DNA from: an uncultured Desulfobulbia bacterium
GTDB taxonomy: Bacteria > Desulfobacterota > Desulfobulbia > Desulfobulbales > CG2-30-60-27
Direction: 5' to 3'
Assembly: GCA_964443295.1 (NCBI GenBank)
Contig: CAYUCH010000002.1
Location: 13,374 to 77,373 of the forward strand
Length of the DNA stretch: 64,000 nt
Shown piece by piece: positions 1-64,000 of this stretch. Below the pieces are notes generated by a model, which worked only from the letters and a program-made list of their open reading frames with translations, had not been told where the DNA came from and did no database searches. Each line of letters begins with the position of its first letter. Position 1 is the stretch's first letter. Position numbers and translations under genes: made by a program.

Positions 1-620
1 ATGTAGCCAGGCAGGTTAATCATATCAGTGATACCTTTCACCGCCTGGACTAATACGTCATCCACCATTTTCATGCCATCCAGGAATCGCGCTCCTTTTC
101 CAGAAAGAGAAAGAAGCCTGTCATTGGGAATGGTGATGATTGTATCAGCATGTTTTTTCAGCTCTTCCCAACCTTTGTCGGCATTTTTCATCCGCACTTT
201 GCCTTCAAAACAAAAAGGTTTGGTAACAACGGCAACGGTAAGTGCCCCTGCCTCTTTACATACTCTTGCCACCACAGGCGCGGCACCCGTACCTGTTCCT
301 CCCCCCATACCAGCGGTGATAAAAACCATATCGGTATCTCGGACAAGATTTCGAATTTCATCGGCATTCTCTTCAGCCGATTCCCTACCAAGTTCCGGGT
401 TGGCGCCAGCACCAAGACCCTTGGCCGCATTGGCACCAAGTTGAATACGGATATCAGCCTTGGAATCATCAAGGTCCTGCATATCGGTATTGCCCGATAT
501 AAATTCAACTCCCTGGAGTTGTTCTGCGACCATGGTGTTCACGGCATTACCGCCACCACCACCGAGACCGAAAACTTTGATCCTTGCCCGCGAGGCACTC
601 TCCACTAGCTTAAAAGTCAT
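1..620 (-). CDS. ftsZ: Cell division GTPase FtsZ, N-terminal ~206 codons; the gene runs off the window edge
   Basis: Absent from the ORF track because there is no stop in the window. My reverse-strand translation from the ATG at 620-618 reads MTFKLVESASRARIKVFGLGGGGGNAVNTM...MVFITAGMGGGTGTGAAPVVA...VVTKPFCFEG, which contains the tubulin/FtsZ signature. It lies directly downstream of ftsA. Confidence 0.93.
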   Translation of the reverse strand, partial: MTFKLVESASRARIKVFGLGGGGGNAVNTMVAEQLQGVEFISGNTDMQDLDDSKADIRIQLGANAAKGLGAGANPELGRESAEENADEIRNLVRDTDMVFITAGMGGGTGTGAAPVVARVCKEAGALTVAVVTKPFCFEGKVRMKNADKGWEELKKHADTIITIPNDRLLSLSGKGARFLDGMKMVDDVLVQAVKGITDMINLPGY

Positions 621-740
621 AACTACCCCCATCAATTCAAACGCAACTGTTCTTTGCTAAAAAAAACGATTACGCCATGTACCGCGTCTCCCCAATAAGG
701 ACCGGAACCAATATTCTCATTTCACCTAATAACAACCAAC

Positions 741-1976
741 TCAAATCACCTTCCGAAACCAATCCCGCATACGACCAGAAATTCGTCCCAAAAACCTGTC
801 ATCCTTAGCTCGGAACTGACTTTGAGGCTCATTTTTCATACCATAAATGACCAATCCGACTCCTGTTGCACATTGAGGAGTACTGACAATATCAGTAATA
901 CCACCAACTCCCTGGGGATACCCAAGCCGGACTGGCAAATCAAAAATTTGTTCTGCCAACTCTGTCATATTCGCCAACAATGAAGTTCCACCGGTAATGA
1001 CCAGACCGGCATTGATCATATCTTTACACCTGGACTCAGTGAGTTCGTGATTAATCAAAGTGAACATTTCTTCAACTCTTGGCTCAAGAATTTCACCCAT
1101 TACTCGTCGGGACATCTTGCGAGGCTTCCTTCCCCCAACACTGGGCACTTCTACTGTTTGATCCTTATCAATCAAGGATGACAGTGAGCACCCGAATTCT
1201 TCCTTCAGCCTTTCTGCTTCTTTCAAGGGAGTACGAAGGCCTATTGACAGATCATTGGTCAGGTTGTGGCCTCCTAGTCCCAAAACAAAAGTATGTTTAA
1301 TGGTACCGTCGGCAAAAATAGCTAAATCTGATGTACCTCCACCAATATCGAGGAGGCCGATTCCCAGTTCCATTTCCTCTTTAGTAAGAACCGCTCCTGC
1401 AGAGGCCAAAGGTTCAAGCACAACATCAGACACTTCAAGGCCGGCTACATTGCAACATTTCACGATATTCCGCACCGGAGTTATAGCCCCAACCACGATA
1501 TGGACGTCAGCTTCGAGACGCACCCCCGTCATTCCCAGTGGATATTGAATGCCTTCCTGGGAGTCAACAATGAACTCCTGGGGCAACACGTGAATAATCT
1601 CTTGATCCGGGGGTATATTTACCGCTCGGGCTGCATCCACAACCCGATCTATATCAAGTTGGCGTATTTCCCTGTTGCGGGTGGGCACCAGGCCTCGACT
1701 GTTGAAACCTTTTATGTGGCTACCGGCAATTCCAACATATACCGACGAAATATGGCATCCCGCCATACGTTCTGCTTCATCGATGGCTTTTTTGATGGAA
1801 TGAACGGTGGATTCAATATTTACCACCACTCCCTTGCGAAGCCCCACAGAAGGAGCAATACCAATACCGACTATATCAACTTCGTCCTTAGAATGGGCTT
1901 CACCAACCACCACGCATATCTTAGTGGTGCCAATATCAAGGCCGACTATTAACTCTCCTCTGTTCTTTTGTGCCAT
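741..1976 (-). CDS. ftsA: Cell division protein FtsA (actin-like ATPase)
   Basis: 411 aa. The N-terminus reads IVGLDIGTTKICVVVGE, followed by DIGGGTSDLAIF and ITGGTSLL motifs. It sits between ftsQ and ftsZ. Confidence 0.93.
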   Translation of the reverse strand: MAQKNRGELIVGLDIGTTKICVVVGEAHSKDEVDIVGIGIAPSVGLRKGVVVNIESTVHSIKKAIDEAERMAGCHISSVYVGIAGSHIKGFNSRGLVPTRNREIRQLDIDRVVDAARAVNIPPDQEIIHVLPQEFIVDSQEGIQYPLGMTGVRLEADVHIVVGAITPVRNIVKCCNVAGLEVSDVVLEPLASAGAVLTKEEMELGIGLLDIGGGTSDLAIFADGTIKHTFVLGLGGHNLTNDLSIGLRTPLKEAERLKEEFGCSLSSLIDKDQTVEVPSVGGRKPRKMSRRVMGEILEPRVEEMFTLINHELTESRCKDMINAGLVITGGTSLLANMTELAEQIFDLPVRLGYPQGVGGITDIVSTPQCATGVGLVIYGMKNEPQSQFRAKDDRFLGRISGRMRDWFRKVI

Positions 1977-2228
1977 TACTTCTCCCGGGCATTTTTCATC
2001 ATTCGCCCGTATATTTTCAGTCCAAAGTCAAAGGTTTATCGGTCTCGCTTTTTTCCCCTCCGGGTACGAATAGTAATGAGGGTAAAACAGCTAGACGAAC
2101 ATGTTCCACACCGTACGAGTTAATATACTATGCAACCCCTGAAACATTTTGACTTCTACATGTTCATCAATGGTTTGGAAACACTACAATTTCAGCCTCA
2201 TAATCCTACGAAGAATAATTCATACATA

Positions 2229-3053
2229 TTATCCTGAACCGCCCTTCTCCACCAGTACTTTATTGCCTAAATATTCTAATCTTATGGCTGTGGTTTGTTT
2301 AAATTCACCCTTCTTGTAGAGCCAGCCAAGGACCCTGGCCAATCTCTTGTATTTTTTACCCATATCTCCTTGTCCTAAAAAAATCGGAAAAGGCCGATCC
2401 GCAAGAAAAAGAATGAGTTTCTCATCGCCAGACAAATGCAATTGAGAAATATTCTGCCTTGGTAAATTTGTATTCCCCCTGCCAGCCCATCTTATCAATT
2501 GCAGTGCATCAACCAACCCGGCTCTATGTTCCTGCCCACCCGCAGCACCACCACTTATGCCTGTTATCACCGGGAAATCCAAGGCATCTCCTTTTTTTAA
2601 AGATGCAAAAATGGTTCCAGCTCCATCCACATAGCTTAGTCCTGCTTCATTCGAAATCAAAGCTGCCGGCCTTCTCTCCTTCAAAGAGATAAGCAGCCGG
2701 TTTGGGAAATCACGCAATACCCTGACAGATTTAATCCAAGGATGCGCTATTAATCTTTCTTCCACAGCGGTCTTATTCACTGCTAATAAATTGGAGTGAA
2801 TATTAATACCACTGAGTTCAACTACTTCTGCTTTTTCAACCTTGTCTGTGCCGCTGATTTTAATGGAGGTTATCTGAAAAAAATCCGACCGTACCAAAAG
2901 GCTATGCAGGCCGAAACCAACCACCGCGAAAATGACGCCGGCCACTGCAACAGCTGTCACTACTGCTATGGCTTTCCGTTTCCAACTTACCGAGTCCGCT
3001 CTGGGGGGCGAGTATCTGCCGCCCCGATATTTGCCCACCGGCCCCCTTTTCAT
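2229..3053 (-). CDS. ftsQ: Cell division protein FtsQ (single TM plus POTRA)
   Basis: 274 aa with a TM helix (AIAVVTAVAVAGVIFAVVGFGL) followed by a POTRA-like ITSIKISGTDKVEKAEVVELSGI segment. Position upstream of ftsA supports the call. Confidence 0.85.
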   Translation of the reverse strand: MKRGPVGKYRGGRYSPPRADSVSWKRKAIAVVTAVAVAGVIFAVVGFGLHSLLVRSDFFQITSIKISGTDKVEKAEVVELSGINIHSNLLAVNKTAVEERLIAHPWIKSVRVLRDFPNRLLISLKERRPAALISNEAGLSYVDGAGTIFASLKKGDALDFPVITGISGGAAGGQEHRAGLVDALQLIRWAGRGNTNLPRQNISQLHLSGDEKLILFLADRPFPIFLGQGDMGKKYKRLARVLGWLYKKGEFKQTTAIRLEYLGNKVLVEKGGSG

Positions 3054-3130
3054 TGTTCACATCCCTTCTTATAACTGACCTCGCCTTTACCTGTCCCCCA
3101 CCCGTTTTGTTCCCCAATTGTATTCCCCCA

Positions 3131-4204
3131 CTAATGGTGCTTCCCATCCTTTTTCGCCCACACATCTACTTCAGGCTCCAGCATAATGCCGGAGTGGGAC
3201 CACACCTTTTCCTGAACTAATTCCATCAGCGCCACAATATCACCTGCTGTGGCTCCACCAGCATTGACGATAAAATTTGCATGATGCTGTGAAACGACAG
3301 CACCTCCGACACGAAGACCTTTCAGCCCAGCATCCTCAATTAATCGACCCGCTGGAATATGAGACGGATTTTTAAAAAATGATCCTGCACTGGCCACTCC
3401 ATGCGGTTGACCTGCCTTCCGTCTCTTTATTAAGTCCCGGGAATGTGATTTGATCTTCTCAATCTCTGCTTTACGAAAGCGAAAAACACCCGCTAAAATT
3501 ATTGCATTTTCCTTTGATTGCCCCTCATTTGGTGCGAGCTCAACAAAGTCTTTTGTATCGGAATACCTTATCAATAATTTTCGATATGAAAATTGGCAAT
3601 CCTGCCTTGGAATTGTTCGATTATTTCCATCAGAATCCATTACCAATATAGATTCTGTCACATTGCTCATGTCTCCTCCAAAAGCACCAGCGTTCATAAG
3701 TAATGCGCCGCCTATGCTCCCAGGTATTCCAGAGGCAAATTCCAGCCCGGCCAGGCTGTTTTCCAGGGTCCATTTCACCAGACCTGTCAGACTGCAGCCC
3801 GCATCAACCTGGACTACTACCTGGTCTTCATTCTGTTCCAATTTAGTTATTGATGAAAATGGTTTACCCAGAACAATAACAACGCCTGGATACCCCTCAT
3901 CCGGCACCAAAATATTACTTCCCCTGCCAATTACCCGCCAAGGGATGTTATTTTCATTCAACCCTGCTACCAAGCTGGACAATTCATCAACTCCAGTTGG
4001 CATAATCAAAGCTTCTGCAGGCCCCCCTACTTTAAAAGTTGAAAAATAGGCTAAGGAGCAATTCCACAAAATGTCACCCTTCCAAAAATTTTCTAATTTC
4101 TCTGCATAGGAAGGTTTATATTCATCCTGGCCACTGGAAAATGTCTGACCCTTCTTCTGAAATTTCGCAGCAGACATATTCCCGAGCTCCCCTATTTCTC
4201 CCAT
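3131..4204 (-). CDS. murB: UDP-N-acetylenolpyruvoylglucosamine reductase MurB; long N-terminal extension, so the true start may be internal
   Basis: Contains FKVGGPAEAL, GRGSNILV and GSFFKNP motifs typical of the FAD-binding MurB family. dcw context supports the call. Confidence 0.88.
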   Translation of the reverse strand: MGEIGELGNMSAAKFQKKGQTFSSGQDEYKPSYAEKLENFWKGDILWNCSLAYFSTFKVGGPAEALIMPTGVDELSSLVAGLNENNIPWRVIGRGSNILVPDEGYPGVVIVLGKPFSSITKLEQNEDQVVVQVDAGCSLTGLVKWTLENSLAGLEFASGIPGSIGGALLMNAGAFGGDMSNVTESILVMDSDGNNRTIPRQDCQFSYRKLLIRYSDTKDFVELAPNEGQSKENAIILAGVFRFRKAEIEKIKSHSRDLIKRRKAGQPHGVASAGSFFKNPSHIPAGRLIEDAGLKGLRVGGAVVSQHHANFIVNAGGATAGDIVALMELVQEKVWSHSGIMLEPEVDVWAKKDGKHH

Positions 4205-4233
4205 GAATTACACCCTGTTGATTCCTCTATTTA

Positions 4234-5616
4234 TTAATTTTCACCGGACATCAAATCTAAGAGTTTTTCCCCCGTTTGCCATATACTCCCTGCACCAAGG
4301 GTTAAAATCACATCACCAGTTTTTATTTCCGATATCACTTCTTTTGGTAGGTCGGATATTTGCTCAACAAATTGAACATGACGCTGACCGTGCTTTTTAA
4401 TTCCTTCTACCAAGTCTATCCCCGTAACATTGGGAATCGGCTCTTCACTTGCTGCATAAATTTCAGTTAAATAAAGTAAGTCAGCGCCGTGAAATGCTGT
4501 GCAGAATTCACGAAATAATGCTTGAGTTCTGCTGTATCGATGGGGTTGAAAGAGAACAATGAGACGCCGATCTGGCCAGGCTTCTCTCAAAGCTGAGATG
4601 GTTGCCTTTACTTCTGTGGGATGATGGCCATAGTCATCAACCACCGTCACATTATTTAATTCACCCTTAATCTGCACACGCCTCTGAACACCAGTGAATG
4701 TCTGCAAGGCATCGGCAATAACTGTAAAAGAAACTTCCAATTCCAGACCAACAGTGATGGCAGCAAGGGTATTTAAAACCCAATGTTGTCCTGGCATATT
4801 CAAGCTGACTGTTCCTAAAAGATCCTCACCGGCAAAAACTTCAAACTGTGTTTTAAATCCCTGGATAGATACATTTCTGGCCTGAATATCTGCTTGGTGG
4901 GAAAGACCATAGGTGGTGACCCGTTTGCTGAACTCCGGCAATAAATCGGTTATATGAGGATCATCCAGACAGAGAATTACTGTTCCGTAAAAGGGAATTT
5001 TCTCCATGAAAGCCAAGTAGGCGTCTTTTATATCTTCGATGCCGTCGTAGTAATCGAGATGTTCTCGGTCGATATTGGTGACCACTTCTAAAACAGGAGA
5101 TAATTGCAAAAATGAACCGTCGGATTCATCTGCTTCGGCAACCAAAAAATCTCCTTCACCCAACTTGGCGTTACTACCCAGACTATTTACTTTGCCACCG
5201 ATCACCACAGTTGGATCCAATCCCGCTTGAGCCAGAATCCACCCAACTAAAGATGTAGTGGAAGTTTTTCCATGGCTTCCTGCTATGGCCACACCGAATT
5301 TCTTCAATCGCATGAGCTCGGCGAGCATGGTAGCCCTTGGGATGACCGGAATGTGCATCGCCCTGGCAGCCTGAACTTCTGGATTATTTTCCTGTATTGC
5401 ACTGGAGACCACGACTACATCAGCATCCTGCACCAGATCAGCATCATGGCCTTTACTTATTTTACCACCGAGGCTGGCCAATCGCCTTGTGATGTCGGTT
5501 TCTGCAAGGTCAGAACCCGAGATGGAATATCCTAAATTCATCAGGACCTCGGCAATACCACTCATACCGATTCCGCCAATTCCGACAAAATGTATTTTCT
5601 TGGTTTTTTTATACAC
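4234..5616 (-). CDS. murC: UDP-N-acetylmuramate--L-alanine ligase MurC
   Basis: N-terminus reads IHFVGIGGIGMSGIAEVLMNLGYSISGSD, with a GSHGKTSTTS P-loop. The length (460 aa) fits. Confidence 0.93.
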   Translation of the reverse strand: MYKKTKKIHFVGIGGIGMSGIAEVLMNLGYSISGSDLAETDITRRLASLGGKISKGHDADLVQDADVVVVSSAIQENNPEVQAARAMHIPVIPRATMLAELMRLKKFGVAIAGSHGKTSTTSLVGWILAQAGLDPTVVIGGKVNSLGSNAKLGEGDFLVAEADESDGSFLQLSPVLEVVTNIDREHLDYYDGIEDIKDAYLAFMEKIPFYGTVILCLDDPHITDLLPEFSKRVTTYGLSHQADIQARNVSIQGFKTQFEVFAGEDLLGTVSLNMPGQHWVLNTLAAITVGLELEVSFTVIADALQTFTGVQRRVQIKGELNNVTVVDDYGHHPTEVKATISALREAWPDRRLIVLFQPHRYSRTQALFREFCTAFHGADLLYLTEIYAASEEPIPNVTGIDLVEGIKKHGQRHVQFVEQISDLPKEVISEIKTGDVILTLGAGSIWQTGEKLLDLMSGEN

Positions 5617-5671
5617 TCTCTTTTTTTATACCCTTATAGATAGCCCTATACTGCCATTACAGATTCGCTTC

Positions 5672-6820
5672 TCACCAAACATGAAGCCCATTGCTACTTG
5701 CACCTGCCGGTTGGCCGCCACGTCGTTCACCATATACCGCCAAACATTCATCAATTATCATCTCCGTTGCCTGTGGAAAAGCAACCCGCCCCATTCTGTC
5801 TGCCATTCTCTGCCGCTCTGCTGGATCACCCAAAAGTCTTCCAATTTCTTCCCCAAGTTTTTGCTCGTTAAGATCTTCTTCTCTAAACGATTGAGCACCT
5901 CCAGCTTCAACGATGTAGCTGGCATTTTTTTCTTGATGATTGTCTGCTGCATAGGGATAAGGAATAAGCAAAGCAGGTATCTGAAGTACCGATAATTCTG
6001 CCAAAGTTGTTGCTCCTGCACGGGAAACGGCTAAATCTGCACCTTCGTAGACAGAAACCATATCATCAAAAAAGGCCGCCACCCTCGCTTGGATGCCGGC
6101 CCTTTTGTAAATCTGGTTTATTTCTTCTTCGTCCCGCAGGCCTGTTTGATGAACAACCTTGAAATCCTCTGGAAGGTTCTCAACTTCATTAACCAATGTG
6201 CCTGCCACCAGGCTGTTCACCTTATGAGCCCCTTGACTACCGCCTAGTACCAGCAGAGTTGTCTGCTTCTTCACCTTGGTATCCATTTTGCCAAGAAGCT
6301 CTCCGCGGACAGGATTACCAGTGAGAACGGATTTTCCAACCGGGAAATAAGTCTCACTACCAGGAATGGAAATAAATATTTTATTGGCAAGTTTCCCCAG
6401 AAGTCTGTTTGCCATTCCTGGTATGGAATTCTGTTCATGAATACAGGTTGGTATACTAAGAAGTTTTGCTGCCAACACCACCGGGCCGGTGACATACCCT
6501 CCGACTCCAAAAACCAGATCCGGTTTAAACCCATGGATAATCCGCAGTGCCTTTCCAATACTCAATGGCATTTGCAATAGAGTGGAAAGTCTTCCAATTA
6601 TGCTTTTGCCTTTCAAAGCACCAGACTTCAATGTGATGGTGGAAAATTGACGATTTTGCAAGGCTCTTGCATCAACAACTCGTTCTGTTCCTACAAAAAG
6701 TACCTGACCTTCCGGAAACCGTGACAGAAATTTTTCAGCCACAGCTATCCCTGGAAAAAGATGCCCACCAGTTCCACCTCCGGTGACTAGGACTTTTGTA
6801 ATTGTTTTTTGCCTTTTCAC
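5672..6820 (-). CDS. murG: Lipid II-forming glycosyltransferase MurG
   Basis: Reads VLVTGGGTGGHLFPGIAVAE at the N-terminus and has a GT28 C-terminal GAGTLAEL-like block (RAGATTLAELSV). Confidence 0.92.
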   Translation of the reverse strand: MKRQKTITKVLVTGGGTGGHLFPGIAVAEKFLSRFPEGQVLFVGTERVVDARALQNRQFSTITLKSGALKGKSIIGRLSTLLQMPLSIGKALRIIHGFKPDLVFGVGGYVTGPVVLAAKLLSIPTCIHEQNSIPGMANRLLGKLANKIFISIPGSETYFPVGKSVLTGNPVRGELLGKMDTKVKKQTTLLVLGGSQGAHKVNSLVAGTLVNEVENLPEDFKVVHQTGLRDEEEINQIYKRAGIQARVAAFFDDMVSVYEGADLAVSRAGATTLAELSVLQIPALLIPYPYAADNHQEKNASYIVEAGGAQSFREEDLNEQKLGEEIGRLLGDPAERQRMADRMGRVAFPQATEMIIDECLAVYGERRGGQPAGASSNGLHVW

Positions 6821-6873
6821 TCAACCGTTTTCCTGTTGCTCACCATTCATGCGACAAATTTAAATTTCTCAAC

Positions 6874-7050
6874 CTAATGCATTCGCTGCCGTGGCTCGAA
6901 AAATTCTGTTTGTATCCTTTTCATGGTTATCTGAAAGCATTGTGGGCAATAACCATGTGAAAGGGTTTTATAATGTGAAATAAATTGCTCCACCCATCCA
7001 TTTGCACTTTTTGTCTTATGACATACACAACAAATTGTCCTCATCCTCAT
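6874..7050 (-). CDS. Small cysteine-motif (zinc-ribbon-like) protein of 58 aa, occupying the usual ftsW position
   Basis: The ORF track lists 6874..7056 with a TTG start. I prefer the ATG at 7050, which is preceded by GGGGGAG (7063-7057) with a 6-nt spacer. The sequence reads MRMRTICCVCHKTKSANGWVEQFISHYKTLSHGYCPQCFQ, i.e. CxxC...SHGxCPxC. Confidence 0.6.
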   Translation of the reverse strand: MRMRTICCVCHKTKSANGWVEQFISHYKTLSHGYCPQCFQITMKRIQTEFFEPRQRMH

Positions 7051-7118
7051 TTTCAACTCCCCCGAATTGCTTCCCCGTATTTCACAGGGAAATATATTGA
7101 TTTATTTTCCCCTACTTC

Positions 7119-8615
7119 TTAGGCGTCTTTAAAAATATTTCCCCCATTCCCCCCTTTGTTACGACGCCCTAATTTATCAACTGCCTTCCTAAATTCTTCC
7201 CCTCTTTCTGCGTATCCCCCAAACATGTCAAAACTTGCACAGGCCGGGGACAGAAGGACCACATCTCCCGGTTTGGCAAGTTCTGCGGCCATTAAAACAG
7301 CATCTGCCATGCTCTCTGCGCCATAATGCAGAGTTACCTGCGATAATGCCTCCGCCATTTCTTCTTTCGTTTCACCTATCAGCACACAGGCTCGCACTTT
7401 TTGCTCAGCTGCATGTGCCAATGCTTCATAGCCGCCTTCCTTCCCTCGCCCCCCGGCAATCAGGATGACAGGCTTCTCAAAAGACTCCAAGGCTGACACT
7501 GCCGCACCGACATTGGTCGCTTTTGAGTCATCGAAAAATTCCACCCCATTCATGGCACCCACTAAATCCAGACGATGAGGCAATGATGTGAATTGCTCTA
7601 AACCTTTTCGAACCCCTTCTTTGGAACACCCTAACAACCTGGCTGCAAGAATAGCTGCCATGGCATTATGCCTATTGGGTTCTTCACTTAAATTTGTTGC
7701 CGACAAGTCATATTGTTCCTGCGGAATGGAATCCCCAGGTGACGATAACACCTGGTTCCCTTTTAAAGATGTGCCTGGATGATCACCAATAGTCTTGCCA
7801 AAGTAGAAACAGTTAGCCGCCATATTCCGTTCCCCCCTTAATTGGTTTTGCTTTATCTCAGGGTCATCCAAATTCATAATTGCGAAACAGCGGTTATCTT
7901 GATTTCGAAAAATTGACCATTTTGACTCTACATACTCTTCATAAGAACTATATCGGTCCAGGTGGTCCGGGGTAATATTCAGCAATACCGCCACATCAGG
8001 CTTAAACATCCCAGCGGTATCTAATTGAAAACTACTGACTTCGAGAACAACAACATCATCTTCCTGATTCCCATTGACATACTCAGCCAAAGGAATACCG
8101 ATATTTCCTCCAACAAAAACTTTCTTCCCAGCTGCTTTGAACATGTCACCGATCAATGCTGTCACGGTGCTTTTTCCATTTGTTCCTGTGATGCCAATAC
8201 TTGGTGTTTTTAAAAATAGACAAGCCAAACCAAATTCACCAATAATCGGCACTCCTGCTCGCCTTCCTGCTTCTAAGCAAGGTATATCCAAAGGCACTCC
8301 TGGGCTCACCACAATGAAATCTGCTGTGGTAAAGAGTTGTTCTCGATTACAACCTGCCTCAATTTCCACTCCCAGTGCCTGTAATTCCGTAACAACATCA
8401 TTATCCAAAGAAGAGAGAGGACTACTTTCTGACACGGTAACTTTTACCTCACGGGAGTTGAGAAGATGTGCTGCTGCAATGCCAGACTTACCAAACCCAA
8501 CCACTACGGCTTGTTTGCCTGCTCGAATGGAACTTAAGCTCAAGGGGGCTTGGTCACTCATTTCGCCACCGTCCCTATGCTCAAAATTTCCAAGATCAAT
8601 TGCTACTTCTCCCAC
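7119..8615 (-). CDS. murD: UDP-N-acetylmuramoylalanine--D-glutamate ligase MurD; the start could be the internal Met at 8561
   Basis: Contains VVVGFGKSGIAAAHLL and a GITGTNGKSTVT P-loop, in dcw context. Confidence 0.92.
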   Translation of the reverse strand: MGEVAIDLGNFEHRDGGEMSDQAPLSLSSIRAGKQAVVVGFGKSGIAAAHLLNSREVKVTVSESSPLSSLDNDVVTELQALGVEIEAGCNREQLFTTADFIVVSPGVPLDIPCLEAGRRAGVPIIGEFGLACLFLKTPSIGITGTNGKSTVTALIGDMFKAAGKKVFVGGNIGIPLAEYVNGNQEDDVVVLEVSSFQLDTAGMFKPDVAVLLNITPDHLDRYSSYEEYVESKWSIFRNQDNRCFAIMNLDDPEIKQNQLRGERNMAANCFYFGKTIGDHPGTSLKGNQVLSSPGDSIPQEQYDLSATNLSEEPNRHNAMAAILAARLLGCSKEGVRKGLEQFTSLPHRLDLVGAMNGVEFFDDSKATNVGAAVSALESFEKPVILIAGGRGKEGGYEALAHAAEQKVRACVLIGETKEEMAEALSQVTLHYGAESMADAVLMAAELAKPGDVVLLSPACASFDMFGGYAERGEEFRKAVDKLGRRNKGGNGGNIFKDA

Positions 8616-8652
8616 TCTTATTCGCCTCTATCTTCCTGTGATACCTAAATTC

Positions 8653-9732
8653 TTATCTCAATTTCAAAGTTGCCAAGGCAGTCAACCCCAAAGCAATGGA
8701 CACTATCCAGAACCGCACCACTACTTTCGGCTCCGCCCAACCAATCTCTTCAAAATGGTGATGAAAAGGAGCCATTAGAAAAATTCGTTTGCCGCCGGAA
8801 ATCTTGAAATATCCCACCTGTAAAATCACAGATAATGCCTCCACCACAAACACCCCACCAACAATTGCCAAAAGAATTTCTTGTTTTATAATAATGGCAA
8901 CCATTCCCAACGCCGCCCCCAAAGACAAAGAGCCAACATCCCCCATAAAAACCTGGGCTGGATAGGCGTTGAACCACAGAAAACCTATACTCGCTCCCAC
9001 CAAGGCACCACAAAACACAGCAAGTTCACCGGCCCCGGGGACAAACGCAATTTGCAGATATGAGGATAAAACCGTGTGACCGGCTAGATATGAAAAAACC
9101 AAATACACAGAACTTGTGACCACCGTCGGCCCAGCAGCCAGACCATCGAGTCCATCGGTCAGATTCACCGCATTGGATGCTCCAACAATGACAAAGAGGG
9201 CAAAGAGGATATACCAAACACCCAGATCTGGACGTATATTCTTGAAAAATGGAAAGGTTAAATGACCATCAAATTCTGGAAACCCATAGAGGATCAATCC
9301 CGCTGCAACTGCTCCAAGACATTGCAAAAACAATTTCCCGCGTGAACTTAATCCTGCACTGCTCTTTTTAGAAATTTTCCGGTAATCATCGTAGGCCCCA
9401 ATAGCCCCAAACCATAGGGTAACTCCTAATACTAACCATACTAACTTGCTGCTTAAATCAACCCAGAGCAAGGTCGCGCCGGTTAGAGCGAGCAAGATAA
9501 GTAATCCCCCCATTGTGGGAACACCTTGCTTTGATAAATGGGATTCTGGTCCATCAGAGCGTACAACCTGACCAATCTGTTTTTTTTGTAGATATCGAAT
9601 AAATATCGGACCAACAATAAGAAGAACGGCAAATGCTGTAAGAGTAGCTCCGATGCATCTAAAGGTGATGTACCTGAATACGTTGAAACCACCGAACAGG
9701 GAATGGAGTGGATATAAAAAATGATACAGCAT
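8653..9732 (-). CDS. mraY: Phospho-N-acetylmuramoyl-pentapeptide transferase MraY
   Basis: A 359-aa polytopic membrane protein with [13 protein letters not shown] and the HHHFE motif. Confidence 0.94.
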
Positions 9733-9760
9733 TTAATCCATCTCCCTCTTTATTGTTGTA

Positions 9761-11290
9761 TTATCCTTCATTATGCGCGGCCCCAACCGGATCTGCCAGA
9801 CCTTGAACCACTGACTCCATGCCCATTGCCCTTGAACCTTTGACAAGTATCCAATCACCTTCAGCAATGCCCCCAAGGACAAACAATTTTTTTATCACAT
9901 CTATGGCAGCCTGATTGTTCTCAAGCACCTTGGCCTTATGTTTTTCAAAACCAGCTTCCCTTGCTCCTTCAATTGTCTTTTGAGCAAAATCCCCTACTGC
10001 ATACAGTGCATCACAATTTTTTTTCACCGCTTCCTCGCCTAGGTTTCGATGGGCAGAAACACTTTCACGGCCCAACTCCAACATGTCTCCGAGTATGGCA
10101 ATTTTTCTCTTCTCCCCGGCAAGATCTCTTAATACTGCAAGCGCTGCAGCCATTGATCCAGGATTGGCATTATATGTATCATTAATGATTTTAATTCCAT
10201 CCAAGGTTTGCAATATTTCCAACCTCCCAGCTGCAGGAGCGACTTCACCTATTCCATCTGCAATTGAATCTACATCCAAACCTGCAGCCATAGCCATTGC
10301 CGCTGCAGCTAGACTGTTCTGTACATTATGCACGCCAGGATAATGACTAGAAATCCTCCTCTTTTCGCCCCCTACATGAAGGGTAAAGGCCATGCCCTGC
10401 TCTCCCAAACTTCGAATGTGGGTAGCCCTGACCTCTGCTTTCGATGCAAGACCAAAAGTGATTTTTTTATTTTTTAAAGGAGCAGCCAGATCACATACTT
10501 TAGGATCGTCCAAATTCACAATAAGTACAGCCAAATCACTTAAGCCATCAAACAGTTCTCCTTTGGCCCGGGCCACACCATCAAGATCTCCCAATCCCTC
10601 AAGATGTGCTTTCTGTACATTGGTAATGCAGGCGATGTCAGGATCAGCAATTTCTGTTAGACGAGCTATTTCGCCGGGTTGGTTCATACCCATTTCCATA
10701 ACTGCCATATCATGGGAAGTATTCACAGGCAGAAGTGACAGTGGCAAACCGATCAGGTTATTCCAGTTTCCTGTTGTTTTTATGACCTGATAACGTCGAT
10801 TAATAATGGCTGCCACCATATCTTTAACCGTTGTTTTTCCAGAACTTCCTGTTATTGCCAGTACCTGAAGGGAGGGCAAAGAAAGTCGTCGAAAAGCAGC
10901 CATATCTCCAAGGGCCTGCAAGGTATCTTCCACAAGAATAACGGGCATACGTGGCATTGGTTGAAAGTCACGACTGACCACCAATGCTGCCGCTCCACAC
11001 TTACGTGCTTCTTCAAGAAAGTTGTGTCCATCAAAGCGCTCACCCTTTAAGGCAACAAAGATATCACCATCTTTAATACTTCGGGTGTCAGTGCACACAT
11101 CTCCCAAATCCGGCTCATGGTATCCACCGAGAAGATGGCCTCCTGTTGCTACTAAAAGCGAGGCAACATCCCATCTAGGAATTAAACGCGTTTTCATGAG
11201 GTCTGACGGGGAAGACTCTTTCATTTTTGGATAATTACTCCACGGGACCTGCCTACATGGTCCCAAGCCAGCTTCTGATAAACTCACCAT
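9761..11290 (-). CDS. murF: UDP-MurNAc-tripeptide--D-alanyl-D-alanine ligase MurF; N-terminal extension, start uncertain
   Basis: Contains an ITGSSGKTTVKDM P-loop and Mur ligase middle and C-terminal domains. It overlaps the murE stop by 7 nt. Confidence 0.9.
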   Translation of the reverse strand: MVSLSEAGLGPCRQVPWSNYPKMKESSPSDLMKTRLIPRWDVASLLVATGGHLLGGYHEPDLGDVCTDTRSIKDGDIFVALKGERFDGHNFLEEARKCGAAALVVSRDFQPMPRMPVILVEDTLQALGDMAAFRRLSLPSLQVLAITGSSGKTTVKDMVAAIINRRYQVIKTTGNWNNLIGLPLSLLPVNTSHDMAVMEMGMNQPGEIARLTEIADPDIACITNVQKAHLEGLGDLDGVARAKGELFDGLSDLAVLIVNLDDPKVCDLAAPLKNKKITFGLASKAEVRATHIRSLGEQGMAFTLHVGGEKRRISSHYPGVHNVQNSLAAAAMAMAAGLDVDSIADGIGEVAPAAGRLEILQTLDGIKIINDTYNANPGSMAAALAVLRDLAGEKRKIAILGDMLELGRESVSAHRNLGEEAVKKNCDALYAVGDFAQKTIEGAREAGFEKHKAKVLENNQAAIDVIKKLFVLGGIAEGDWILVKGSRAMGMESVVQGLADPVGAAHNEG

Positions 11291-12909
11291 TGAATAATCC
11301 GGTTCTGCTTTACCGCCTCTAATCGATCGTCAAAAAAACAACGGCCATTTTGAGATATTTGATAATCCTCATGACCCTTACCACTTATTAAAACAACGTC
11401 TTTTGGTCCGGCATTCTGAGTTGCACACTGAATGGCCTCTCGCCTTGACTCAATCACGTCAAAACCACGGCGACTCTCTTTTGCAAATATCCATTCCGCT
11501 CTGTGGCGACTGAGAAGAGTAGCCAATACTCCCCGTTCAATTTGATTCAAAATTGTCCCGGGATTCTCTGATCGTGGATTATCCGAAGTGAGCAAAACCA
11601 CATCAGCCAACCTCCCAGCGACCTTTCCCATTATCGGCCGCTTACCAATATCACGGTCTCCCCCGCACCCAAAAACGACTACCAGGCGTCCCACGGTGAT
11701 TTCTCTTAACGTCAATAAAACATTTTCCAAAGCATCCGGAGTATGGGCATAATCAACAAATATTTTCTTCCCAAATGGATTGCTTACTTGCTCTAAACGA
11801 CCTGGAACACTATCTACCGACGCCAGTCCTTTTGCCGCTTTTTTAGGATCAAGTCCCAGGGCGACTCCAACACCAATCGCTCCCATAATGTTATGAACAT
11901 TAAATGAGCCAACCAATTTAGATTGAATAGTCCATGGGCCACTGGGCGTATCTATTTTTGCTGATAATCCATGGGCCGTGATCCTATGCCTTTTTATAAC
12001 AATGGCTTGCTGATCAACTCCACAATCAAGAAGCTTCTTTGAAAATGATCTACGCTTTGTATTTCTATTCAAATCACGGATAAGGCGACTTCCCCAATCT
12101 TCATTGGTCGGCGTGTTCAGTCCTGTGAGCACAACTGCTGTTCCTTTATCCTTAAGATGTTCCGTGAATAGTAGTTTTTTATGGTCAAAGTACTCTTCCA
12201 TAGTTGCATGAAAATCAAGATGATCCCGGCTCAAGTTGGTGAACAGTGCCACATCAAATTCCAGGCCACTAATTCTCTTCTGACTTAATGCGTGGGAAGA
12301 GACTTCCATAACAGTATGGGTAACCCCCTTGTCGGCCATTCTCCGCAATAGACTTTGCATGGCTACCGGTTCTGGAGTGGTAAGCGGTGCATCTTCGTGA
12401 ACACCGCCATACCGATAATTAACTGTGCCGATTACTCCTACTTTGTTTCCAACACTTGCCAACATTGATTCCAAAAGATAACTCGTTGTGGTCTTGCCAT
12501 TTGTGCCGGTGATTCCAATCAAAGTCATATTTTCAGCAGGGTGATCATAAAACGCTGCTGAAATCTGCCCCAAAGCTTGTCTACAGTCGGCAACTATAAG
12601 CCAGCTGACACCCTGCTTTTTTACTGCCCTTGTTAAAAATGAGTCAGGAAATCGCCCCTCCTCAATAACCAATGCTGAACATCCTCGATCAATGGCATCT
12701 TCCACATAGGTATGTCCATCAAGATTTTGGCCCGGCAAGGCGACAAATAAGGTTCTGTTGTGCGCGTTTTGAGAGTTAAAGACAACCTCATCAATCGCCT
12801 TGCCTGGGACCACTCCCACCCCCCGATGGGCTACGTTTCGAAAGAGAGTCTGCAGTGTTTTTGCAGTTGTTTCCCTCTTGTTTTCGGTTCTTTTGTCGGC
12901 CTTTGCCAT
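11284..12909 (-). CDS. murE: UDP-MurNAc-L-Ala-D-Glu--2,6-diaminopimelate ligase MurE
   Basis: Contains a GITGTNGKTTTSYLL P-loop and a TSDNPRSE motif near the C-terminus. Confidence 0.92.
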   Translation of the reverse strand: MAKADKRTENKRETTAKTLQTLFRNVAHRGVGVVPGKAIDEVVFNSQNAHNRTLFVALPGQNLDGHTYVEDAIDRGCSALVIEEGRFPDSFLTRAVKKQGVSWLIVADCRQALGQISAAFYDHPAENMTLIGITGTNGKTTTSYLLESMLASVGNKVGVIGTVNYRYGGVHEDAPLTTPEPVAMQSLLRRMADKGVTHTVMEVSSHALSQKRISGLEFDVALFTNLSRDHLDFHATMEEYFDHKKLLFTEHLKDKGTAVVLTGLNTPTNEDWGSRLIRDLNRNTKRRSFSKKLLDCGVDQQAIVIKRHRITAHGLSAKIDTPSGPWTIQSKLVGSFNVHNIMGAIGVGVALGLDPKKAAKGLASVDSVPGRLEQVSNPFGKKIFVDYAHTPDALENVLLTLREITVGRLVVVFGCGGDRDIGKRPIMGKVAGRLADVVLLTSDNPRSENPGTILNQIERGVLATLLSRHRAEWIFAKESRRGFDVIESRREAIQCATQNAGPKDVVLISGKGHEDYQISQNGRCFFDDRLEAVKQNRIIQW

Positions 12910-12934
12910 GTTTCTCTTCCGCCGACCTCAATAC

Positions 12935-14914
12935 CTATTCATCCATTTGCAATTCAAGGAGACAATCGTTCCCTTTCAAGGAGCTACCAGCAGAGGGATA
13001 TTGTCTAACCACTCGGCCGGCACCGGTAATCCTAATTGCTAAATCGCAATCGCCCATTTTTTGCAGGGCCTTACGCAAGCTCATGCCTCTTACATCAGGC
13101 ATCTTATTCTCCCCCCGGAGAATTACCGGTACCGCCGAGCCTTTTTCTTGCTTCTTATCCTCTTGCCAGGAAGCGAAAATTTCTTTTTCTAGCTTCTTAA
13201 TTTCCTTTAAACTTGGCCTCCTGCTCTTTTCTCGATGCCATTTTAGAAATGGTTTTACTGCTGAGAACATTTCTCTTCTTGCAATAGATTCCATATTGAG
13301 ATCAACAATTGCTCCATCCAAGACTACCAGCATGGTGATCTCTGGGTTATATACAGGTGCTACACCAAGCAAAATTCCTTGGTATTTTTTTTCATCAACC
13401 AAATCTCGCTTTTCTCCACCCTGTGAAAGCAGAACATTTTCTGCTGGACCTCTCTTTTCTTGCAGCTCAACTAAGGACTCAAAAAACACTGATCCACCAG
13501 GCCCTTTTCCGGCGATTTCAGCAAAATAATCCAGAATTCCATTGTGGTGCGCAGCAGGAAATGACTGGATATTTGAAATTCCTTCTTTGTACCGTGAAGA
13601 CTCATACAATGAACTGTCTGACCAAAGTGAACTAACAAGGTGTGGACGCAAATCCTGTTGGCCACTTATTAGACCCGAAAAGGCAGTGAGCAGGTGGATA
13701 GCTGTTGTCTTGCCTTCTCTTTTGAACAAGGAAAAATCCGTCGCTGAATCGTTTGTATCCTTTAGAGAGCTTTCATCACTTGGTAAATCAATTGTACTTT
13801 TTTTATCTGTACTGAGCTTTAACTCCAATTCCTCCAAAACGTATTGACTCACCTGCGGGTCAGGAAGCTCTGTGATTTCATGGGAGGCATACATTCCTGG
13901 CTGCACAAAGCTCCAAGCCATGTCACCATAAGGCGTCAGGGAGCGCATTTCTTTTGTTTGTTGTGGCAGCAACACTTTTGCGACAACACCACTGCTTTCG
14001 TCTGAATTTGCAGCATAGCCTGGCACACCTGCCTGAGTTGCCGCCCCCAAGCGAAAGATTCGCCGCATTTCCCCTGGGTCAATACCCATGGTTAGTATCC
14101 TATTTTCCAACAAATCCACGTCATACTCCCAAAATCGATTGGGATTAAATGAGGGCAGATTCGCTAAGGCTAGAATCTCTCCTGTTTGTGGATTCATAAG
14201 CAAACCCATGGCCTGATCGGCCAACGTGTCCTGCATTATTGCTTTCAGTTTTTTCTCAAATAACTTTTGGCTCCGTATATCTATACTCAGGACTAAACTA
14301 CCTGGATTGTTTTGAGATATTGACTCTTCCCATGCCACATTCTCAACTCCAGCACCCACTGGAGTTTCCCCACGTAAAACCGAATCATATTGTGATTCCA
14401 GCCCTGATAATCCCTGTTCATTTTGTTGAAATCCGATCACATGAGCCCCACTGTGTTTTTGGGGATAATACCGAACAAAATCATCAACCAACCGGATACC
14501 ATCATAGCCCATACCCTGTACTTGTCTGGCTATTTCAGGGGTTATACTGCTGGCCAACCAAACAAACCCCCTTGTGGACCTAAACTCTCTCCGTAATGCG
14601 TCTTCCTCCCAATTTAAAACTGGCGCCAACCTTTTTGCAGCTAAATCAGGATCATCCAACGCGAGTGGTCTTGCAAACATTGAAACAAGGCGAAAACTTA
14701 CTGCCAATGGTTCAAAATTCCGGTCAAAAATACTTCCTCTAACGGGTGGTACATTTATTTCACCTTGGCGCTCGGTTATTGAACCGTATTGCAATTCTGA
14801 TTCACACCCGGTAGGTCCAATACGCGAAACCAAAACCAAGCCTATCAGGACTAAAATCGCTATAGCGAGCCAGATAACTGTTTTTGATTTTCTGACCCGA
14901 GCCTGACCACCCAT
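12935..14914 (-). CDS. ftsI: FtsI/PBP3-like class B penicillin-binding protein homologue with a PASTA domain; catalytic motifs appear degenerate
   Basis: Has an N-terminal TM helix and a PBP dimerisation block (RGSIFDRNFEPLAVS...YYPQKHSGAHVIGF...GLSGLESQYD). The block LALANLPSFNPN...ENRILTMGIDPGEMRRIF sits where FEPGSTxKP is expected. The C-terminus reads MPDVRGMSLRKALQKMGDCDLAIRITGAGRVVRQYPSAGSSLKGNDCLLEL, which is PASTA-like. Confidence 0.8.
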   Translation of the reverse strand: MGGQARVRKSKTVIWLAIAILVLIGLVLVSRIGPTGCESELQYGSITERQGEINVPPVRGSIFDRNFEPLAVSFRLVSMFARPLALDDPDLAAKRLAPVLNWEEDALRREFRSTRGFVWLASSITPEIARQVQGMGYDGIRLVDDFVRYYPQKHSGAHVIGFQQNEQGLSGLESQYDSVLRGETPVGAGVENVAWEESISQNNPGSLVLSIDIRSQKLFEKKLKAIMQDTLADQAMGLLMNPQTGEILALANLPSFNPNRFWEYDVDLLENRILTMGIDPGEMRRIFRLGAATQAGVPGYAANSDESSGVVAKVLLPQQTKEMRSLTPYGDMAWSFVQPGMYASHEITELPDPQVSQYVLEELELKLSTDKKSTIDLPSDESSLKDTNDSATDFSLFKREGKTTAIHLLTAFSGLISGQQDLRPHLVSSLWSDSSLYESSRYKEGISNIQSFPAAHHNGILDYFAEIAGKGPGGSVFFESLVELQEKRGPAENVLLSQGGEKRDLVDEKKYQGILLGVAPVYNPEITMLVVLDGAIVDLNMESIARREMFSAVKPFLKWHREKSRRPSLKEIKKLEKEIFASWQEDKKQEKGSAVPVILRGENKMPDVRGMSLRKALQKMGDCDLAIRITGAGRVVRQYPSAGSSLKGNDCLLELQMDE

Positions 14915-14923
14915 GGATCAGTC

Positions 14924-15310
14924 CTACAGTTTTATGACCTGATCTCCGTCAGGAGAAGTAAGCCCGTTTTTTTTAACAGCCTGTTCAATACGCTGCCGAC
15001 TCGCAAGTCCGTCACGTTTGACTAGTAATTCCTGCCCTTTTGACTCTAGTTGCCGATAATTTGCCTGTTGCAATGACAATTCTGCTTGGTCTTTTTTCAG
15101 CATGAGCCCCAGTGCAAAGCAACTCGTTAGAACCAAAGCCAATCCGGCTGCAACCCCCCAAACCAAAGCCTGTTTTACACTGCCCCCTTCAGCAGTATCT
15201 CGATACATACGAGAGGTGACCCGTTGTCTGTTCAGCATTACAGGTGAATATCGACGCGCATAATCGTAGTACACTTTACCCCCTTGCTTCTGCGACTCGC
15301 AGCCTTGCAC
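14924..15310 (-). CDS. ftsL: FtsL-like division protein (TM plus coiled coil); start uncertain (GTG at 15310 or Met at 15238)
   Basis: A single TM helix (ALVWGVAAGLALVLTSCFALGLML) is followed by a Q/L-rich helix. It lies between rsmH and ftsI. Confidence 0.7.
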   Translation of the reverse strand: MQGCESQKQGGKVYYDYARRYSPVMLNRQRVTSRMYRDTAEGGSVKQALVWGVAAGLALVLTSCFALGLMLKKDQAELSLQQANYRQLESKGQELLVKRDGLASRQRIEQAVKKNGLTSPDGDQVIKL

Positions 15311-16151
15311 TGCGAGATCTCACATTTTCTTGAATTTCATCTTCTGTCGGCCGTATGGGTTTTTTAGTTAATACCTGAAGACGTGAATCTTTTTGAAAAC
15401 AGCGCTTTACAAGTCTATCTTCCAAAGAGTGGAAGGAGATCACACAAAACCGCCCACCTTTTTTCAGCAGCCCAGGTCCTTCTGCCAGAATTTTCTGAAG
15501 GTTGTCCAGCTCTCCATTTACTGCTATGCGTAGTGCTTGAAAAACCTTTGTCGCCACGTGGATCTTGCGAGGGTGAAAACGCTTTGGAATTGCGGTTGAT
15601 ACAATTTTCACGAATTGATCCGTTGTTTCTATACTTTCCTTACGGCGTTCCTCAACAACCAAACTTGCAATTCTACGAGCCTGTCGCTCATCACCGTAAT
15701 AAAAAAAGATATCAGCCAGTTCCTCTTGACTTGATTTGTTAAGTAGGTCAGCTGCGGTTTTTTCTTTTCGTTGATCCATGCGCATGTCCAATGGTTCAGT
15801 TCCCTGAAAACTAAAACCACGCCCCCCCGCATCCAGCTGCAAAGAGGACAATCCAAGATCCAACAAGATCCCATCAACGGCAGTTATCTTCATTTCGGCC
15901 AGAGTTTCCTTGAGCGCCGCAAAATTGCCATGGACGGTTTGGACCCGTTTGCCAAAAGGTTCCAACCTTTCTCTGGCCAGGGCCATGGCCGATGCATCCC
16001 ATTCAAAAGCGATTAGTTGACCGGTTGGCTTGCAACGCTCAAGGATTCTGGCACTGTGTCCCCCCAGACCCAGATTACCGTCCACATAGGTGCCGCCATC
16101 TACTGGCGCTAATTGCTCTAGCACCTCTGCAACCATTACCGGTTTATGCAT
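15276..16151 (-). CDS. rsmH: 16S rRNA (cytosine1402-N4)-methyltransferase RsmH (MraW)
   Basis: Reads MHKPVMVAEVLEQLAP...YVDGNLGLGGHS...ISFHSLEDRLVK. Confidence 0.94.
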   Translation of the reverse strand: MHKPVMVAEVLEQLAPVDGGTYVDGNLGLGGHSARILERCKPTGQLIAFEWDASAMALARERLEPFGKRVQTVHGNFAALKETLAEMKITAVDGILLDLGLSSLQLDAGGRGFSFQGTEPLDMRMDQRKEKTAADLLNKSSQEELADIFFYYGDERQARRIASLVVEERRKESIETTDQFVKIVSTAIPKRFHPRKIHVATKVFQALRIAVNGELDNLQKILAEGPGLLKKGGRFCVISFHSLEDRLVKRCFQKDSRLQVLTKKPIRPTEDEIQENVRSRSARLRVAEARG

Positions 16152-16181
16152 CGTCCCTCGCGCGGGTAACCTCCCAAAAAA

Positions 16182-16655
16182 CTAGAACAGACCTAAGTCC
16201 AACAAGGTCTCTTCAAATTGTTCAAAATCATCAGGACCAGGCCGACCGACTTTCTCCCATATTGCCTTGTCCCAAATCTCAAAATACGTGAGCATGCCGT
16301 TAAACACTATTTCCTTACCAATACCGCCATCAGAACGAAGTTTGGCAGGAATGAGCACACGTCCCTGTTTGTCCAGGCTGCACTGTTCAGCTCCGGACAT
16401 CCAACGGATTAATTTCGTCATGCGGGGATTTTTTCTGTCTGTGGTCCGCAGGGTCATTTCTATCTCTTCCCACTGGGACAAGGGATAGGCGCGGAGGCAA
16501 TCATTCCAGGAAATAATCATAAGACGTTCGTCATATTGCCGGCGCAATACATCCCTGAAACGGCTGGCAATACTCAACCTTCCCTTATCATCTAGGACAT
16601 GATCCGAACGACCTCGAAAATGATTAACCGGCCCTCGAGGGCCTCCCTCTACCAT
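16182..16655 (-). CDS. mraZ: Transcriptional regulator MraZ
   Basis: Two SpoVT/AbrB-like halves, each with a DxxGR motif (LDDKGRLSIASRFR and LDKQGRVLIPAKLR). It is the first gene of the dcw cluster. Confidence 0.92.
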   Translation of the reverse strand: MVEGGPRGPVNHFRGRSDHVLDDKGRLSIASRFRDVLRRQYDERLMIISWNDCLRAYPLSQWEEIEMTLRTTDRKNPRMTKLIRWMSGAEQCSLDKQGRVLIPAKLRSDGGIGKEIVFNGMLTYFEIWDKAIWEKVGRPGPDDFEQFEETLLDLGLF

Positions 16656-16674
16656 AAAAAAACCTCTTTTGGCT

Positions 16675-16694
16675 TTTACCCCACTTTACCCCAC
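16675..16694 (-). promoter_or_regulatory. Candidate MraZ operator: two tandem 10-bp repeats (GTGGGGTAAA on the minus strand) just upstream of mraZ
   Basis: The plus strand reads TTTACCCCAC TTTACCCCAC at 16675-16684 and 16685-16694. A GTGGG-type repeat with 10-bp phasing matches what is described for MraZ boxes. A TATATA hexamer lies just upstream on the minus strand. Confidence 0.4.
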
Positions 16695-17116
16695 ACCTTT
16701 ATATAGAAATCCTATGGCAAGAGTGTCAAGGAAAAAAAATATTCTCTTATCTTTTTGATTTCACAAGATATTTACAAAGAACCACAATATATAGGCAGCC
16801 CAACCACCACCTACACCATATCTGGTATATGTGGACAAATCTCACTACCACTTCTGAAGCAAAAAAAAAATATTTTGTGAAATCAATGATATATAGGCAC
16901 CAAAAAACCTGCCGTTTAAAGTGGTGGGGGAAAATGGGATAGATTTCTTTTACACCTTAATAATCAGCAAAATTTATTCGCCAAACAGGTCCTTGCTTTA
17001 CAAATTGTAACCCCTGAGGTAAAAAAGCATCCTCACCAACTGTCCATTACAATATTGCAAAATGGTATTCTGTTTTTCGCCATTTTTTGCTGAATTAAAT
17101 TCATGAGGAAACGACC

Positions 17117-17869
17117 ATGCGAAAACTTACTAACATATTGTTTTTTTTGGTATTTCTAGCTGTTTGCATCCACCTTCCTGCTCTGGCCAAAAATCATCAA
17201 ACGGATTCTAAACTCACCAGCCAGACTCAAAAATACAGTTACAGTTATGGAATCGAAGTTGCTTCTCGAATGAAAAACCTCAAAACTGACTTTGACCTTG
17301 AAAGCCTTTACCAAGGGATTAATGACTTCTATACCGGCACAGATTTAGTTATTTCAATCGAAGAAGCAGTTAAAATCAGGAATGAATTCAACCGAAAACG
17401 AAATGAGGAAATGAGGAAGAACCTCGAGGAGCTTTCCAAAAGAAACCTCATTGAAAGTATGAAATTTCTGAGAGACAACAAAAAGGAAAAGGGAGTAATA
17501 GAGACCGAAACTGGACTACAGTACTTGGTTTTGAAAAAAGGAAACGGCCCACGGCCAAATCTTTCCGACAATGTCCAACTTCACTATATTGGCACCTTGC
17601 TCAATGGCACCGAATTCGACAACTCTAAAGCAAGGGGAAAGCCTCTACTTTTTCCGATGAAAGGAAGGAAAAATATTATTGAAGGCTGGACTGAAGGGGT
17701 TCAAAAAATGCGAGTTGGTAGCAAATACAAATTCTTCATACCTCCCAGTTTAGCCTATGGTGGCAGACAGGCTGGGCCGATAATTACACCAAACTCACTC
17801 CTCATTTTTGAAGTTGAGATGCTTGCCATTGAAGAAAAAAAACGCAAAAAAGAAGTATTAACTCATTGA
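17117..17869 (+). CDS. Exported FKBP-type peptidyl-prolyl cis-trans isomerase (FkpA/Mip-like)
   Basis: Has a signal peptide (ILFFLVFLAVCIHLPALA), an N-terminal helical domain and an FKBP core (GLQYLVLKKGNGPRP...VQLHYIGTLLNGTEFDNS...GWTEGVQKMRVGSKYKFFIPPSLAYG). An AGGAA Shine-Dalgarno sequence lies upstream. Confidence 0.88.
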   Translation: MRKLTNILFFLVFLAVCIHLPALAKNHQTDSKLTSQTQKYSYSYGIEVASRMKNLKTDFDLESLYQGINDFYTGTDLVISIEEAVKIRNEFNRKRNEEMRKNLEELSKRNLIESMKFLRDNKKEKGVIETETGLQYLVLKKGNGPRPNLSDNVQLHYIGTLLNGTEFDNSKARGKPLLFPMKGRKNIIEGWTEGVQKMRVGSKYKFFIPPSLAYGGRQAGPIITPNSLLIFEVEMLAIEEKKRKKEVLTH

Positions 17870-18147
17870 GTTCCTTCTTTTTGAATCAACCATTGAATTA
17901 TTTTACGCCTTTGATTCATAAAAGCGTTATTACCTTCTGTGAGTTCCAGAAAAGCCCGATAATTCCTTGTTGCGCCTTCAATTCGCCCTAGTATTTCAAA
18001 AGAATATCCCTTGTTGAGATAAATCTCCGGCATACCAGGTCCATGCCGCTGGGCTTCATAAAGTAATTGCAAGGCGAGATGATGTTTCTCCTGTTGCTGG
18101 GCCACAATTGCACGTTGAACCCATATATGGCCTTGTCGCCTCTGCAA
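17863..18147 (-). CDS. MshN-like protein, 3' portion (TPR repeats) in a different frame; probably the continuation of 18056..19069
   Basis: This 94-aa ORF has only a TTG start and overlaps the upstream ORF by 92 nt. It contains TPR-like sequence (HHLALQLLYEAQRHGPGMPEIYLNKGYSFEILGRIEGATRNYRAFLELT). Confidence 0.5.
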   Translation of the reverse strand: MQRRQGHIWVQRAIVAQQQEKHHLALQLLYEAQRHGPGMPEIYLNKGYSFEILGRIEGATRNYRAFLELTEGNNAFMNQRRKIIQWLIQKEGTQ

Positions 18148-19069
18148 GCTGATTCAAACCCAAGTGTGCCGTTCCCAACCAAAACCAGGTTTCCCAGTCT
18201 TCTGGATTGAACTCGACTAAAGACGCAACTTGAACAATGGCTTCTTCAAAGTCTCCTCGGGCAATCATTTTTTTAACATACAAAAAAGGATCCGGAGGAT
18301 CCTGTTCTACAGGAGCAGCCATTGACTGAGCTGCAGGAGGTGAAGTTGCAGAAGACTGCTCAATCAACGGTGGATCTTCCACATGGTTTGAGCCCTGGTC
18401 CAGAGTAGATGGCTCCATCGCCTCATTTGCAACAACTAACACTGCAGACTCAGCATATACTGGTTGCTGAATATCGCCCGGAGCCTCATCTTCCTGAACA
18501 CCGGTTTTTTCTTCAATTGGAGAACCTGACGAAGAGACATCTATTGACAGATGGTCTTTTTGATATTCAGTACCTGTGGATATATGCTCATTTTCCGAAA
18601 CCACAACTGGCATAGTCTGTGTGGTGTTAACAGTAGTAATAAATTCCTGTGCTCCCTCTTTATCACCAGCAACCAGCGTGTCCGAGGTGCTTTTAACGAC
18701 AGGCTCCCCTTGGACCACGGCTTCATTTATGACCTGCTCCCCGGCCACATGATCCATACCACCTGTACTCCCACTCTCCTCAAGGGGCCTCGGCTCAGGT
18801 TGTGGTTGAGCTATGAACACAGGCGAATCTTGTTGAAAACCCTGCAAATACATGAAAAGTCCGCCACTCAAAACCACTAATACAAACAATCCGGCAGCAA
18901 GAAACAGCCATGTTCTTTTCCAAGATCTTTTCTGTGAATAATCTTCAAAGGAAGGAATTATTCCGGAATCGGGCATCCCATTATCGCCACTGACACTACT
19001 TGTGGTGCCATTTTCATCTTCTTTCTTTTTTTCCTGCAGGCGATTCAGCGCCTCTTCCACAATACTCAT
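18056..19069 (-). CDS. MshN-like protein, 5' portion: N-terminal TM, acidic low-complexity linker and first TPR. The reading frame breaks near 18125-18147.
   Basis: 337 aa. A TM helix (WLFLAAGLFVLVVLSGGLFMYL) is followed by GDFEEAIVQVASLVEFNPEDWETWFWLGTAHLGLNQLAEA and then a non-TPR tail. It lies downstream of the ExeA/MshM-like gene. Confidence 0.6.
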   Translation of the reverse strand: MSIVEEALNRLQEKKKEDENGTTSSVSGDNGMPDSGIIPSFEDYSQKRSWKRTWLFLAAGLFVLVVLSGGLFMYLQGFQQDSPVFIAQPQPEPRPLEESGSTGGMDHVAGEQVINEAVVQGEPVVKSTSDTLVAGDKEGAQEFITTVNTTQTMPVVVSENEHISTGTEYQKDHLSIDVSSSGSPIEEKTGVQEDEAPGDIQQPVYAESAVLVVANEAMEPSTLDQGSNHVEDPPLIEQSSATSPPAAQSMAAPVEQDPPDPFLYVKKMIARGDFEEAIVQVASLVEFNPEDWETWFWLGTAHLGLNQLAEATRPYMGSTCNCGPATGETSSRLAITL

Positions 19070-19089
19070 ATCTTCACTTCCCAGCTGAT

Positions 19090-19911
19090 CTATTTGAACT
19101 CCCTGGCGGCCCGCATCACAATTCGCGATCCAATGCGCCTTTGCCCAGAGGCAAAGGCAGCCAACACAGCACGATCACATATTTGATTAATCCTTCTTGG
19201 CACTCCTTTACTTAATCGGTGCAGAACAAATAAAGCGCGAGAGTTAAAAAACAGGGGCTCCCTTTTGCTTGGTTTCCTCGCAGTTTGCAAGCGGTGCCGC
19301 ACGTAACTCCGGGTTTCTCGAAAGTTGAATGGCTTCAGGTGATAACGAACACTGATTCTTTGTGCCAGTGGACGCATTTCCTTTGTGGCCAGGGTTCGAT
19401 CAAGCTCTGGCTGACCAACCAGGAGAAGGTACATGAGCTTTTCCTTCTCTGTGTCTAAATTTGAAAGAAGACGCAAACCCTCCAGTAACTCAGGTGTCAG
19501 GCGATGAGCTTCATCAACTAATACTGCTGCTTTTTTGCCCTCTTCCCCCATTTTCAGAAGCGCATCATAAATAGCCCGGTGCATTTGCCCGTCAGACATC
19601 CCGTCCAAGGCCTCGCCGGTAAGATCGTAATGAATAGAGTTAAGAAGGTCGGTAAGGCTTTGCTGGGGATTAAAAATATAGGCCGTCTTGATACCTACGG
19701 GCGCACCGCGAAGAAGTTGCCGACACAAGAGAGTTTTGCCCAATCCCACCTCACCGGTCAAGAGGGTAAAGCCACCACTTGCCAAGGCAAACTGCAAATG
19801 CTTCAAGGCTTTCAGGTGATGGCTGCCGGGAAAGAAAAAATCCGTATCCGGGGTCAAACTAAAAGGCGGTTCGGCAAATCCCAATTCATCGTAGCAGGAA
19901 TTTAAATCCAT
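19090..19911 (-). CDS. ExeA/GspA/MshM-like AAA+ ATPase (pilus cluster 1)
   Basis: Reads PFSLTPDTDFFFPGSHHLKALKHLQFAL...LLTGEVGLGKTLLCRQLL and VLVDEAHRL, with Walker A and B motifs. The length (273 aa) is typical of MshM. Confidence 0.85.
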   Translation of the reverse strand: MDLNSCYDELGFAEPPFSLTPDTDFFFPGSHHLKALKHLQFALASGGFTLLTGEVGLGKTLLCRQLLRGAPVGIKTAYIFNPQQSLTDLLNSIHYDLTGEALDGMSDGQMHRAIYDALLKMGEEGKKAAVLVDEAHRLTPELLEGLRLLSNLDTEKEKLMYLLLVGQPELDRTLATKEMRPLAQRISVRYHLKPFNFRETRSYVRHRLQTARKPSKREPLFFNSRALFVLHRLSKGVPRRINQICDRAVLAAFASGQRRIGSRIVMRAAREFK

Positions 19912-19995
19912 ACATTGCCTGAAGAAATTAAATTTTTTGGTTTAGAGCAGTAGACAGAAGGCGGTCTTCGGTCAACAAGGACTAGCATGCTCTGG

Positions 19996-21525
19996 TTAAT
20001 CTTCGATAATTCGGGGTGCGAGGAAGACAACGAGCTCTCTTTTTACTTTAGAATTGTAAGTACCCTTAAATAATGTACCTACCAAAAACAAATCACCTAA
20101 AAACGGCACCTTTCTTTCGGTATCAGACAACTCATCCTGAATCAAACCACCAAGTACTGCCATTTCCCCATTCCGACAGCGGATTAATGTGGAAGATTGT
20201 TTCACATCAAGCACCGGCGCTGTTGATCCCAATGGTGATTCAACCTTATCAACCAGACGAGTAATAATGGGAACAACGTTGAGAATAACCCAATCATCTT
20301 CCGATATCTGAGGTGTGATGGAAAGGACCACTCCCACGGTTACTGTATTACGTGTTTCCGTAACAGTTCGATCTCCAGTGTCTTCATCTTCCTCTGACTC
20401 AAGGATAAAAAACGATTGCTCAGTACCTACCTTTATCATGGCTGGCTGATTATTGAGAGTCCTGATCCGGGGCTGAGAAACAACTTTAACTTGGCCTTGC
20501 TCTTTCAGGGCATTTAAGACTGCATCCAAATCGTCACCACTGTATGCAATATTCAGAGTGGCCGTTTTGGCACTTGTGCCACCCACAGGATTAGATACGG
20601 AGGCAGAAGCGGATAAAATTGCATTGCCCAAATCAACTCGGGACCAATCAATCCCAAGGCTCGAGTCATCGGTCAAAGTCACCTCAACAATTTTCACTTC
20701 GATTTCAACTTGCCGGTGTAACGCTGCTCCCACCGCATTTATGTACGACTCGATGGTAACAATATTCCTGTGCCTGTCGGTAATTTGAATAGTGCCTGAC
20801 AGTTTATTAATAACCAACAAACCCTCGTCTGACATGAGTGATTCCAGTTGGTCACCAAATTCTTCCCAAAAAGAAATCTCGTCCTCTTCGCCCAAATGAA
20901 TGGAACCAGCAGATTCACCACTGCTGCTTGATGTGCCGGATGAAACCGTTGCCTGACTCGATCCTTTACCAGAACGCTTAAGACGAATGTAGTCTATTGA
21001 AAATGTCCTGGTCTCCATTAAATGAACCCGAATGAGTCCTTCATCTTCTTCCCAGTAGCAGCCATGGATATCAAGAATCGCCTCCATGGCATTTTTTAAC
21101 GGTAGATCACGAAAATTCACATTCACGGCACCTACAACGTCGGGATCCACTATAATGTTAAGCTGATACGTTTTGGCAAACAAAGCCAAGGCATCGGGCA
21201 GGGTCATATTATCAGCCCGAAACCTATATAGAGGGCCGACATCCTTTTCATCGGGCAGAGGAGGTTCGTCCTGCTCCAATGCCAGAGAAAGTCGATCGGT
21301 TAAATCAAGTGTATATGCAAGAGTTTTTTCTTTATCAACTGAATCAGTGGCACGACCAGCCTGGTTTTTTTTGCATGTATGTGGAAACTTCTTCTTTGCA
21401 GTGACTTTTTGCCCCGGCGTTTCTGGCGAAACAGTTGGTTCGGTAACTGTCATACAGCCGGACAATAGCCCCACCAAAAAAAGACACAAACACAGATTGG
21501 TTATGATGCGCTTATTGTTTTTCAC
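19996..21525 (-). CDS. Lipoprotein secretin (MshL/PilQ-like), pilus cluster 1
   Basis: Has a lipobox (LVGLLSGC), an N0-like block (MTLPDALALFAKTYQLNIIVDPDVVGAVNVNFRDLPLKNAMEAIL) and a secretin C-domain ending in VPFLGDLFLVGTLFKG. Confidence 0.9.
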   Translation of the reverse strand: MKNNKRIITNLCLCLFLVGLLSGCMTVTEPTVSPETPGQKVTAKKKFPHTCKKNQAGRATDSVDKEKTLAYTLDLTDRLSLALEQDEPPLPDEKDVGPLYRFRADNMTLPDALALFAKTYQLNIIVDPDVVGAVNVNFRDLPLKNAMEAILDIHGCYWEEDEGLIRVHLMETRTFSIDYIRLKRSGKGSSQATVSSGTSSSSGESAGSIHLGEEDEISFWEEFGDQLESLMSDEGLLVINKLSGTIQITDRHRNIVTIESYINAVGAALHRQVEIEVKIVEVTLTDDSSLGIDWSRVDLGNAILSASASVSNPVGGTSAKTATLNIAYSGDDLDAVLNALKEQGQVKVVSQPRIRTLNNQPAMIKVGTEQSFFILESEEDEDTGDRTVTETRNTVTVGVVLSITPQISEDDWVILNVVPIITRLVDKVESPLGSTAPVLDVKQSSTLIRCRNGEMAVLGGLIQDELSDTERKVPFLGDLFLVGTLFKGTYNSKVKRELVVFLAPRIIED

Positions 21526-21542
21526 CGCCTTTTACTTCCCCC

Positions 21543-21998
21543 TTATTTAACATCTTGAAAAACAAGCACTTCTTCACCCTTAGGCCCCATCAGCCTGACA
21601 GCATCAACTCCAATTGCGATTACTGTATACTCTTCAAGAGGATCTCCCTCGCCCACTATACTATAGCCGTCAATCGAGGCAAACCGTCTTTCACCATCAA
21701 CCACAATTGCCTGCAATGCAAAGCGTTCCTGCAAGGCCCCGGTTCCTTTTCTATCAAGCCCTTTTATAACTGAGCCCGTTCTGGTACGAGTTTTCTTGGG
21801 AGACAAAAAAGCACTGGTCCGAATAGGCAAAGATGGTTTATCTTCCCGAAGTTCTATTTCAAGAATTCTATCCGGCAAGGGAAGAGTATTAACAGCAGGC
21901 AAACGATGAGCAGGTATCATGCTGGTCCCGAATTTTATTACAACCCAAAAGACCAGGCAAGCACCTGCAATTGTTGTATATGGCAAATAAGCTTTCAT
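21543..21998 (-). CDS. MshK/PilP-like inner-membrane pilus assembly protein (cluster 1)
   Basis: An N-terminal TM helix is followed by a C-terminal beta domain (LQAIVVDGERRFASIDGYSIVGEGDPLEEYTVIAIGVDAVRLMG). The start overlaps the upstream stop (ATGA). Confidence 0.6.
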   Translation of the reverse strand: MKAYLPYTTIAGACLVFWVVIKFGTSMIPAHRLPAVNTLPLPDRILEIELREDKPSLPIRTSAFLSPKKTRTRTGSVIKGLDRKGTGALQERFALQAIVVDGERRFASIDGYSIVGEGDPLEEYTVIAIGVDAVRLMGPKGEEVLVFQDVK

Positions 21999-22429
21999 AT
22001 ATTCCAGAAAATCACCATCTTCTCACCTTTAAAAGACAGGTGAAGCTCCGATGGATGGTCTGCTGTTTTCCCAGGTTTATCTTCCAATTCAAATGATTCA
22101 AGGTAAAAAAAGCCATCACTTTCATAAGTGGAGACTAAAATTTCGCGTAACATGCCAATCTGATCTTCTGAAAAACCAGCCTCAAGATCAACGGGTTCTC
22201 TCTGTAAAGAAGCATCAGCCTTCAGGTCTATTTTCTTGAGCGCTTCTTCATACACCACTATATCTGTACGCAATCGCTGTAATTCTTGTTCAAGATTTAC
22301 AACCTTTTGCAGATCATTGTTCATACGGTTTAGTCTGGCTGTTCCATACCAGAACAGTAACAGTGAACAAAACAGCACAATTGCTGCCATAGATTGAAGC
22401 TGCCATGTCTTTCTTTCAAAAATCGACAT
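21995..22429 (-). CDS. MshJ/PilO-like bitopic pilus assembly protein (cluster 1)
   Basis: A TM helix (AAIVLFCSLLLFWY) is followed by a coiled coil (NNDLQKVVNLEQELQRLRTDIVVYEEAL). It lies between the platform and MshK-like genes. Confidence 0.55.
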   Translation of the reverse strand: MSIFERKTWQLQSMAAIVLFCSLLLFWYGTARLNRMNNDLQKVVNLEQELQRLRTDIVVYEEALKKIDLKADASLQREPVDLEAGFSEDQIGMLREILVSTYESDGFFYLESFELEDKPGKTADHPSELHLSFKGEKMVIFWNI

Positions 22430-22470
22430 AAATACTCTCGGTGATCAGAAATCTTCTCTCAATAACTCCA

Positions 22471-23679
22471 CTATAAATTCAGGTTCCCCAACATTCCGTA
22501 CAGTGGGCCCATGAGCGCGATAATAAAAAATATAAATATGGCACCAGCCACGCCCAAAATGAGCGGCTCCAAAGTTTTGCCAATAATGTCCACCAAGGCT
22601 TTTACCCTGGCAAAATAAATGGTGGCCAACTTGTCCATCTGATCTTCCAGATTACCGGTTTGTTCGCCAATCCCAACCATGCGACAGGCCATCAGTTCAA
22701 TGACCTCGGTCTCTTTAAAACTATCATACAGAGATGTTCCACCTCGAATACTCTCTGTAATATCCTGTACTTTTGACATAAGGAAAGTATTTGACAATGC
22801 TCCTGCCGTGGTTTTCAAGGCATTGGCGATAAGGACACCGGCCCTGATCATCAACGAAAGATACTGAAAATAAAAGGCGGTCTGGGATCCCCTGATAATG
22901 GTTCCGGCAATGGGCATATGCCATAAAATCCGATCGGTAATGAGCCTGAATTTTTTAAATCCCCTCCCCACGGTCAAACCAATGGGAATACTGACACCAA
23001 TCAGAATTATTGCCAGCCAATTGGCTGTTAAAAAATTACTTATAGAAATCAACAATTTCGTTGCAGGAGGAAGCGCCACCCCCATACCCTGAAATAATTC
23101 TATAAGTTGCGGTAGAACAAAAGCAATCCAAAACACCATGGCACCGATGATGGCAAACAAGGTGAAACATGGATAGATCATGGCCCTTTTTGTGGCAGAT
23201 TTGATCTCCTCAATTCGCTCAATATGTATACCTGCGTCACTCATCATACGGTCTAATGTTCCACTTTCTTCACCAATTTGGGCCATATGGATGACTATTT
23301 CCGGGAAAATTCCAGTCTGTTTTAAAGCCACAGAAAAATGCTGCCCCTCATTGAGCTGACTCTGAATAAGCTGCAAGGCCTTTTTAAAAGCAGGTACTTT
23401 TGTGGTATCAGCCATATCGGTCAATGCGGCATGAATAGAAATACCGCCCCCCAGATACAGGGCCATATTATTGCAGAATTCGGCAATCTCAAGGGGCTTA
23501 ACCTTTGCCGAAGTGTGTTTAGCCATCCACCCAAAAATATCGGGCAGGGTGATGACATGGCTCAGCCATTCCTGGCGAGTTGCCAGAAAGCGGTCAAGGG
23601 ATTCCAGGCTGTCGAACTGACCGCTCCCCTTCTTAAGCTCACCTGTGTGTGAAACCGCCTGAAAGATGTAAAATGGCAT
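22471..23679 (-). CDS. Type IV filament platform protein (GspF/PilC/MshG family), cluster 1
   Basis: 402 aa. The N-terminus reads MPFYIFQAVSHTGELKKG, followed by two T2SSF repeats with three TM segments. Confidence 0.9.
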   Translation of the reverse strand: MPFYIFQAVSHTGELKKGSGQFDSLESLDRFLATRQEWLSHVITLPDIFGWMAKHTSAKVKPLEIAEFCNNMALYLGGGISIHAALTDMADTTKVPAFKKALQLIQSQLNEGQHFSVALKQTGIFPEIVIHMAQIGEESGTLDRMMSDAGIHIERIEEIKSATKRAMIYPCFTLFAIIGAMVFWIAFVLPQLIELFQGMGVALPPATKLLISISNFLTANWLAIILIGVSIPIGLTVGRGFKKFRLITDRILWHMPIAGTIIRGSQTAFYFQYLSLMIRAGVLIANALKTTAGALSNTFLMSKVQDITESIRGGTSLYDSFKETEVIELMACRMVGIGEQTGNLEDQMDKLATIYFARVKALVDIIGKTLEPLILGVAGAIFIFFIIALMGPLYGMLGNLNL

Positions 23680-23764
23680 ATTCTAACCAGCGCCCCGAAA
23701 ACTCAATCCAAAACAAAGCTTAATTATTACTCAATCTGCCAATATCCGCATGGTGGATTCTTTA

Positions 23765-25390
23765 TTATTTTACAACCCGCATAAACTCGGCAATATCCGT
23801 CCTGCCACCTTCAATAAGAGCCAATGCTGATTGACGCAGGTTGGTCATTCCCTTTTCCATGCCCATATTAGCAATCTCATGAGGAGATCCACCTTCGGCT
23901 ATGAGGACCTTTATTTCATCATCAACCTCTAAGACCTCCCCCACAACCATCCGACCTATATACCCAGTTCCCCGACAGCGTTCACAGCCGACCCTTGAGA
24001 ATTGTTTCTCCCCCTGTAAATCAAAAAATTTCTTGTCCTCGAGAGTCAAATCGACCTCTTCTTTACAGAATGGGCATAATTTTCTGATTAAGCGTTGGGC
24101 AATAACCCCGGAAAGAGTAGATGATAGCATAAAATCTCCCAACCCTAAATCCCGCAATCTTGCCACCGCGCCTGGTGCATCATTAGTATGCAGGGTGGAA
24201 AAGACAAGATGGCCGGTTAGTGCTGCACGGCTTGCCAAAATAGCCGTTTCCTCATCGCGGATCTCACCGATAAGAATAACATCGGGGTCCTGCCGCAGAA
24301 AACTCTTAATTGCCGAAGCAAACGTCACACCTGCCTTGACATTGACCGCCACTTGATGAACCAGGGACATTTGATATTCTATGGGATCCTCGATGGTCAT
24401 TACATTTTTTTCCATGGAATTGACCTTACGAAGAACACTATATAGTGTGGTTGATTTACCTGAGCCTGTGGGTCCCGTGGCCAAAATCATGCCATAGGGC
24501 GCACTTGTCAATCTGGTGACCTGGTCCACCTGATCCTGACTGAAACCCAAGTCTTCCACGGGTATCATACCGCTCCCACCGACCAACACACGAATTACCA
24601 AGTTTTCTCCGTGGGGTGTCGGAATGGTGGAAACACGCAGGTCATAGTTTTCCCCAAGAAACTCAAACGACGTTCGACCATCCTGAGGACGATTCTGGTC
24701 TGCAATATCCATGTCGGAAATAACTTTGAATGAGGCAACCAAACGAGAATGGCATACCTGGGGCAAGGTATAAGTAAGTTGCAAAACACCATCGATACGA
24801 TACGAAACCAAGGTAGCAAAACTAGTTGGGCTGATATGTATATCAGAAGACCCGTTTTCAATCGCTGTTGAAAGGAGAAGCTCGGAAAGTTGTTCAGCGG
24901 AAAAATTTCGATCAGCTTGGGCATCCATGCCGATCTGCTCGACTTCCGCCTGAATGGGATGGTCAGCAAGGTAATAAAGCTGTTCTATTTTCCGGCGCAG
25001 CTCCCCTTCCGGTGCAACTGAAAGAGATAGAGGGAATCGAGAAAACCGCTCCATATTGGAAAGCATCCTGGAATCAAAAGGATCCCCAACTGCCACCACA
25101 AGCTCTCCTTCCACAAAGTCAAATGGAAGGATATTTGACTTCTGGGCAAAATTGAAGGGGATCTGGCCCAAGATTTTTTTATCAGGGGTTGCTCCTTTTA
25201 AATCAGTAAAGGGGAAGCCTGCCTGGTTTGCCAAGACACTAGCGACCTCACTATCAGTCACAAAACCAATGCGCAGAAGAGTTTCACCCAACCGTTCACC
25301 GGTGGTTTTCTGCACCTTCAAGGCATAGACAATCATTTCCTCAGTAATGATGCCGGCTTCTTTTAAAAGCGTTCCTATAGGTTTTCCCAT
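23765..25390 (-). CDS. Type IV pilus assembly ATPase (GspE/PilB/MshE family) with a tandem MshEN-type N-terminal motif, cluster 1
   Basis: Has Walker A (GPTGSGKSTTLY) and a tetracysteine motif (CPFCKEE...CERCRGTGYIGR). The N-terminus reads PIGTLLKEAGIITEEMIVYALKVQ-KTTGE-RLGETLLRIGFVTDSEVASVLANQ. Confidence 0.92.
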   Translation of the reverse strand: MGKPIGTLLKEAGIITEEMIVYALKVQKTTGERLGETLLRIGFVTDSEVASVLANQAGFPFTDLKGATPDKKILGQIPFNFAQKSNILPFDFVEGELVVAVGDPFDSRMLSNMERFSRFPLSLSVAPEGELRRKIEQLYYLADHPIQAEVEQIGMDAQADRNFSAEQLSELLLSTAIENGSSDIHISPTSFATLVSYRIDGVLQLTYTLPQVCHSRLVASFKVISDMDIADQNRPQDGRTSFEFLGENYDLRVSTIPTPHGENLVIRVLVGGSGMIPVEDLGFSQDQVDQVTRLTSAPYGMILATGPTGSGKSTTLYSVLRKVNSMEKNVMTIEDPIEYQMSLVHQVAVNVKAGVTFASAIKSFLRQDPDVILIGEIRDEETAILASRAALTGHLVFSTLHTNDAPGAVARLRDLGLGDFMLSSTLSGVIAQRLIRKLCPFCKEEVDLTLEDKKFFDLQGEKQFSRVGCERCRGTGYIGRMVVGEVLEVDDEIKVLIAEGGSPHEIANMGMEKGMTNLRQSALALIEGGRTDIAEFMRVVK

Positions 25391-25409
25391 ACTCGACTAC
25401 CGCACCAAT

Positions 25410-27062
25410 TTATATATCCCCGGCCATGGCAACGAGAGAAGATGAAAAAGTTGCCACACCATCATCACCATGGGTATTAGGTGTAAAAATCAAGTTACTG
25501 TTGGACAAGGTTGTCTTCTTGCTGAGTTCCTTGACAAATTGAACTGAAAGCTTCTTTGTCTCTTCATAATCCCCTTTGATGAGAGCCGATATTTCGACCT
25601 CAAATCCTTCATTTCCGCCGGAAGCTTGCTCATCTGGAGGTGGTGCAAATTTCGATCGACTAAAGGCGCCGCCGGAACCACCATCTTCTTCACCAGAGCC
25701 AATAGGTTTAGGTTTGATGGCCAATTTCTTGATCACAATCCCAGGGGGTGTCTCATTACTGATCCAAGCCAAAAAATGGTCTACCCGTAGCTCACTCTTC
25801 TCTCGCTCCGAAAGATCAATTATTGTTTGTAATGTATCCAGGGTTTTTGGATCAGGGATGCGCGGAGAAAGAGCACCCATTCCTTGCGAAATGTTGGTTA
25901 TACGGCTTTGAAATTCATCCTTCATTGAAACAGCCTTATACAATCGATATCCACCTAGTGAAGCCAGCATTACACTGCAACAAAAAATTAAAATTGCCAC
26001 CGGCAGTGCAAATTTATAGGCCTTTATACGATGTTGATAGGCGGAATCGAGAAAATTCAATGATGACGACACGAAAGGTAAGCCAAAAACTTCCGGATAA
26101 AACAAAGGCCTAAGACAAGGTTCATCTGCAGGCTGCTGCGTTGTATATAACGCTGCCAGTTTGTCCTCCAACTCTTGCGACGAATCTATAGCATCAGGCG
26201 GAGCCAAATCATCAAGGGTTGGCATGTCTGGCTGGCTGGGAGCTGACTCCAGTTCCAGCGGTTGTTCTTCAAGCACCGGAGTATCTGGCTGTATTTCTTC
26301 CTGAATTTCTTTCGGCTCGTCACCTGCCGGTCTTGGAAAAGATGGATGGAGAGAACCGAGCTTGAGCCGTAAGAAAACATCCATCCGGGCATGTCTGGCG
26401 GACATTTCCATGGCGCGCTCACCGGCATCCAGCATATTCTGGTAGGGATTATCTTTAATAGAATCCCTATATAATGCAATGTCCGGATCCACCTGATCCA
26501 CTCGCCTGGCCAGGACGCTGCCCTTTTCAACAAGTATACTGAGAAAAGACTCACCACCAGCCCAAAAGACAATAACCGGTTCATCAGTTGCCTGGGCAAC
26601 CAGAGCGGCAATGGAATTTTCCAGGGTGACCAGCAAACCGGCAGGCTGTTCTTCTATATTAAGGTCTTCGCAGGATTGGGTGAAATCGGATTCAGGAATG
26701 GCCACCATGTCGGTCTGCATGCGTTTTTCAATCTTAGACACAACATGGCACCGCACCCGATAGGGCTCAGTAAAAACGGACTCGCCGTCTACAAAACGGC
26801 GGGCCGCCATCTGCAGCATGCTTTCTTTTGGAGCAGCCAGTTCCGAGCGTTCGATATAACAGAGTTTTGATAAAAATGAGAAGCGCCGGTCTTTACCGGG
26901 CAATTGGGACAATTCATTAACACTGCATGTCCCTTCTGTGATGATGGAATTGCCTTTCAGACAGGCATAGCGGGCAACCGGCTCAGTCTGCTCTTGATCG
27001 CCGGAGCTTGGATCAATGGAAACAAGGAGTGTTTCCCCCAGTGAAAAATCCAGTTTTGCCAT
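25410..27062 (-). CDS. MshI-like PilM/PilN fusion protein (cluster 1)
   Basis: 550 aa with a cytoplasmic domain, an acidic P/E-rich linker, one TM helix (LPVAILIFCCSVMLASLGGY) and a periplasmic C-terminal domain. It is the first assembly gene after the pilin. The assignment rests on architecture and context, so the similarity is weak. Confidence 0.55.
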   Translation of the reverse strand: MAKLDFSLGETLLVSIDPSSGDQEQTEPVARYACLKGNSIITEGTCSVNELSQLPGKDRRFSFLSKLCYIERSELAAPKESMLQMAARRFVDGESVFTEPYRVRCHVVSKIEKRMQTDMVAIPESDFTQSCEDLNIEEQPAGLLVTLENSIAALVAQATDEPVIVFWAGGESFLSILVEKGSVLARRVDQVDPDIALYRDSIKDNPYQNMLDAGERAMEMSARHARMDVFLRLKLGSLHPSFPRPAGDEPKEIQEEIQPDTPVLEEQPLELESAPSQPDMPTLDDLAPPDAIDSSQELEDKLAALYTTQQPADEPCLRPLFYPEVFGLPFVSSSLNFLDSAYQHRIKAYKFALPVAILIFCCSVMLASLGGYRLYKAVSMKDEFQSRITNISQGMGALSPRIPDPKTLDTLQTIIDLSEREKSELRVDHFLAWISNETPPGIVIKKLAIKPKPIGSGEEDGGSGGAFSRSKFAPPPDEQASGGNEGFEVEISALIKGDYEETKKLSVQFVKELSKKTTLSNSNLIFTPNTHGDDGVATFSSSLVAMAGDI

Positions 27063-27198
27063 AAATTTAAAGTGCAGTTATTACTGAATTTACCTGACGT
27101 TAAAAACCAATTTGAAACTTAACTGTGTCAATAAAACATACTTTCACATAAAGCACACGCTTTTTTAGGGAAATACAGGGAGTTAGCATTATAAATAA

Positions 27199-27239
27199 AA
27201 ATAAGCATGCTGCCTTTAAATTTGACAGCATGCTTATTT
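27199..27239 (-). terminator. Rho-independent terminator/attenuator downstream of the cluster 1 pilin
   Basis: A perfect 14-bp stem (AAATAAGCATGCTG / CAGCATGCTTATTT) with a 13-nt loop. On the minus strand it is followed by TTTTATTTAT. Confidence 0.75.
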
Positions 27240-27258
27240 ATTGTTGACCAAAAACTAT

Positions 27259-27840
27259 TTACAGCAGGATGTAAACCTGTCCAATATTAGCACTGGCTGG
27301 GACATAGTTTTCGCTGGCCACAACTGAACCAGTATTACGATCGCCATCATCTAATTTGAGGTCAATTTCAAGAGCCACTTCCCAAGGCAGGTTGTCAAGT
27401 CGGAACCAATGGTTGGTAGGAGTAGCAGGACCAGGAGGATTCACCCAGTAAAGCCAAATCTGATCGCCAAAAGCATGGGCCAAATAATCGGTAGTGCCAT
27501 TATATGAACCTGAAATGAACCCAGCCAGCTGCAAATCTTCGTACAACATGAATGCCTCGGCAGGATTATTTATCTGTCCATTTCTATTGCCTTCATTCCC
27601 ATCACCATCAGGAATACCTGCCATATTTTCATCACCAGGCAATTGACCATACCGATCATAAAAGCCCATGGTCGCTGCCCGTAATCCGTCAATAGTACTA
27701 ATAATATTTTTCACTCTCGCCTGCTGAACCAAAGCCTGTCCTTTCAATACACCGCCCAAGAGCAGACCGATAATGACCAGAACAATGGCGATCTCGACAA
27801 GAGTAAAACCTCTCTCATCTTTCTGTTTCAGGTACTTCAT
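27259..27840 (-). CDS. Type IV pilin / pseudopilin (prepilin-type N-terminus), presumed major subunit of cluster 1
   Basis: I prefer the ATG at 27840 (AAGGGGG Shine-Dalgarno upstream), giving MKYLKQKDERG|FTLVEIAIVLVIIGLLLGGVL. This is the class III signal with Glu5. The gene is followed by a strong terminator. Confidence 0.85.
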   Translation of the reverse strand: MKYLKQKDERGFTLVEIAIVLVIIGLLLGGVLKGQALVQQARVKNIISTIDGLRAATMGFYDRYGQLPGDENMAGIPDGDGNEGNRNGQINNPAEAFMLYEDLQLAGFISGSYNGTTDYLAHAFGDQIWLYWVNPPGPATPTNHWFRLDNLPWEVALEIDLKLDDGDRNTGSVVASENYVPASANIGQVYILL

Positions 27841-28283
27841 ACAACCCCCTTTCTCCATCCCCCACGGAGATATACCGAATTAAATGAAAAGTACAAATCT
27901 CTATCCATTCATTTTGATCACATTTATATTAAGAACACATTACATTTACGAATCAAACACAGGGGTCTTTTGTCATTTTTAGTGTTATTTCAGCAAATTA
28001 CGGTTGAAATAAAACTATCCGATTTCCTTCCAAACCGTTAATTCCGTGTAAATTTCATCAAAATATCTAAACAATTTACAGAGTTACATCTTTCATTATA
28101 ATTCTTTTCTAAGTATCGGTCAATTGTTCATTTCTATAATCTGTCGTGGTTTCAAACAGATAACCGTGTGTCTTTTTATTTCTGCAATGCTATACTACAA
28201 TACCAATCGGTATCTTGAACAAAAAACTGAAGGAAAGAACCTTAACTCGTTCTTCCTGCAGCCTTCAAACAGTGGAAGTATTG

Positions 28284-28457
28284 ATGGGCTTGAAACTTCT
28301 TATAATACTCGGGACTCTCTTTATCGGCATTGGCTATTATCTTCTCATGCCTCCCCCGGATGCACAATATGGTGAAGTATTGCAAAGAGTCGTGTGGGGG
28401 TTGGGATTTGTTTTTGCTGGTGGAGCCACCTTGACCCTGTGGTTGTATAAGAGATAG
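28284..28457 (+). CDS. Small two-TM membrane protein (57 aa), function unknown
   Basis: Reads MGLKLLIILGTLFIGIGYYLLMPPP...VVWGLGFVFAGGATLTLWLYKR, giving two clear hydrophobic helices. The track ORF 28215..28457 has an implausible N-terminal extension. There is no strong Shine-Dalgarno sequence. Confidence 0.4.
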   Translation: MGLKLLIILGTLFIGIGYYLLMPPPDAQYGEVLQRVVWGLGFVFAGGATLTLWLYKR

Positions 28458-28529
28458 AAAGGTGAAAGTTCAAAACAAAAAGTGTAAAGTGTTGAGATGG
28501 GTTATGACTTTACTTTCAAGAGGTCCTTC

Positions 28530-29648
28530 ATGTTCAAGCACCAAAAAAAATCACTCTACCTAATGAATAAAAACGCTGGCTTTTCTTTAGTTGAAATAGC
28601 TGTCGTTCTGGTGATTGTCGGCCTTGTCCTCACTGCTGGTACGGCTTTTTGGAGAACAAGCCTAAAGGCCAACAAATGGAACAGTGCTAAAAAAGATTTG
28701 ACAACAATCATTCAAGCACTAAAAACTTTCGCCGCCACACAAGGTAGTCTTCCTTGTCCTGACTCAGTTAACGCAGATGGTGTTGCAGATGCATGTGCCA
28801 GCTGCACTCCCCCATGTGGACTTCCTTTTACCACTTTGGCTCTGCCTTTTACCGGCTCAACATTACCAGGTTTCGATCAATGGAACCATGCCCAGCTCCA
28901 GTATGAACCACAAATTCTTTTAACAACCACCAACCAACTTACCTTTTGCGGTACTTTGTATGGAATAATGGTCAATCAAGCTACCGGCCCTGCAACCATT
29001 CTGCCATGCGTTACAGATGTGACAGATGCTGGCGATAATGGACAAATAAATGCCGCAGGATTAGGCTATACTGTTGCAGCAGTGGTAATTAATGACGGAG
29101 ACATACTCGGCTTGTCAGGAAAAAACAGTAACGCAGATGGCGAGTACGAGATGGCGCGCAATCCATATCAGGGAGCAGCTTATAATGACCTGGTTGGAGA
29201 ACTCACCTTAAACGATTTATACGCAACAACATGTAATGCAAACAATACACAGATCCTGTTACAGGGTGTAGTTGCAAATGGAGCTACTGATGGTCCGGTG
29301 GGACTTGATGATGGTATTGCCGCTTACATAGGAATGACAGGTGTGGGAGGACCTTGTGTGCCAGTACCCGAAGGAGGAACGCTACCCATTTTCATTGGTC
29401 AGACTATCAATGTTTTCTTTGACAACAACCCTGATTGCACCATATCCGGAGACAATGAAATTATTGGCCTGTCTTTTTTTGATGGCACTGTGGATGTGCA
29501 CCCATTCTGTCCGACCTGTGATAGCAGTGGTGGAGTTTTTGATTTGATTGACTGTGATCTCTGTGCTGCAACCCCAAATGGAATTATAGAAATTGATGCA
29601 AATCCAGATCCTGTCGCGGGAGCATTGCCAGTTCTTAACAATATTTGA
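28530..29648 (+). CDS. Large atypical type IV pilin-like protein (372 aa) with a cysteine-rich C-terminal domain
   Basis: AAGAGG (28518-28523) lies 6 nt before the ATG at 28530. The protein reads MFKHQKKSLYLMNKNAG|FSLVEIAVVLVIVGLVLTAG. By my count the globular part has 13 Cys, including the CASC, CPTC and CDLC pairs. Confidence 0.8.
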   Translation: MFKHQKKSLYLMNKNAGFSLVEIAVVLVIVGLVLTAGTAFWRTSLKANKWNSAKKDLTTIIQALKTFAATQGSLPCPDSVNADGVADACASCTPPCGLPFTTLALPFTGSTLPGFDQWNHAQLQYEPQILLTTTNQLTFCGTLYGIMVNQATGPATILPCVTDVTDAGDNGQINAAGLGYTVAAVVINDGDILGLSGKNSNADGEYEMARNPYQGAAYNDLVGELTLNDLYATTCNANNTQILLQGVVANGATDGPVGLDDGIAAYIGMTGVGGPCVPVPEGGTLPIFIGQTINVFFDNNPDCTISGDNEIIGLSFFDGTVDVHPFCPTCDSSGGVFDLIDCDLCAATPNGIIEIDANPDPVAGALPVLNNI

Positions 29649-29894
29649 ATGAATACGAAGGGATCCTTTTCCTTTCTCTCCTTCTAAAATCAAACAGCCA
29701 AATCTCAAAAGGGGACGGATTTATTTTTTTCATGTACTCAAGAGCCTCTTGCTGTTTCCGTATTTATGAACACAATTTTCCGCTTTCTTGGAAACTGATG
29801 AAATCTTGAGAATTTCGAGTGTGACACCAAGATGCTATCTTCTTGAAATCAAACAAATAACTTGAAAAATTAATTCCCGGCCCAGTTCTTGCAA

Positions 29895-29917
29895 GTTTTC
29901 ATAATTATTATGAAAAC
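29895..29917. promoter_or_regulatory. Perfect 23-bp palindrome (11-1-11), a candidate operator upstream of the DRR-repeat ORF
   Basis: Reads GTTTTCATAAT T ATTATGAAAAC. It lies about 83 bp upstream of the ATG at 30000. Confidence 0.45.
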
Positions 29918-29999
29918 AAATTGCGCTTTATTAAAGATAAGCTAGGATATTAACAGGCAATTTTCTCTTCCTCACCTTTGTTTTTTTACCGGAGGCAAC

Positions 30000-30239
30000 A
30001 TGAATCGTTGCGGATATGATAGACGCTGTGACAATGACCGACGACAAACGTATGATGTAAATTATTTCGAAAACGGCGGATGCGAACGTCGCAAACGCCA
30101 AGATCGTCGGATGACTGGAGAAACGCGCGATGGCTGGCAACGGATAAATGAGTTCAGCAGTATTGCTGTTGGCAATTGCCCATCCGAACAAAAACCAATA
30201 AAGAATACCGAGGGCATACCAACCTGGGTAATTAGCTGA
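30000..30239 (+). CDS. Small Arg/Asp-repeat protein (79 aa), unknown function, a free-standing transcription unit
   Basis: A GGAGG Shine-Dalgarno sequence (29991-29995) precedes the ATG. The protein reads MNRCGYDRRCDNDRRQTYDVNYFENGGCERRKRQDRRMTGETRDGW..., with four (D/E)RR units. An intrinsic terminator follows it. Confidence 0.65.
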   Translation: MNRCGYDRRCDNDRRQTYDVNYFENGGCERRKRQDRRMTGETRDGWQRINEFSSIAVGNCPSEQKPIKNTEGIPTWVIS

Positions 30240-30283
30240 ATTGTTCTTTGTTCATAGTAAATACTGAACTTTTACTATTGTAA

Positions 30284-30316
30284 GCGCTTCCAGAGTAGAA
30301 TTGGAGGCGCTTTTTT
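30284..30316 (+). terminator. Rho-independent terminator after the DRR-repeat ORF
   Basis: The stem is GCGCTTCCA / TGGAGGCGC (9 bp, one G-U pair) with a 9-nt loop, followed by TTTTTT. Confidence 0.8.
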
Positions 30317-30381
30317 GCACGTCAGCCCAAACTCCCCACACCTTCCCCTTTTAAGTTACCCTGACATCCTCCCCTATCACC

Positions 30382-30415
30382 TTGACATTATGGAAAAAAC
30401 AGTACATATTGTACT
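30382..30415 (+). promoter_or_regulatory. Candidate sigma70 promoter of the cluster 2 assembly operon, with a palindrome overlapping the -10
   Basis: TTGACA (30382-30387), a 17-nt spacer, then CATATT (30405-30410). The palindrome AGTACA-TAT-TGTACT spans 30401-30415. Confidence 0.4.
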
Positions 30416-30530
30416 AAAATTCTTACACATTTTCCCATAGGCATTGCCATGCAAAACACATGCAGACCGGTAATAGCTGTTTCATTATTCCTCCCATACA
30501 TAAAGTTATGGATTCTATTTTCTGGAGCCC

Positions 30531-32513
30531 ATGGTTAAGCGCGACGACACATCAGCCACAGAAAAACTTCTGGAAATGATTCGGGAGGAGCAGAAAGGCG
30601 TGGACTCGTCCAATCCCCCTGAATCAGACCCTGTGGAAGTAGCGAATCTGCCATTAACCATGGAAAAGGACATCACTCCTGAACAAAAAGAAGAAAAAAA
30701 AGACACCATTCAGGGTTCACCCGAAACTATCCTAAGACAAACAACACCATCAGACAAAAAGCCTGAACAGCCCCGAACTCTATCATCAGTGTCACCCCCA
30801 TTGGCATTTCTACCAACAGGGGAGAAAGATGGTATTGGAATAGATATCCGTCCCGATGGCATCGCCTTGGTCAGAGTGGTTGCCACCAAGTCTCGCTTTG
30901 TGCCTCAAAGCAGTCAATTTATTTCTTTTGACTTGGAGAAGCCGTTACTTGAAACCGGCATGGTTACTACCCTGATTGAATCTGACTGGTTTGCCTCTTT
31001 TCTGAAAAAAAGCTTATCTGACTTCTGCGGCACAGCAAAAAAGACGAAAATCTGGTGTGCTCTGCCCCGTGAAGCTGTTGAAAGCCATAATGTCATAATC
31101 CCAAAAGTACCGGACAAGGAACTAGTCAACACCGTATTTTGGTCTGCGAAGAAAGAAGTCTCCTTCGACCGTAATGCAATTATTCTGGATTTTGAGCCGG
31201 TGAAAGAAATCAGCTCTGATGCAGGCTCAAAACTCCTCTGTCTTATTTTTCTTGCTACCAAGCGAGAAGTCGAGGGTCTCCAAAAACTATTCAATAAAAT
31301 CGGCTTCCCATTAGCAGGCCTCGCATCACCCGCCACAGCTTTTGGCAATGAAATCCACCAGGGGAACATACAGGTAAAGGATGAAAGCTTTGCGCATCTC
31401 TCTCTTGGTGAAGAGAAGTCCTTTATTGAACTCTATTTCCGAAACCAGCTCATTTTCTCCCGGGATATAAAAACAGGCGTTGGCAGCCTTGTCGATTCAA
31501 TAATTGGAGCTGCCGAAACCCAAGAAATTGTCATTGAAGAACAGACCATTCGCCAATGGTTACTCGGCACCCCAAAGGAGCAGGATACTGCAGGCAGAAA
31601 TGACTTTTTCAGTACTGAAAAAGATGTGTTTTCCACAGAATTACCAGCCGCCCTGAGACTGGCAAGGCAGACGGAAAGGACATTTGATTACTGCAAAAAC
31701 AATTTCAGCCTGCCTCGTTCCACAATGGTATACCTCTCTGGTCTCAAAGAGAACGGCGCGGGTCTGGCCGATTACATGACAAGTGAAACAGGGATTGAAT
31801 GCTCCCTCTATCTCCCTGAAACAGCACCGTCTTTCGGTAGTTCCCATTTGTTAACCGCCTATGGCATGGCACTCTCCAACGAAAAAACGTCCCAAAATTT
31901 TCTTCATACCTATGAAGAAAAAGAGCGGCAAAAAAATATTTTCCATACCAATAAAATCATCGCCGCGGCCTGTATTGTCCTACTCCTCTGTTGCTCTGCA
32001 TTCTATTTCACCCAGAGCCATCAGATTGCTGCAAAAAAAGAGACCCTTGCCACCCTTGATAAAGAAATCAAAAACTATTCACGGAATATGTCCGTCACCT
32101 CCAGTCCAGAGCAGTTGCACGCAAAGTTGAAGCAACTGAAAACAACATCTGCTAATACTCTTCTTTTAGCAGAACGGTATTTTCCGATGGCTTTAATCCA
32201 GGAACTCACTGGCAATCTACCGACAGAGTTAAAACTCATCCAGCTTGACCTGCTCCCGGGAAAAGATGATTTAGAGAGTAAGAAGAAAGGCATCTCCTCG
32301 GTCATACTGTCGGGGATAGTCACGGGACAAGAAGAACAAAGAGAATTCCTCTTGACTAAATATCTTCGTAAATTATCTGACAGCTCTTTTTTTAGTACCT
32401 CCAAGGTCACCAAGAGAGGGAAATTCAGCTATAGAGAAGATAATGTTCTCGGCTTCACTATCTCTGCCGAAATCGAACCAAGTGCTATTAATCTGCTTAA
32501 AAGAGAGCAATAA
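30531..32513 (+). CDS. MshI-like PilM/PilN(/PilO) fusion protein (cluster 2)
   Basis: 660 aa with a charged N-terminal tail, a PilM-like cytoplasmic domain, one TM helix (IIAAACIVLLLCCSAFYF) and a periplasmic domain. It is the first gene of the assembly operon. Confidence 0.65.
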   Translation: MVKRDDTSATEKLLEMIREEQKGVDSSNPPESDPVEVANLPLTMEKDITPEQKEEKKDTIQGSPETILRQTTPSDKKPEQPRTLSSVSPPLAFLPTGEKDGIGIDIRPDGIALVRVVATKSRFVPQSSQFISFDLEKPLLETGMVTTLIESDWFASFLKKSLSDFCGTAKKTKIWCALPREAVESHNVIIPKVPDKELVNTVFWSAKKEVSFDRNAIILDFEPVKEISSDAGSKLLCLIFLATKREVEGLQKLFNKIGFPLAGLASPATAFGNEIHQGNIQVKDESFAHLSLGEEKSFIELYFRNQLIFSRDIKTGVGSLVDSIIGAAETQEIVIEEQTIRQWLLGTPKEQDTAGRNDFFSTEKDVFSTELPAALRLARQTERTFDYCKNNFSLPRSTMVYLSGLKENGAGLADYMTSETGIECSLYLPETAPSFGSSHLLTAYGMALSNEKTSQNFLHTYEEKERQKNIFHTNKIIAAACIVLLLCCSAFYFTQSHQIAAKKETLATLDKEIKNYSRNMSVTSSPEQLHAKLKQLKTTSANTLLLAERYFPMALIQELTGNLPTELKLIQLDLLPGKDDLESKKKGISSVILSGIVTGQEEQREFLLTKYLRKLSDSSFFSTSKVTKRGKFSYREDNVLGFTISAEIEPSAINLLKREQ

Positions 32514-32517
32514 TTTC

Positions 32518-33057
32518 ATGAACCGCGGATCATCATTGCCCATAGAGAAACAAAACCTAATGGTGTTGGGTATCTGTCTTCTACCGGTGGTGCTTTTCCT
32601 GCTCATATCCCTCATTCCAGCCATTACAGAAAACCTGGCGTTGAATAAAAAGATTCCGCAGGAAAAGACCCATCTCAAAGAGATCAAAAAAAATACGGAA
32701 ACAGGCAGACAAATAAATCAATTTCTGGCAGGGCTGCAAGACCACCCATTAACCGGCAGGCAAAATATCCAGCCCTTACACTCGGACCAGCCGGAAAAGG
32801 TATTGACCGATCTCAAGCACAGTGCCAAATCGGCAGGAACTGCTGTTGTAAACATTCGACCACTTTTTGAAGAAACGGAAAAAAAATCAGGCGAACTTCA
32901 TGTTTCAGCGATATTTGTCGGTGATTTTCGAAATCTCTATACAATGATGATGAACATTTTGCAGCTTGAATACATGAACAGGATTATTGCGATGAAATTT
33001 GATTCGGAAAATAAAGATATACGACTGGAATTAACCATTGCGGTGAATATCATCTGA
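32518..33057 (+). CDS. MshJ/PilO-like bitopic assembly protein (cluster 2)
   Basis: The ATG at 32518 lies just after the upstream TAA (32511-32513). The protein has a TM helix (LMVLGICLLPVVLFLLISLIPAI) and a periplasmic domain. Confidence 0.55.
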   Translation: MNRGSSLPIEKQNLMVLGICLLPVVLFLLISLIPAITENLALNKKIPQEKTHLKEIKKNTETGRQINQFLAGLQDHPLTGRQNIQPLHSDQPEKVLTDLKHSAKSAGTAVVNIRPLFEETEKKSGELHVSAIFVGDFRNLYTMMMNILQLEYMNRIIAMKFDSENKDIRLELTIAVNII

Positions 33058-33083
33058 TTTCCAATCCGGCCCATATTTGAATA

Positions 33084-33704
33084 ATGGTGCGACAAATAAG
33101 CTTCAATAGTCATGGATGGATGGTTTTAATGAATAAAACGAGTACCCAGAAAAGAGAAAAAATTCTCATCATTCTTGCATCACTCGCTGTTCTTTATCTG
33201 GTGATCGACTTTCTTGTTCTTCCATCCCGTAACGACCAACAACTCAACACATCACAACCAGCGATACCATCTGCTGGGCCTGCTGATGTTTCCGGCCAAC
33301 TGATGGCACTTACCACCTCCCGGAAGACTTCTGATGCAACTGAAATCCTTGCACTTGCCGGTACTCCGTGGCCTTCCGCCGTTTTTGTACACCGAACATC
33401 CCTGGCTGAGCCAAAAGCCGGCAATAAAATCAAAGTGCTAGATCCTGATACCTTTGAGTACTCAGGATATATGGATATGGGAGCCAGTCGCCTGGCAATC
33501 ATAAATGGCCGGGATTACCAGCAGAATGATACGATTGAAGGCTATACTCTACTGGAGATATCACCACTCCATATTATTCTCGGTAAAGATGGCAGCACTT
33601 TCAGGGTACTTTTCAAAGCACCGAAAGACATTCCTGAAATAGACCCTTCGCCATCACGGCCAGCACCACTTTCACGGTCCCGCAGGATGTTAGATGAGAG
33701 TTAA
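33084..33704 (+). CDS. MshK/PilP-like assembly protein (cluster 2); the start may be the Met at 33129
   Basis: A TM helix (ILIILASLAVLYLVIDFLV) is followed by a C-terminal beta domain (RLAIINGRDYQQNDTIEGYTLLEISPLHIILGKDG), paralogous in pattern to 21543..21998. Confidence 0.55.
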   Translation: MVRQISFNSHGWMVLMNKTSTQKREKILIILASLAVLYLVIDFLVLPSRNDQQLNTSQPAIPSAGPADVSGQLMALTTSRKTSDATEILALAGTPWPSAVFVHRTSLAEPKAGNKIKVLDPDTFEYSGYMDMGASRLAIINGRDYQQNDTIEGYTLLEISPLHIILGKDGSTFRVLFKAPKDIPEIDPSPSRPAPLSRSRRMLDES

Positions 33705-33854
33705 TATTTCAATTAACACGGCAAAAAAAATATTAGGCTCCGTTCTGGAAGGTACCTTGAAAAATCAGTATTCGGGCCAGATAAGAACGCGGAGCACGAC
33801 TCCGACGGGCAATTTTTCCAGGTTGCCTAAATATTTAGAGGGAGAACTGATCCC

Positions 33855-35492
33855 ATGCAGACAAAACCCATGCGCCCCCTGCATTTAATCGTCATACTTT
33901 TTTGCCTGGCGATATCCTGGGGGTGTTCCAGCAAAGAGAAAACAAGCCAACCGGACCCATTTTTCGAAAAATGGCGGGAAAAAGCCGAGACATCTCTCCC
34001 CACCGGTCCACGTGTCGGCACCTCAAAAAGCTCTCTGCTCGATACAGAATCTCCAAGAACCGTCGATACCGCAACATCTACTACTCCCAACTCCTCTCTA
34101 CCGGGCGCAATTGACAAAAACGCCTTACCCGATACAAAAATCACAGTGACCTATGCTGATACCGATACCGCCACTGTTCTCCGCTCTCTCGGACGTATGG
34201 CGGGACAGAATATCATGATCAGCCCCAATATCACAGGTACCATCAACACCCATATCGTTGATACACCATGGAACGATGTCTTTCTCAGTATCATTGATAA
34301 TTATGGCCTTATTGTATCCCTGGAGAATAATGTGCTGCGGGTCATGTCTCTTGATGACTTAAAGGCACAGGTTGAAAAAAAGACTCTGTTGATGGAGCAA
34401 AAGCAGGTTTCACCACTGGTAACGCAAATTGTCCCCATTGAATTTTCCGACCCTCAAACCATTGTGGAATCAGTCAAAGAACTTCTGACCAAGGACAGCA
34501 AAGGCAATCCTCGCGGTTCAGTTTCCGTTGACACCCATTCCCGCTCTCTGATTATCAGGGATGTGGAAGAAAACCTCAGTGTTGTCATTGACCACCTGCA
34601 ACAGCTGGACCAACCTACTCCACAAATTCTCATTGAAGCCCATATTGTTGAAGCATCAAAAGACACAGCCAGAGAACTGGGTGCCCAATGGGGCTGGCTG
34701 ATGAATGACCAGATGTCCAGTGACCGATGGGGTTCCATTCATCCCCCTGGTGTGAATGGCCAGGAAAATGCAGACGGTAACATCGACTACGACAGCGGCG
34801 TGGATGGAACCAACCGCAGCAGTATTTACCGACAGGCTTTCGGTATTGATCTACCCGCCAGTGCCATTGGCTCTGTAAATCCGGCGGCCATTGGTTTTCT
34901 GCATATGACCACCAAAGGAAATATGCTCGATGTGCAGCTCTCCGCCCTGCAGAAAAAAGGAAAAGTGAATATTCTCTCAAGACCGTCAATTGCCACTCTT
35001 GACAATATTGAAGCCAATATTGAATCAGGCACTGATGTACCCTTCCAGACCGTGGATGAAAACGGCAACATCAAAGTCGAGTACAAATCCGCTGTTCTGC
35101 GACTCAAAGTAACTCCCCATGTTATTTCAAGTAGAATGATCAAGCTTGATATAGAGGCAAAGAAAGACGAGGTAGACCTTACCCGGACAGTACTTGGCAA
35201 TCCGTTCATCATCAAAAAGCTTGCCACAACAAAACTCATTGTTGAAAACGGTTCCACCGTTGTCATCGCCGGATTGTCAAAAGACCGGAACACCGATGGG
35301 AATATTGGCGTCCCCTGGTTAAAGGATCTACCGTATCTCGGATATCTCTTCCGCACCGACTCCCGGTCCAATGAATTTGAAGAATTGCTCATTTTCATAA
35401 CCCCTAAAATTCTCACTGGAAGTGACAATGTTGCTTCTCTGGAAACACCTGCCGACGAAGCGGAAAACAAGCTGCCAGAAGAAGGCAAATAG
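33855..35492 (+). CDS. Lipoprotein secretin (MshL/PilQ-like), pilus cluster 2
   Basis: Has a lipobox (LAISWGC), an N0 block (ITVTYADTDTATVLRSLGRMAGQNIMISPNITGTINTHIVDTPWNDVFLSII) and a secretin domain ending in VPWLKDLPYLGYLFR. Confidence 0.9.
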   Translation: MQTKPMRPLHLIVILFCLAISWGCSSKEKTSQPDPFFEKWREKAETSLPTGPRVGTSKSSLLDTESPRTVDTATSTTPNSSLPGAIDKNALPDTKITVTYADTDTATVLRSLGRMAGQNIMISPNITGTINTHIVDTPWNDVFLSIIDNYGLIVSLENNVLRVMSLDDLKAQVEKKTLLMEQKQVSPLVTQIVPIEFSDPQTIVESVKELLTKDSKGNPRGSVSVDTHSRSLIIRDVEENLSVVIDHLQQLDQPTPQILIEAHIVEASKDTARELGAQWGWLMNDQMSSDRWGSIHPPGVNGQENADGNIDYDSGVDGTNRSSIYRQAFGIDLPASAIGSVNPAAIGFLHMTTKGNMLDVQLSALQKKGKVNILSRPSIATLDNIEANIESGTDVPFQTVDENGNIKVEYKSAVLRLKVTPHVISSRMIKLDIEAKKDEVDLTRTVLGNPFIIKKLATTKLIVENGSTVVIAGLSKDRNTDGNIGVPWLKDLPYLGYLFRTDSRSNEFEELLIFITPKILTGSDNVASLETPADEAENKLPEEGK

Positions 35493-35523
35493 ATGCTCTG
35501 TACTTATTGAATAGGAATTTTTT

Positions 35524-37221
35524 GTGCGCAAAATAAGAAAACGACTTGGTGAGATGCTTGTCGAGGCTGAGCTCCTGACAGAGGAGCAGTTGGCCAGCTG
35601 TCTTACTGAACAGAAAAACTCTGGAATGTTTCTGGGTGATTTTCTTATCACCAATGGCATTGTCTCTGAAGATCAGATCATGACGATGCTCAGTGATCAA
35701 CTTCAGATTGAAAAATATAATCCTGAAAAGCACGAGATCGGTCCGGAACTCGCCCCTATTCTCCCCCACGGCATAGCGACAAAAAACCAGGTTGTACCGA
35801 TATCAAAAGAGGCTTTTGTTCTCAAGGTCGCCATGGCAGACCCCATGAACATTAATGCCCTGGACTTAATTGAAAGCCACACCAACATGGAAGTGGAACC
35901 GCTGATCTGTTCTAAAAACGAATTCAACCTCCTGTTAAATGGCATCTACGGCATACGATCCGAACTGAGCGAAATGCTCGGTGGTCTCGATTCAACAGAC
36001 ATTGATGCTGAAGAGGAAGACAGGGATACCATCGGTATTGTTTCAGACTCGGTTGATGCGGCGCCGGTAATCCGGATGACCAATTCCATTCTACGCCAGG
36101 CAGTGCAGGAACGTGCCAGTGACATCCACATCAGCCCGGATCAAAAAAAAGCTCAAGTCCGTCTCAGAATCGATGGCATGTTACACGAAATTCCTCCGCC
36201 TCCCAGGGCCATGCTGGCCGGCATTATCAGTCGCATCAAAATTCTGGCCAATATGGATATCGCCAATACCCTTATTCCCCAGGACGGCCGTTTCAATATC
36301 AGGGTCGACAACCAGGAAATCAATATCCGCGCCTCGACTCTGCCAACCCTATACGGAGAGAACCTTGTTCTTCGATTGCTGTATGTCTCGGCAGGGGCGC
36401 TCCCTCTGGACAAATTAGGCCTTGAACCGGTTGATCACCAGAGAGTCATGCATATGGTAAAACAACCATACGGTATGTACTTATCTGTAGGCCCCACCGG
36501 CAGTGGAAAATCAAGTAGCCTTTATGCCATTCTGAATGAAATTACTTCTACGAAAATCAATGTTATCACGCTGGAAGACCCGGTGGAATTCCGAATGGAA
36601 AACGTCCGGCAGGTCCAGCTGAACCGCAAAGCAGGGATGACCTTTTCATCAGGCCTGCGATCCATTCTGCGCCAGGATCCGAACATTATCATGGTCGGCG
36701 AAATCCGAGATGCCGAAACGGCAGAAATTGCGACCCAGGCAGCCCTTACCGGCCATCTCGTTCTTTCCACTTTACACACCAACGACTCAACCAGTGCCAT
36801 CGGTCGTCTCCAGAATATGGGCATTAAGCCTTTTCTCATTTCCGCTTCATTGCTTGGTGTCGGAGCCCAGCGCCTCATGCGCCGTATCTGTCCCCATTGC
36901 AAAGAATCCTTTGAGCCCGAAAAAGGGCTTCTCGAATTCTGGGGACTTGAGAATTATCCCGCCCCGGATTTCAGTATCGGCAAGGGGTGTTCCCTCTGTA
37001 TGAATTCAGGATATAAAGGGAGAGTCGGTATTTTTGAAATTCTTGTGGTTGACGATCAGGTTCGTGAAATGGTTGTGGCCAGGAAAACCTCCACCGAAAT
37101 TACCAAAGCCATGAAGGAGGAAGGCAAGCTGAAGTTATTGCAGGAGAGTGCGGCTGAAAAAATCGCCCAGGGGATTACGACTTTTCAGGAGGCAACAGAC
37201 ACGGTTCTGTTGAGCCAATAG
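35524..37221 (+). CDS. Type IV pilus assembly ATPase (GspE/PilB/MshE family) with a tandem MshEN-type motif, cluster 2 (GTG start)
   Basis: Has Walker A (GPTGSGKSSSLY) and a tetracysteine motif (CPHCKES...CSLCMNSGYKGR). The N-terminus reads RLGEMLVEAELLTEEQLASCLTEQ-KNSGM-FLGDFLITNGIVSEDQIMTMLSDQ. Confidence 0.92.
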   Translation: MRKIRKRLGEMLVEAELLTEEQLASCLTEQKNSGMFLGDFLITNGIVSEDQIMTMLSDQLQIEKYNPEKHEIGPELAPILPHGIATKNQVVPISKEAFVLKVAMADPMNINALDLIESHTNMEVEPLICSKNEFNLLLNGIYGIRSELSEMLGGLDSTDIDAEEEDRDTIGIVSDSVDAAPVIRMTNSILRQAVQERASDIHISPDQKKAQVRLRIDGMLHEIPPPPRAMLAGIISRIKILANMDIANTLIPQDGRFNIRVDNQEINIRASTLPTLYGENLVLRLLYVSAGALPLDKLGLEPVDHQRVMHMVKQPYGMYLSVGPTGSGKSSSLYAILNEITSTKINVITLEDPVEFRMENVRQVQLNRKAGMTFSSGLRSILRQDPNIIMVGEIRDAETAEIATQAALTGHLVLSTLHTNDSTSAIGRLQNMGIKPFLISASLLGVGAQRLMRRICPHCKESFEPEKGLLEFWGLENYPAPDFSIGKGCSLCMNSGYKGRVGIFEILVVDDQVREMVVARKTSTEITKAMKEEGKLKLLQESAAEKIAQGITTFQEATDTVLLSQ

Positions 37222-37257
37222 ACTCGTTCCATTCCTTCAGGACTATTGATACTGATC

Positions 37258-38469
37258 ATGCCAAAATTTTCATACAGCGGTCGCGATGAACATGGAGTCA
37301 GTGTTGAAGGTGAGCTTGAAGCCCCTTCACTTGAGATGGCCCAGAACCAACTCCTCGCCCAAGACGTCATTCCACTTTCTGTAGATGAAACTTCAGAGTA
37401 CAAGGGGTCTGGTTCATTTTTTTTCTTGGGGCCCAAAATAAAAATTCCTGAACTGCTCCTCTTCACCAAACAGATGCGGACCATGATTAATGCCGGCATC
37501 TCAATCACCCAGGTTTTTGGAATTTTACATGAGCAGTCAACAAATCCAGTAATGGTGAAAACCTTAGACGCCATGGGTGTTGATATCCGTGAAGGCTCTA
37601 CTCTTTCAGATGCATTTGAAAAGCATACTGATGTTTTTCCCGATCTGTATTGCGCCCTTATCAGAGCAGGTGAAGTGAGCGGTGCGCTTCCCACTATTCT
37701 AGAGCGGGTCATTTATATTACCGAGCATGAATACCGGCTTCGAGAAGACATTAAAGCCGCCATGCGCTATCCCAAAATTGTGGTGTTCGTACTGGCAATT
37801 GCTTTTTTCGTTCTGCTTACCTTTGTCATCCCAAAATTTGTAGGCGTTTTTAATAATGTTGGACTTGAATTGCCCTTGCCCACCAGAATCTGTATCTGGA
37901 TGCACGAGGCATTAACAAGTTACTGGCATTATATGATTGTCTCAGCCTTAACACTCTTCATCAGCATCAAACTCTATGTTAAGACTGAGACAGGCGCCTA
38001 TTACCGGGACCTCATGCTTCTCAACCTGCCCATTCTCGGTCCTCTGTTCACCAAATCCGCCATGGCCCGGTTTGCCAGTATACTCTCCACCTTGACGGCC
38101 AGTGGGATCACCATCTTAGCCGCCATTAAAATAATTTCAGACACTCTCGGCAATGCGGCCATCGGACGGGAATTTGATCGTTTATCAGAGCAGATGGAAG
38201 AAGGGCACGGCATTGCAAAACCATTGCAGGAAGCCAAATTTTTTCCACCCATGGTAGTCAACATGGTTGCCATAGGCGAAGAATCCGGTTCTCTCGAAGA
38301 AATGCTCCGGCAAATATCAATTCATTATGACTATGAAGTTGAGTATGCTACCAAGGGATTAGCAGAGGCCATCGGGCCGATTCTGATTATAATGCTTACC
38401 GCAGTTGTTGGTTTTTTTGCTCTGGCAGTTGTGCTACCCATGTGGGATCTCTTTAACATTGTAAAATGA
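37258..38469 (+). CDS. Type IV filament platform protein (GspF/PilC/MshG family), cluster 2
   Basis: Reads MPKFSYSGRDEHGVSVEGELEAPS..., with two T2SSF repeats. The track lists a TTG start at 37246, but I prefer the ATG at 37258. Confidence 0.9.
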   Translation: MPKFSYSGRDEHGVSVEGELEAPSLEMAQNQLLAQDVIPLSVDETSEYKGSGSFFFLGPKIKIPELLLFTKQMRTMINAGISITQVFGILHEQSTNPVMVKTLDAMGVDIREGSTLSDAFEKHTDVFPDLYCALIRAGEVSGALPTILERVIYITEHEYRLREDIKAAMRYPKIVVFVLAIAFFVLLTFVIPKFVGVFNNVGLELPLPTRICIWMHEALTSYWHYMIVSALTLFISIKLYVKTETGAYYRDLMLLNLPILGPLFTKSAMARFASILSTLTASGITILAAIKIISDTLGNAAIGREFDRLSEQMEEGHGIAKPLQEAKFFPPMVVNMVAIGEESGSLEEMLRQISIHYDYEVEYATKGLAEAIGPILIIMLTAVVGFFALAVVLPMWDLFNIVK

Positions 38470-38647
38470 TCTGACTTGTTGAGGTAAAAATGAATATTAG
38501 ATTAGTAACAATTCTGTAAAGTTATGGCATTCGTTACTCTATTTTGATAATGTAAATATTACTCATTTATTAATGTGTAACAAAGGTGTCCAACCGTACC
38601 TATTAAAGAGTCCAGGCAAATCGTGCTTCAACAACAGGAGGGTTTCC

Positions 38648-39052
38648 ATGGAGAGTAAGAGAATTTTACGTTCGCAACAAGGTTTCACATTAATTGAAAT
38701 TATTTCTGTCCTTGTACTGCTGGCTATATTGGCTGCAGTTGCTGTGCCACGTTTTATTGACTTACAGGCCGATGCCAGAAACAGTGCTGCTCAGGCAGCG
38801 GTTGCAGAAGGTATTGCCCAGGTCAATATGTTTTCCGCTCAATTCATTCTTCAAAACGGAACCGCACCTGTAAACCTGGCAAGTCTCACCGGAATTGGCC
38901 TGACGACACCATACGCCGCAGGTGATTTCACCATTACATTTACTGCCGGGGCTGCTGGTCCGCCTGTTGAAGTCGACATAGCTGCTGCCGGTAATGCCGG
39001 CACATCTGTTGCCGGAGGGACAGCGACAGGCACAGCCTTTCTACCTCAATAA
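38648..39052 (+). CDS. MshA-type major pilin (134 aa), cluster 2
   Basis: AGGAGG lies 7 nt before the ATG at 38648. The protein reads MESKRILRSQQG|FTLIEIISVLVLLAILAAVAVPRFIDLQADARNSA, resembling the MSHA pilin N-terminus as I recall it. A strong terminator follows. Confidence 0.85.
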   Translation: MESKRILRSQQGFTLIEIISVLVLLAILAAVAVPRFIDLQADARNSAAQAAVAEGIAQVNMFSAQFILQNGTAPVNLASLTGIGLTTPYAAGDFTITFTAGAAGPPVEVDIAAAGNAGTSVAGGTATGTAFLPQ

Positions 39053-39084
39053 GACTCTTTTTTCATATCTCTGTATTTCAAAAA

Positions 39085-39112
39085 GGCCTCTGTTTTCAGA
39101 GGCCTTTTTTTT
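39085..39112 (+). terminator. Rho-independent terminator/attenuator after the MshA-type pilin
   Basis: The stem is GGCCTCTG / CAGAGGCC (8 bp, perfect) with a TTTT loop, followed by TTTTTTTT. Confidence 0.85.
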
Positions 39113-39364
39113 GGGCTTTCTCACTGATGTTTGGTCCTTTTTAAGAAAATGGTGTATTTATTCACCACAGGTAGAGGATTACCCGAATATACAGGCCGTA
39201 TGACACCGCTTCGCTGTTATTCAGATGTGCTTCATATCGGAGTCTCACAGGTTCGCTTACCTCGTTCTTTTAAGTCTTCGATGCATACTGGTTTTATTCG
39301 AGAAGACCGAAAAGGGCGAAGTTGGAGTGCAGCTGAACAGTTAAAAAAATGGTATACTTTTGCC

Positions 39365-39826
39365 ATGCAACAACATCGTGACCAGGCACCTTTTTTCCTC
39401 TTCTCTTCAAACAATAAGGGAGTCACCCTTATTGAGATTATTACTGTGCTCATCATATTGGCAGTTATGGGTGCGGCCATCACCAGCCGAATACTTGACA
39501 GCAGTGCCAATCTCATGGGTGAAACAGAGGTTGTAAAAAGCCATTTGCGTTATGCCCAAATGAAAGCCATGAACGACAATGTCACCTGGGGCATTGATTT
39601 CAATGGTAGTTCCTATACCCTGCAACAAGACGGAGCAGACAGCGGTATTCTTCCGGGCCAGAACTCATTCACCTATACCCTTTCCACCGGTACGGCTTCT
39701 GCTACCACCGACCCAATTGTCTTTGATACGTGGGGCGATCCTGGAGCTGCCATTACTGTGACGGTAACCGATGCCAGTGGAAACCAGACCTTTACTGTGG
39801 CAAATATCACAGGATTCATACCATGA
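39365..39826 (+). CDS. Minor pilin (prepilin-type N-terminus)
   Basis: The internal ATG at 39365 gives MQQHRDQAPFFLFSSNNKG|VTLIEIITVLIILAVMGAAI. The 5' extension in the track ORF (39131) crosses the terminator region and is unlikely to be real. Confidence 0.7.
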   Translation: MQQHRDQAPFFLFSSNNKGVTLIEIITVLIILAVMGAAITSRILDSSANLMGETEVVKSHLRYAQMKAMNDNVTWGIDFNGSSYTLQQDGADSGILPGQNSFTYTLSTGTASATTDPIVFDTWGDPGAAITVTVTDASGNQTFTVANITGFIP

Positions 39827-40251
39827 CGGTAAGAAAGGATGTAATCCAAAATACCGGCTTTACCCTGTTGGAGGTAATTGTCACGCTGGTTGTGGGAGCA
39901 ATTCTCGCGGCCCTTATCGTTCCGTATATGAGTACCTTGCTCACTCAAAGCAGTGAATCGACACAAAACATGCAGACCACCATGTCGGTGAACCAGGTCA
40001 TTGAAAACATGACTGCCTATTACCTTGCCCAGCAGGCCGCCGGAACCCTTAACCTCAACACCCTGCAAACCTCCATAGGCCCGGTGGGTAACCAGAATAA
40101 TAATTACGGTGAGTATAATGTGGTGACAAATTCCTTTGTCACCTTTCCCGCAGGTGGCGGCGCCGAAACACTTGGCGGAACGTCAACCCTGAAAGTTACC
40201 ATTACCGGGATCAATGGCGGTCCATTTTTCACCACTCTTTTCACTCAATAA
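39823..40251 (+). CDS. Minor pilin (prepilin-type N-terminus)
   Basis: The ATG at 39823 overlaps the upstream TGA (ATGA). The protein reads MTVRKDVIQNTG|FTLLEVIVTLVVGAILAALIV. Confidence 0.75.
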   Translation: MTVRKDVIQNTGFTLLEVIVTLVVGAILAALIVPYMSTLLTQSSESTQNMQTTMSVNQVIENMTAYYLAQQAAGTLNLNTLQTSIGPVGNQNNNYGEYNVVTNSFVTFPAGGGAETLGGTSTLKVTITGINGGPFFTTLFTQ

Positions 40252-40766
40252 TGAGAGAAAATATGATATTGAGACCAATAAAGCATAACGATTTCCAGAA
40301 AGGATTTTCACTGCTGGAGATTATTCTGGTTCTCAGTTTGCTCGGTATTATGGGAGTTGTAGGAACCATGGGGTTTATCCAATTTTCCCAAGGAGTTGTG
40401 TTTTCTAGAGAAGCCCTTGCCACAACTGGAAAAGGCCAGCTTGCCATGGTTCGGATGATTAAAGAATTCCAGACCATTACCAGTACCACAACGGCAACGG
40501 CAACAAACCTTGCATACACGGCCAGCAGGCCCGGAGGACCTCAAAACCATCAGGTACAACTGGTTGGTACGGAACTCCAGCTCGACGGGGAAGTGCTGGT
40601 TGATCAAGTAGCAGCCTTTTCACTCACCTATTTCGACACATATATCGGAGCTGCTTCAGGCTGGTCTGCATCCACCAGAATTATTGATATCAGTCTCATT
40701 TTAACAAGCGCCGAAAGTATTGCTGTTCCCATTCAAACCAGGGTTACCCTCAGGAACATGTTTTGA
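40251..40766 (+). CDS. Minor pilin (prepilin-type N-terminus)
   Basis: There is a TAATG overlap with the upstream gene. The protein reads MRENMILRPIKHNDFQKG|FSLLEIILVLSLLGIMGVVG. Confidence 0.75.
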   Translation: MRENMILRPIKHNDFQKGFSLLEIILVLSLLGIMGVVGTMGFIQFSQGVVFSREALATTGKGQLAMVRMIKEFQTITSTTTATATNLAYTASRPGGPQNHQVQLVGTELQLDGEVLVDQVAAFSLTYFDTYIGAASGWSASTRIIDISLILTSAESIAVPIQTRVTLRNMF

Positions 40767-40774
40767 GACAAGAG

Positions 40775-42058
40775 ATGACCTGCCTAAGAAAAAAATTTAC
40801 AGGCTCGTTTGTAAATCAAAATGGCTCCGTACTGATCGCCATTATTAGTACCATGGTTATCATTGCCGGACTTGGCGTCTCACTTCTCAATATGACCACC
40901 TCAACAACCACAGGCCAGCTGGGGGCCATGGATACATTCCGCGCCTATTACCTGGCCGAATCCGGAGGCCGTTACGCCCTACCAATCATCCAGGCAGACC
41001 TCAACAGCCCAGCGACCCTCATAGCACAGCTTGACGGCACGACATATACCTTTGCTAATGGTGATTCCTTTCAATTGTCTCTCTCCTACACAGCACCGGA
41101 TTATACCTTGGTATCGATCGGCACCCTTGCCCAAGGCACTCAAGTGCTCTCCGCAATCCGCACCGTCAATTACACTATCACAAACCCCGGACCGGGAGGC
41201 GGTGGACAAACCGATATTCCTTTTGATACACCAGCCGATTTAACTGACAATTTCACCTGGCAGGGCCCTGCTCCTGCCTATATGGTTGACGATCCGTTCT
41301 ATACCGATGGCAGCCCGGCACTCTACCTTCAGGACGAAAGAACCTACCTGAAACTTGATTGGGACGGAAATCCAGGTCTTCCAAACCTGCTTAATATCTG
41401 GGCCACCAATGGCAACCTGTTAAGCTATGACCTGCAAGTGAAAATCAAAGTAATTAACCCATGGCTCTTTAATCCCGAATTTCTTGTGGGGCTCAGTTTC
41501 CGTGAAGATGGGAACCGTACTTATGGTATCTCTTTTTTAAAAAGGGATACCTGCTGGACCACTTTTCCCAACGCCTTCTGTAATGATATTCCAGGAGCCT
41601 CAACCAATCTTTATGTTGTATTGTGGCTAAGAAACGGAAATAATTATTCTGTAATCGATTATCATCTGGTTGATGCAGCAGACAATATCCTCACCGGTAA
41701 TGACCTGACGGATTGGTCAACCCTGGTGGTACGAGTTGAAGAAACTGATGTTGGAGTTCGCCGTAACCTCATCACTGCCTATGTTCAAGGTCCGGGAAGC
41801 TACCCCCGTCATACCATTTCCTGGGATTTCGGCCTTTTTAATGAACTGGATTGGGCTTCAGGAGATAATCCTGTTGAAGATGCAACCCGCACGACGGTAA
41901 ACTTTGACTCTCTCAGGCCCACCGAAATAGGCCTGCATTCATTAAGTACCACGAGACGATGGTGGTTTTGGTGGATTCCCCACTATATATTTATGGACGA
42001 CTTTTCTATTAATATCGGTGGCGGCGCAGGCGGTCCCGGAGATGTGGAGCAGTTTTAG
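40775..42058 (+). CDS. PilX/MshP-like minor pilus protein with a large lectin-like (LamG/jelly-roll-like) C-terminal domain
   Basis: Reads NQNGSVLIAIISTMVIIAGLGVSLL...FRAYYLAESGGRYA, a PilX_N-like pattern. The C-terminal ~280 aa are beta-rich (WSTLVVRVEE...ITAYVQG...IFMDDFSI). The start is either TTG at 40763 or ATG at 40775. Confidence 0.65.
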   Translation: MTCLRKKFTGSFVNQNGSVLIAIISTMVIIAGLGVSLLNMTTSTTTGQLGAMDTFRAYYLAESGGRYALPIIQADLNSPATLIAQLDGTTYTFANGDSFQLSLSYTAPDYTLVSIGTLAQGTQVLSAIRTVNYTITNPGPGGGGQTDIPFDTPADLTDNFTWQGPAPAYMVDDPFYTDGSPALYLQDERTYLKLDWDGNPGLPNLLNIWATNGNLLSYDLQVKIKVINPWLFNPEFLVGLSFREDGNRTYGISFLKRDTCWTTFPNAFCNDIPGASTNLYVVLWLRNGNNYSVIDYHLVDAADNILTGNDLTDWSTLVVRVEETDVGVRRNLITAYVQGPGSYPRHTISWDFGLFNELDWASGDNPVEDATRTTVNFDSLRPTEIGLHSLSTTRRWWFWWIPHYIFMDDFSINIGGGAGGPGDVEQF

Positions 42059-42065
42059 CAGGCAT

Positions 42066-43622
42066 ATGGAATATCTATCGCTTTTACATTTAGACAAAGA
42101 ACCTTTTTCCAACTCTCCGGATCCTGATTTTTTCTTTGATTCCCATCAGCATCTTGAGTGCCTCCAAAAACTGGAACTTACCATCCGTCTGCGCCAAGGT
42201 CTCTCGGTTGTTCTTGGTGATGTCGGCACCGGTAAAACCACCCTCTGCCGACAGCTCATACGGAGATTACACCAAGGGACTGATCTTTCTCTGGTTCGCC
42301 TTTTACTTGACCCTGAATTTGGTTCACCCAAAGAATTTCTTCTTGCCCTTATAAATGAATTTGGACTGAACTCCCCACCTGCTGATGCTCCAGACCGAGT
42401 TCTGAAGGAAACAATCAAGAATTTTCTTATTGAAGAAGGGGCCGAAAATAAAAAGATAATAGTCCTTCTCATTGATGAAGGGCAGAAACTGCCAGGATTC
42501 TGTCTTGAAATTATCCGGGAGCTTCTTAACTTTGAAACCAACAATCACAAACTTCTCCAGACTGTCATATTTGCCCAGAAAGAGCTGGAGGAGGAGCTGA
42601 AAACCAGATCCAACTTCACGGACCGTATTGCCACATTTTTCTCACTCACCCCATTCAATTACCGTGATACTAGAAAAATGATCCAGCACAGGCTCAGCCT
42701 GGCTGGTAGAGACGGAAAAGTTGCTTCTACTCTTTTCACCGGTCCGGCTTTCTGGGTAATTTATCGTGTGAGTAAAGGGTACCCTCGTAAAATTGTTCAA
42801 CTCTGCGCCAAGTCTCTTCTCTCACTTATCATTCAAAACAAGAGTCGAGTCAGCGCTTCTCTTGCAAGGGCTTGTGCCCAGAGAATGGCCTTCAACCAAT
42901 ACGGCCATGGCCGCATGAAATATGTTGTCTGGGGGACTGTGGCAATCTCATGTGTATGTGGATTCCTCTGGTTCTTATCCAATGACATCATGCCCTTTCA
43001 GAAACTTGATGTAATCCATTCGGCTCAGCCAGAACAAAGTCGATTTGAACAACCTTCCATTATATCAACGGAGATACCTACTGAGGTCAAACAGGAGATT
43101 GTTGACATATCTTCCATCGCCCCCGCCGCGGGTTTACCAGCTAAAAACAATAATTGGGGCACGCTCCTCATCCATGAAGGTGAGACCCTCAATATTCTTT
43201 TGCAGAGAATTTATGGAAGATATTCTCCTGCCCTCCTTGAACATGTTCTAAAAGAAAATCCACACATTAAGAACCCAAATATTGTGCAGGCGGGAACATC
43301 TATTCATTTCCCGGCCATGAATTTCAGTTCTCATTTTTCTAAATCTGAATATTTTTCCGTACAGGTTGGGGAATTCTCTTCTCTCAAGGAAATGAACAGC
43401 TTTCTTTCAGCTCTACCATCCGGCGGCCCCAATCTATTTCCCGTTGCTATAGAGGATTCCGACACAAACTGGTCTTTCCTGGTTTGCCTCAATGAACAGT
43501 TCACATCCCAAACTGACGCAGGTGAAAGGATTGCAAGCCTTTCACCACTATTACAGACCCGGTCCCAAATAACCCATAACCTGGATATAATGACAAAGAT
43601 TGAAAAAGGCCATGATAGTTAA
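42066..43622 (+). CDS. ExeA/GspA/MshM-like AAA+ ATPase fused to a TM segment, a LysM-like domain and a SPOR-like domain (cluster 2)
   Basis: Reads MEYLSLLHLDKEPFSNSPDPDFFFDSHQH...VLGDVGTGKTTLCRQLI...LLIDEGQKL. A TM helix (VVWGTVAISCVCGFLWFL) follows. The LysM-like block is GETLNILLQRIYGRYSPALLEHVLKENPHIKNPNIVQAGTSIHFP. The SPOR-like block is YFSVQVGEFSSLKEMNSFL...WSFLVCLNEQFTSQTDAGERIASL. Confidence 0.8.
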   Translation: MEYLSLLHLDKEPFSNSPDPDFFFDSHQHLECLQKLELTIRLRQGLSVVLGDVGTGKTTLCRQLIRRLHQGTDLSLVRLLLDPEFGSPKEFLLALINEFGLNSPPADAPDRVLKETIKNFLIEEGAENKKIIVLLIDEGQKLPGFCLEIIRELLNFETNNHKLLQTVIFAQKELEEELKTRSNFTDRIATFFSLTPFNYRDTRKMIQHRLSLAGRDGKVASTLFTGPAFWVIYRVSKGYPRKIVQLCAKSLLSLIIQNKSRVSASLARACAQRMAFNQYGHGRMKYVVWGTVAISCVCGFLWFLSNDIMPFQKLDVIHSAQPEQSRFEQPSIISTEIPTEVKQEIVDISSIAPAAGLPAKNNNWGTLLIHEGETLNILLQRIYGRYSPALLEHVLKENPHIKNPNIVQAGTSIHFPAMNFSSHFSKSEYFSVQVGEFSSLKEMNSFLSALPSGGPNLFPVAIEDSDTNWSFLVCLNEQFTSQTDAGERIASLSPLLQTRSQITHNLDIMTKIEKGHDS

Positions 43623-43635
43623 CAGTCCGTATATG

Positions 43636-43686
43636 GTGTCGGTCTCGCGGATAAAAGGAAATAGTCGTAAGCCGCGAGACGGACGT
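43636..43686 (+). other. Long hairpin immediately after the ExeA-fusion gene; possible terminator or RNA-stabilising stem, with no U-tract
   Basis: The core is GTCTCGCGG (43642-43650) / CCGCGAGAC (43672-43680). It is extendable with one mismatch and G-U pairs, and has a 21-nt loop. Confidence 0.3.
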
Positions 43687-43795
43687 GTGCCATGCTGTGA
43701 AAATTTAAATTGCTAGGTGGCATTTGAAACCTTTTAGATTTTAACGATGCCATCTCTATTGACAAGCACATAAACCCGATGATAATTTAGCCAAC

Positions 43796-45241
43796 ATGTA
43801 TAAATTTACAGCGTTTTTTAAATGTACCTGTCTGATTCTGTCTTCTTTTATTCTTCTTTCATGCAGTAGTGACGGTGGGAGCGGGAGTGCAGGTGGCACT
43901 GATCGAATTCAACCTACTTTTTCTTCTCTGGCCTACAGTTCTGATTATCTCTCGATCAGTGGTGACATTACCCTCGCTGTTAATGGAGAGGTCGGTACCA
44001 TCGGCTACAAAACCATACAGGTTGATATTACTAATTTTCTAACCTCAACCACAGATTGCACCATAAGCGATTTCTCCATCAGTCCCGATACACTTACCTA
44101 TACTGATAATACTTCACAGACTGTATCCGTCAGTGTTTCCTTTTTTGATCAGTGTTTCGAAAATAGTTTAGAACTTACCGCTGACCAGACAGTAATCGAA
44201 ACAACCACTCTGCCATTGGGTTTACCTGATACCAACTCTTCACTCCAATCTCTGGCCTTCACCATGGCGGTAATCGATAACGCCGGCACCGATGTCATTG
44301 ATGTACAGGAGGAATTTGTTCCTGATACCATATATCCCGATCAAGATAGTTTCTCTATTTCAGCTGAAACTCCAAACCCAGAAGGCTGGCGCTATGATGG
44401 TGTTGAAGTGGCCATTTATCTGCGGGCAGCAGATCAATTCAACAATTCGGTTTCAGATGGCACTATTATTTATTTCACAACTGAAGGAGGTTCTATCCCC
44501 TCTACCTGTACTACCACCGACGGTATCTGTACCGTTAAATGGGTAAGTATGAGTCCCCGGCCAGCAGATGGCAGAGTAACCATTCTGGCTACGGCCATTG
44601 GTTCTGAGAGTTTCGTTGATACCAACGGTAATGGTCTTTTTGATGTGAACAGTTCCTTTACCGACCTGCCGGAAGTCTTCCGGGATGATAATGAAGACGG
44701 TGTATATAGCCCGAACACGGATATATTTTTTGACCTCGACGGCAATCTGGAGTACAGCAGTGGAAATGGTGTATTCAATGGGCCTCTCTGCACTGCATCA
44801 GCTGAAAATTCAGGACTCTGTGTTAAAACACCTGTTCCTGTTAGGGCTTCTTATGTTCTAACAATGTCCACCAGTGATGCTGATATTCGCTTTTCAATCG
44901 ACAGTGGCGATCTCACCATCAATCCCATTATGACTCTTACGATTACTGTTGCCGACCTAAATGGTAATCCAATGCCAAAGGATACAGTGGTCAAAATCAC
45001 TACCTCAGCGGGAAAAATCCTTGATACCGAAGACGACCAAGACTATTTGGAATATAAAATTGGTCTGTCCAACTCCACCCTACCCCACGAGTATACTGTG
45101 AGGCTCCAGAGTAACACAGATGATACTCAAGACCTAGATTCTAAGGTAGAAGGCCGCCTCTATGTTAAGGTTACCACCCCTCAAGAACATTCTTCTTCGG
45201 AATTTATTCCAATTACTGACTGGGAAGAAACTTCTGATTAA
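43796..45241 (+). CDS. Surface/periplasmic lipoprotein with bacterial Ig-like (Big) repeats
   Basis: Has a lipobox (FILLSCSS). It is Thr/Ser/Asp-rich and beta-rich, with invasin/Big-like blocks (GTIIYFTTEGGSIPSTCTTTDGICTVKWVSMSPRPADGRVTILATAIG). Confidence 0.6.
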   Translation: MYKFTAFFKCTCLILSSFILLSCSSDGGSGSAGGTDRIQPTFSSLAYSSDYLSISGDITLAVNGEVGTIGYKTIQVDITNFLTSTTDCTISDFSISPDTLTYTDNTSQTVSVSVSFFDQCFENSLELTADQTVIETTTLPLGLPDTNSSLQSLAFTMAVIDNAGTDVIDVQEEFVPDTIYPDQDSFSISAETPNPEGWRYDGVEVAIYLRAADQFNNSVSDGTIIYFTTEGGSIPSTCTTTDGICTVKWVSMSPRPADGRVTILATAIGSESFVDTNGNGLFDVNSSFTDLPEVFRDDNEDGVYSPNTDIFFDLDGNLEYSSGNGVFNGPLCTASAENSGLCVKTPVPVRASYVLTMSTSDADIRFSIDSGDLTINPIMTLTITVADLNGNPMPKDTVVKITTSAGKILDTEDDQDYLEYKIGLSNSTLPHEYTVRLQSNTDDTQDLDSKVEGRLYVKVTTPQEHSSSEFIPITDWEETSD

Positions 45242-45290
45242 TTGAAAAAATAAGTATGGATGAACTTCTTGAAAGATACTGACAAGCTTA

Positions 45291-45809
45291 TTACTCCACC
45301 GAAATATCGCCGGTCATTTCACCGGACACTGAATACTCGGCCTCGGAATATGGATCTCGAATTTTTAATTCAAAAGGGGATATCTCACCGCTGGAGAAGA
45401 GGAAAATTCGCGGCGGCAGTTCTATTTTTCCTGAAATCTCATCCTTTTCAGCATCAATTTCCACCGCTTCGCCAGCCAAGAAAAGTTCGAGCTCCAAGTC
45501 TTCGGGCAATTTCCGTTCTTTGAGAAGAGAGTCTCCTTCAAGGGGAATGAAGCCATCATCCCCCAAGGTGAGGAAATGATAGCCGTCTGTTTTTATTTCC
45601 AAGGCCAATTCACGGGAGCGCAGTACTGCTTCTTCTGAGGCGAGACGGGTCAATGATGCCAAACGATCCACGGCGTTGGTGACTTTTTCCCGTCGGGTAT
45701 CCACCGTGATGGTGATAATACCGATGATGGTACCGATGATCACCAAAACCACCATCACTTCCAGGAGAGTGAAACCTTTACGGGAAAAAGCTATCTTGTC
45801 CAAATGCAT
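45291..45809 (-). CDS. gspH: Type II secretion minor pseudopilin GspH
   Basis: Reads SRKG|FTLLEVMVVLVIIGTIIGII, and the GspH-like body is 172 aa. It lies downstream of gspG. Confidence 0.8.
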   Translation of the reverse strand: MHLDKIAFSRKGFTLLEVMVVLVIIGTIIGIITITVDTRREKVTNAVDRLASLTRLASEEAVLRSRELALEIKTDGYHFLTLGDDGFIPLEGDSLLKERKLPEDLELELFLAGEAVEIDAEKDEISGKIELPPRIFLFSSGEISPFELKIRDPYSEAEYSVSGEMTGDISVE

Positions 45810-45892
45810 GAGACTCTTTTCAAGGAGAAGACTGATTTGTTAGGTTGGATTTATTTCATTCAACCCAACCTCAATAGTGAATTTAGCTGCGG

Positions 45893-46339
45893 TTATTCGA
45901 GATTCCAATTACCCACATCAGCGCTAATCCCCTCTCCGCCCAACTGGCCATCAGCCCCGGTTGAGTAGATGTCGATATCACCATGTAAACCGGGATTCAG
46001 ATATTGGTAGGGATTTTTCCACGGATCCTTCGGAAGTCGTTCAATGTAACCACCTTCTTTATAATTTTTTGGCTCAGGAGAGTCCGACGGTTTGCTGACC
46101 AAGGCTTCCAAACCCTGGTCGGTGCTTGGATAGACATAATTATCCAATTTATATAATTTAAGAGCGCCCTCCAGGCTGCGAATATCCTGTTGGGCTTTCA
46201 TTACCCTAGCCTCGTCTGGTCGCTCCATAATTTTGGGTACGATAAAAGCGGCCATGATACTCAAAATAACTACTACCACCATGATCTCAATGAGAGTGAA
46301 ACCCGCATTCCCGCGCACAAGACATAATTTACTTTTCAT
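45893..46339 (-). CDS. gspG: Type II secretion major pseudopilin GspG
   Basis: Reads NAG|FTLIEIMVVVVILSIMAAFIVPKIMERPDEARVMKAQQDIRSLEGALKLYKLDNYVYPSTDQGLEALV...DPWKNPYQY, the canonical GspG signature. Confidence 0.93.
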   Translation of the reverse strand: MKSKLCLVRGNAGFTLIEIMVVVVILSIMAAFIVPKIMERPDEARVMKAQQDIRSLEGALKLYKLDNYVYPSTDQGLEALVSKPSDSPEPKNYKEGGYIERLPKDPWKNPYQYLNPGLHGDIDIYSTGADGQLGGEGISADVGNWNLE

Positions 46340-47156
46340 TCTCTTTATCCCCTGTTTCCTTTTTTGGATCTTGTTTCTTTTGCAATTGAATCAAAGGCAA
46401 TTCCCCGGATAGAGCTGTGCGTATGGAACCGTCTTTCCCAGGTCGCCCAAAGAGCTGCAAAGTATCGAGTAAAGCTGGCTGGGTTCGATCTCTGGAACGA
46501 AATGAGCCGGTGAAGTCATACTTTCCTTCACTGGTTAATTTAAGGGTTCCTTGAGCCTGCAGAGGACCACCACCATCCGAGAGAACTCCCAGAATTTCAC
46601 CACTTTCTTCGGTTGTCCACTGGGCTTTTAAGTCGCCAAGTTTCACCAACTGGGGCTCTACAACCTGAGCGCCACTCCAAACCACTGTTCCTTCAGCTTC
46701 ATCTATCCGGCCATCTTGTATGACCAACTGACTCAATTTAGCAGAAAGCGAACCATTCAATCCAACTCCAAATGGCTTTGTCTGCTTATCAAAAAATGCT
46801 GCTGGGATTGAAGCAACAAATGTATGGACAGATATGGTGTTACGCCCCAAAGATACTTTTCCTTGCATGCTTCCATCGGGAATCCGGCAGCGCAGCAGGA
46901 CCTGTATTTTCCCTTTCAAAAGCGCCAAAGGTTGCAAAGACCATGAAAAATTATTAAAGGCTATGCCATCGATCACCGCCATGGTTACCCTGCCACTCCA
47001 CAGCGTGCCGTTCACTTGTGACAGAGACACTTTTTCTTTAAAAACTGGCAACCGCTCCTGAAGGATCAGACAGGCTCGATCTGCCGGAAAAGTCCATACC
47101 AAGAAAAAGCAATAAGCAGCCAAAGTATAGGCAGCGTACTTAATCCATTTTTTCAT
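46329..47156 (-). CDS. gspN: Type II secretion protein GspN
   Basis: 275 aa with an N-terminal TM helix and a pattern typical of GspN (GTLWSGRVTM...FSWSLQPLALLKGKI). It follows gspM with an ATGA overlap. Confidence 0.75.
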   Translation of the reverse strand: MKKWIKYAAYTLAAYCFFLVWTFPADRACLILQERLPVFKEKVSLSQVNGTLWSGRVTMAVIDGIAFNNFSWSLQPLALLKGKIQVLLRCRIPDGSMQGKVSLGRNTISVHTFVASIPAAFFDKQTKPFGVGLNGSLSAKLSQLVIQDGRIDEAEGTVVWSGAQVVEPQLVKLGDLKAQWTTEESGEILGVLSDGGGPLQAQGTLKLTSEGKYDFTGSFRSRDRTQPALLDTLQLFGRPGKDGSIRTALSGELPLIQLQKKQDPKKETGDKENEK

Positions 47157-47659
47157 TCTTCCTGCCTCGTTAGAGTCAACCTGGCTTTAATTCTCCCCGG
47201 TGCTTCTCCAGCTTCCAGGGACAGAGATGCGGCAGCCACACCATATTTTGCTTTTAAACTGTGCAACCAGCGCATAACATCATCATGGGGGACATCCTCA
47301 AGCCATACTTTGGCGCCATCCTGACCATCGGGCTCAATTCGTTTTAATTGTTTCCCAAGGCCTAATCGCTTTGCAGTCTTGTCAATGATAGTCATTACCG
47401 AACCACCACTCTTATGTGCTTTGGATTGCCCTCCCCTTTGCAAAGCACGAACTTCCATGGCAGCTTCCTGCATCCAGGCGAGCTCCTGCCGTTTTTCCGG
47501 CACAGCGTCCCTTAATTTGTCAAATCGCTCGGTAAAGGGGGAAATAACAAAAAAATAGACGCCAGACGCCACTAAAAAAATTCCAGCGCTCCCCAGCATA
47601 AGCCGTTCTCGCTGACTTATATTTTCCCACCACTCTTTCATTGTAACCTCAGTTTCCAC
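47153..47659 (-). CDS. gspM: Type II secretion protein GspM
   Basis: Reads MKEWWENISQRERLMLGSAGIFLVASGVYFFVISPF, a bitopic protein of ~160 aa, lying after gspL. Confidence 0.8.
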   Translation of the reverse strand: METEVTMKEWWENISQRERLMLGSAGIFLVASGVYFFVISPFTERFDKLRDAVPEKRQELAWMQEAAMEVRALQRGGQSKAHKSGGSVMTIIDKTAKRLGLGKQLKRIEPDGQDGAKVWLEDVPHDDVMRWLHSLKAKYGVAAASLSLEAGEAPGRIKARLTLTRQEE

Positions 47660-47775
47660 TGATAGAATCAGGTAGCACGATTGCTAAATCTAACTCTATA
47701 ATTTATGAGTAATTACAGGTGTAGTACCCCAAGGGCATTCGAAGTCTTTGCTTATCTACTACGCAACACCTGTGA

Positions 47776-48990
47776 CTACTTTCCCTTTATTTGTAAACGA
47801 GCCTCGACCTTATCACCCTTAGCTGTTGCAGTACGAATTTCAACAGAGATTCCACCTGTTCCAACTAACTTTTCTTTAAGGGCATCCAAATCTTGCAAAC
47901 TGGCCACTTTAATACCAATATCCAGGCGATTATTTTTAAACCGCATGCTCTGCATGGAAAATCCCGGTGATTCGAGTAAAATAGCACTACTCTTTTCAAC
48001 CAAAGTTAAAAAACCGCCGCCGCCATTTCCATCAGCCCGTAGCAGAGAAAGACGATGTTCCAACTGGGCCTTGGGATTGACAACTTTTTTTGCATCTGGA
48101 AAAAGGTCTCGATAGACTGTCTCTATTTGGCTCGACAATGCAGTGCTTTCGTTGTTCAAGGAGGCAAACTCTTGGACTAATAATCCACCTCGTAGAATAA
48201 TGAAGAACAATAACAATCCAATGGCCACTCGCCAATTTGTCCAGAGAGTCTCCCATTGGGCATGCCGGTTATACGGGCCCTGGAGAAGATCCAGAACAGG
48301 TCTTGCCTCCAGGGATTCAGCAAGCAAGGTAAATAAATCATCAATAGGATGTTCAATGAGAACATGGGGAGACAACATTTCTTCGGAAAGGGCTGTTTGC
48401 CCCGACTTGGCATAAAGGTGAACTGTTATCGTTCCCTCCGCTTCCCGATCGCTGAACTCTGCCTTCAATACTGATTCCAGGTTTTCACAATCTACCGAAA
48501 AACCTGACTGTAAACCCGTTCGAACCAAAGCCACATCATTATTTATAACAACAGAATAATCCCCTGGATGATGAGGAAGCATTAATACGTCCGGCACCAT
48601 AATATGGGGATCTATACCTACTTCCTGGAGTTGACTGGTCCAGCTGTCCATTTGCTCTATGGAAATCAAGGCGAGAGCCATTTTATCATCCTCGCCTCTT
48701 TCGCCCTGAGCAAAATGCATTTCTTCAGCTTCGTTGATATACTGCTCTTCCACAGCATATGGAATGGCCTGAGCCACTCGTTGCCTACTTCCCTTGGGGA
48801 TCAAAGCTGATAAAAACAACACATCTGAAGTTGGTACAAGAACTGTTGTTCGTGCACGTTCAGAATCGGAAGCTGCTTCCTGCAAACTACCTCTACTGCT
48901 TCTAACAGAACCATCATCCTGAACAACAGCCCAAGAAACTTCCTCGGAAGTCGTGGGCCCCATATGTATAATAATTTTTTCCATGGTCAC
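47776..48990 (-). CDS. gspL: Type II secretion protein GspL
   Basis: 404 aa with a cytoplasmic actin-like domain, one TM helix (WRVAIGLLLFFIILRGGLLV) and a periplasmic domain. It lies between gspK and gspM. Confidence 0.82.
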   Translation of the reverse strand: MTMEKIIIHMGPTTSEEVSWAVVQDDGSVRSSRGSLQEAASDSERARTTVLVPTSDVLFLSALIPKGSRQRVAQAIPYAVEEQYINEAEEMHFAQGERGEDDKMALALISIEQMDSWTSQLQEVGIDPHIMVPDVLMLPHHPGDYSVVINNDVALVRTGLQSGFSVDCENLESVLKAEFSDREAEGTITVHLYAKSGQTALSEEMLSPHVLIEHPIDDLFTLLAESLEARPVLDLLQGPYNRHAQWETLWTNWRVAIGLLLFFIILRGGLLVQEFASLNNESTALSSQIETVYRDLFPDAKKVVNPKAQLEHRLSLLRADGNGGGGFLTLVEKSSAILLESPGFSMQSMRFKNNRLDIGIKVASLQDLDALKEKLVGTGGISVEIRTATAKGDKVEARLQIKGK

Positions 48991-49003
48991 GGTCCTTCCG
49001 ACC

Positions 49004-49966
49004 CTAAATGACGTTTAGTGTTCGGCGTACTATCACCACCTTACCATCCTTGCGGTGCAATAAAGTTTTTAAAGCCATTCTTCCATTGCCAATCTCTACA
49101 TTTGAATGGGCCATAAAAAAACTGCTGGCTACAGATAAAAATTCTGCTGGGATATTTTTTCCAACAAGACCTGAGGCCTGCAAAAAAAGACTCACTGTGG
49201 CATACCCCTCTTCATCACGTTCTTCCAGTGATTCCTCTGCCTGGGACAAGCCCATATTTTCTTCACCTGCCAAGGCTACAAGCACTTGTGCCGGGGCAGT
49301 ATTGACATTTATATAAGACGCTTCGGGCAATGTACTGACCAGAGGCTCAAGACATTGAAATCCTTCCCGGCTCATGCCATTGACCAACATCAATTCACTG
49401 GGACTCACCATATCACTATTGGCTGTTCTATATCCTGGTTCGAAGCCTGAGTATGTCTCATCTTCAGCACCGGCAGGAAAACGTGGATCAATGTCTGCAT
49501 CCAACCAGTCTATCACTGCTCCGGCAATCTCTACATCCAATTCGCACATCTGTAACAACTGTTTAAATTGCTTGAGGCTGTACTCCTGAAATTTTTCATT
49601 CTTAGCCGACAAGTTATTTATGTTAAATCGGCCTTGCATGTCTTCAAGACTTCCAGAAACCATTCCTCCTTCAACCTCGGTGGGGAAAAGGCCTAAAGCC
49701 CAGTCTTCACCAAAATGATCGGTGGTACTGTCTTTTTTGTCACGAATCAACATTTGTATGCCAAAGTCTTCGACTCCCCGTGCCAGCCACTGAGCCTGAC
49801 CGGTATCGAGAACATTTGCTGTACGCCGTATCTCCACCTGCTGCGATGAAATAAGTGAGACTGCCAGCACAGTAGCCATACCGGTTACCAACAATACGAT
49901 AAGGAGTGCCGCACCGTTTTGATTTCTGGACTTCTGACGCCACATAACTTTTCTCAACATCCTCAA
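49004..49966 (-). CDS. gspK: Type II secretion minor pseudopilin GspK
   Basis: Reads NQNGAALLIVLLVTGMATVLAVSL...QAQWLARGVEDFG, and the GspK body is ~320 aa. Its start overlaps the gspJ stop. Confidence 0.85.
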   Translation of the reverse strand: MRMLRKVMWRQKSRNQNGAALLIVLLVTGMATVLAVSLISSQQVEIRRTANVLDTGQAQWLARGVEDFGIQMLIRDKKDSTTDHFGEDWALGLFPTEVEGGMVSGSLEDMQGRFNINNLSAKNEKFQEYSLKQFKQLLQMCELDVEIAGAVIDWLDADIDPRFPAGAEDETYSGFEPGYRTANSDMVSPSELMLVNGMSREGFQCLEPLVSTLPEASYINVNTAPAQVLVALAGEENMGLSQAEESLEERDEEGYATVSLFLQASGLVGKNIPAEFLSVASSFFMAHSNVEIGNGRMALKTLLHRKDGKVVIVRRTLNVI

Positions 49967-50577
49967 TGGGGAAGTAAAAAAATCCGTTCAATTTCACCCC
50001 AGCCGGAGATTTCAAGTTCAACTTTTATTGCCCCAGGCAACTTGCCAAGCAAGAATGTTTTTTCTCTGCTCTCCTCAAGAGGCCAAGTCTCCTGCCATTC
50101 ACCAGAATCATTATAAAACTGAATAGTAAATGACTCTACTTTGTTCAAAATTGGCGCAGAGTAAGGCTCATTTTCTGAAGCTCTGTCCAACACGCGCCAA
50201 CTGAGACGTAGCAGCTGCTCATCTTCCAATCGATATGCCACCCGCTGCAAATTACTTCGAATAAATCCTGCCGGATTGCTCCACCCACCTCGGGTGAACT
50301 CCACAGCTCCTTCCATGGAGCCGGCCGTATGTCGTTGCATGGCAGGTTGCACTTCTTCATAGGCGTCGCGAATATTTCGCTGTGCCATAGTTTGCATAAA
50401 ATCTCGCTCCATAATGGTCAATGCCATTTGCAATTCAGCCAAGCGGTCCATCTCGTCTGTTACTTGTTCCCGAATATCAACCATGGAACCGAGGCTGCTA
50501 TATGCCACTGCTGACAACATGGCAAAAATTGCAATGGCCACCAAAAGTTCCAGGAGGGTAAAACCGTGTTCTCTCAT
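49963..50577 (-). CDS. gspJ: Type II secretion minor pseudopilin GspJ
   Basis: Reads MREHG|FTLLELLVAIAIFAMLSAVAYSSL; 204 aa. Confidence 0.85.
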   Translation of the reverse strand: MREHGFTLLELLVAIAIFAMLSAVAYSSLGSMVDIREQVTDEMDRLAELQMALTIMERDFMQTMAQRNIRDAYEEVQPAMQRHTAGSMEGAVEFTRGGWSNPAGFIRSNLQRVAYRLEDEQLLRLSWRVLDRASENEPYSAPILNKVESFTIQFYNDSGEWQETWPLEESREKTFLLGKLPGAIKVELEISGWGEIERIFLLPH

Positions 50578-50578
50578 G

Positions 50579-50767
50579 CTAACAACTCACAGGGTGACGA
50601 CTACAATCCGGATAACTCAAAGCCCTGTAAGTGTTCACAAGTGGTGCAGATGTGTGCAAACAGGGCGGACAATAATAGCCTTCTTCTATATTGTACGCCC
50701 TGTTTGCGCGCAAGTAAGCGAGCCTGCGAGACTCTGGATACGCCGCCTGTGAGCGCTTACATTTCAT
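50579..50767 (-). CDS. Orphan 62-aa basic CPPC-containing ORF that exactly fills the gspI-gspJ gap; alternatively a structured RNA or inverted-repeat element
   Basis: The ATG overlaps the gspI TGA (ATGA), and the TAG is followed after 1 nt by the gspJ ATG. The protein reads MKCKRSQAAYPESRRLAYLRANRAYNIEEGYYCPPCLHTSAPLVNTYRALSYPDCSRHPVSC. The same DNA carries nested inverted repeats. Confidence 0.4.
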   Translation of the reverse strand: MKCKRSQAAYPESRRLAYLRANRAYNIEEGYYCPPCLHTSAPLVNTYRALSYPDCSRHPVSC

Positions 50768-51147
50768 GAGCCCGAGGGACGCCCAAGAAAAATAGTTAAG
50801 GATGAGAGAGGCTCCTCGTCATCAGTTTCTTTCCGTACCTCTATGATCCCCCGACGAATATCCTCGTCCGGTGTTTCATACCCAGTTACCTTCCACTGCC
50901 ATTTTCGACCGGCCATTTCAGACTCTCCATCTGCCGTGGAGGTCGGTATCCATTTCTTGGCCAATTGAATTTCCGCAGCCTTATTCATTGCGACCCAGGT
51001 GGCCAATGTTCGCTCTTTAAGATAACCGGCATTATCCACCGCCCTGCCACTGGAAGCGGCCATGGATAGACAAACAAGACTGAGCATGGCTAATGCGACG
51101 AGGATTTCCAGAAGCGTAAAACCTCTATATCCATTGGCAGAAAACAT
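50764..51147 (-). CDS. gspI: Type II secretion minor pseudopilin GspI
   Basis: Reads MFSANGYRG|FTLLEILVALAMLSLVCLSM...ERTLATWVAMNKAAE; 127 aa. Confidence 0.85.
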   Translation of the reverse strand: MFSANGYRGFTLLEILVALAMLSLVCLSMAASSGRAVDNAGYLKERTLATWVAMNKAAEIQLAKKWIPTSTADGESEMAGRKWQWKVTGYETPDEDIRRGIIEVRKETDDEEPLSSLTIFLGRPSGS

Positions 51148-51149
51148 AT

Positions 51150-52364
51150 TTAACGAACCAACTGATTGAGATCAAAAATCGGTAGCAGAATGGCCAATAC
51201 AATAAGCATGACCATGCCACCCATGACCAAAATTAATAATGGTTCAAAAATTCCCATGAGGGCAGAAATCATGGTTTCCAGTTCTCGTTCCTGTCCCACT
51301 GCCGCCCTCTCAAGCATTGACTCAAGATTAGCACTGGCCTCGCCACTGGCAATAAGATGAATGGTAATGGGCGGGAAATAACCTGACTTGGCCAGCATTT
51401 GATGAACGGCTCCGCCCTCCCGAACCCGGGCCGCAGCTTCCTCAACTGCCTGCCGCATGGCAATATTGCTGATAACTTTTGCCGCTACATGCATACCCTC
51501 CAGAACAGGCACGCCGCTGGCCGTAAGAATACTGAATGTTCGGGCAAACCGAGCCGCATTACCTGCTCGCACAAACCGCGATACCAAGGGAATCCGAAAA
51601 AGAAGACGATGGTATTGCATCTTAATCCTTGGCCGGCTCAATAAAAACCGAACCACAATTACCAAACCTGCGAGACCAACCAAGAGAACAAGACCATATT
51701 CCTGTAGAAAGGAACTGATCCAGATCAATCCTCGGGTCAAGACGGGTAATTCCTGGCCTAGGTTTTCGAACACATCCACGACTTTTGGAACCACAAAGGT
51801 GACCAAAGCCACTACAACAGATATCGCCACAACGGTCAAAATCACGGGATACAGGAGAGCCAACATGACTTTTTGACGAATCAATTGACTAAATTCCGTA
51901 TAGTCGGCCAAGCGCTCCAAGACAACGTCCAGGTAGCCAGCCTGCTCACCCGCCGCCACAGTGGTGCGGTATAATTCCGGGAAAACTCCAGGGAAATCAT
52001 CCATGGCATGGGCCAATGAATGACCTTCCACAACCCGGGATCGCACACCTGCCAGAATACTTTTCAAGCGTGCTTTCTCGGCCTGCTCGGCTACCGTTGC
52101 CAAGGCCTCGTCAAGTACTGTGCCAGATCTTACCAGGGTGGCAAGCTGTCGGGTAATAAGGGCTAAATCAGCCGGGGCAAGTCCCCTTTGAGTAAGAAGA
52201 AACGAACTACTTCGACTTTCACCTTTGGCAACTTCTTCTACGGAGAGGGGAATGAGATCTCGGTCACGGAGGATCTGCCTGATCTGCCTTGGAGTATCTC
52301 CTTCGAGTACCCCTTTTTTCTGGCGACCGGCGGTATCGAGAGCTGCGTATTCAAAGGCGCCCAT
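51150..52364 (-). CDS. gspF: Type II secretion platform protein GspF
   Basis: Reads MGAFEYAALDTAGRQKKGVLEGDTPRQIRQILRDRDLIPLSVEE, with two T2SSF repeats; 404 aa. Confidence 0.93.
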   Translation of the reverse strand: MGAFEYAALDTAGRQKKGVLEGDTPRQIRQILRDRDLIPLSVEEVAKGESRSSSFLLTQRGLAPADLALITRQLATLVRSGTVLDEALATVAEQAEKARLKSILAGVRSRVVEGHSLAHAMDDFPGVFPELYRTTVAAGEQAGYLDVVLERLADYTEFSQLIRQKVMLALLYPVILTVVAISVVVALVTFVVPKVVDVFENLGQELPVLTRGLIWISSFLQEYGLVLLVGLAGLVIVVRFLLSRPRIKMQYHRLLFRIPLVSRFVRAGNAARFARTFSILTASGVPVLEGMHVAAKVISNIAMRQAVEEAAARVREGGAVHQMLAKSGYFPPITIHLIASGEASANLESMLERAAVGQERELETMISALMGIFEPLLILVMGGMVMLIVLAILLPIFDLNQLVR

Positions 52365-52370
52365 AAATAA

Positions 52371-53864
52371 TTATGCCTCCTTGGCATCTTCCTTGGACAC
52401 TCGTAGTACTTCTTCCATGGAAGTTTCACCGGCAAGGACACGGCGCACACCGTCTTGGCGAATATTGGGGGTGCGCTTACGGGCTTGTATTTCCATTTCA
52501 TGTTCTCCTGCACCGTCATGGATCATGGAACGCATAGCATCATCAACTTCAACCAATTCATAAATACCGCTCCGGCCGCCATAGCCCAGGCCAAGACATT
52601 CATCACAACCATTGGGCGTATAGAGCTGAGGTGCGTCAGATACAGGCAGACCAAGTGAAATACATTCCGCTTCTGAAGCAGAATGGGCCTGGCGGCAGTG
52701 TGGACAAAGTAATCGTACCAAGCGTTGAGCCAGAATACCGATGACCGATGATGAGAGCAAAAACGGTTCAACGCCCATATCTCGCAAACGAGTTATGGAG
52801 CCAACTGCCGTGTTGGTGTGTAAAGTCGAAAGAACCAGGTGACCGGTAAGACTCGCCTGCACAGCAATCTCAGCTGTTTCCAGATCGCGTATCTCACCGA
52901 TCATTACCACATCGGGATCCTGCCGTAGAATTGCTCTCAGACCACGGGCAAAACTCATATCCACCTTAGTGACCACTTGGGTCTGGCTGATTCCATCCAG
53001 ATAATACTCGATGGGATCTTCCACGGTCATGATATTGCGGCTGGATTGATTAAGCAGAGTGAGGGAAGCATATAGAGTGGTTGTTTTTCCTGATCCGGTC
53101 GGACCCGTTACCAGCAGAATCCCATTGGGCCGACTCAAGAGGCTTTTCATGCCATCTAAGGATTCAGGCGCCATACCCAATTGCTCAAGATCAAGTCGGC
53201 CAGCCTGCTTGTCAAGGAGCCTCAACACCACCCGCTCACCATGTCCACAGGGCATGGTTGAAACACGGACATCCACTGGCCGCCCGGCAATACGCAAAGA
53301 AATACGACCATCTTGCGGCAACCGCTTTTCTGCAATATCAAGTTTGGCCATTACCTTGATACGAGACACTATAAGTGAGGCCAACACTCTGGCTGGCTGC
53401 AATACCTCTCGCAGCACGCCATCCACTCGGAATCGAACCCGCAATCGATTTTCGTATGGTTCAATATGAATATCCGAGGCCTCGATCTTGACTGCTTCGG
53501 TAAGCAGGCCGTTGATCAACCTGATAATAGGGGCATCATCTTCACTTTCCAAGAGATCCTGGGGTTCGGAAAGCTGCTGGGCAATAGAATTAAGGTCCAT
53601 CTCTTCGCCCAAGTCACCGGCTATCTGCATGGCCTCACTAGAGCCGCTTTCGTAAATTCGTTGCAAGAGTCCTTCAAATTCTTCTCGGGAGACAGTTTTC
53701 AACTGTAAAGGCCTTCCCAGAAATCGCCGAACCTCAGCGAGTGGTAGAGCAGGAACCCGTTCTTGACACACGACGGTGGCGGATTGATCCTCCAATTCGG
53801 TGACCACCATACCGTGGCGCCGGGCAAAAGAGAATGGCAGATGTCTTTCAAAATCAGAGGTCAT
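52371..53864 (-). CDS. gspE: Type II secretion ATPase GspE
   Basis: Has a GspE N1-like N-terminus (LPFSFARRHGMVV), Walker A (GPTGSGKTTTLY) and CPHCRQ...CDECLGLGYGGR. No MshEN-type tandem motif is present. Confidence 0.93.
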   Translation of the reverse strand: MTSDFERHLPFSFARRHGMVVTELEDQSATVVCQERVPALPLAEVRRFLGRPLQLKTVSREEFEGLLQRIYESGSSEAMQIAGDLGEEMDLNSIAQQLSEPQDLLESEDDAPIIRLINGLLTEAVKIEASDIHIEPYENRLRVRFRVDGVLREVLQPARVLASLIVSRIKVMAKLDIAEKRLPQDGRISLRIAGRPVDVRVSTMPCGHGERVVLRLLDKQAGRLDLEQLGMAPESLDGMKSLLSRPNGILLVTGPTGSGKTTTLYASLTLLNQSSRNIMTVEDPIEYYLDGISQTQVVTKVDMSFARGLRAILRQDPDVVMIGEIRDLETAEIAVQASLTGHLVLSTLHTNTAVGSITRLRDMGVEPFLLSSSVIGILAQRLVRLLCPHCRQAHSASEAECISLGLPVSDAPQLYTPNGCDECLGLGYGGRSGIYELVEVDDAMRSMIHDGAGEHEMEIQARKRTPNIRQDGVRRVLAGETSMEEVLRVSKEDAKEA

Positions 53865-53878
53865 AGTGATCCTGTGCG

Positions 53879-55807
53879 CTAGTCATTAGGCCATTCAGGC
53901 AATACATCTGGAGACTCATCGGGCAAGAGATAGATACCGTCCTCGGCAAATTCTTTTTGGAGACCTCTCATGTAATCGTACTTATCAAAGGTTATGCGGG
54001 AACTGTCTGCCTCACTACGAATTATATGGGGCCGCAAAAAGACCATGAGATTTCGCTTTTTATGACTTGAGGTGTTATACCGAAACAACACACCGAGGAA
54101 AGGGATGTCTCCCAGGAAGGGCACTTTCTGGACCGATTCCCTGACATCATCCCGAATAAGCCCTCCAAGAACAAGAATTTTGCCATCCTCAACCATGACA
54201 CTGGTTTTAATCTTTCTATTATTGGTAATAAGGTCCACCCCGGACTCAGCTTGAGAAAGACTAGAGGTCTCCTGCTCAATATCAAGGCGTATGGTATCCC
54301 CTTCATTAATCTGAGGTTTGACCTTGAGAAGTAGCCCAACAGATTTTCGTTCTATGGTCTGAAAGGGATTGCCGGGTGTTGATGACGAAGAACCTGTGGA
54401 GGTGTAACTTCCGGTAACAAAAGGTACTTCCTGACCAACAGAAAACTCAGCTTCTTCATTGTCCATGGTAACCAAGGTCGGAGTTGATAGGATATTGGTA
54501 TCACCTTCACCTGCAGCAACCCGCACCAAGGCACCTAAATTAAGTATTTCAGTACCTAAAATTTCAGTAGTGCCATCAAACCATCCATAAGTAAATCCAT
54601 TCCCGACAAGACCAGGATTGAGACTCAATGCGTTGATACCATTTGCCCCAAAATTAGTTCCACCAAAATTGCCATGATCATCTCCTGAACCATCGACAAA
54701 TCGCCACTGAATACCGAGTTCAGCACTCTTATTCACCTCAATCTCAGCAATAACCGCCTCAATAACCACCTGTTCCCGCCTGATGTCTAATTTTCGGATT
54801 ACCGCCCGGAGAGATTTGATCACCTGGGGTGAAGCAGAAATGATGAGAGCATTGGTTGCCTCATCAGCCTGGATTGAGATTTCACTGTTCTTTTTACTGC
54901 GAACCGTCTTTTTGGGAGTCTTTGCAGAAGAAGTTTTTTGAATCTCCTTGCCAACCCCTGTGAGGATAGAGACCAGATCCTTGGCCTTGGCGTAGCGCAG
55001 AAAAACTACCTGGGTTGAGCCTTCTGTTGTAACCGGGGTGTCGAGATGGGCCACCAGAGCCTTAACCCTCAGGATATCGCCCTCGTCGCCAGATATCAGA
55101 ATACTGTTGGTCCGTTCATCAGCCACAACCTGTAATCTCTGAGCTGCGGCACCTTTTTTAGGAGCAGTCTTTACAAGGCCCTGGACCACAGCAGCTACAT
55201 CCCGGGCATCGGCATATTCCAGCCGCACGACCTGGATCTCGCCGGTGCCGGCTCTGTCGATTCGTTGAATAATTTTAATTAATCTCTCAATATTCGCGGC
55301 CCGGTCTGAAATGATGATCATATTACTTTCTTCATGGGCGGCGAGATAGCTTTTAGGGGCAATGAGTGGTCGTAGTATTGGAACCAAACGGTTGGCAGGT
55401 ACATGTTTAAGCTTATACAATCTGGTGATTGAGCGATCATTCGGCCTTGTGGGCGCCTCTTCCTCAACATAGGCGTTGGTCATGTCCTGCTTGGCCCTGA
55501 CTTGAGGAATAATTTTCACCACATTACCGGATTCTATTGCGGCATAATCGTGGACCTGGAGAACAGAAAGAAATACACCATAAATTTCGTCTTCATTCAT
55601 ACCTTCAGATGAAATGAGGGTCACCTTTCCTTTGACGGCGGGATCCACCAGAAAAGTCTTACCTGTCAGCTTGGAGACACTTTTTATGACGCTTTGGATC
55701 TCCACATCCTGAAAGTTAAAAGTAACTACCCCCTCACCTGCCAACGCTTGACTGACAAGCAGCAGACAAAGAATAGGAATCAATAATAGGGTACGTTGCA
55801 TGTTCAT
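53879..55807 (-). CDS. gspD: Type II secretion secretin GspD
   Basis: I prefer the Met at 55807 (MNMQRTLLLIPILCLLLVSQALA signal peptide) over the track start at 55909, which overlaps gspC. The protein has an N0 block (VTFNFQDVEIQSVIKSVSKLTGKTFLVDP) and a secretin domain (VPFLGDIPFLGVLFR). Confidence 0.92.
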   Translation of the reverse strand: MNMQRTLLLIPILCLLLVSQALAGEGVVTFNFQDVEIQSVIKSVSKLTGKTFLVDPAVKGKVTLISSEGMNEDEIYGVFLSVLQVHDYAAIESGNVVKIIPQVRAKQDMTNAYVEEEAPTRPNDRSITRLYKLKHVPANRLVPILRPLIAPKSYLAAHEESNMIIISDRAANIERLIKIIQRIDRAGTGEIQVVRLEYADARDVAAVVQGLVKTAPKKGAAAQRLQVVADERTNSILISGDEGDILRVKALVAHLDTPVTTEGSTQVVFLRYAKAKDLVSILTGVGKEIQKTSSAKTPKKTVRSKKNSEISIQADEATNALIISASPQVIKSLRAVIRKLDIRREQVVIEAVIAEIEVNKSAELGIQWRFVDGSGDDHGNFGGTNFGANGINALSLNPGLVGNGFTYGWFDGTTEILGTEILNLGALVRVAAGEGDTNILSTPTLVTMDNEEAEFSVGQEVPFVTGSYTSTGSSSSTPGNPFQTIERKSVGLLLKVKPQINEGDTIRLDIEQETSSLSQAESGVDLITNNRKIKTSVMVEDGKILVLGGLIRDDVRESVQKVPFLGDIPFLGVLFRYNTSSHKKRNLMVFLRPHIIRSEADSSRITFDKYDYMRGLQKEFAEDGIYLLPDESPDVLPEWPND

Positions 55808-55871
55808 GGGTCTCGATCCGGTTGGGCTCCGATAAAACAAAGAGAGCCTATGGTTAATGGTATCATTGCCA

Positions 55872-56807
55872 TTATTGTATCTTATAACTCCTGGTCTGTT
55901 TGGGGCCACCGCCTTTTCCGACTACCAGGCTGATGCGTGGAGCATTTTTTATTCGTTTATAGGCGGTCAGGCCTTGGGAGGCATTGGTCATTTTTATTCC
56001 ATTGACTTCATAAATTACATCGCCAGAGTTCAAACCAAGGTCAGACAGCAACTTGCCGCCTGAGCTACTATTGAGCTTGTAGCCCACCTGTTTGCCACCT
56101 TGTTTATAGACCTCAACCCCAACCTCTTTGGCCAGGGCGGGAATATCAGAGATTTTTTCCTTCCAATAGGATTTATCAATCTGCCAGTTTTTACCGTCGC
56201 CAGAACTAGTAATCCCTCCGCTACTCCGACGAGAAGCGCGTCTTCTACTGCTTCTTTTGCCTTTGGAGGATTTCTTTTCTGTTTTTTCCGTCATCAACAG
56301 CGTTTCATATTTGCCGGACCTGGATAGGATAACTCTGTCCGGATAAATGCCCCGTACTTCAGCATTTCCCGGTACCTTATCGCCGATTCCATATACTTTA
56401 TCCTCGGCCTTTTTTCCCTTTTCTCTGATGATGGCCAATGCTTTGGCATCGGGTTTAAAGGCAATAACCCCCTTCAACTCAAGCTGCAGCGTAGTTTTAG
56501 GTGCGCTGGTGGAATCATCAATTTTAGTTGCCGGTGCTTTCTCAACCTGTTTTTCAGCCTTTCCGAAGAGTAAAAGACCTGGAGGTGAACTTCCCTTTGG
56601 CTTGGATATGGCCCTTTTGCCGGGAACTTTCTTGCCTGTGGCTGTTTGGTGTGCAAGGCTCACATCCCCACTATCCAACACAGGCCCGCACAGCTGCCAA
56701 GTCAACACAGCAGCTGCGTGGGAGATCAAAGTAAGAAGCACTATGATGGTTAGCAGCCGAGCTTTTTCTATATATTGACTCTGGGCCTCAAACAATTTCA
56801 CAAACAA
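55872..56807 (-). CDS. gspC: Type II secretion protein GspC (TM, HR region and C-terminal PDZ)
   Basis: Has a TM helix (LLTIIVLLTLISHAAAVLTW) and a PDZ-like C-terminus (GGKLLSDLGLNSGDVIYEVNGIKMTNASQGLTAYKRI). It lies immediately upstream of gspD. Confidence 0.8.
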   Translation of the reverse strand: MFVKLFEAQSQYIEKARLLTIIVLLTLISHAAAVLTWQLCGPVLDSGDVSLAHQTATGKKVPGKRAISKPKGSSPPGLLLFGKAEKQVEKAPATKIDDSTSAPKTTLQLELKGVIAFKPDAKALAIIREKGKKAEDKVYGIGDKVPGNAEVRGIYPDRVILSRSGKYETLLMTEKTEKKSSKGKRSSRRRASRRSSGGITSSGDGKNWQIDKSYWKEKISDIPALAKEVGVEVYKQGGKQVGYKLNSSSGGKLLSDLGLNSGDVIYEVNGIKMTNASQGLTAYKRIKNAPRISLVVGKGGGPKQTRSYKIQ

Positions 56808-56865
56808 TCACCAGATAATAAGAGGAACACAACCTGCAAAAGAAATACACACTTATAGCAACATG

Positions 56866-57579
56866 TCAGACTATCACGGTTTTCTTTATAAAAGCGACTA
56901 TTTCATCAGGGTCATCCATCTGCTCAAAAATAAACAGATCATCATTATCAATGTATTCCGACTTCAGCATCTTTTCTTTCATCCAATCGACCAACCCATC
57001 CCAAAAGCCGGAACCAGCCAGAATAATGGGAAACGGTTTGATTCGATCAGTCTGAATCAATGTGAGGGCCTCAAACAACTCATCCAGGGTACCAAAACCG
57101 CCGGGCATACAGATAAAGGCCATGGCGTATTTAATGAACATCACCTTTCGAACAAAGAAATATTTAAAATCTAGAGAGAGGTTGGCATAGGGGTTGGGAA
57201 TTTGCTCAAAAGGAAGATTGATATTAAGTCCCACAGAAAGCCCATCCGCCTCGTGTGCGCCCTTGTTGGCCGCCGCCATGATACCTGGCCCACCACCAGT
57301 GATAACCGCATATCCAGCCTTTGCAAGGCCAGCAGCAATACTCTCTGCAAGTAGGAAATACGGGTCACCAGGTTCGGTCCGGGCTGAGCCGAAAATCGAC
57401 ACACTGGGGACCCGGCCTGACAATGTATCGAACCCGTCAACAAACTCTGACATAATCCGAAAAAGGCGCCATGAATCACCGACATTGAAATTGTCCAGCC
57501 AATACTGTTGCCTCTCATCGGTGCTGCGCCGATCTGTATCAGTACCACTATCTGTGACACGTCTATATGTTTGTATCAT
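56866..57579 (-). CDS. LOG-family (TIGR00730-type) Rossmann-fold nucleotide-binding protein
   Basis: Contains the GGGPGIMAAANKGA and PGGFGTLDELFE motifs. Confidence 0.88.
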   Translation of the reverse strand: MIQTYRRVTDSGTDTDRRSTDERQQYWLDNFNVGDSWRLFRIMSEFVDGFDTLSGRVPSVSIFGSARTEPGDPYFLLAESIAAGLAKAGYAVITGGGPGIMAAANKGAHEADGLSVGLNINLPFEQIPNPYANLSLDFKYFFVRKVMFIKYAMAFICMPGGFGTLDELFEALTLIQTDRIKPFPIILAGSGFWDGLVDWMKEKMLKSEYIDNDDLFIFEQMDDPDEIVAFIKKTVIV

Positions 57580-57703
57580 AATTCTCCTTTGACCAACAAA
57601 ACGAAGATATTCCCCAATCCTCCCACTTGTTGATTACATTCCCCATACACGCTTCTCGACAACAAATAGATTCCCCTAAAAAAAAATCTCTTAATCGTCA
57701 CCT

Positions 57704-59866
57704 TTAAGCCAGTCGCTTTGCTCTCTCTCGCATCTTACCAGCCTGTTTGACCTTACCTAGTTTCTTATATACTTGAGCCAATAACTTGGCTGTTCCTGCC
57801 TGTTTCCCATCAAGACGGAAACTCTTTAGGAGGGAAACCACAGACTGTGACACGTTGCCTGCTTCACACTGTACGAATCCCAAACGATACCAGTGACACC
57901 AACGATTTATCTCCATTTCCACGGCCTGTTGGCAAAGAGATTCGGCAATGTCATAGCCTTGTTGTTCCAGGGCATAGATTTCACCAAGACGGCTCATGGC
58001 GCCGGCATCCCGAGGATTAAGTGAGGTCGCCCTTTCGAGGCTTTTCATGGCTTTCTTGTTTTTATCCAGAGCATGATATGTTTCGCCAAGAAAGCGTTCC
58101 ACCGCCCCAAGCATCACCTCACCCATGCGAGGATCCCACAACTCGGCTGCTTTTTCCAAAACTGGTAATGCACCTTTAAAATCTTTCTTCTGGCAGCGTA
58201 ATCGCCCAACTTGCAAGAGGATATCGAAATTATCGCCCTCGACGGCCAAGCCCTTTTCAAAGCAGGCCTCCGCTTCCTCCTGCCTTCCCAGCCCCAAATA
58301 AACATGGCCCAGGTTAAACAGCGCCATAAAATTACCAGGATCATTTCCCAGAGCTTCCTCAAAAGAACGGTGAGCACGTTTAGGTTGATTCATTTGCGCA
58401 TAGGAAACACCCAAGCTATTCAGGATATTGATATTGAAAGGATCAAGCTTCAGACCATGCTGGTATTCCTTAATCGCTCCTTCAAGGTCTCCCCGGTTAT
58501 AAAAGACATCCCCACTGATATTGCAACTTACCGCGTCAAAGACTGCGAATGTTTCCGGTCCGAAAAAGGCTCTATGCAGAATAGCTTTTCTGGCATTGAG
58601 GATGGCATCGGTCTTCTTAAAACCGATACAGGGTTGGCATGCAATGCCGGCAGAAAGAGTATGCCTGGTTGCCTTACGGACCTGGGCCTGTAAACTCTCA
58701 ACCCATTGCTCGGCCTGATCGCCATCAGCCCCTTTTAATAATACATATGCCTGTCCCGCATCATGGGGGATCACAATGGCCTTTTCACCAATAAGAGAAA
58801 GAATCTTTTTGGGAAAGGTTGGTTGGGGAGTTTTTTTCTCACCTTCGGTAGATACTTTTTCATCGAGCTGTAATAAAATGAGAGAAAATGTTCGACATCT
58901 CTGCAGATGGCCCAACACCATTTCTTCCAATTCCGGTTCTACTTCCGAGATCCACCTGGAGCGTTCATCCTGCAATGAGGCAAAGGTACACAGGGCATAA
59001 GGCCCTTGTCCGCGAGCCTTTTGCAAAGCCTTCCAGGCTTGGTCCAAAAGCATTTCCGCTTTGCAGCCGAGAGGAGTGTCGGGACACCCTTCGTTCCCTT
59101 CTCCACCATACCCGCAGTCTGCAATACCGATTCGAACCGGCCCGAAATCTTCCCGCCGCAGCCAACGAAGCACAGCCTCTGCCATGCGCATGGCATGCTC
59201 CAGCTCAGCCTCACGCCAAAGTACGGCAAAAACGCCGGCCCCAAAATGGTACAGAGGTGAATAATCACCAATCAAGGATTTCAAATACGCAGCAGACTTG
59301 GCGATATATTGCAGGCCTTGTTCAGCATCTTGAACCCTTGGGAACACCTCAATGAGTGTTAAAACATATGGAGAATGCTGGCCAGAATGAGCCTCTGAAC
59401 TTTCGTCCATCGGCATACCGCCGGCATACCACAACTCTTCATGGAAAGCACGGCCGTTCAACAAACCTGTTACCGGGTCCAAAGACCATTCTTTCAACAA
59501 GGCCAGTTCACGGGAAATTTTTTGACTGGCTTCCTTCAAAAATTCATGGGAGTGTTGCAGAAATATTCCCTGGGAATCCCCTTGGATGATCGCCCCACCT
59601 ATGAGCTTGTCATTATTCCAGAGAGGAAGAAAAAGGATGCTTCCCGAAGCAGCTGTGCGAGGACGCTTTTTCGCAATCATCCGCTCAATATCGAGCTGCC
59701 ATTCCGACTGCAATGCTGGATATGGTTTTCCATCATCGCCAACATCGAAACAATGGAGAACACGACCTGGCAGATACAGGCTGACAGTTCGCACCAGCAG
59801 TCCTTCAAGAGCATGAAGGTCACCGGGCTGAAGCCCTTTATCATTCCAGGCAAAAGGAAATGTCAT
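57704..59866 (-). CDS. Multidomain signalling-like protein: N-terminal sensor-like region, GGDEF-like domain(s) with a degenerate active site, and C-terminal TPR repeats
   Basis: Reads LDPVTGLLNGRAFHEEL...YVLTLIEVF...SPLYHFGAGVFAVLW, with GAGVF in place of GGDEF. About seven TPR units lie in the last 270 aa (FYNRGDLEGAIKEYQHGLKLDP...). Confidence 0.7.
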   Translation of the reverse strand: MTFPFAWNDKGLQPGDLHALEGLLVRTVSLYLPGRVLHCFDVGDDGKPYPALQSEWQLDIERMIAKKRPRTAASGSILFLPLWNNDKLIGGAIIQGDSQGIFLQHSHEFLKEASQKISRELALLKEWSLDPVTGLLNGRAFHEELWYAGGMPMDESSEAHSGQHSPYVLTLIEVFPRVQDAEQGLQYIAKSAAYLKSLIGDYSPLYHFGAGVFAVLWREAELEHAMRMAEAVLRWLRREDFGPVRIGIADCGYGGEGNEGCPDTPLGCKAEMLLDQAWKALQKARGQGPYALCTFASLQDERSRWISEVEPELEEMVLGHLQRCRTFSLILLQLDEKVSTEGEKKTPQPTFPKKILSLIGEKAIVIPHDAGQAYVLLKGADGDQAEQWVESLQAQVRKATRHTLSAGIACQPCIGFKKTDAILNARKAILHRAFFGPETFAVFDAVSCNISGDVFYNRGDLEGAIKEYQHGLKLDPFNINILNSLGVSYAQMNQPKRAHRSFEEALGNDPGNFMALFNLGHVYLGLGRQEEAEACFEKGLAVEGDNFDILLQVGRLRCQKKDFKGALPVLEKAAELWDPRMGEVMLGAVERFLGETYHALDKNKKAMKSLERATSLNPRDAGAMSRLGEIYALEQQGYDIAESLCQQAVEMEINRWCHWYRLGFVQCEAGNVSQSVVSLLKSFRLDGKQAGTAKLLAQVYKKLGKVKQAGKMRERAKRLA

Positions 59867-61302
59867 GCTGTCTGAGCCTTGAAAACCGCGGTCAAAGTTT
59901 CAGCCAGAAGTGGTACTTCGTCATCGGCAACAGTGCGCATATCCAAGAGCATACGGTCATCTTCAATTCGGCCAATGACCGGCACAGTGGCCTCTCTCAA
60001 CTGTTTTTCCAATGTATTAATCGTCCTGTCCATGGGATAAATCAGCACAGCCCGACTCATTAAACCTTGTTCTGGCAATGCACCACCACCTACCCGCGAT
60101 TCGGTCTTTATGGTTTTCATTTCCCAATCGGTGCTAATGTTTTTCTTCAGCCTTCGCAAGAGCCTTTGGGCTCGGCGCTGGATGGCCTCATAGTCCATGG
60201 TCAGCATGGCTGGGGTGGGCAGAGTTTTTCGTGCCTGCTCTTCATCAAAATAGAGCCGTAAAACCGCTTCCAGGGCAGCCAGGGTAAATTTATCGATGCG
60301 TAAGGCCCGGTTCATGGGATTCTGTTTTACCCGGTCAACGATTTCCTTTTTCCCCAAAATTATACCGGCCTGGGGGCCACCCAGTAATTTATCACCGCTG
60401 AATGTTACCACATCAACTCCGGCATCGACCACCTCGCTGACTGTGGGTTCTTTCTCAAGACCAAAACGTGAATAATCAAGGAGTGAACCACTGCCTAAAT
60501 CTTCTACAACCAGGAGATCATGTTCGTGGCCCAACTCAACCAGGTCTCTATTTTCCACTTCTTTGGTGAAACCAATGACCTTGAAATTACTGGAATGCAC
60601 CTTCAATAACAGGGCCGTTTCCTCGTTAATGGCAATCTGATAATCTTTCAGATGCGTTCGGTTTGTTGCACCGACCTCCACAAGCCGGGCACCACTTTTT
60701 TCCATGACTTCCGGAATGCGAAAAGAACCACCAATTTCAACTAATTGTCCTCGAGAGACAATAACTTCACGGCCTTTGGCCAGGGTTTCAAGGACCAAGA
60801 GCACGGCTGCAGCATTATTGTTCACCACTAAGGCTGACTCAGCACCGGTAAGACGGCATAATAAATCTTCCACCAGGCTATAACGGCTCCCTCGCTTACC
60901 AGTGGTTAAATCAAATTCTAAGTTGGAATATCGAGTTGCAGCGGTAAGAAGGCTCTCCACCGCTTGTTTAGGAAGAAGAGAACGACCCAAGTTGGTATGT
61001 ACCACAACTCCCGTGGCATTGAGCATCCGTCGAAGATTAGGAGTCATTAATTGATTTAGGCGGGCTTCAAAGGAAGAATAGAGTTTTTTCCTGGTTAAAT
61101 CTCCCTTCTTTGTCAATCGGCTGGCCAAAATGTCCTGCCGTACCGACTCTAAAGTTGCTCTTACTGCATCTTTGACAACAGAAATAGGAGCATGACAATC
61201 TTCAGCAACCCAACCAAGAAATTCGTCAACTTTGGGTATGGAACGGAGAAGTCCCTGGACCGCTGTGTTTTTCTTTTTTATGTCTTTTTCCCGGGTAGCC
61301 AT
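59863..61302 (-). CDS. selA: L-seryl-tRNA(Sec) selenium transferase SelA
   Basis: 479 aa. Reads LRRMLNATGVVVHTNLGRS...NNNAAAVLL...VTFSGDKLLGGPQAGIILG, which includes the PLP lysine motif. Confidence 0.9.
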   Translation of the reverse strand: MATREKDIKKKNTAVQGLLRSIPKVDEFLGWVAEDCHAPISVVKDAVRATLESVRQDILASRLTKKGDLTRKKLYSSFEARLNQLMTPNLRRMLNATGVVVHTNLGRSLLPKQAVESLLTAATRYSNLEFDLTTGKRGSRYSLVEDLLCRLTGAESALVVNNNAAAVLLVLETLAKGREVIVSRGQLVEIGGSFRIPEVMEKSGARLVEVGATNRTHLKDYQIAINEETALLLKVHSSNFKVIGFTKEVENRDLVELGHEHDLLVVEDLGSGSLLDYSRFGLEKEPTVSEVVDAGVDVVTFSGDKLLGGPQAGIILGKKEIVDRVKQNPMNRALRIDKFTLAALEAVLRLYFDEEQARKTLPTPAMLTMDYEAIQRRAQRLLRRLKKNISTDWEMKTIKTESRVGGGALPEQGLMSRAVLIYPMDRTINTLEKQLREATVPVIGRIEDDRMLLDMRTVADDEVPLLAETLTAVFKAQTA

Positions 61303-61580
61303 AAAGTATCATGAGTGGGTTTATTACTCTGGTTAATCAACTACGTCTTCAGACCATCTAACCTCTTGAAAGTACTTACCGTTTTTAGCACAAGGTGTCA
61401 AGGGAGCCACGGTATGGCATTGTGATTCTTTTCAAATAGATGGATCATAATGTGGCTGCCCATGAAAACAAAAATATTGTGGAAAAAATTAAAACTGATA
61501 CTTTTTGAATTTACTCTGTATTAACCATAGTGGCTAATAATTTCAGACAATTACAGGTATTCACAGATTAAATAATATCC

Positions 61581-62276
61581 ATGCCCGTATTCCAACTCTC
61601 CGATGAACTCACCTTTCCTCCCCCACAACTGGCGGAGCATGACGGCCTTTTGGCGGTAGGAGGAGACCTCTCAAAAGAACGTTTACTTCTGGCTTATGGA
61701 ATGGGCATTTTCCCCTGGTATTCCGAGGGAGAACCCATCCTCTGGTGGGCGCCTTCACCTCGTCTTGTTCTTGACCCACACGAATTCCATCTTTCCAAAC
61801 GACTGGCACGCACCATCCGGCAAAATCGTTATACTGTGACCGCTGACACTGCTTTTCCCAAGGTCATCGAAGCCTGTGCCACCAGCCGAACAAGCCACGA
61901 TGAAGGGACCTGGATTACCAAGGAAATGAGAGAGGCATATTGTCATTTACATGATGCCGGCTACGCTCATTCAGTGGAATGTTGGCTTGATGATGAATTG
62001 GTTGGAGGTTTGTATGGTGTCTCTCTAGGCAGCGTATTTTTCGGCGAGTCCATGTTCAGCCATCAACCTGATGCTTCAAAGATTGCTCTTAAATACCTGG
62101 TTGATCTTCTCTTGTCATGGCAGTTTGACCTGATTGATTGCCAAATCACTACTGAACACCTGAAACGCATGGGTGCAAAAGAAATATCAGGTGATGACTT
62201 TCTTTCACTTTTACTTACTTACACAATAAAAACTACACATCGCGGTCCATGGACAATGTTCATACAACCGGAGTAA
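61581..62276 (+). CDS. aat: Leucyl/phenylalanyl-tRNA--protein transferase
   Basis: Reads GIFPWYSEGEPILWWAPSPRLVL...GTWITKEMREAYCHLHDAGYAHSVECW...LVGGLYGVSLGSVFFGESMFS. Confidence 0.92.
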   Translation: MPVFQLSDELTFPPPQLAEHDGLLAVGGDLSKERLLLAYGMGIFPWYSEGEPILWWAPSPRLVLDPHEFHLSKRLARTIRQNRYTVTADTAFPKVIEACATSRTSHDEGTWITKEMREAYCHLHDAGYAHSVECWLDDELVGGLYGVSLGSVFFGESMFSHQPDASKIALKYLVDLLLSWQFDLIDCQITTEHLKRMGAKEISGDDFLSLLLTYTIKTTHRGPWTMFIQPE

Positions 62277-62320
62277 GCATGCTTCATTCCCTTATTGATT
62301 GAATATAAAGGAAACAGAAA

Positions 62321-63364
62321 ATGCACAACCAGTTCATTATTCGAAACCTATTCAGAGTTTTATTGGCCACCACGGTATCATTTTTTATTTGTGGGTGTTC
62401 CGGAAATAATAATGACACAACCCCAGTCACGGACGATGTGTATGATAATCCAGTCTATGTCACTGTTGGAACCCACATAGAATATGGGCTAATTTTTAAC
62501 AAAACCGGCTGTGCAGGCTATTTAGAATTCAGATCTAAACTGTTGACCGCCGCTAATTTATTCAACGCATATGGGGTTAAATGGAACTTACAGGTCAGCG
62601 GTCCATTTGCTGAAAAAGTCAGTGTGTGCGACAACTCTGAGGTGGTCGAGACAACTGGTGGTGAGAACCTGCTGATGTACCTTTACAATACTAAAAATAC
62701 AATGATTGATCCTCATGCCCACGAAGATACCGAAAATTATACCGATTTACGAATGGCCATTCATGGTTTGGGTATTCCATTAAATGACCTGACTGTAGTT
62801 GGCGGTTTTGAAAGCGGTAACCATAATCAATTCACATCATTTTTGTCCGGAAAACAAGGAGAAGAGTACCCAGATTCCTTTTGGCATCCTGAAGTTTTAT
62901 CCTTTTCTGCAAACCTTGGACATGAGCTCATGGACGAGGATTATTCCGCTGGAATGTGGCAGCCTCTGGATTTTGATTTCTGGCCCTCCCAAGGGCAAGA
63001 TGGTGAGAATTATTATTCCACTGTTTACGACAACACACGGGGAATGGCCATTGCGGGCATGGGTTTTCTTCATAGCTGTGAATTGGGCCATACAGACAGT
63101 TTATTCTGGAGAGCAAGTGATTACGTGAAAGTGTTGACCGAGTACATCGCTGATGGCACCGCACCTTCAGGAGAAATTTACACTGCGACAATCGCCACAA
63201 CTCAAGGCCAGGTTAACGATAATGACCAATACTTGGAACTCTGGCGCAATCAGCTTGAAGATCTCAAGCCACTTGTTAACTCCGGTAAAGTTGTCTATGT
63301 ACATTTTCAAGAATTGCCGCAAATCTGGATGGATAATTACCAAAACCGGGCCAATATCTTTTAA
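62321..63364 (+). CDS. Hypothetical lipoprotein (347 aa)
   Basis: Has a lipobox (FFICGCSG). I recognise no family; His/Asp/Glu-rich blocks (VTVGTHIE, DPHAHED) hint at a metal-dependent hydrolase fold, but this is unsupported. Confidence 0.55.
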   Translation: MHNQFIIRNLFRVLLATTVSFFICGCSGNNNDTTPVTDDVYDNPVYVTVGTHIEYGLIFNKTGCAGYLEFRSKLLTAANLFNAYGVKWNLQVSGPFAEKVSVCDNSEVVETTGGENLLMYLYNTKNTMIDPHAHEDTENYTDLRMAIHGLGIPLNDLTVVGGFESGNHNQFTSFLSGKQGEEYPDSFWHPEVLSFSANLGHELMDEDYSAGMWQPLDFDFWPSQGQDGENYYSTVYDNTRGMAIAGMGFLHSCELGHTDSLFWRASDYVKVLTEYIADGTAPSGEIYTATIATTQGQVNDNDQYLELWRNQLEDLKPLVNSGKVVYVHFQELPQIWMDNYQNRANIF

Positions 63365-63718
63365 AATAAATGAAATACAGCCATCGGATTATACTTGTGA
63401 TGATATGGGCAACCGAATTTGATGGCTGCGTGAGGCTCAAATAATTTCAAATGTCACCTCGAAATATCAAATAGCCCCAAAAAAGGCACATATTGTGGTA
63501 CCCAGACGAACTGCACGCAAGCTACACACCCCACACATCCCCGCAATCTCCTAATATTACTACATATTTTTTAAACCCCACCATAAATCTGTAATCCTTA
63601 CATATTTAATTTGTATAAAAACGCCTCCTTGTTATACAATTTTTTTATCTGAAGATTTTTAAACGAAAATGCATTCCACACCCCCACAGGATCTAAAAAT
63701 CCCTTAAAGGAGGAAATT

Positions 63719-64000
63719 ATGCACTGGAAATTGGCAAAACGGATTTTCATCATTGGAATTGCGGCCACTGCCGTGGCCTTTGTTCATGGCGCCTGTTCCA
63801 GTAGTAGCGACAATACTACGACAACAATAACAGAGGACACCAGCTACGATAAAGGATTGGACATTCCTGCAGGTGACAGTTTGGTCATTGATGACAGCTC
63901 TGACGATGGCAGCACTATTATTACCATTGATGGGGACTTTAACTGCGCCGGCACATTAGACGTACGCGATACTGACGCAGCCATTTATATCGATGTCTCT
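63719..64000 (+). CDS. Hypothetical lipoprotein, 5' part; runs off the window end
   Basis: AAGGAGG lies 5-6 nt before the ATG at 63719. The protein reads MHWKLAKRIFIIGIAATAVAFVHGACSSSSDNTTT, with the lipobox HGAC. It is not in the ORF track because there is no stop in the window. Confidence 0.6.
   Translation, partial: MHWKLAKRIFIIGIAATAVAFVHGACSSSSDNTTTTITEDTSYDKGLDIPAGDSLVIDDSSDDGSTIITIDGDFNCAGTLDVRDTDAAIYIDVS

Follow-up and report, generated by a model that had tools for sequence, protein, structure and literature searches.

Three adjacent and probably independent type IV filament systems in an uncultured Desulfobulbia bacterium

In a 39-kb block of the window (the whole 64-kb stretch of DNA that was analysed, from an uncultured Desulfobulbia bacterium), three type IV filament (TFF) machines are encoded next to each other: an MSH-like system A (17863-29648), a T4aP/MSH-like system B (30000-43622) and a canonical type II secretion system (T2SS), system C (45291-56807, minus strand). 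We consider it likely that these are three independent machines that have become neighbours in this lineage, rather than a duplicated pair of pilus clusters plus a T2SS. The organism, probably a relative of sulfate reducers, is known from metagenomes alone.

Pfam and NCBIfam searches confirmed the gene content of all three machines. Both pilus clusters encode an ATPase (T2SSE) that bears an MshEN domain, a platform protein (T2SSF), a secretin, N_methyl pilins and an ExeA-like protein (AAA_22), and both secretins start with a lipoprotein-type signal (partly judged by eye), as had been proposed in an initial annotation made from the sequence. The block is real, all genes named in that annotation were present in place and on the expected strand, and nearly every gene assignment stands. 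To the left, the block is flanked by a dcw cluster and an FKBP gene, to the right by LOG, TPR, SelA and Aat genes. In line with the earlier reading, neither PilT, PilD nor mobile-element genes were found in the 64-kb window; a prepilin peptidase encoded elsewhere would serve all three systems, and any retraction ATPase would likewise be encoded elsewhere. Systems A and B were placed relative to MSH, type IVa pilus (T4aP) and T2SS by curated-model scores and pairwise distances.

System A and its two pilins

The main operon of system A lies on the minus strand and is headed by a mid-size, Cys-free pilin (27259..27858; mature length ~183 aa; N_methyl match, cleavage motif G|FTLVE), whose start codon is probably at 27840. 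Next to it, a 550-aa protein (25410..27062) joins a PilM/GspL-like domain of actin fold through a transmembrane helix to a PilN/O-like domain. The window protein had no Pfam match, and when 60 members of its family were compared with Pfam, five families were matched by one member each, the sole relevant match being a weak one to PilN (E 0.0074); a profile search with the protein returned 130 representative homologues. The PilM/N fusion called in the initial annotation is nevertheless well founded, as its AlphaFold (AF2) model (pLDDT 86) was matched by Foldseek to PilM (5eou, 2ych), the cytoplasmic domain of GspL (4pht, 1yf5), FtsA and, through a PilO-like C-terminus, PilO (3jc8). The extension ATPase (23765..25390; T2SSE 389 bits) carries an MshEN-type N-terminal domain that reached 54 bits on the c-di-GMP motif model NF053729 (cut-off 38) and aligned to Vibrio cholerae MshE-N (5HTL, E 3e-14). 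When its key residues were compared with those of V. cholerae MshE, using alignments and the published motif (PMC5013675), all were kept except Arg9, which is Pro. The platform protein (22471..23679; T2SSF 160 bits) stayed under every NCBIfam equivalog cut-off.

These genes are followed by a J-like bitopic coiled-coil protein (21995..22429), assigned to the PilO/GspM position, and a K-like bitopic protein (21543..21998). The latter had no match in Pfam, but hhalign aligned it over 51 columns with the T2SSB-domain family of system B (E 2e-4), which points to a C-terminal beta-domain of the PilP/GspB type common to both K-like proteins. The J-like protein was not significantly similar by hhalign to its system B counterpart or to GspM proteins. 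The earlier K-like call holds; the J-like assignments in both clusters are putative ones made from position and topology. The operon continues with a lipoprotein secretin (19996..21525; Secretin 137 bits, lipobox LLSGC), for which MshL was the best NCBIfam model, if just under its cut-off (235.3 bits, cut-off 250.2; PilQ 171, GspD 153), a 273-aa ExeA/MshM-like AAA+ ATPase lacking a periplasmic domain (19090..19911; AAA_22 80 bits) and a TPR protein in the MshN/TadD position (17863..19069; weak TPR matches in Pfam on both fragments of the gene).

On the other side of the mid-size pilin lies an AT-rich divergent control region (27859..28283; GC 32% vs 45.5% for the window) with two back-to-back sigma-70-like sites (28075-28123, 11/12 matches), although the count of such sites is not above chance. 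Beyond it, on the plus strand, a small 57-aa ORF with two TM segments (28284..28457) precedes a large Cys-rich modular pilin (28497..29648; 383 aa, mature ~356 aa, 13 Cys; N_methyl). The initial annotation had rightly described a ~400-bp AT-rich divergent region, yet had placed it between the two clusters and the 383-aa pilin at the head of the second. However, homologues of this pilin adjoin cluster-1-type loci (49% identity in the sister MAG locus L009, 36-39% in L017), and a large Cys-rich second pilin (6-14 Cys) was present in 8/8 such loci compared (window, L009, L015, L017, L020, L021, L024, L032) and not found in the system B orthologous loci L011-L013. As this pilin goes with loci of the cluster-1 type, the divergent region is internal to system A: it separates the main operon from the second, large pilin, and not A from B. 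On sequence grounds, the first two genes of the former second cluster (28284-29648) are therefore part of system A, and what truly separates A from B is the 880-bp gap (29649-30530). The divergent region shares 70% nucleotide identity with L009, and the 57-aa ORF 81% amino-acid identity, above that of the neighbouring pilin. Homology between the C-terminal domains of the large pilins can be detected among the window, L009 and L017 only; the second pilin of more distant loci is an analogue by position and composition.

System A thus has two pilins only, a pattern that recurs in eight loci including the window, with the mid-size pilin gene immediately preceding that of PilM/N in 7/8 cluster-1-type loci compared (it is relocated in L017). 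Modular type IV pilins, in which an extra domain is grafted onto a pilin, have been described in Streptococcus sanguinis. The 383-aa protein resembles them in its standard prepilin N-terminus and large extra Cys-rich region, yet this region lacks a detectable domain family.

MSHA has the gene order mshI-J-K-L-M-N-E-G, from which the orders of both A and B differ; a relative, L014, has I-J-K-L-M-E-G. Like MSHA in V. cholerae, each of them occupies a single locus that lacks a prepilin peptidase gene, and each contains the mandatory gene kinds, namely a pilin, an ATPase of the MshE type whose MshEN domain is of the c-di-GMP type, an MshG-type platform, a secretin and an MshM that is ExeA-like. 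System A further resembles MSHA in the TPR protein at the MshN position and in its secretin, but has two pilins, one of them large and Cys-rich, as opposed to the many Msh pilins. Denise et al. 2019 (PMC6668835) reported the MSH class of TXSScan from Gamma- and Epsilonproteobacteria and from Chrysiogenetes. In 15 metagenomic loci as well as L009, L015 and L017, the ATPase was best matched by that of cluster 1 (44-84%, compared to 35% between clusters 1 and 2), and the order fusion-E-G-(J-K)-secretin-ExeA-(TPR) was kept in all loci long enough to cover several genes, except L017. System A hence belongs to a small and uncharacterised lineage that is MSH-like. In such a machine, the ATPase, probably gated by c-di-GMP, would polymerise the mid-size pilin through the secretin, assisted by the ExeA-like and TPR proteins, which would help the secretin assemble. 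The large Cys-rich pilin may stand in for the four minor pilins usually present, as a low-copy subunit with a tip, priming or adhesin role.

The ATPases and platforms of both clusters reached no NCBIfam equivalog cut-off, and the GspE and PilB models scored about equal on them, so a secretion (pseudopilus) role could be envisaged, above all for system A. It would then be an atypical, T2SS-like pseudopilus machine (compare second T2SSs such as Hxc) rather than an adhesive pilus, with the Cys-rich 'pilin' as a tip or cargo-contact subunit. This would fit the system A ATPase scores (471 bits on GspE, 465 on PilB), a platform that scores best on GspF, pilins that both match only the N-terminal regions of GspG and GspH, and the combination of just two pilin genes with no PilT. 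However, signatures of GspC, GspL and GspM were not found in system A, its secretin is MshL-like over GspD-like (235 vs 153 bits), and among solved structures its ATPase is closest to PilF and PilB, the extension motors of pili, followed by GspE, with PilT far behind. Besides, a complete canonical T2SS is already present 17 kb away. We regard a secretion role as unlikely and retain system A as a probable MSH-like pilus.

System B and the T2SS

All genes of system B are on the plus strand. In the 880-bp gap upstream lies a 79-aa Arg/Asp/Cys-rich ORF (30000..30239), which was called as a gene in L001-L003; in L012, a homologue (46% identity, E 1e-8 to 1e-10) lies ahead of the orthologous cluster, in opposite orientation. 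The 660-aa PilM-PilN fusion (30531..32513) matched PilM_2 and TIGR01175 below cut-off, and its homologues bear PF11104 and PF05137. It is followed by a PilO/GspM-like (J-like) protein (32518..33057; weak PilO match, E 0.005), whose position is kept in L011, L012 and L014, and by a GspB/PilP-like (K-like) protein (33120..33704) with a T2SSB domain (35.9 bits, cut-off 28.4) and similarity to the HR region of GspC (hhalign E 0.0025). The lipoprotein secretin (33855..35492) is of the PilQ type (TIGR02515, 321.8 bits, cut-off 284.35), scoring only 92 bits on the MshL model. The extension ATPase (35524..37221; T2SSE 429 bits plus MshEN) has PilF and PilB as its best PDB relatives. It reached 61 bits on NF053729 (cut-off 38) and matched V. 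cholerae MshE-N (E 8e-18), with all key residues kept except Gly18 (Glu) and Arg38 (Phe).

Downstream of the platform protein (37246..38469; T2SSF 204 bits) come four pilins with cleavage motifs and N_methyl matches (38573..40766), in an order kept in L011-L013: a candidate major pilin (38573-39052), a GspH-like minor pilin that also matched the GspH model (39131-39826) and two further minor pilins (39730-40251 and 40251-40766). A 431-aa protein in the GspK/PilX position (40763..42058), initially proposed to be lectin-like, with a prepilin-like N-terminus without Glu5 (NQNG|SVLIA, by eye), brings the count to five; family-model searches gave no matches for it, and its orthologues in L011-L013 are 42-51% identical. 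The last gene encodes an ExeA/GspA-like AAA+ protein (42018..43622; AAA_22 74 bits) that has a transmembrane segment and, in the periplasm, a LysM-like and a SPOR-like domain, a type with more than 1500 homologues. Of the ExeA-LysM-SPOR fusion initially proposed, the LysM-like part passes (Phage_tail_X 25 bits, cut-off 22), whereas the SPOR part is weakly supported (Pfam E 0.018; DedD fold match with probability 0.97, E 0.048). The AF2 model (pLDDT 84) has a beta-alpha-alpha-beta element and then an RNP-like fold, consistent with a LysM-like domain followed by an RNP/SPOR-like one, and its fold matches include the SPOR domain of DedD and LysM proteins.

System B differs from MSHA in its PilQ-type secretin. 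This subfamily assignment, an ATPase closest to PilB and PilF, the PilM-, PilN- and PilO-like parts and the combination of one major pilin with four minor-pilin-like genes, the last without Glu5 (cf. FimU-PilVWX), liken it to the type IVa pilus. Compared to the PilB/PilC/PilMNOPQ arrangement, on the other hand, PilM and PilN are fused, a single locus holds the genes, GspB-like and ExeA-like proteins are added, PilT, PilU and PilD are not nearby, and the ATPase stays under the PilB equivalog cut-off (558 vs 676 bits).

In the ExeAB (GspAB) pair of Aeromonas and Vibrio T2SSs, ExeA carries a peptidoglycan-binding domain in its periplasmic region and the pair supports secretin assembly through the cell wall. 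System B likewise pairs an AAA+ ExeA-like inner-membrane protein, whose periplasmic region presumably binds the wall, with a T2SSB-domain (GspB-like) protein encoded beside the secretin, but its presumed wall-binding module is LysM-like plus SPOR-like and the pair belongs to a pilus cluster, not a T2SS; the ExeA-like protein of system A lacks any periplasmic part. By analogy with ExeAB, the GspA-like and GspB-like proteins of system B would help the secretin assemble through the wall, the LysM-like and SPOR-like domains of the former probably binding peptidoglycan. For these systems we infer c-di-GMP binding, peptidoglycan binding and piliation alike.

A lipoprotein gene follows (43796..45241, plus strand; lipobox LLSC) whose product has weak Big_1/invasin-like repeats (Big_1 and Invasin_D3 matches below cut-off). 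Its membership of system B is doubtful: it has its own sigma-70-like site (43759-43786) and is absent after ExeA in L013.

System C, on the minus strand, is a complete T2SS, as initially described, in the order gspC (55872-56807), gspD (53879-55909), gspE (52371-53864), gspF (51150-52364), gspI (50764-51147), gspJ (49963-50577), gspK (49004-49966), gspL (47776-48990), gspM (47153-47659), gspN (46329-47156), gspG (45893-46339) and gspH (45291-45809). As expected of a canonical proteobacterial T2SS, D, E, F, G, H, I, J, K and L pass NCBIfam equivalog cut-offs and C, M and N are matched by the Pfam T2SSC, M and N models; GspC is slightly under both NCBIfam cut-offs, the 'delta' type being its best model; the placement of the organism in Desulfobacterota draws on this and on how its homologues are named. 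It departs from the canonical form in having gspG and gspH at the operon end, no gspO and a 185-nt structured insert between gspI and gspJ. The sister MAG locus L018 has the identical T2SS gene order at 70-79% nucleotide identity.

Relatedness of the three systems

The initial annotation read the two pilus clusters as an MSHA-like pair arising from an old duplication or independent acquisition. Duplication in place, followed by functional divergence around a shared divergent control region beside the T2SS, would account for the matching kinds of parts (pilin, PilM/N, J, K, lipoprotein secretin, MshEN ATPase, platform, ExeA-like protein), for the 33% identity of the ExeA-like proteins, and for two single loci without a prepilin peptidase, as reported for MSH (PMC6668835). 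Yet ATPase cores are 41.5% identical between A and B, compared to 42.7% and 41.9% with the T2SS, platforms 24% compared to 23% and 30%, and secretin cores 32-34% among all three systems. Judged by these sequences, clusters 1 and 2 are roughly as distant from each other as from the T2SS and are not a paralogous pair. The curated models that suit their secretins differ (MshL-like for cluster 1, PilQ for cluster 2), the orthologues of each cluster form separate lineages that occur alone in other genomes, and the control region lies inside system A. We hence consider a local duplication improbable; independent acquisition fits better, with independent modules set side by side in this particular lineage, only one of which is unusual. 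The deep divergence noted initially stands and there was no recent tandem duplication, the only DNA-level likeness between the clusters being ~100 bp of the Walker region.

That system A is a decaying, pseudogenising remnant is very improbable: a 38-bp deletion with frameshift near 18128-18137 (seen as an alignment gap) splits the MshN-like TPR gene in the window and the sister MAG locus L009 lacks this gene altogether, but it is intact (414 aa) in the sibling assemblies L001 and L002, otherwise identical across the aligned region, so that the lesion, found in this assembly only, is an assembly error or minor population variant, and the remaining system A genes are full-length and conserved. 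The TPR gene is kept after ExeA in L021, L030 and L032.

The architecture of system B is common in Desulfobacterota. L011-L014 keep its gene order and have ATPases that are 53-79% identical (that of L011 being fragmented), and neither system A nor a T2SS was found near the system B orthologues in these loci. Adjacency of the three is not a conserved trait, and not even the sister MAG GCA_054043525.1 keeps it: after its T2SS come a PIN/PhD toxin-antitoxin pair and a PEP-CTERM protein, and after its system A methylase and YhcG genes.

Gene content of the block and its flanks

The gene map was built from an ORF listing and translation, followed by Pfam and NCBIfam scans of the window ORFs, and it confirmed, with corrections, a block of three filament machines. 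The inventory of the initial annotation proved correct almost gene for gene, while its interpretation, two divergent MSHA-like pilus clusters abutting a complete type II secretion system (T2SS), is only partly supported. Cluster 1, the core of system A, runs on the minus strand from 27858 down to 17863. Its genes specify, in this sequence, a pilin, a protein of 550 aa, an ATPase (T2SSE) bearing an MshEN domain, a platform protein (T2SSF), a pair of small bitopic proteins, a secretin of lipoprotein type, an ExeA-like protein (AAA_22) and a TPR protein. Cluster 2, on the plus strand, encodes a PilM-like protein of 660 aa, a protein with weak likeness to PilO, another with a T2SSB domain, a secretin, an ATPase, a platform protein, four pilins, a protein of 431 aa, an ExeA-like protein extended at its C-terminus and a lipoprotein; system B, as we delimit it, spans 30000-43622. 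The T2SS (system C, 45291-56807) lies on the minus strand.

On the left of the block lie the minus-strand dcw cluster of cell-division genes (741-16655) and a gene for an FKBP isomerase (17117-17869); on the right are genes for a LOG-family protein and a TPR protein, together with selA and aat. The dcw cluster seemingly lacks ftsW: murD (7119-8615) and murG (5672-6820) lie ~300 bp apart, with no ORF of at least 100 aa in the gap between them (within 5672-8615). As had been claimed, the 64-kb window holds no mobile-element genes (transposase, integrase) and no PilT-type gene, and no Peptidase_A24-type ORF, hence no prepilin peptidase, was found among the window ORFs scanned. GC content is even over the block (0.41-0.51). 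Rfam gave no matches over the whole window, nor in the intergenic regions at a relaxed threshold, and therefore no c-di-GMP riboswitch. A sigma-54 consensus search returned no more matches than expected by chance; sigma-70 scans likewise yielded site counts at chance level, so that single strong sites are hints only. Identical proteins occur on the metagenome contigs JGI 3300009008 and ENA ERZ23498639, and named homologues of the cluster 2 proteins come from Desulforhopalus, Desulfobulbaceae and Thermodesulfobacteriota MAGs. Along with a GspC whose best model is the 'delta' one, these names suggest that the organism belongs to Desulfobacterota.

System A: two pilins and a PilM/N fusion

The 383-aa pilin at 28497-29648, with 13 Cys in its mature part, had been taken as the first structural gene of cluster 2, but its homologues travel with cluster-1-type loci. 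One (49% identical) lies divergently beside cluster 1 in the sister MAG (locus L009), another (36-39%) adjoins the cluster-1-type locus L017, and the gene is absent from the cluster-2-type loci L011-L013. The AT-rich spacer at 27859-28283 (32% GC) is 70% identical to its L009 counterpart. It is followed, upstream of the large pilin, by a 57-aa ORF with two TM segments (28284-28457) that shares 81% amino acid identity with L009, compared with 49% for the pilin next to it; this stronger conservation makes it probable that the ORF encodes a genuine small membrane protein. The divergent region therefore lies inside system A. The AT-rich region noted initially is thus real, yet it does not divide the two systems: the A/B border is the 880-bp gap at 29649-30530. 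Within this gap, upstream of system B, lies a 79-aa ORF (30000-30239) rich in Arg, Asp and Cys, with DRR/ERR-type repeats. It is called as a gene in the sibling contigs and has a 46% identical homologue, in opposite orientation, upstream of the orthologous cluster in L012; it returned no family match and could be a small regulator.

Exactly two prepilin genes occur in each of the cluster-1-type loci compared, eight in all when the window is counted with its seven relatives. A mid-size, nearly Cys-free pilin precedes the fusion gene in all of them except L017, and a large second pilin with 6-14 Cys is present in every one; in the more distant loci the latter sits inside the operon, 3' of the platform gene. 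With two pilins only, the large Cys-rich one would be a low-copy tip, priming or adhesin subunit of system A.

The 550-aa cluster 1 protein gave no family match even at an E-value of 5. A word-indexed search returned only four homologues, and a profile search of 1.84 billion representatives returned 130 (~130 clusters at 50% identity); scanning 60 of these 130 produced a single weak PilN match. The family goes unrecognised by the models of Pfam and NCBIfam. Structure prediction by AlphaFold from the profile-search homologues was confident (pLDDT 86), and its N-terminal domain matches PilM, the GspL cytoplasmic domain and FtsA, followed by a long helix and a PilO-like C-terminal domain. Given this architecture of a PilM/GspL-like domain, a helix and a PilO-like domain, the protein had rightly been named a PilM/N fusion. 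When the PilM/N-fusion families of the two clusters were compared by hhalign, their C-terminal PilN-like halves alone matched, and weakly so (E 0.0017). The K-like proteins of both clusters share a C-terminal beta-domain (hhalign E 2e-4), and that of cluster 2 also matches the GspC HR region (E 0.0025). The J-like proteins showed no significant hhalign match to each other or to GspM, and their assignments rest on position and topology.

The TPR gene is split and frameshifted by a 38-bp deletion near 18128-18137, with a few mismatches at the junction, in this assembly only. It is intact (414 aa) in the sibling contigs L001 and L002, which are otherwise identical over the aligned region. It thus reflects a fault of assembly or a minor variant, and not decay of the gene.

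By sequence, system A has the components of an extension-only filament machine: motor and platform proteins, the alignment complex formed by PilM/N fusion, J and K, a secretin of lipoprotein type, and helper proteins of the ExeA-like and TPR kinds. For all three systems the prepilin peptidase, and a retraction motor if there is one, would have to be encoded outside the window.

Kinship, relatives and place among known systems

In line with the initial annotation, we found no DNA-level repeats, similarity between the clusters at DNA level being limited to ~100 bp of the Walker region. However, the two pilus clusters do not form a pair, as they are no closer to each other than to the T2SS. ATPase core identity amounts to 41.5% between clusters 1 and 2, 42.7% between cluster 1 and the T2SS, and 41.9% between cluster 2 and the T2SS; the corresponding values for the platform proteins are 24%, 23% and 30%, and secretin core identities are 32-34%. 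The solved structures nearest to both pilus ATPases are the extension motors PilF and PilB, then GspE, with PilT far off. Both ATPases fall below every NCBIfam equivalog cut-off, including that of PilB (TIGR02538; 558.3 bits for system B and 465.3 for system A vs 675.65).

MshL (TIGR02519) is the best model for the system A secretin, which at 235.3 bits scores just under the 250.2-bit cut-off; on the PilQ model (TIGR02515) it reaches 170.8 bits, below the cut-off of 284.35. The system B secretin is of PilQ type, passing that subfamily model at 321.8 bits and scoring only 92 bits with MshL.

The MshEN domain consists of two tandem 24-residue motifs of the form RLGxx(L/V/I)(L/V/I)xxG(L/V/I)(L/V/I)xxxxLxxxLxxQ (PMC5013675). 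Both pilus ATPases pass the MshEN model NF053729 (54 bits for system A and 61 for system B, cut-off 38). Aligned to 5HTL, system A keeps the key c-di-GMP-contacting positions of Vibrio cholerae MshE except Arg9, which is Pro, and c-di-GMP gating of this system is therefore plausible. In system B, likewise aligned to 5HTL, Gly18 is changed to Glu and Arg38 to Phe relative to the V. cholerae motif.

Relatives of the two clusters were found apart from one another. Fifteen metagenomic loci are of cluster 1 type, as are L009, L015 and L017. Wherever such a locus is long enough to show several genes, L017 excepted, they run fusion, E, G, (J, K), secretin, ExeA, (TPR). The ATPases of all these loci match cluster 1 best (44-84% identity). 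Neither cluster 2 nor a T2SS was seen near those with long flanks (L021, L032). In the genome collection, the system A ATPase found only 36-45% identical matches, in Endomicrobia and Synergistaceae, and no close relative. The cluster-2-type loci L011, L012 and L013 share the order PilMN, O-like, B-like, secretin, E, G, pilins, large protein, ExeA; their intact ATPases are 74-79% identical to that of cluster 2, and their neighbours are unrelated housekeeping genes. L014 has the order I-J-K-L-M-E-G, after which come genes for a sigma-54 activator and a pilin. In the sister MAG (GCA_054043525.1), synteny of the T2SS extends to the end of gspH and gives way to a PIN/PhD pair and a PEP-CTERM protein (L018, 14690-16848), and an N6-methylase fragment and a YhcG-like gene replace the TPR and FKBP genes beside cluster 1 (L009, 11442-12958). 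It follows that only the lineage of the window has all three systems side by side, and, with other genes standing at these junctions in place of system B and of TPR/FKBP, the system borders are rearrangement zones. Should this hold, the block as such matters little, being an accident of gene order in one lineage, and interest attaches to system A.

Each of the systems is contiguous in a single locus without a prepilin peptidase, a gene that as a rule is absent from MSH loci (PMC6668835), and both pilus clusters resemble MSH in this and in having an ExeA-like component. According to Pfam and NCBIfam matches, genes of all five MSH kinds occur in both clusters. The one curated MSH model applied, MshL, is passed by neither cluster, and the likeness to MSH is one of model scores and pairwise identity. 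MSH loci carry a major pilin and several minor ones; system A has only two pilin genes, and system B has five pilin-like genes. Judged by sequence, system B is best described as a T4aP/MSH-like hybrid of a kind common in Desulfobacterota. System A appears as a less common MSH-like form, marked by its two-pilin plan and by a PilM/N fusion that escapes Pfam. Since Denise et al. left 884 'generic' systems unclassified (PMC6668835), variants such as A and B are not surprising. Desulfo- genera were not found in the supplements of that study, and our literature search on MSHA-type systems in Desulfobulbaceae and Desulfo- taxa, including record AP024086, a relative's complete genome with a cluster-A-type locus, returned no description. 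A plasmid collection searched by tblastn with the secretin and the ATPase of system A yielded no MSHA records. That system A might constitute a distinct, undescribed branch of the TFF superfamily, related to MSH and built on a two-pilin plan in which the large, modular Cys-rich pilin replaces the four-minor-pilin initiation complex, is a tentative proposal that we regard as rather doubtful. If true, it would make system A a natural test case for filament priming without a conserved minor-pilin tip complex. On the present reading, system A is a compact, recurrent pilus-like machine with two pilins and an alignment-complex protein missed by current family models, and its gene set points to MSH-like, presumably ExeA-dependent filament systems in Desulfobacterota-like anaerobes. 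For annotation, we flag the PilM/N-fusion family without a Pfam match, the corrected operon boundary between systems A and B, and a putative peptidoglycan-binding module (LysM plus SPOR-like) carried by either ExeA or the secretin.

Systems B and C

The pilin-like set of system B comprises a candidate major pilin, a GspH-like pilin, two more minor pilins and, as the last protein, the one of 431 aa, whose N-terminus is prepilin-like by eye but lacks Glu5. The ExeA-like proteins of both clusters pass AAA_22, that of system A being without a periplasmic domain. More than 1500 ExeA-like proteins are comparable to that of system B in length and coverage, and in Desulfobulbaceae and their relatives they bear the annotation GspA. 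In the ExeA-LysM-SPOR fusion proposed for system B, the LysM-like part passes Pfam as Phage_tail_X (25.5 vs 22 bits), and the SPOR match is weak, partial and below the cut-off (15.8 vs 21 bits, E 0.018). A confident structural model of the periplasmic part (pLDDT 84) shows a beta-alpha-alpha-beta unit, then an RNP-like unit; its best fold matches include LysM proteins and the SPOR protein DedD, at non-significant E-values (0.048 for DedD). In L014, part of a 720-aa secretin (7748-9910) is homologous to the C-terminal LysM/SPOR-like region of the window ExeA (26% over 138 aa); genomes therefore differ in whether ExeA or the secretin bears the putative wall-binding module. ExeAB is the model for wall-linked secretin assembly, and by analogy the GspB-like protein of system B and its ExeA with LysM-like/SPOR-like domains suggest such an assembly here.

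A 481-aa lipoprotein (43796-45241) lies between system B and the T2SS. It shows Big_1/invasin-like repeats below threshold and is preceded by a sigma-70-like site of its own (43759-43786), while the orthologous locus L013 lacks it. Such a protein might serve as an adhesin or be a substrate of the T2SS.

The T2SS is complete, as had been stated, and of canonical type, with nine Gsp proteins passing NCBIfam equivalogs (score/cut-off in bits: D 599/351, E 704/630, F 496/424, G 185/89, H 97.5/80, I 86/44, J 190/65, K 286/130, L 252/65) and C, M and N passing Pfam; GspC falls just below the NCBIfam cut-offs, its best model being of the 'delta' type. The gene order C-D-E-F-I-J-K-L-M-N-G-H, with G and H last, is identical in the sister MAG. 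System C would secrete folded exoproteins. Adjoining it is a 720-aa TPR protein (57704-59866), whose position is conserved in L018 and which has a marginal GGDEF_2-like match (25.1 vs a cut-off of 24.5 bits); a tie to c-di-GMP signalling is possible, though unproven. Finally, gspI and gspJ, which overlap by 4 nt in L018, are separated in the window by an inserted spacer of ~185 nt (50578-50764). The spacer, unique in the window, contains a 24-nt inverted repeat (50651-50674 / 50689-50712), and its RNA folds strongly (-71 kcal/mol, z -4.7); it could represent a MITE-like element or a structured intra-operon RNA.

Follow-up and report, generated by a model that had tools for sequence, protein, structure and literature searches.

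A free-standing 79-amino acid (D/E)RR-repeat protein encoded between pilus genes of an uncultured Desulfobulbia bacterium: a member of an unnamed small-protein family with a possible connection to cyclic di-GMP

What is the role of a 79-amino acid protein, built on repeated arginine pairs, whose gene stands by itself between a 383-amino acid pilin gene and a PilM-like operon? The locus lies in a 64-kb (64,000-nucleotide) stretch of DNA from an uncultured Desulfobulbia bacterium, the whole of which is referred to here as the window. An earlier note on this DNA described a free-standing gene with its own palindrome and terminator, could assign its product to no family, and suggested that the protein might bind nucleic acid or a nucleotide second messenger and, given its position, might regulate the pilus clusters.

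The ORF (30000..30239, plus strand; recognized from the ORF listing and the conservation of its homologues) is present as described, and the translation quoted for it matches. The reported GGAGG Shine-Dalgarno sequence can be read at 29991..29995 (plus strand), 4 nt 5' of the ATG, and GGAGG or GGAGA occurs at the equivalent position in the homologues. The closest of these are 49–58% identical, P0002 and P0003 over the full length and P0004 over the first 59 residues, and all three share the start codon. Among the homologues substitutions are in excess at the third codon positions of the sense strand. An 86-amino acid ORF on the minus strand (29931..30191) was judged not to be a gene; since the antisense frames of these arginine codon-rich sequences are open in every homologue examined, its existence is an effect of composition. 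A lack of conservation of the ORF or its repeats in relatives, or conservation of the antisense ORF in its place, had been named as grounds for discarding the gene. Conservation proved to be strong and the substitutions fit the sense frame, and on this basis the 79-amino acid ORF is a genuine gene. The contrary idea, that the ORF is spurious or that the antisense ORF is the real gene, can point to 86 open codons, but it faces 264 homologous cluster representatives with position-specific amino acid conservation as well as conservation of the start codon, Shine-Dalgarno site and terminator, and we regard it as refuted to near certainty.

Folding of the DNA 3' of the stop codon revealed an intrinsic (Rho-independent) terminator at 30282..30318 (plus strand), in which a GC-rich hairpin directly precedes the U run. 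Its 11-bp stem (30282-30292 with 30302-30312, including one G-U pair) encloses a 9-nt loop and is followed by TTTTTT, and the folding energy is -17.4 kcal/mol (z = -3.0). The length of the loop is the reason why a simple scanner missed the structure; the stem and the T6 run confirm the clean terminator that had been placed at 30284-30316. A GC-rich hairpin with a T run is found 3' of the stop codon in all five of the closest homologues, that of L129 being weaker, with a run of only four Ts. Downstream of the terminator, and before the PilM-like operon, a sigma-70-like promoter (30382..30410, plus strand; TTGACA-17-CATATT, 10 of 12 positions, a consensus match only) marks the 3' boundary of the unit. 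The 79-amino acid gene is its own transcription unit, ending at its own terminator, and its description as free-standing and monocistronic agrees with the Shine-Dalgarno site and terminator that it possesses. A riboswitch or small RNA was also considered, and was rejected because Rfam gave no credible match in the region 29400-30800 and the 5' untranslated region has no stable structure (z = +1.4).

Upstream of the gene we looked for sigma-54 (-24/-12) promoters, defined by GG and GC exactly 10 nt apart within TGGCACG-N4-TTGCW. A candidate, CGGCCCAGTTCTTGCA (29878..29893, plus strand), carries GG at 29879-80 and GC at 29891-92, and thus the correct GG-N10-GC spacing, and agrees with the consensus at 9 of 12 positions. 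Taken alone the match is weak, because a score as good is reached by 4.6% of 260-nt segments drawn at random from the window. All five closest homologues (L007, L129, L130, L010 and L080) have sites matching at 10–12 of the 12 positions, located 49–162 nt before the ATG, against a background of ≤1%, and in L130, L010 and L080 this block is the best-conserved non-coding stretch. Neither an rpoN gene nor a gene for an enhancer-binding protein was found among the ten window ORFs scanned. As a rule for the whole family sigma-54 control was rejected, since sites of ≥10/12 precede just 8 of 129 family genes.

Transcription from the candidate site is predicted to start near 29904, which lies inside the 23-bp palindrome GTTTTCATAAT-T-ATTATGAAAAC (29895..29917). 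The palindrome is perfect (11+1+11), as the earlier note had stated, and unique in the 64-kb window, where 0.01 matches would be expected by chance; it was not found in the promoters of the homologues. It is a plausible candidate for the gene's own operator. In its central 15 bp, TCATAAT-T-ATTATGA, 12 of 14 specified positions agree with the PerR consensus TTATAATNATTATAA, and 12 of 14 likewise with the core of the consensus for Gram-positive Zur, TAAATCGTAATNATTACGATTTA; PMC545781 quotes both. The score is again 12 of 14 against the Fur 7-1-7 unit TGATAAT-N-ATTATCA, which we derived from the 19-bp Fur box GATAATGATAATCATTATC, a sequence made up of two overlapping 7-1-7 repeats (PMC11353095). 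From the Fur unit, from PerR (TTATAAT-N-ATTATAA) and from the Zur core (TCGTAAT-N-ATTACGA; PMC545781) the palindrome core differs in each case at one position per half-site, and there are no mismatches to the degenerate form T(G/T/C)(A/G)TAAT-N-ATTA(T/C)(C/A/G)A. Like Fur-family operators, and as repressor sites do, the palindrome overlaps a predicted promoter; unlike them, it overlaps one of the sigma-54 rather than the sigma-70 type. The delta-proteobacterial Fur box WTGAAAATNATTTTCAW does not match in register, and its TGAAAA hexamer is present in the outer arms of the palindrome in everted order. No second copy of the Fur-like palindrome was found in the window, no Fur-family gene was seen among the ten ORFs scanned, and Fur-like boxes show no clear enrichment upstream of other family members. 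The palindrome core thus resembles a Fur/PerR/Zur box and is a candidate Fur-family site by consensus similarity alone. The 79-amino acid gene is probably read from the candidate sigma-54 promoter, with its start covered by the Fur-family-like palindrome.

A word-indexed protein search with the single sequence recovered only the protein itself, and the eight contigs that carry it are all ~100% identical and provide no comparative signal. An exhaustive HMMER (phmmer) search, with sequences clustered at 50% identity, yielded 264 cluster representatives at E ≤ 1e-3, nine of them at E ≤ 1e-10. A back-translated degenerate DNA pattern located the genes of relatives at 119 genomic loci; one member (L082) is carried by the cultured strain Desulfosarcina alkanivorans PL12. 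Most family members, among them several paralogues per genome that are scattered and transcribed independently, have 60–120 amino acids and come from Desulfobacterota. They have in common a domain of ~58 amino acids with five (D/E)RR units and conserved Tyr, Phe, Gly and Trp, which can be written DRR-x3-DRR-x2-Y-x3-YF-x2-GG-x-ERR-x3-ERR-x3-ExR-x-GW-x-RV-x2-WSS. Family alignment places it at residues 3-58 of the window protein (30006-30173, plus strand); residues 59-79 form a tail found only in the closest subfamily. The four (Y/N/C/Q)(D/E)RR units and three Cys noted earlier were all located, as YDRR 6-9, NDRR 12-15, CERR 28-31 and QDRR 34-37, and as Cys4, Cys10 and Cys28. The fifth unit is ETR41-43 here and ERR in most relatives.

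Across 151 sequences D7, R8, R9, D13, R14, R15, E29, R30, R31, (E/D)35, R36, R37, E41 and R43 are 85–100% conserved, Y22 91% and G27 94%. The highly conserved residues are all Arg, Asp/Glu, aromatic, Gly or Ser, and there is no evident hydrophobic core. Such family-wide conservation puts the repeat pattern far outside what chance would produce. Two other features to which attention had been drawn did not survive the comparison: the Cys positions are occupied by Ser or Val in most members, and the R-x-x-x-R spacing in RQDRR depends on residue 33, which is Arg in only 12% of them. Both are therefore incidental, and metal binding through the Cys residues was rejected. The family averages 20% Arg, with a median domain charge of +6.9 and a pI of 10.6; the net charge of the window protein is merely +2.5.

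No match to the domain was found in Pfam, NCBIfam, PHROGs, PADLOC or the PDB sequences. The 79-amino acid protein has no Pfam match at E ≤ 1, and the lone PHROGs match, to the homologue P0002, is insignificant (E = 0.02). The statement that the protein could not be assigned to a family was therefore borne out with respect to curated families. These sequence comparisons place it, as a protein standing alone, in a family of small, arginine-rich proteins that is widespread, occurs chiefly in Desulfobacterota, and has been neither curated nor named. Five longer homologues (P0238, P0185, P0216, P0089 and P0020) contain no additional Pfam domain, and at least the first three of these look like mis-called gene boundaries.

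In other proteins the DRR domain is joined to recognizable partners. The commonest, and the only recurrent one in Pfam scans, is PilZ: fusions of 190–222 amino acids form at least 33 clusters at 90% identity (query coverage ≥93%), many of them carrying PF07238. On a single contig a GGDEF domain (E = 3e-32) is followed by a DRR domain in the same protein, and in P0007 the domain is fused to a zinc ribbon. The PilZ part of the fusions retains its own RxxxR and DxSxxG motifs, so that a second binding site is not required in them. AlphaFold2 modelled the 79-amino acid protein with a pLDDT of 64 and almost no secondary structure; in a DRR-PilZ fusion the PilZ barrel reached 70–91 and the DRR part 37–53. 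These models, of low confidence in the DRR domain, are consistent with a domain that is unfolded by itself.

The neighbourhoods of the relatives bear on the proposed link to pili. The closest homologues adjoin LptC/SIMPL or ParA-like genes, not pili, and pilus genes lie within reach at 4 of ~120 loci. A census of 150 flanking genes gave no dominant neighbour family, no pilus family among the most frequent and no enrichment of c-di-GMP genes, and no conserved partner gene emerged from the neighbourhoods. Type IV pilus genes accompany DRR genes in just two other lineages or subfamilies. Members of the 'NPKP' subfamily are divergent beside a homologous PilM-like/secretin cluster or a pilin gene (L026, L077 and L060), and at L016 a PilT-like ATPase gene and a PilZ gene (E = 6e-14) adjoin two tandem DRR genes. 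Radical-SAM neighbours at five loci raised the idea of a RiPP precursor; it was rejected because the whole 58-amino acid domain is conserved and such neighbours are confined to one subfamily with conserved gene order.

The earlier proposal, that the protein is dedicated to regulating the two pilus clusters next to it, at the transcriptional or post-transcriptional level, draws on its place between the pilin gene and the PilM-like operon, on the 'NPKP' loci and on L016. The co-occurrence with MSHA-like or type IV pilus clusters that it calls for is confined to the few loci just mentioned and does not extend to the closest homologues, the family has many paralogues in unrelated contexts, and no DNA-binding fold was detected. 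The pilus link of this gene is weak, and we consider a dedicated regulator improbable. Rather less improbable, if still unlikely, is a role in binding RNA or DNA: a small basic protein of this kind, acting through an Arg-rich motif and aromatic stacking, could for example chaperone RNA, associate with the ribosome or the nucleoid, or serve in the stress response. The high Arg content, charge and pI of the family, the conserved aromatic residues, the several scattered, independently transcribed paralogues with their varied neighbours, and the zinc ribbon of P0007 would all suit such a function. It accounts less well for the conserved acidic residue that flanks each Arg pair, for the small net charge of the window protein, for PilZ as the sole recurrent partner, and for the failure to detect any known nucleic acid-binding fold or family.

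Alternatively, the domain may be a protein-protein docking or output module for a common target, with PilZ and GGDEF supplying the c-di-GMP input or output in the fusions; stand-alone copies would then act on that target without binding a nucleotide themselves. The domains that stand N-terminal to PilZ are often output modules. The PilZN domains (bioRxiv 10.1101/814665) may be compared. That arrangement, the binding motifs kept by the fused PilZ, and the disorder of the domain in the models, a property of many docking motifs, speak for such a module; the neighbourhoods provide no conserved partner, and the conserved residues, almost all of them Arg, Asp/Glu, aromatic or Gly, are of a kind seen more typically in nucleotide recognition than where proteins meet. 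We rate docking, too, as unlikely, and marginally below nucleic acid binding. The PilZ fusions as such could equally mean an output or docking module as a ligand binder, and the basic family average also fits nucleic acid binding.

The reading that we favour, if tentatively, is that the protein folds on binding c-di-GMP, or a nucleotide related to it, and acts as its receptor or buffer; the preference follows from the PilZ fusions, the GGDEF fusion and an order of residues like that of CleD. The earlier suggestion of a second-messenger link thus gains indirect support from these three observations, and loses the R-x-x-x-R spacing on which it drew. The (D/E)RR domain, presumably unfolded alone, would fold around a guanine-based second messenger, the most probable ligand being intercalated c-di-GMP. 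The paired Arg residues would contact the Hoogsteen edges of the guanines and the neighbouring Asp/Glu their Watson-Crick edges, while Tyr, Phe and Trp would stack on the bases, in the manner in which the arginine-rich peptide of CleD engages c-di-GMP. The free-standing 79-amino acid protein could then serve as a small receptor, adaptor or buffer in a c-di-GMP network that, in this genome, may include the two flanking pilus clusters. Both pilus ATPase genes of the window match the Pfam MshEN family, and MshEN is a c-di-GMP-binding domain. A more specific version, about which we are somewhat more doubtful, would see in the (D/E)RR domain a new and naturally occurring class of receptors for cyclic dinucleotides: a c-di-GMP sponge or adaptor that stands free and folds on its ligand, present as several paralogues per genome across Desulfobacterota, with some copies, including this one, under sigma-54 control. 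Its Arg, acidic and aromatic units may suffice for the domain to enclose two or more intercalated dimers.

Receptors for c-di-GMP are hard to recognize from sequence, and most are thought to be still undiscovered; second-messenger signalling has been little studied in sulfate-reducing and related bacteria. To our knowledge the CleD peptide is the only known linear c-di-GMP-binding peptide. The DRR domain, recurrently fused to PilZ, has the same ingredients, and it is compact, widespread (264 clusters at 50% identity) and invisible to Pfam and NCBIfam. Were c-di-GMP binding true, it would represent a new class of receptor or buffer in these bacteria; were the ligand different, a large unnamed family of small proteins would still deserve a curated model. 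For the 79-amino acid gene itself, position alone does not warrant annotation as a pilus regulator.

The BldD-type c-di-GMP motif is RXD-X8-RXXD. As in that motif and in the RxxD of the GGDEF I-site, a comparison drawn for CleD in PMC7382256, the family pairs Arg with Asp/Glu in short motifs, but its unit, RR-x3-(D/E), is one residue longer than RxxD and is carried on neither a helical DNA-binding nor a GGDEF scaffold. With the PilZ domain (PF07238) it shares Arg-rich flexible segments, which in PilZ take the form RxxxR. The 79-amino acid protein has no PilZ match, beta-barrel or (D/N)xSxxG motif, and its single RxxxR (R33-x3-R37) hinges on a non-conserved residue.

The model for the proposed binding mode is the arginine-rich peptide of CleD. 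Arginine-rich regions (ARR) occur in the CheY-like Cle proteins of Caulobacter, and a c-di-GMP-sequestering peptide has been derived from that of CleD (PMC7382256; PMC5677366). To bind a c-di-GMP dimer the peptide uses DRR-x11-(R/K)RxxD together with two Tyr; binding depends critically on Gly165, and in the apo state the peptide is unfolded (PMC7382256). The ARR is appended to a CheY-like receiver, while the DRR domain is free-standing or fused to PilZ, and Response_reg had no Pfam match in the window protein or in 19 longer or fused relatives. CleD belongs to Alphaproteobacteria and the DRR family to Desulfobacterota. CleD has two motifs and the family five (D/E)RR units, to which the GW-x-RV-x2-WSS segment is a further addition. 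The spacing DRR-x11-(R/K)R-x2-D of CleD is not reproduced in any register, the family having D13-R-R-x14-R30-R31-x3-(D/E)35, with Tyr-to-Gly and Gly-to-RR distances 2–3 residues longer. An hhalign comparison pairs 'g-DRR--ydLdY' of the family with 'GPDRRRFNSADY' of CleD at a probability of 3%, so that homology is not significant. Nevertheless both are short linear Arg-rich segments with flanking Asp. CleD DRRRFNSADY and family DRRxxYDLDY each have D-Y six residues past DRR, followed by Gly, an Arg pair and then an acidic residue. The distance from the second Arg of DRR to the Tyr, which in CleD is a stacking residue, is +7 in both (R156 to Y163 in CleD, R15 to Y22 in the family), and the critical Gly before the second Arg cluster of CleD has its counterpart in G27. 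Both are linked to c-di-GMP signalling, the DRR family through its PilZ and GGDEF fusions, and the CleD peptide is unfolded without its ligand, a state with which the AlphaFold2 models of the DRR domain are consistent.

The small gene at 30000–30239 (+ strand), which encodes a protein of 79 amino acids, belongs to a large family missed by the curated protein libraries. A word-indexed protein search with its sequence returned itself as the sole match, and the eight contigs found to encode the protein are all essentially identical to the window and therefore comparatively uninformative. An exhaustive HMMER search against 1.84 billion cluster representatives, in turn, gave 264 matches at E ≤ 1e-3, 9 of them reaching E ≤ 1e-10; almost every one has 57–120 amino acids and aligns to query residues 2–60. 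Pfam, NCBIfam, PHROGs, PADLOC and the PDB sequences hold no credible match to this family, the named members of which are labelled “hypothetical protein” in their sources. The earlier view, that this is a small gene with its own signals which is not assignable to a curated family, is correct and considerably strengthened.

Across the family alignment the residues D7 R8 R9, D13 R14 R15, Y18, Y22 F23, G26 G27, E29 R30 R31, (E/D)35 R36 R37, E41, R43, G45 W46, R48, W52 and S54 are sharply conserved. The four (D/E)RR units described in the earlier note are confirmed, and the family possesses a fifth, degenerate (ETR) in the window protein. Two other features to which that note drew attention are incidental: the three Cys, since these are usually Ser or Val across members, and the R-x-x-x-R spacing, since just 12% of members have Arg at position 33. 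Close homologues differ mostly at the third position of sense-frame codons (3, 9 and 28 substitutions at positions 1, 2 and 3 between loci L130 and L010). All homologues have open antisense frames because the composition is rich in Arg codons, and the antisense ORF at 29931–30191 was ruled out as a gene on these two grounds; it is the small ORF and its repeat pattern which are kept in relatives.

A degenerate DNA pattern of the conserved residues located at least 119 loci among the GTDB species representatives, almost all in metagenome-assembled genomes of the Desulfobacterales, Desulfosarcinaceae, Desulfocapsaceae or Desulfatiglandales, together with one in the cultured Desulfosarcina alkanivorans PL12 and a few in the Gammaproteobacteria (Arenicellales). 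Many genomes carry two or three loci each, and some loci contain tandem copies (e.g. L016, L074 and L120); the small gene is the single copy in the 64-kb window. A shorter subfamily retains the N-terminal module only. In a gammaproteobacterial metagenome-assembled genome (L069, 938–2477) a 512-aa ORF ends in two tandem N-terminal half-modules of the pattern DRR-x3-DRR…EYF..GG.ERR, its N-terminal 440 amino acids containing a Cys-x9-Cys-x2-Cys motif (CTWARAHGGGCLMC) and giving no Pfam match.

The palindrome, Shine-Dalgarno sequence, ORF and terminator reported previously are all present. GGAGG is read at 29991–29995, translation of the ORF gives the residues quoted earlier, and the intrinsic terminator (stems 30282–30292 and 30302–30312, then T6; -17.4 kcal/mol, z = -3.0) is missed by a simple scanner because its loop is 9 nt. 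Upstream lies a pilin gene (28497–29648; 383 aa) with a prepilin N-methylation motif, and downstream a 660-aa PilM-like protein; the ATPase genes of both MSHA-like clusters in the wider region match the Pfam MshEN family. An 80-aa gene just 5’ of the pilin gene (28215–28457; 8216–8458 of contig L001) is called only in the L001 annotation. The MshE-type ATPase of the first cluster (23765–25390) is a single 541-aa gene in contigs L001, L003 and L005, and is split into 157 and 375 aa in L002 and L004 (3766–5391), though the contigs are ca. 99.98% identical; a natural polymorphism, either a frameshift or a nonsense mutation, may account for the split. Within 30338–30410, 3’ of the terminator, short direct repeats form two pairs (ACACCTTCCCCT/ACATCCTCCCCT and ACCCTGACAT/ACCTTGACAT), followed by a sigma-70-like consensus match, TTGACA-17-CATATT, preceding the PilM-like operon, which they may serve as its own promoter and regulatory sites.

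The five closest homologues (P0002/L007, P0003/L129, P0004/L130, L010 and L080) have 49–58% identity with the window protein; the alignments of P0002 and P0003 are full-length, and that of P0004 takes in the first 59 residues. All except P0003 (i.e. P0002, P0004, L010 and L080) share a similar ending of the C-terminal tail. Each has a Shine-Dalgarno sequence, a hairpin-plus-T-run terminator (the T run short in L129) and, 49–162 nt 5’ of the ATG, a sigma-54 -24/-12 element matching at 10–12 of 12 positions, against a background per 260 nt of 1% for ≥10 matches and 0.05% for 12. Among L130, L010 and L080 no other non-coding block is as well conserved as this element. The window’s candidate, CGGCCCAGTTCTTGCA at 29878–29893, keeps the GG-N10-GC spacing and matches at 9 of 12 positions, weak alone (4.6% chance level) and credible because the closest homologues carry strong ones; family-wide, sigma-54 sites are exceptional (8 of 129). 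Two short inverted repeats ca. 80–125 nt 5’ of the window’s candidate (TTTCC-N8-GGAAA, 29777–29794; GTGTGACAC, 29819–29827), and similarly placed CGGAAA…TTTCCG repeats in L130 and L080, could be enhancer-binding-protein sites or, their arms being short, chance occurrences.

The predicted transcription start, ca. 29904, falls within the perfect palindrome GTTTTCATAAT-T-ATTATGAAAAC (29895–29917), and the 95-nt leader from there shows no stable structure. Provided that this promoter is correctly called, the palindrome would be a DNA-level operator across the melting region rather than an RNA hairpin. It is unique in the window (0.01 chance matches expected), with no second copy there, and is absent from the homologues. 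Its central 15 bp, TCATAAT-T-ATTATGA, differ at one position per half-site from each of three Fur-family operators: PerR (PMC545781), the core of the Gram-positive Zur consensus TAAATCGTAATNATTACGATTTA (PMC545781) and the Fur 7-1-7 unit within GATAATGATAATCATTATC (PMC11353095). Compared with the delta-proteobacterial Fur box WTGAAAATNATTTTCAW, the outer arms have its TGAAAA hexamer, but in everted order. No Fur-family gene was found among the ten window ORFs scanned, which, like the lack of a second copy and the absence from homologues, speaks against this assignment; a Fur-family regulator is a lead suggested by sequence likeness, not a result. Peroxiredoxin (AhpC/TSA; 3) and OsmC (2) genes recur as immediate neighbours in the ca. 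120 loci, mildly interesting given the PerR/Fur-like palindrome and too few to interpret.

Gene context is mostly uninformative on function, the commonest families in 150 flanking genes being radical SAM (5), FolD, AhpC, META and GAF (3 each). Members whose tail ends in NPKP have a fixed position beside a type IV pilus-like cluster divergently transcribed from them, lying between Tpt1/KptA (an RNA 2’-phosphotransferase gene, on the other side in L077 and L060) and a homologous PilM-like/T2SSB/secretin cluster or pilin gene (L026, 5339–7795; L077, 628–3880; L060, 4487–6369). In L060 a stop lies in frame ahead of the domain, so that either the start codon is uncertain or the gene is decaying. 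At L016 (5090–7898) the gene order runs from a PilT-like T2SSE ATPase through a PilZ protein (E = 6e-14) and a PIN-domain protein to two family genes in tandem. The proposal that the small gene regulates the pilus clusters is weakly supported at best. A subfamily reduced to about the N-terminal two-thirds of the domain, some copies ending in RRYxWDMTR, has a radical-SAM/SPASM gene within 3 kb in five loci (L014, L057, L058, L067 and L121; truncated copies also in L015, L032 and L098); by sequence the neighbour looks like a heme-biosynthesis-type enzyme.

In P0058, P0049, P0061 and P0092 the conserved (D/E)RR (DRR) domain precedes PilZ, and a profile of these four added no fewer than 33 clusters (90% identity) of 190–222 aa at near-full coverage, many pre-annotated PF07238. 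In P0073, known from one contig only, GGDEF precedes the DRR domain. Beyond these, only the zinc ribbon of P0007 stands out as a clear Pfam domain above threshold in a family member; another ten long relatives or ORFs gave no additional one. These fusions, with the motif analogy below, make binding of a nucleotide second messenger the best available mechanism, tentatively held. Binding of nucleic acid, one of the two main rivals, is less likely, though the basic character of the family (median domain charge +6.9) speaks for it; the window’s own protein is at only +2.5. AlphaFold2 (75 homologues) gave the 79-aa protein a mean pLDDT of 64 and essentially no secondary structure except a short hairpin (residues 46–56), and in a DRR-PilZ fusion 70–91 for the PilZ barrel and 37–53 for the DRR part. 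These low-confidence models, and the absence of conserved hydrophobic positions from the domain, point to a region which would be disordered alone and fold on a ligand or partner. The other main rival, a docking or output module, is likewise less likely than the second-messenger reading.

The arginine-rich peptide of CleD, a CheY-like Cle protein of Caulobacter, binds an intercalated c-di-GMP dimer via DRR-x11-(R/K)RxxD and two stacking Tyr, with a critical role for Gly165; without ligand the peptide is unfolded (PMC7382256). hhalign pairs the family’s g-DRR--ydLdY with CleD GPDRRRFNSADY at a probability of 3%, far from significant. The likeness is best regarded as a mechanistic analogy, not family membership: the elements follow in the same order (DRR, six residues, D-Y, Gly, RR, acid), with a spacing 3–4 residues longer in the family than in CleD.
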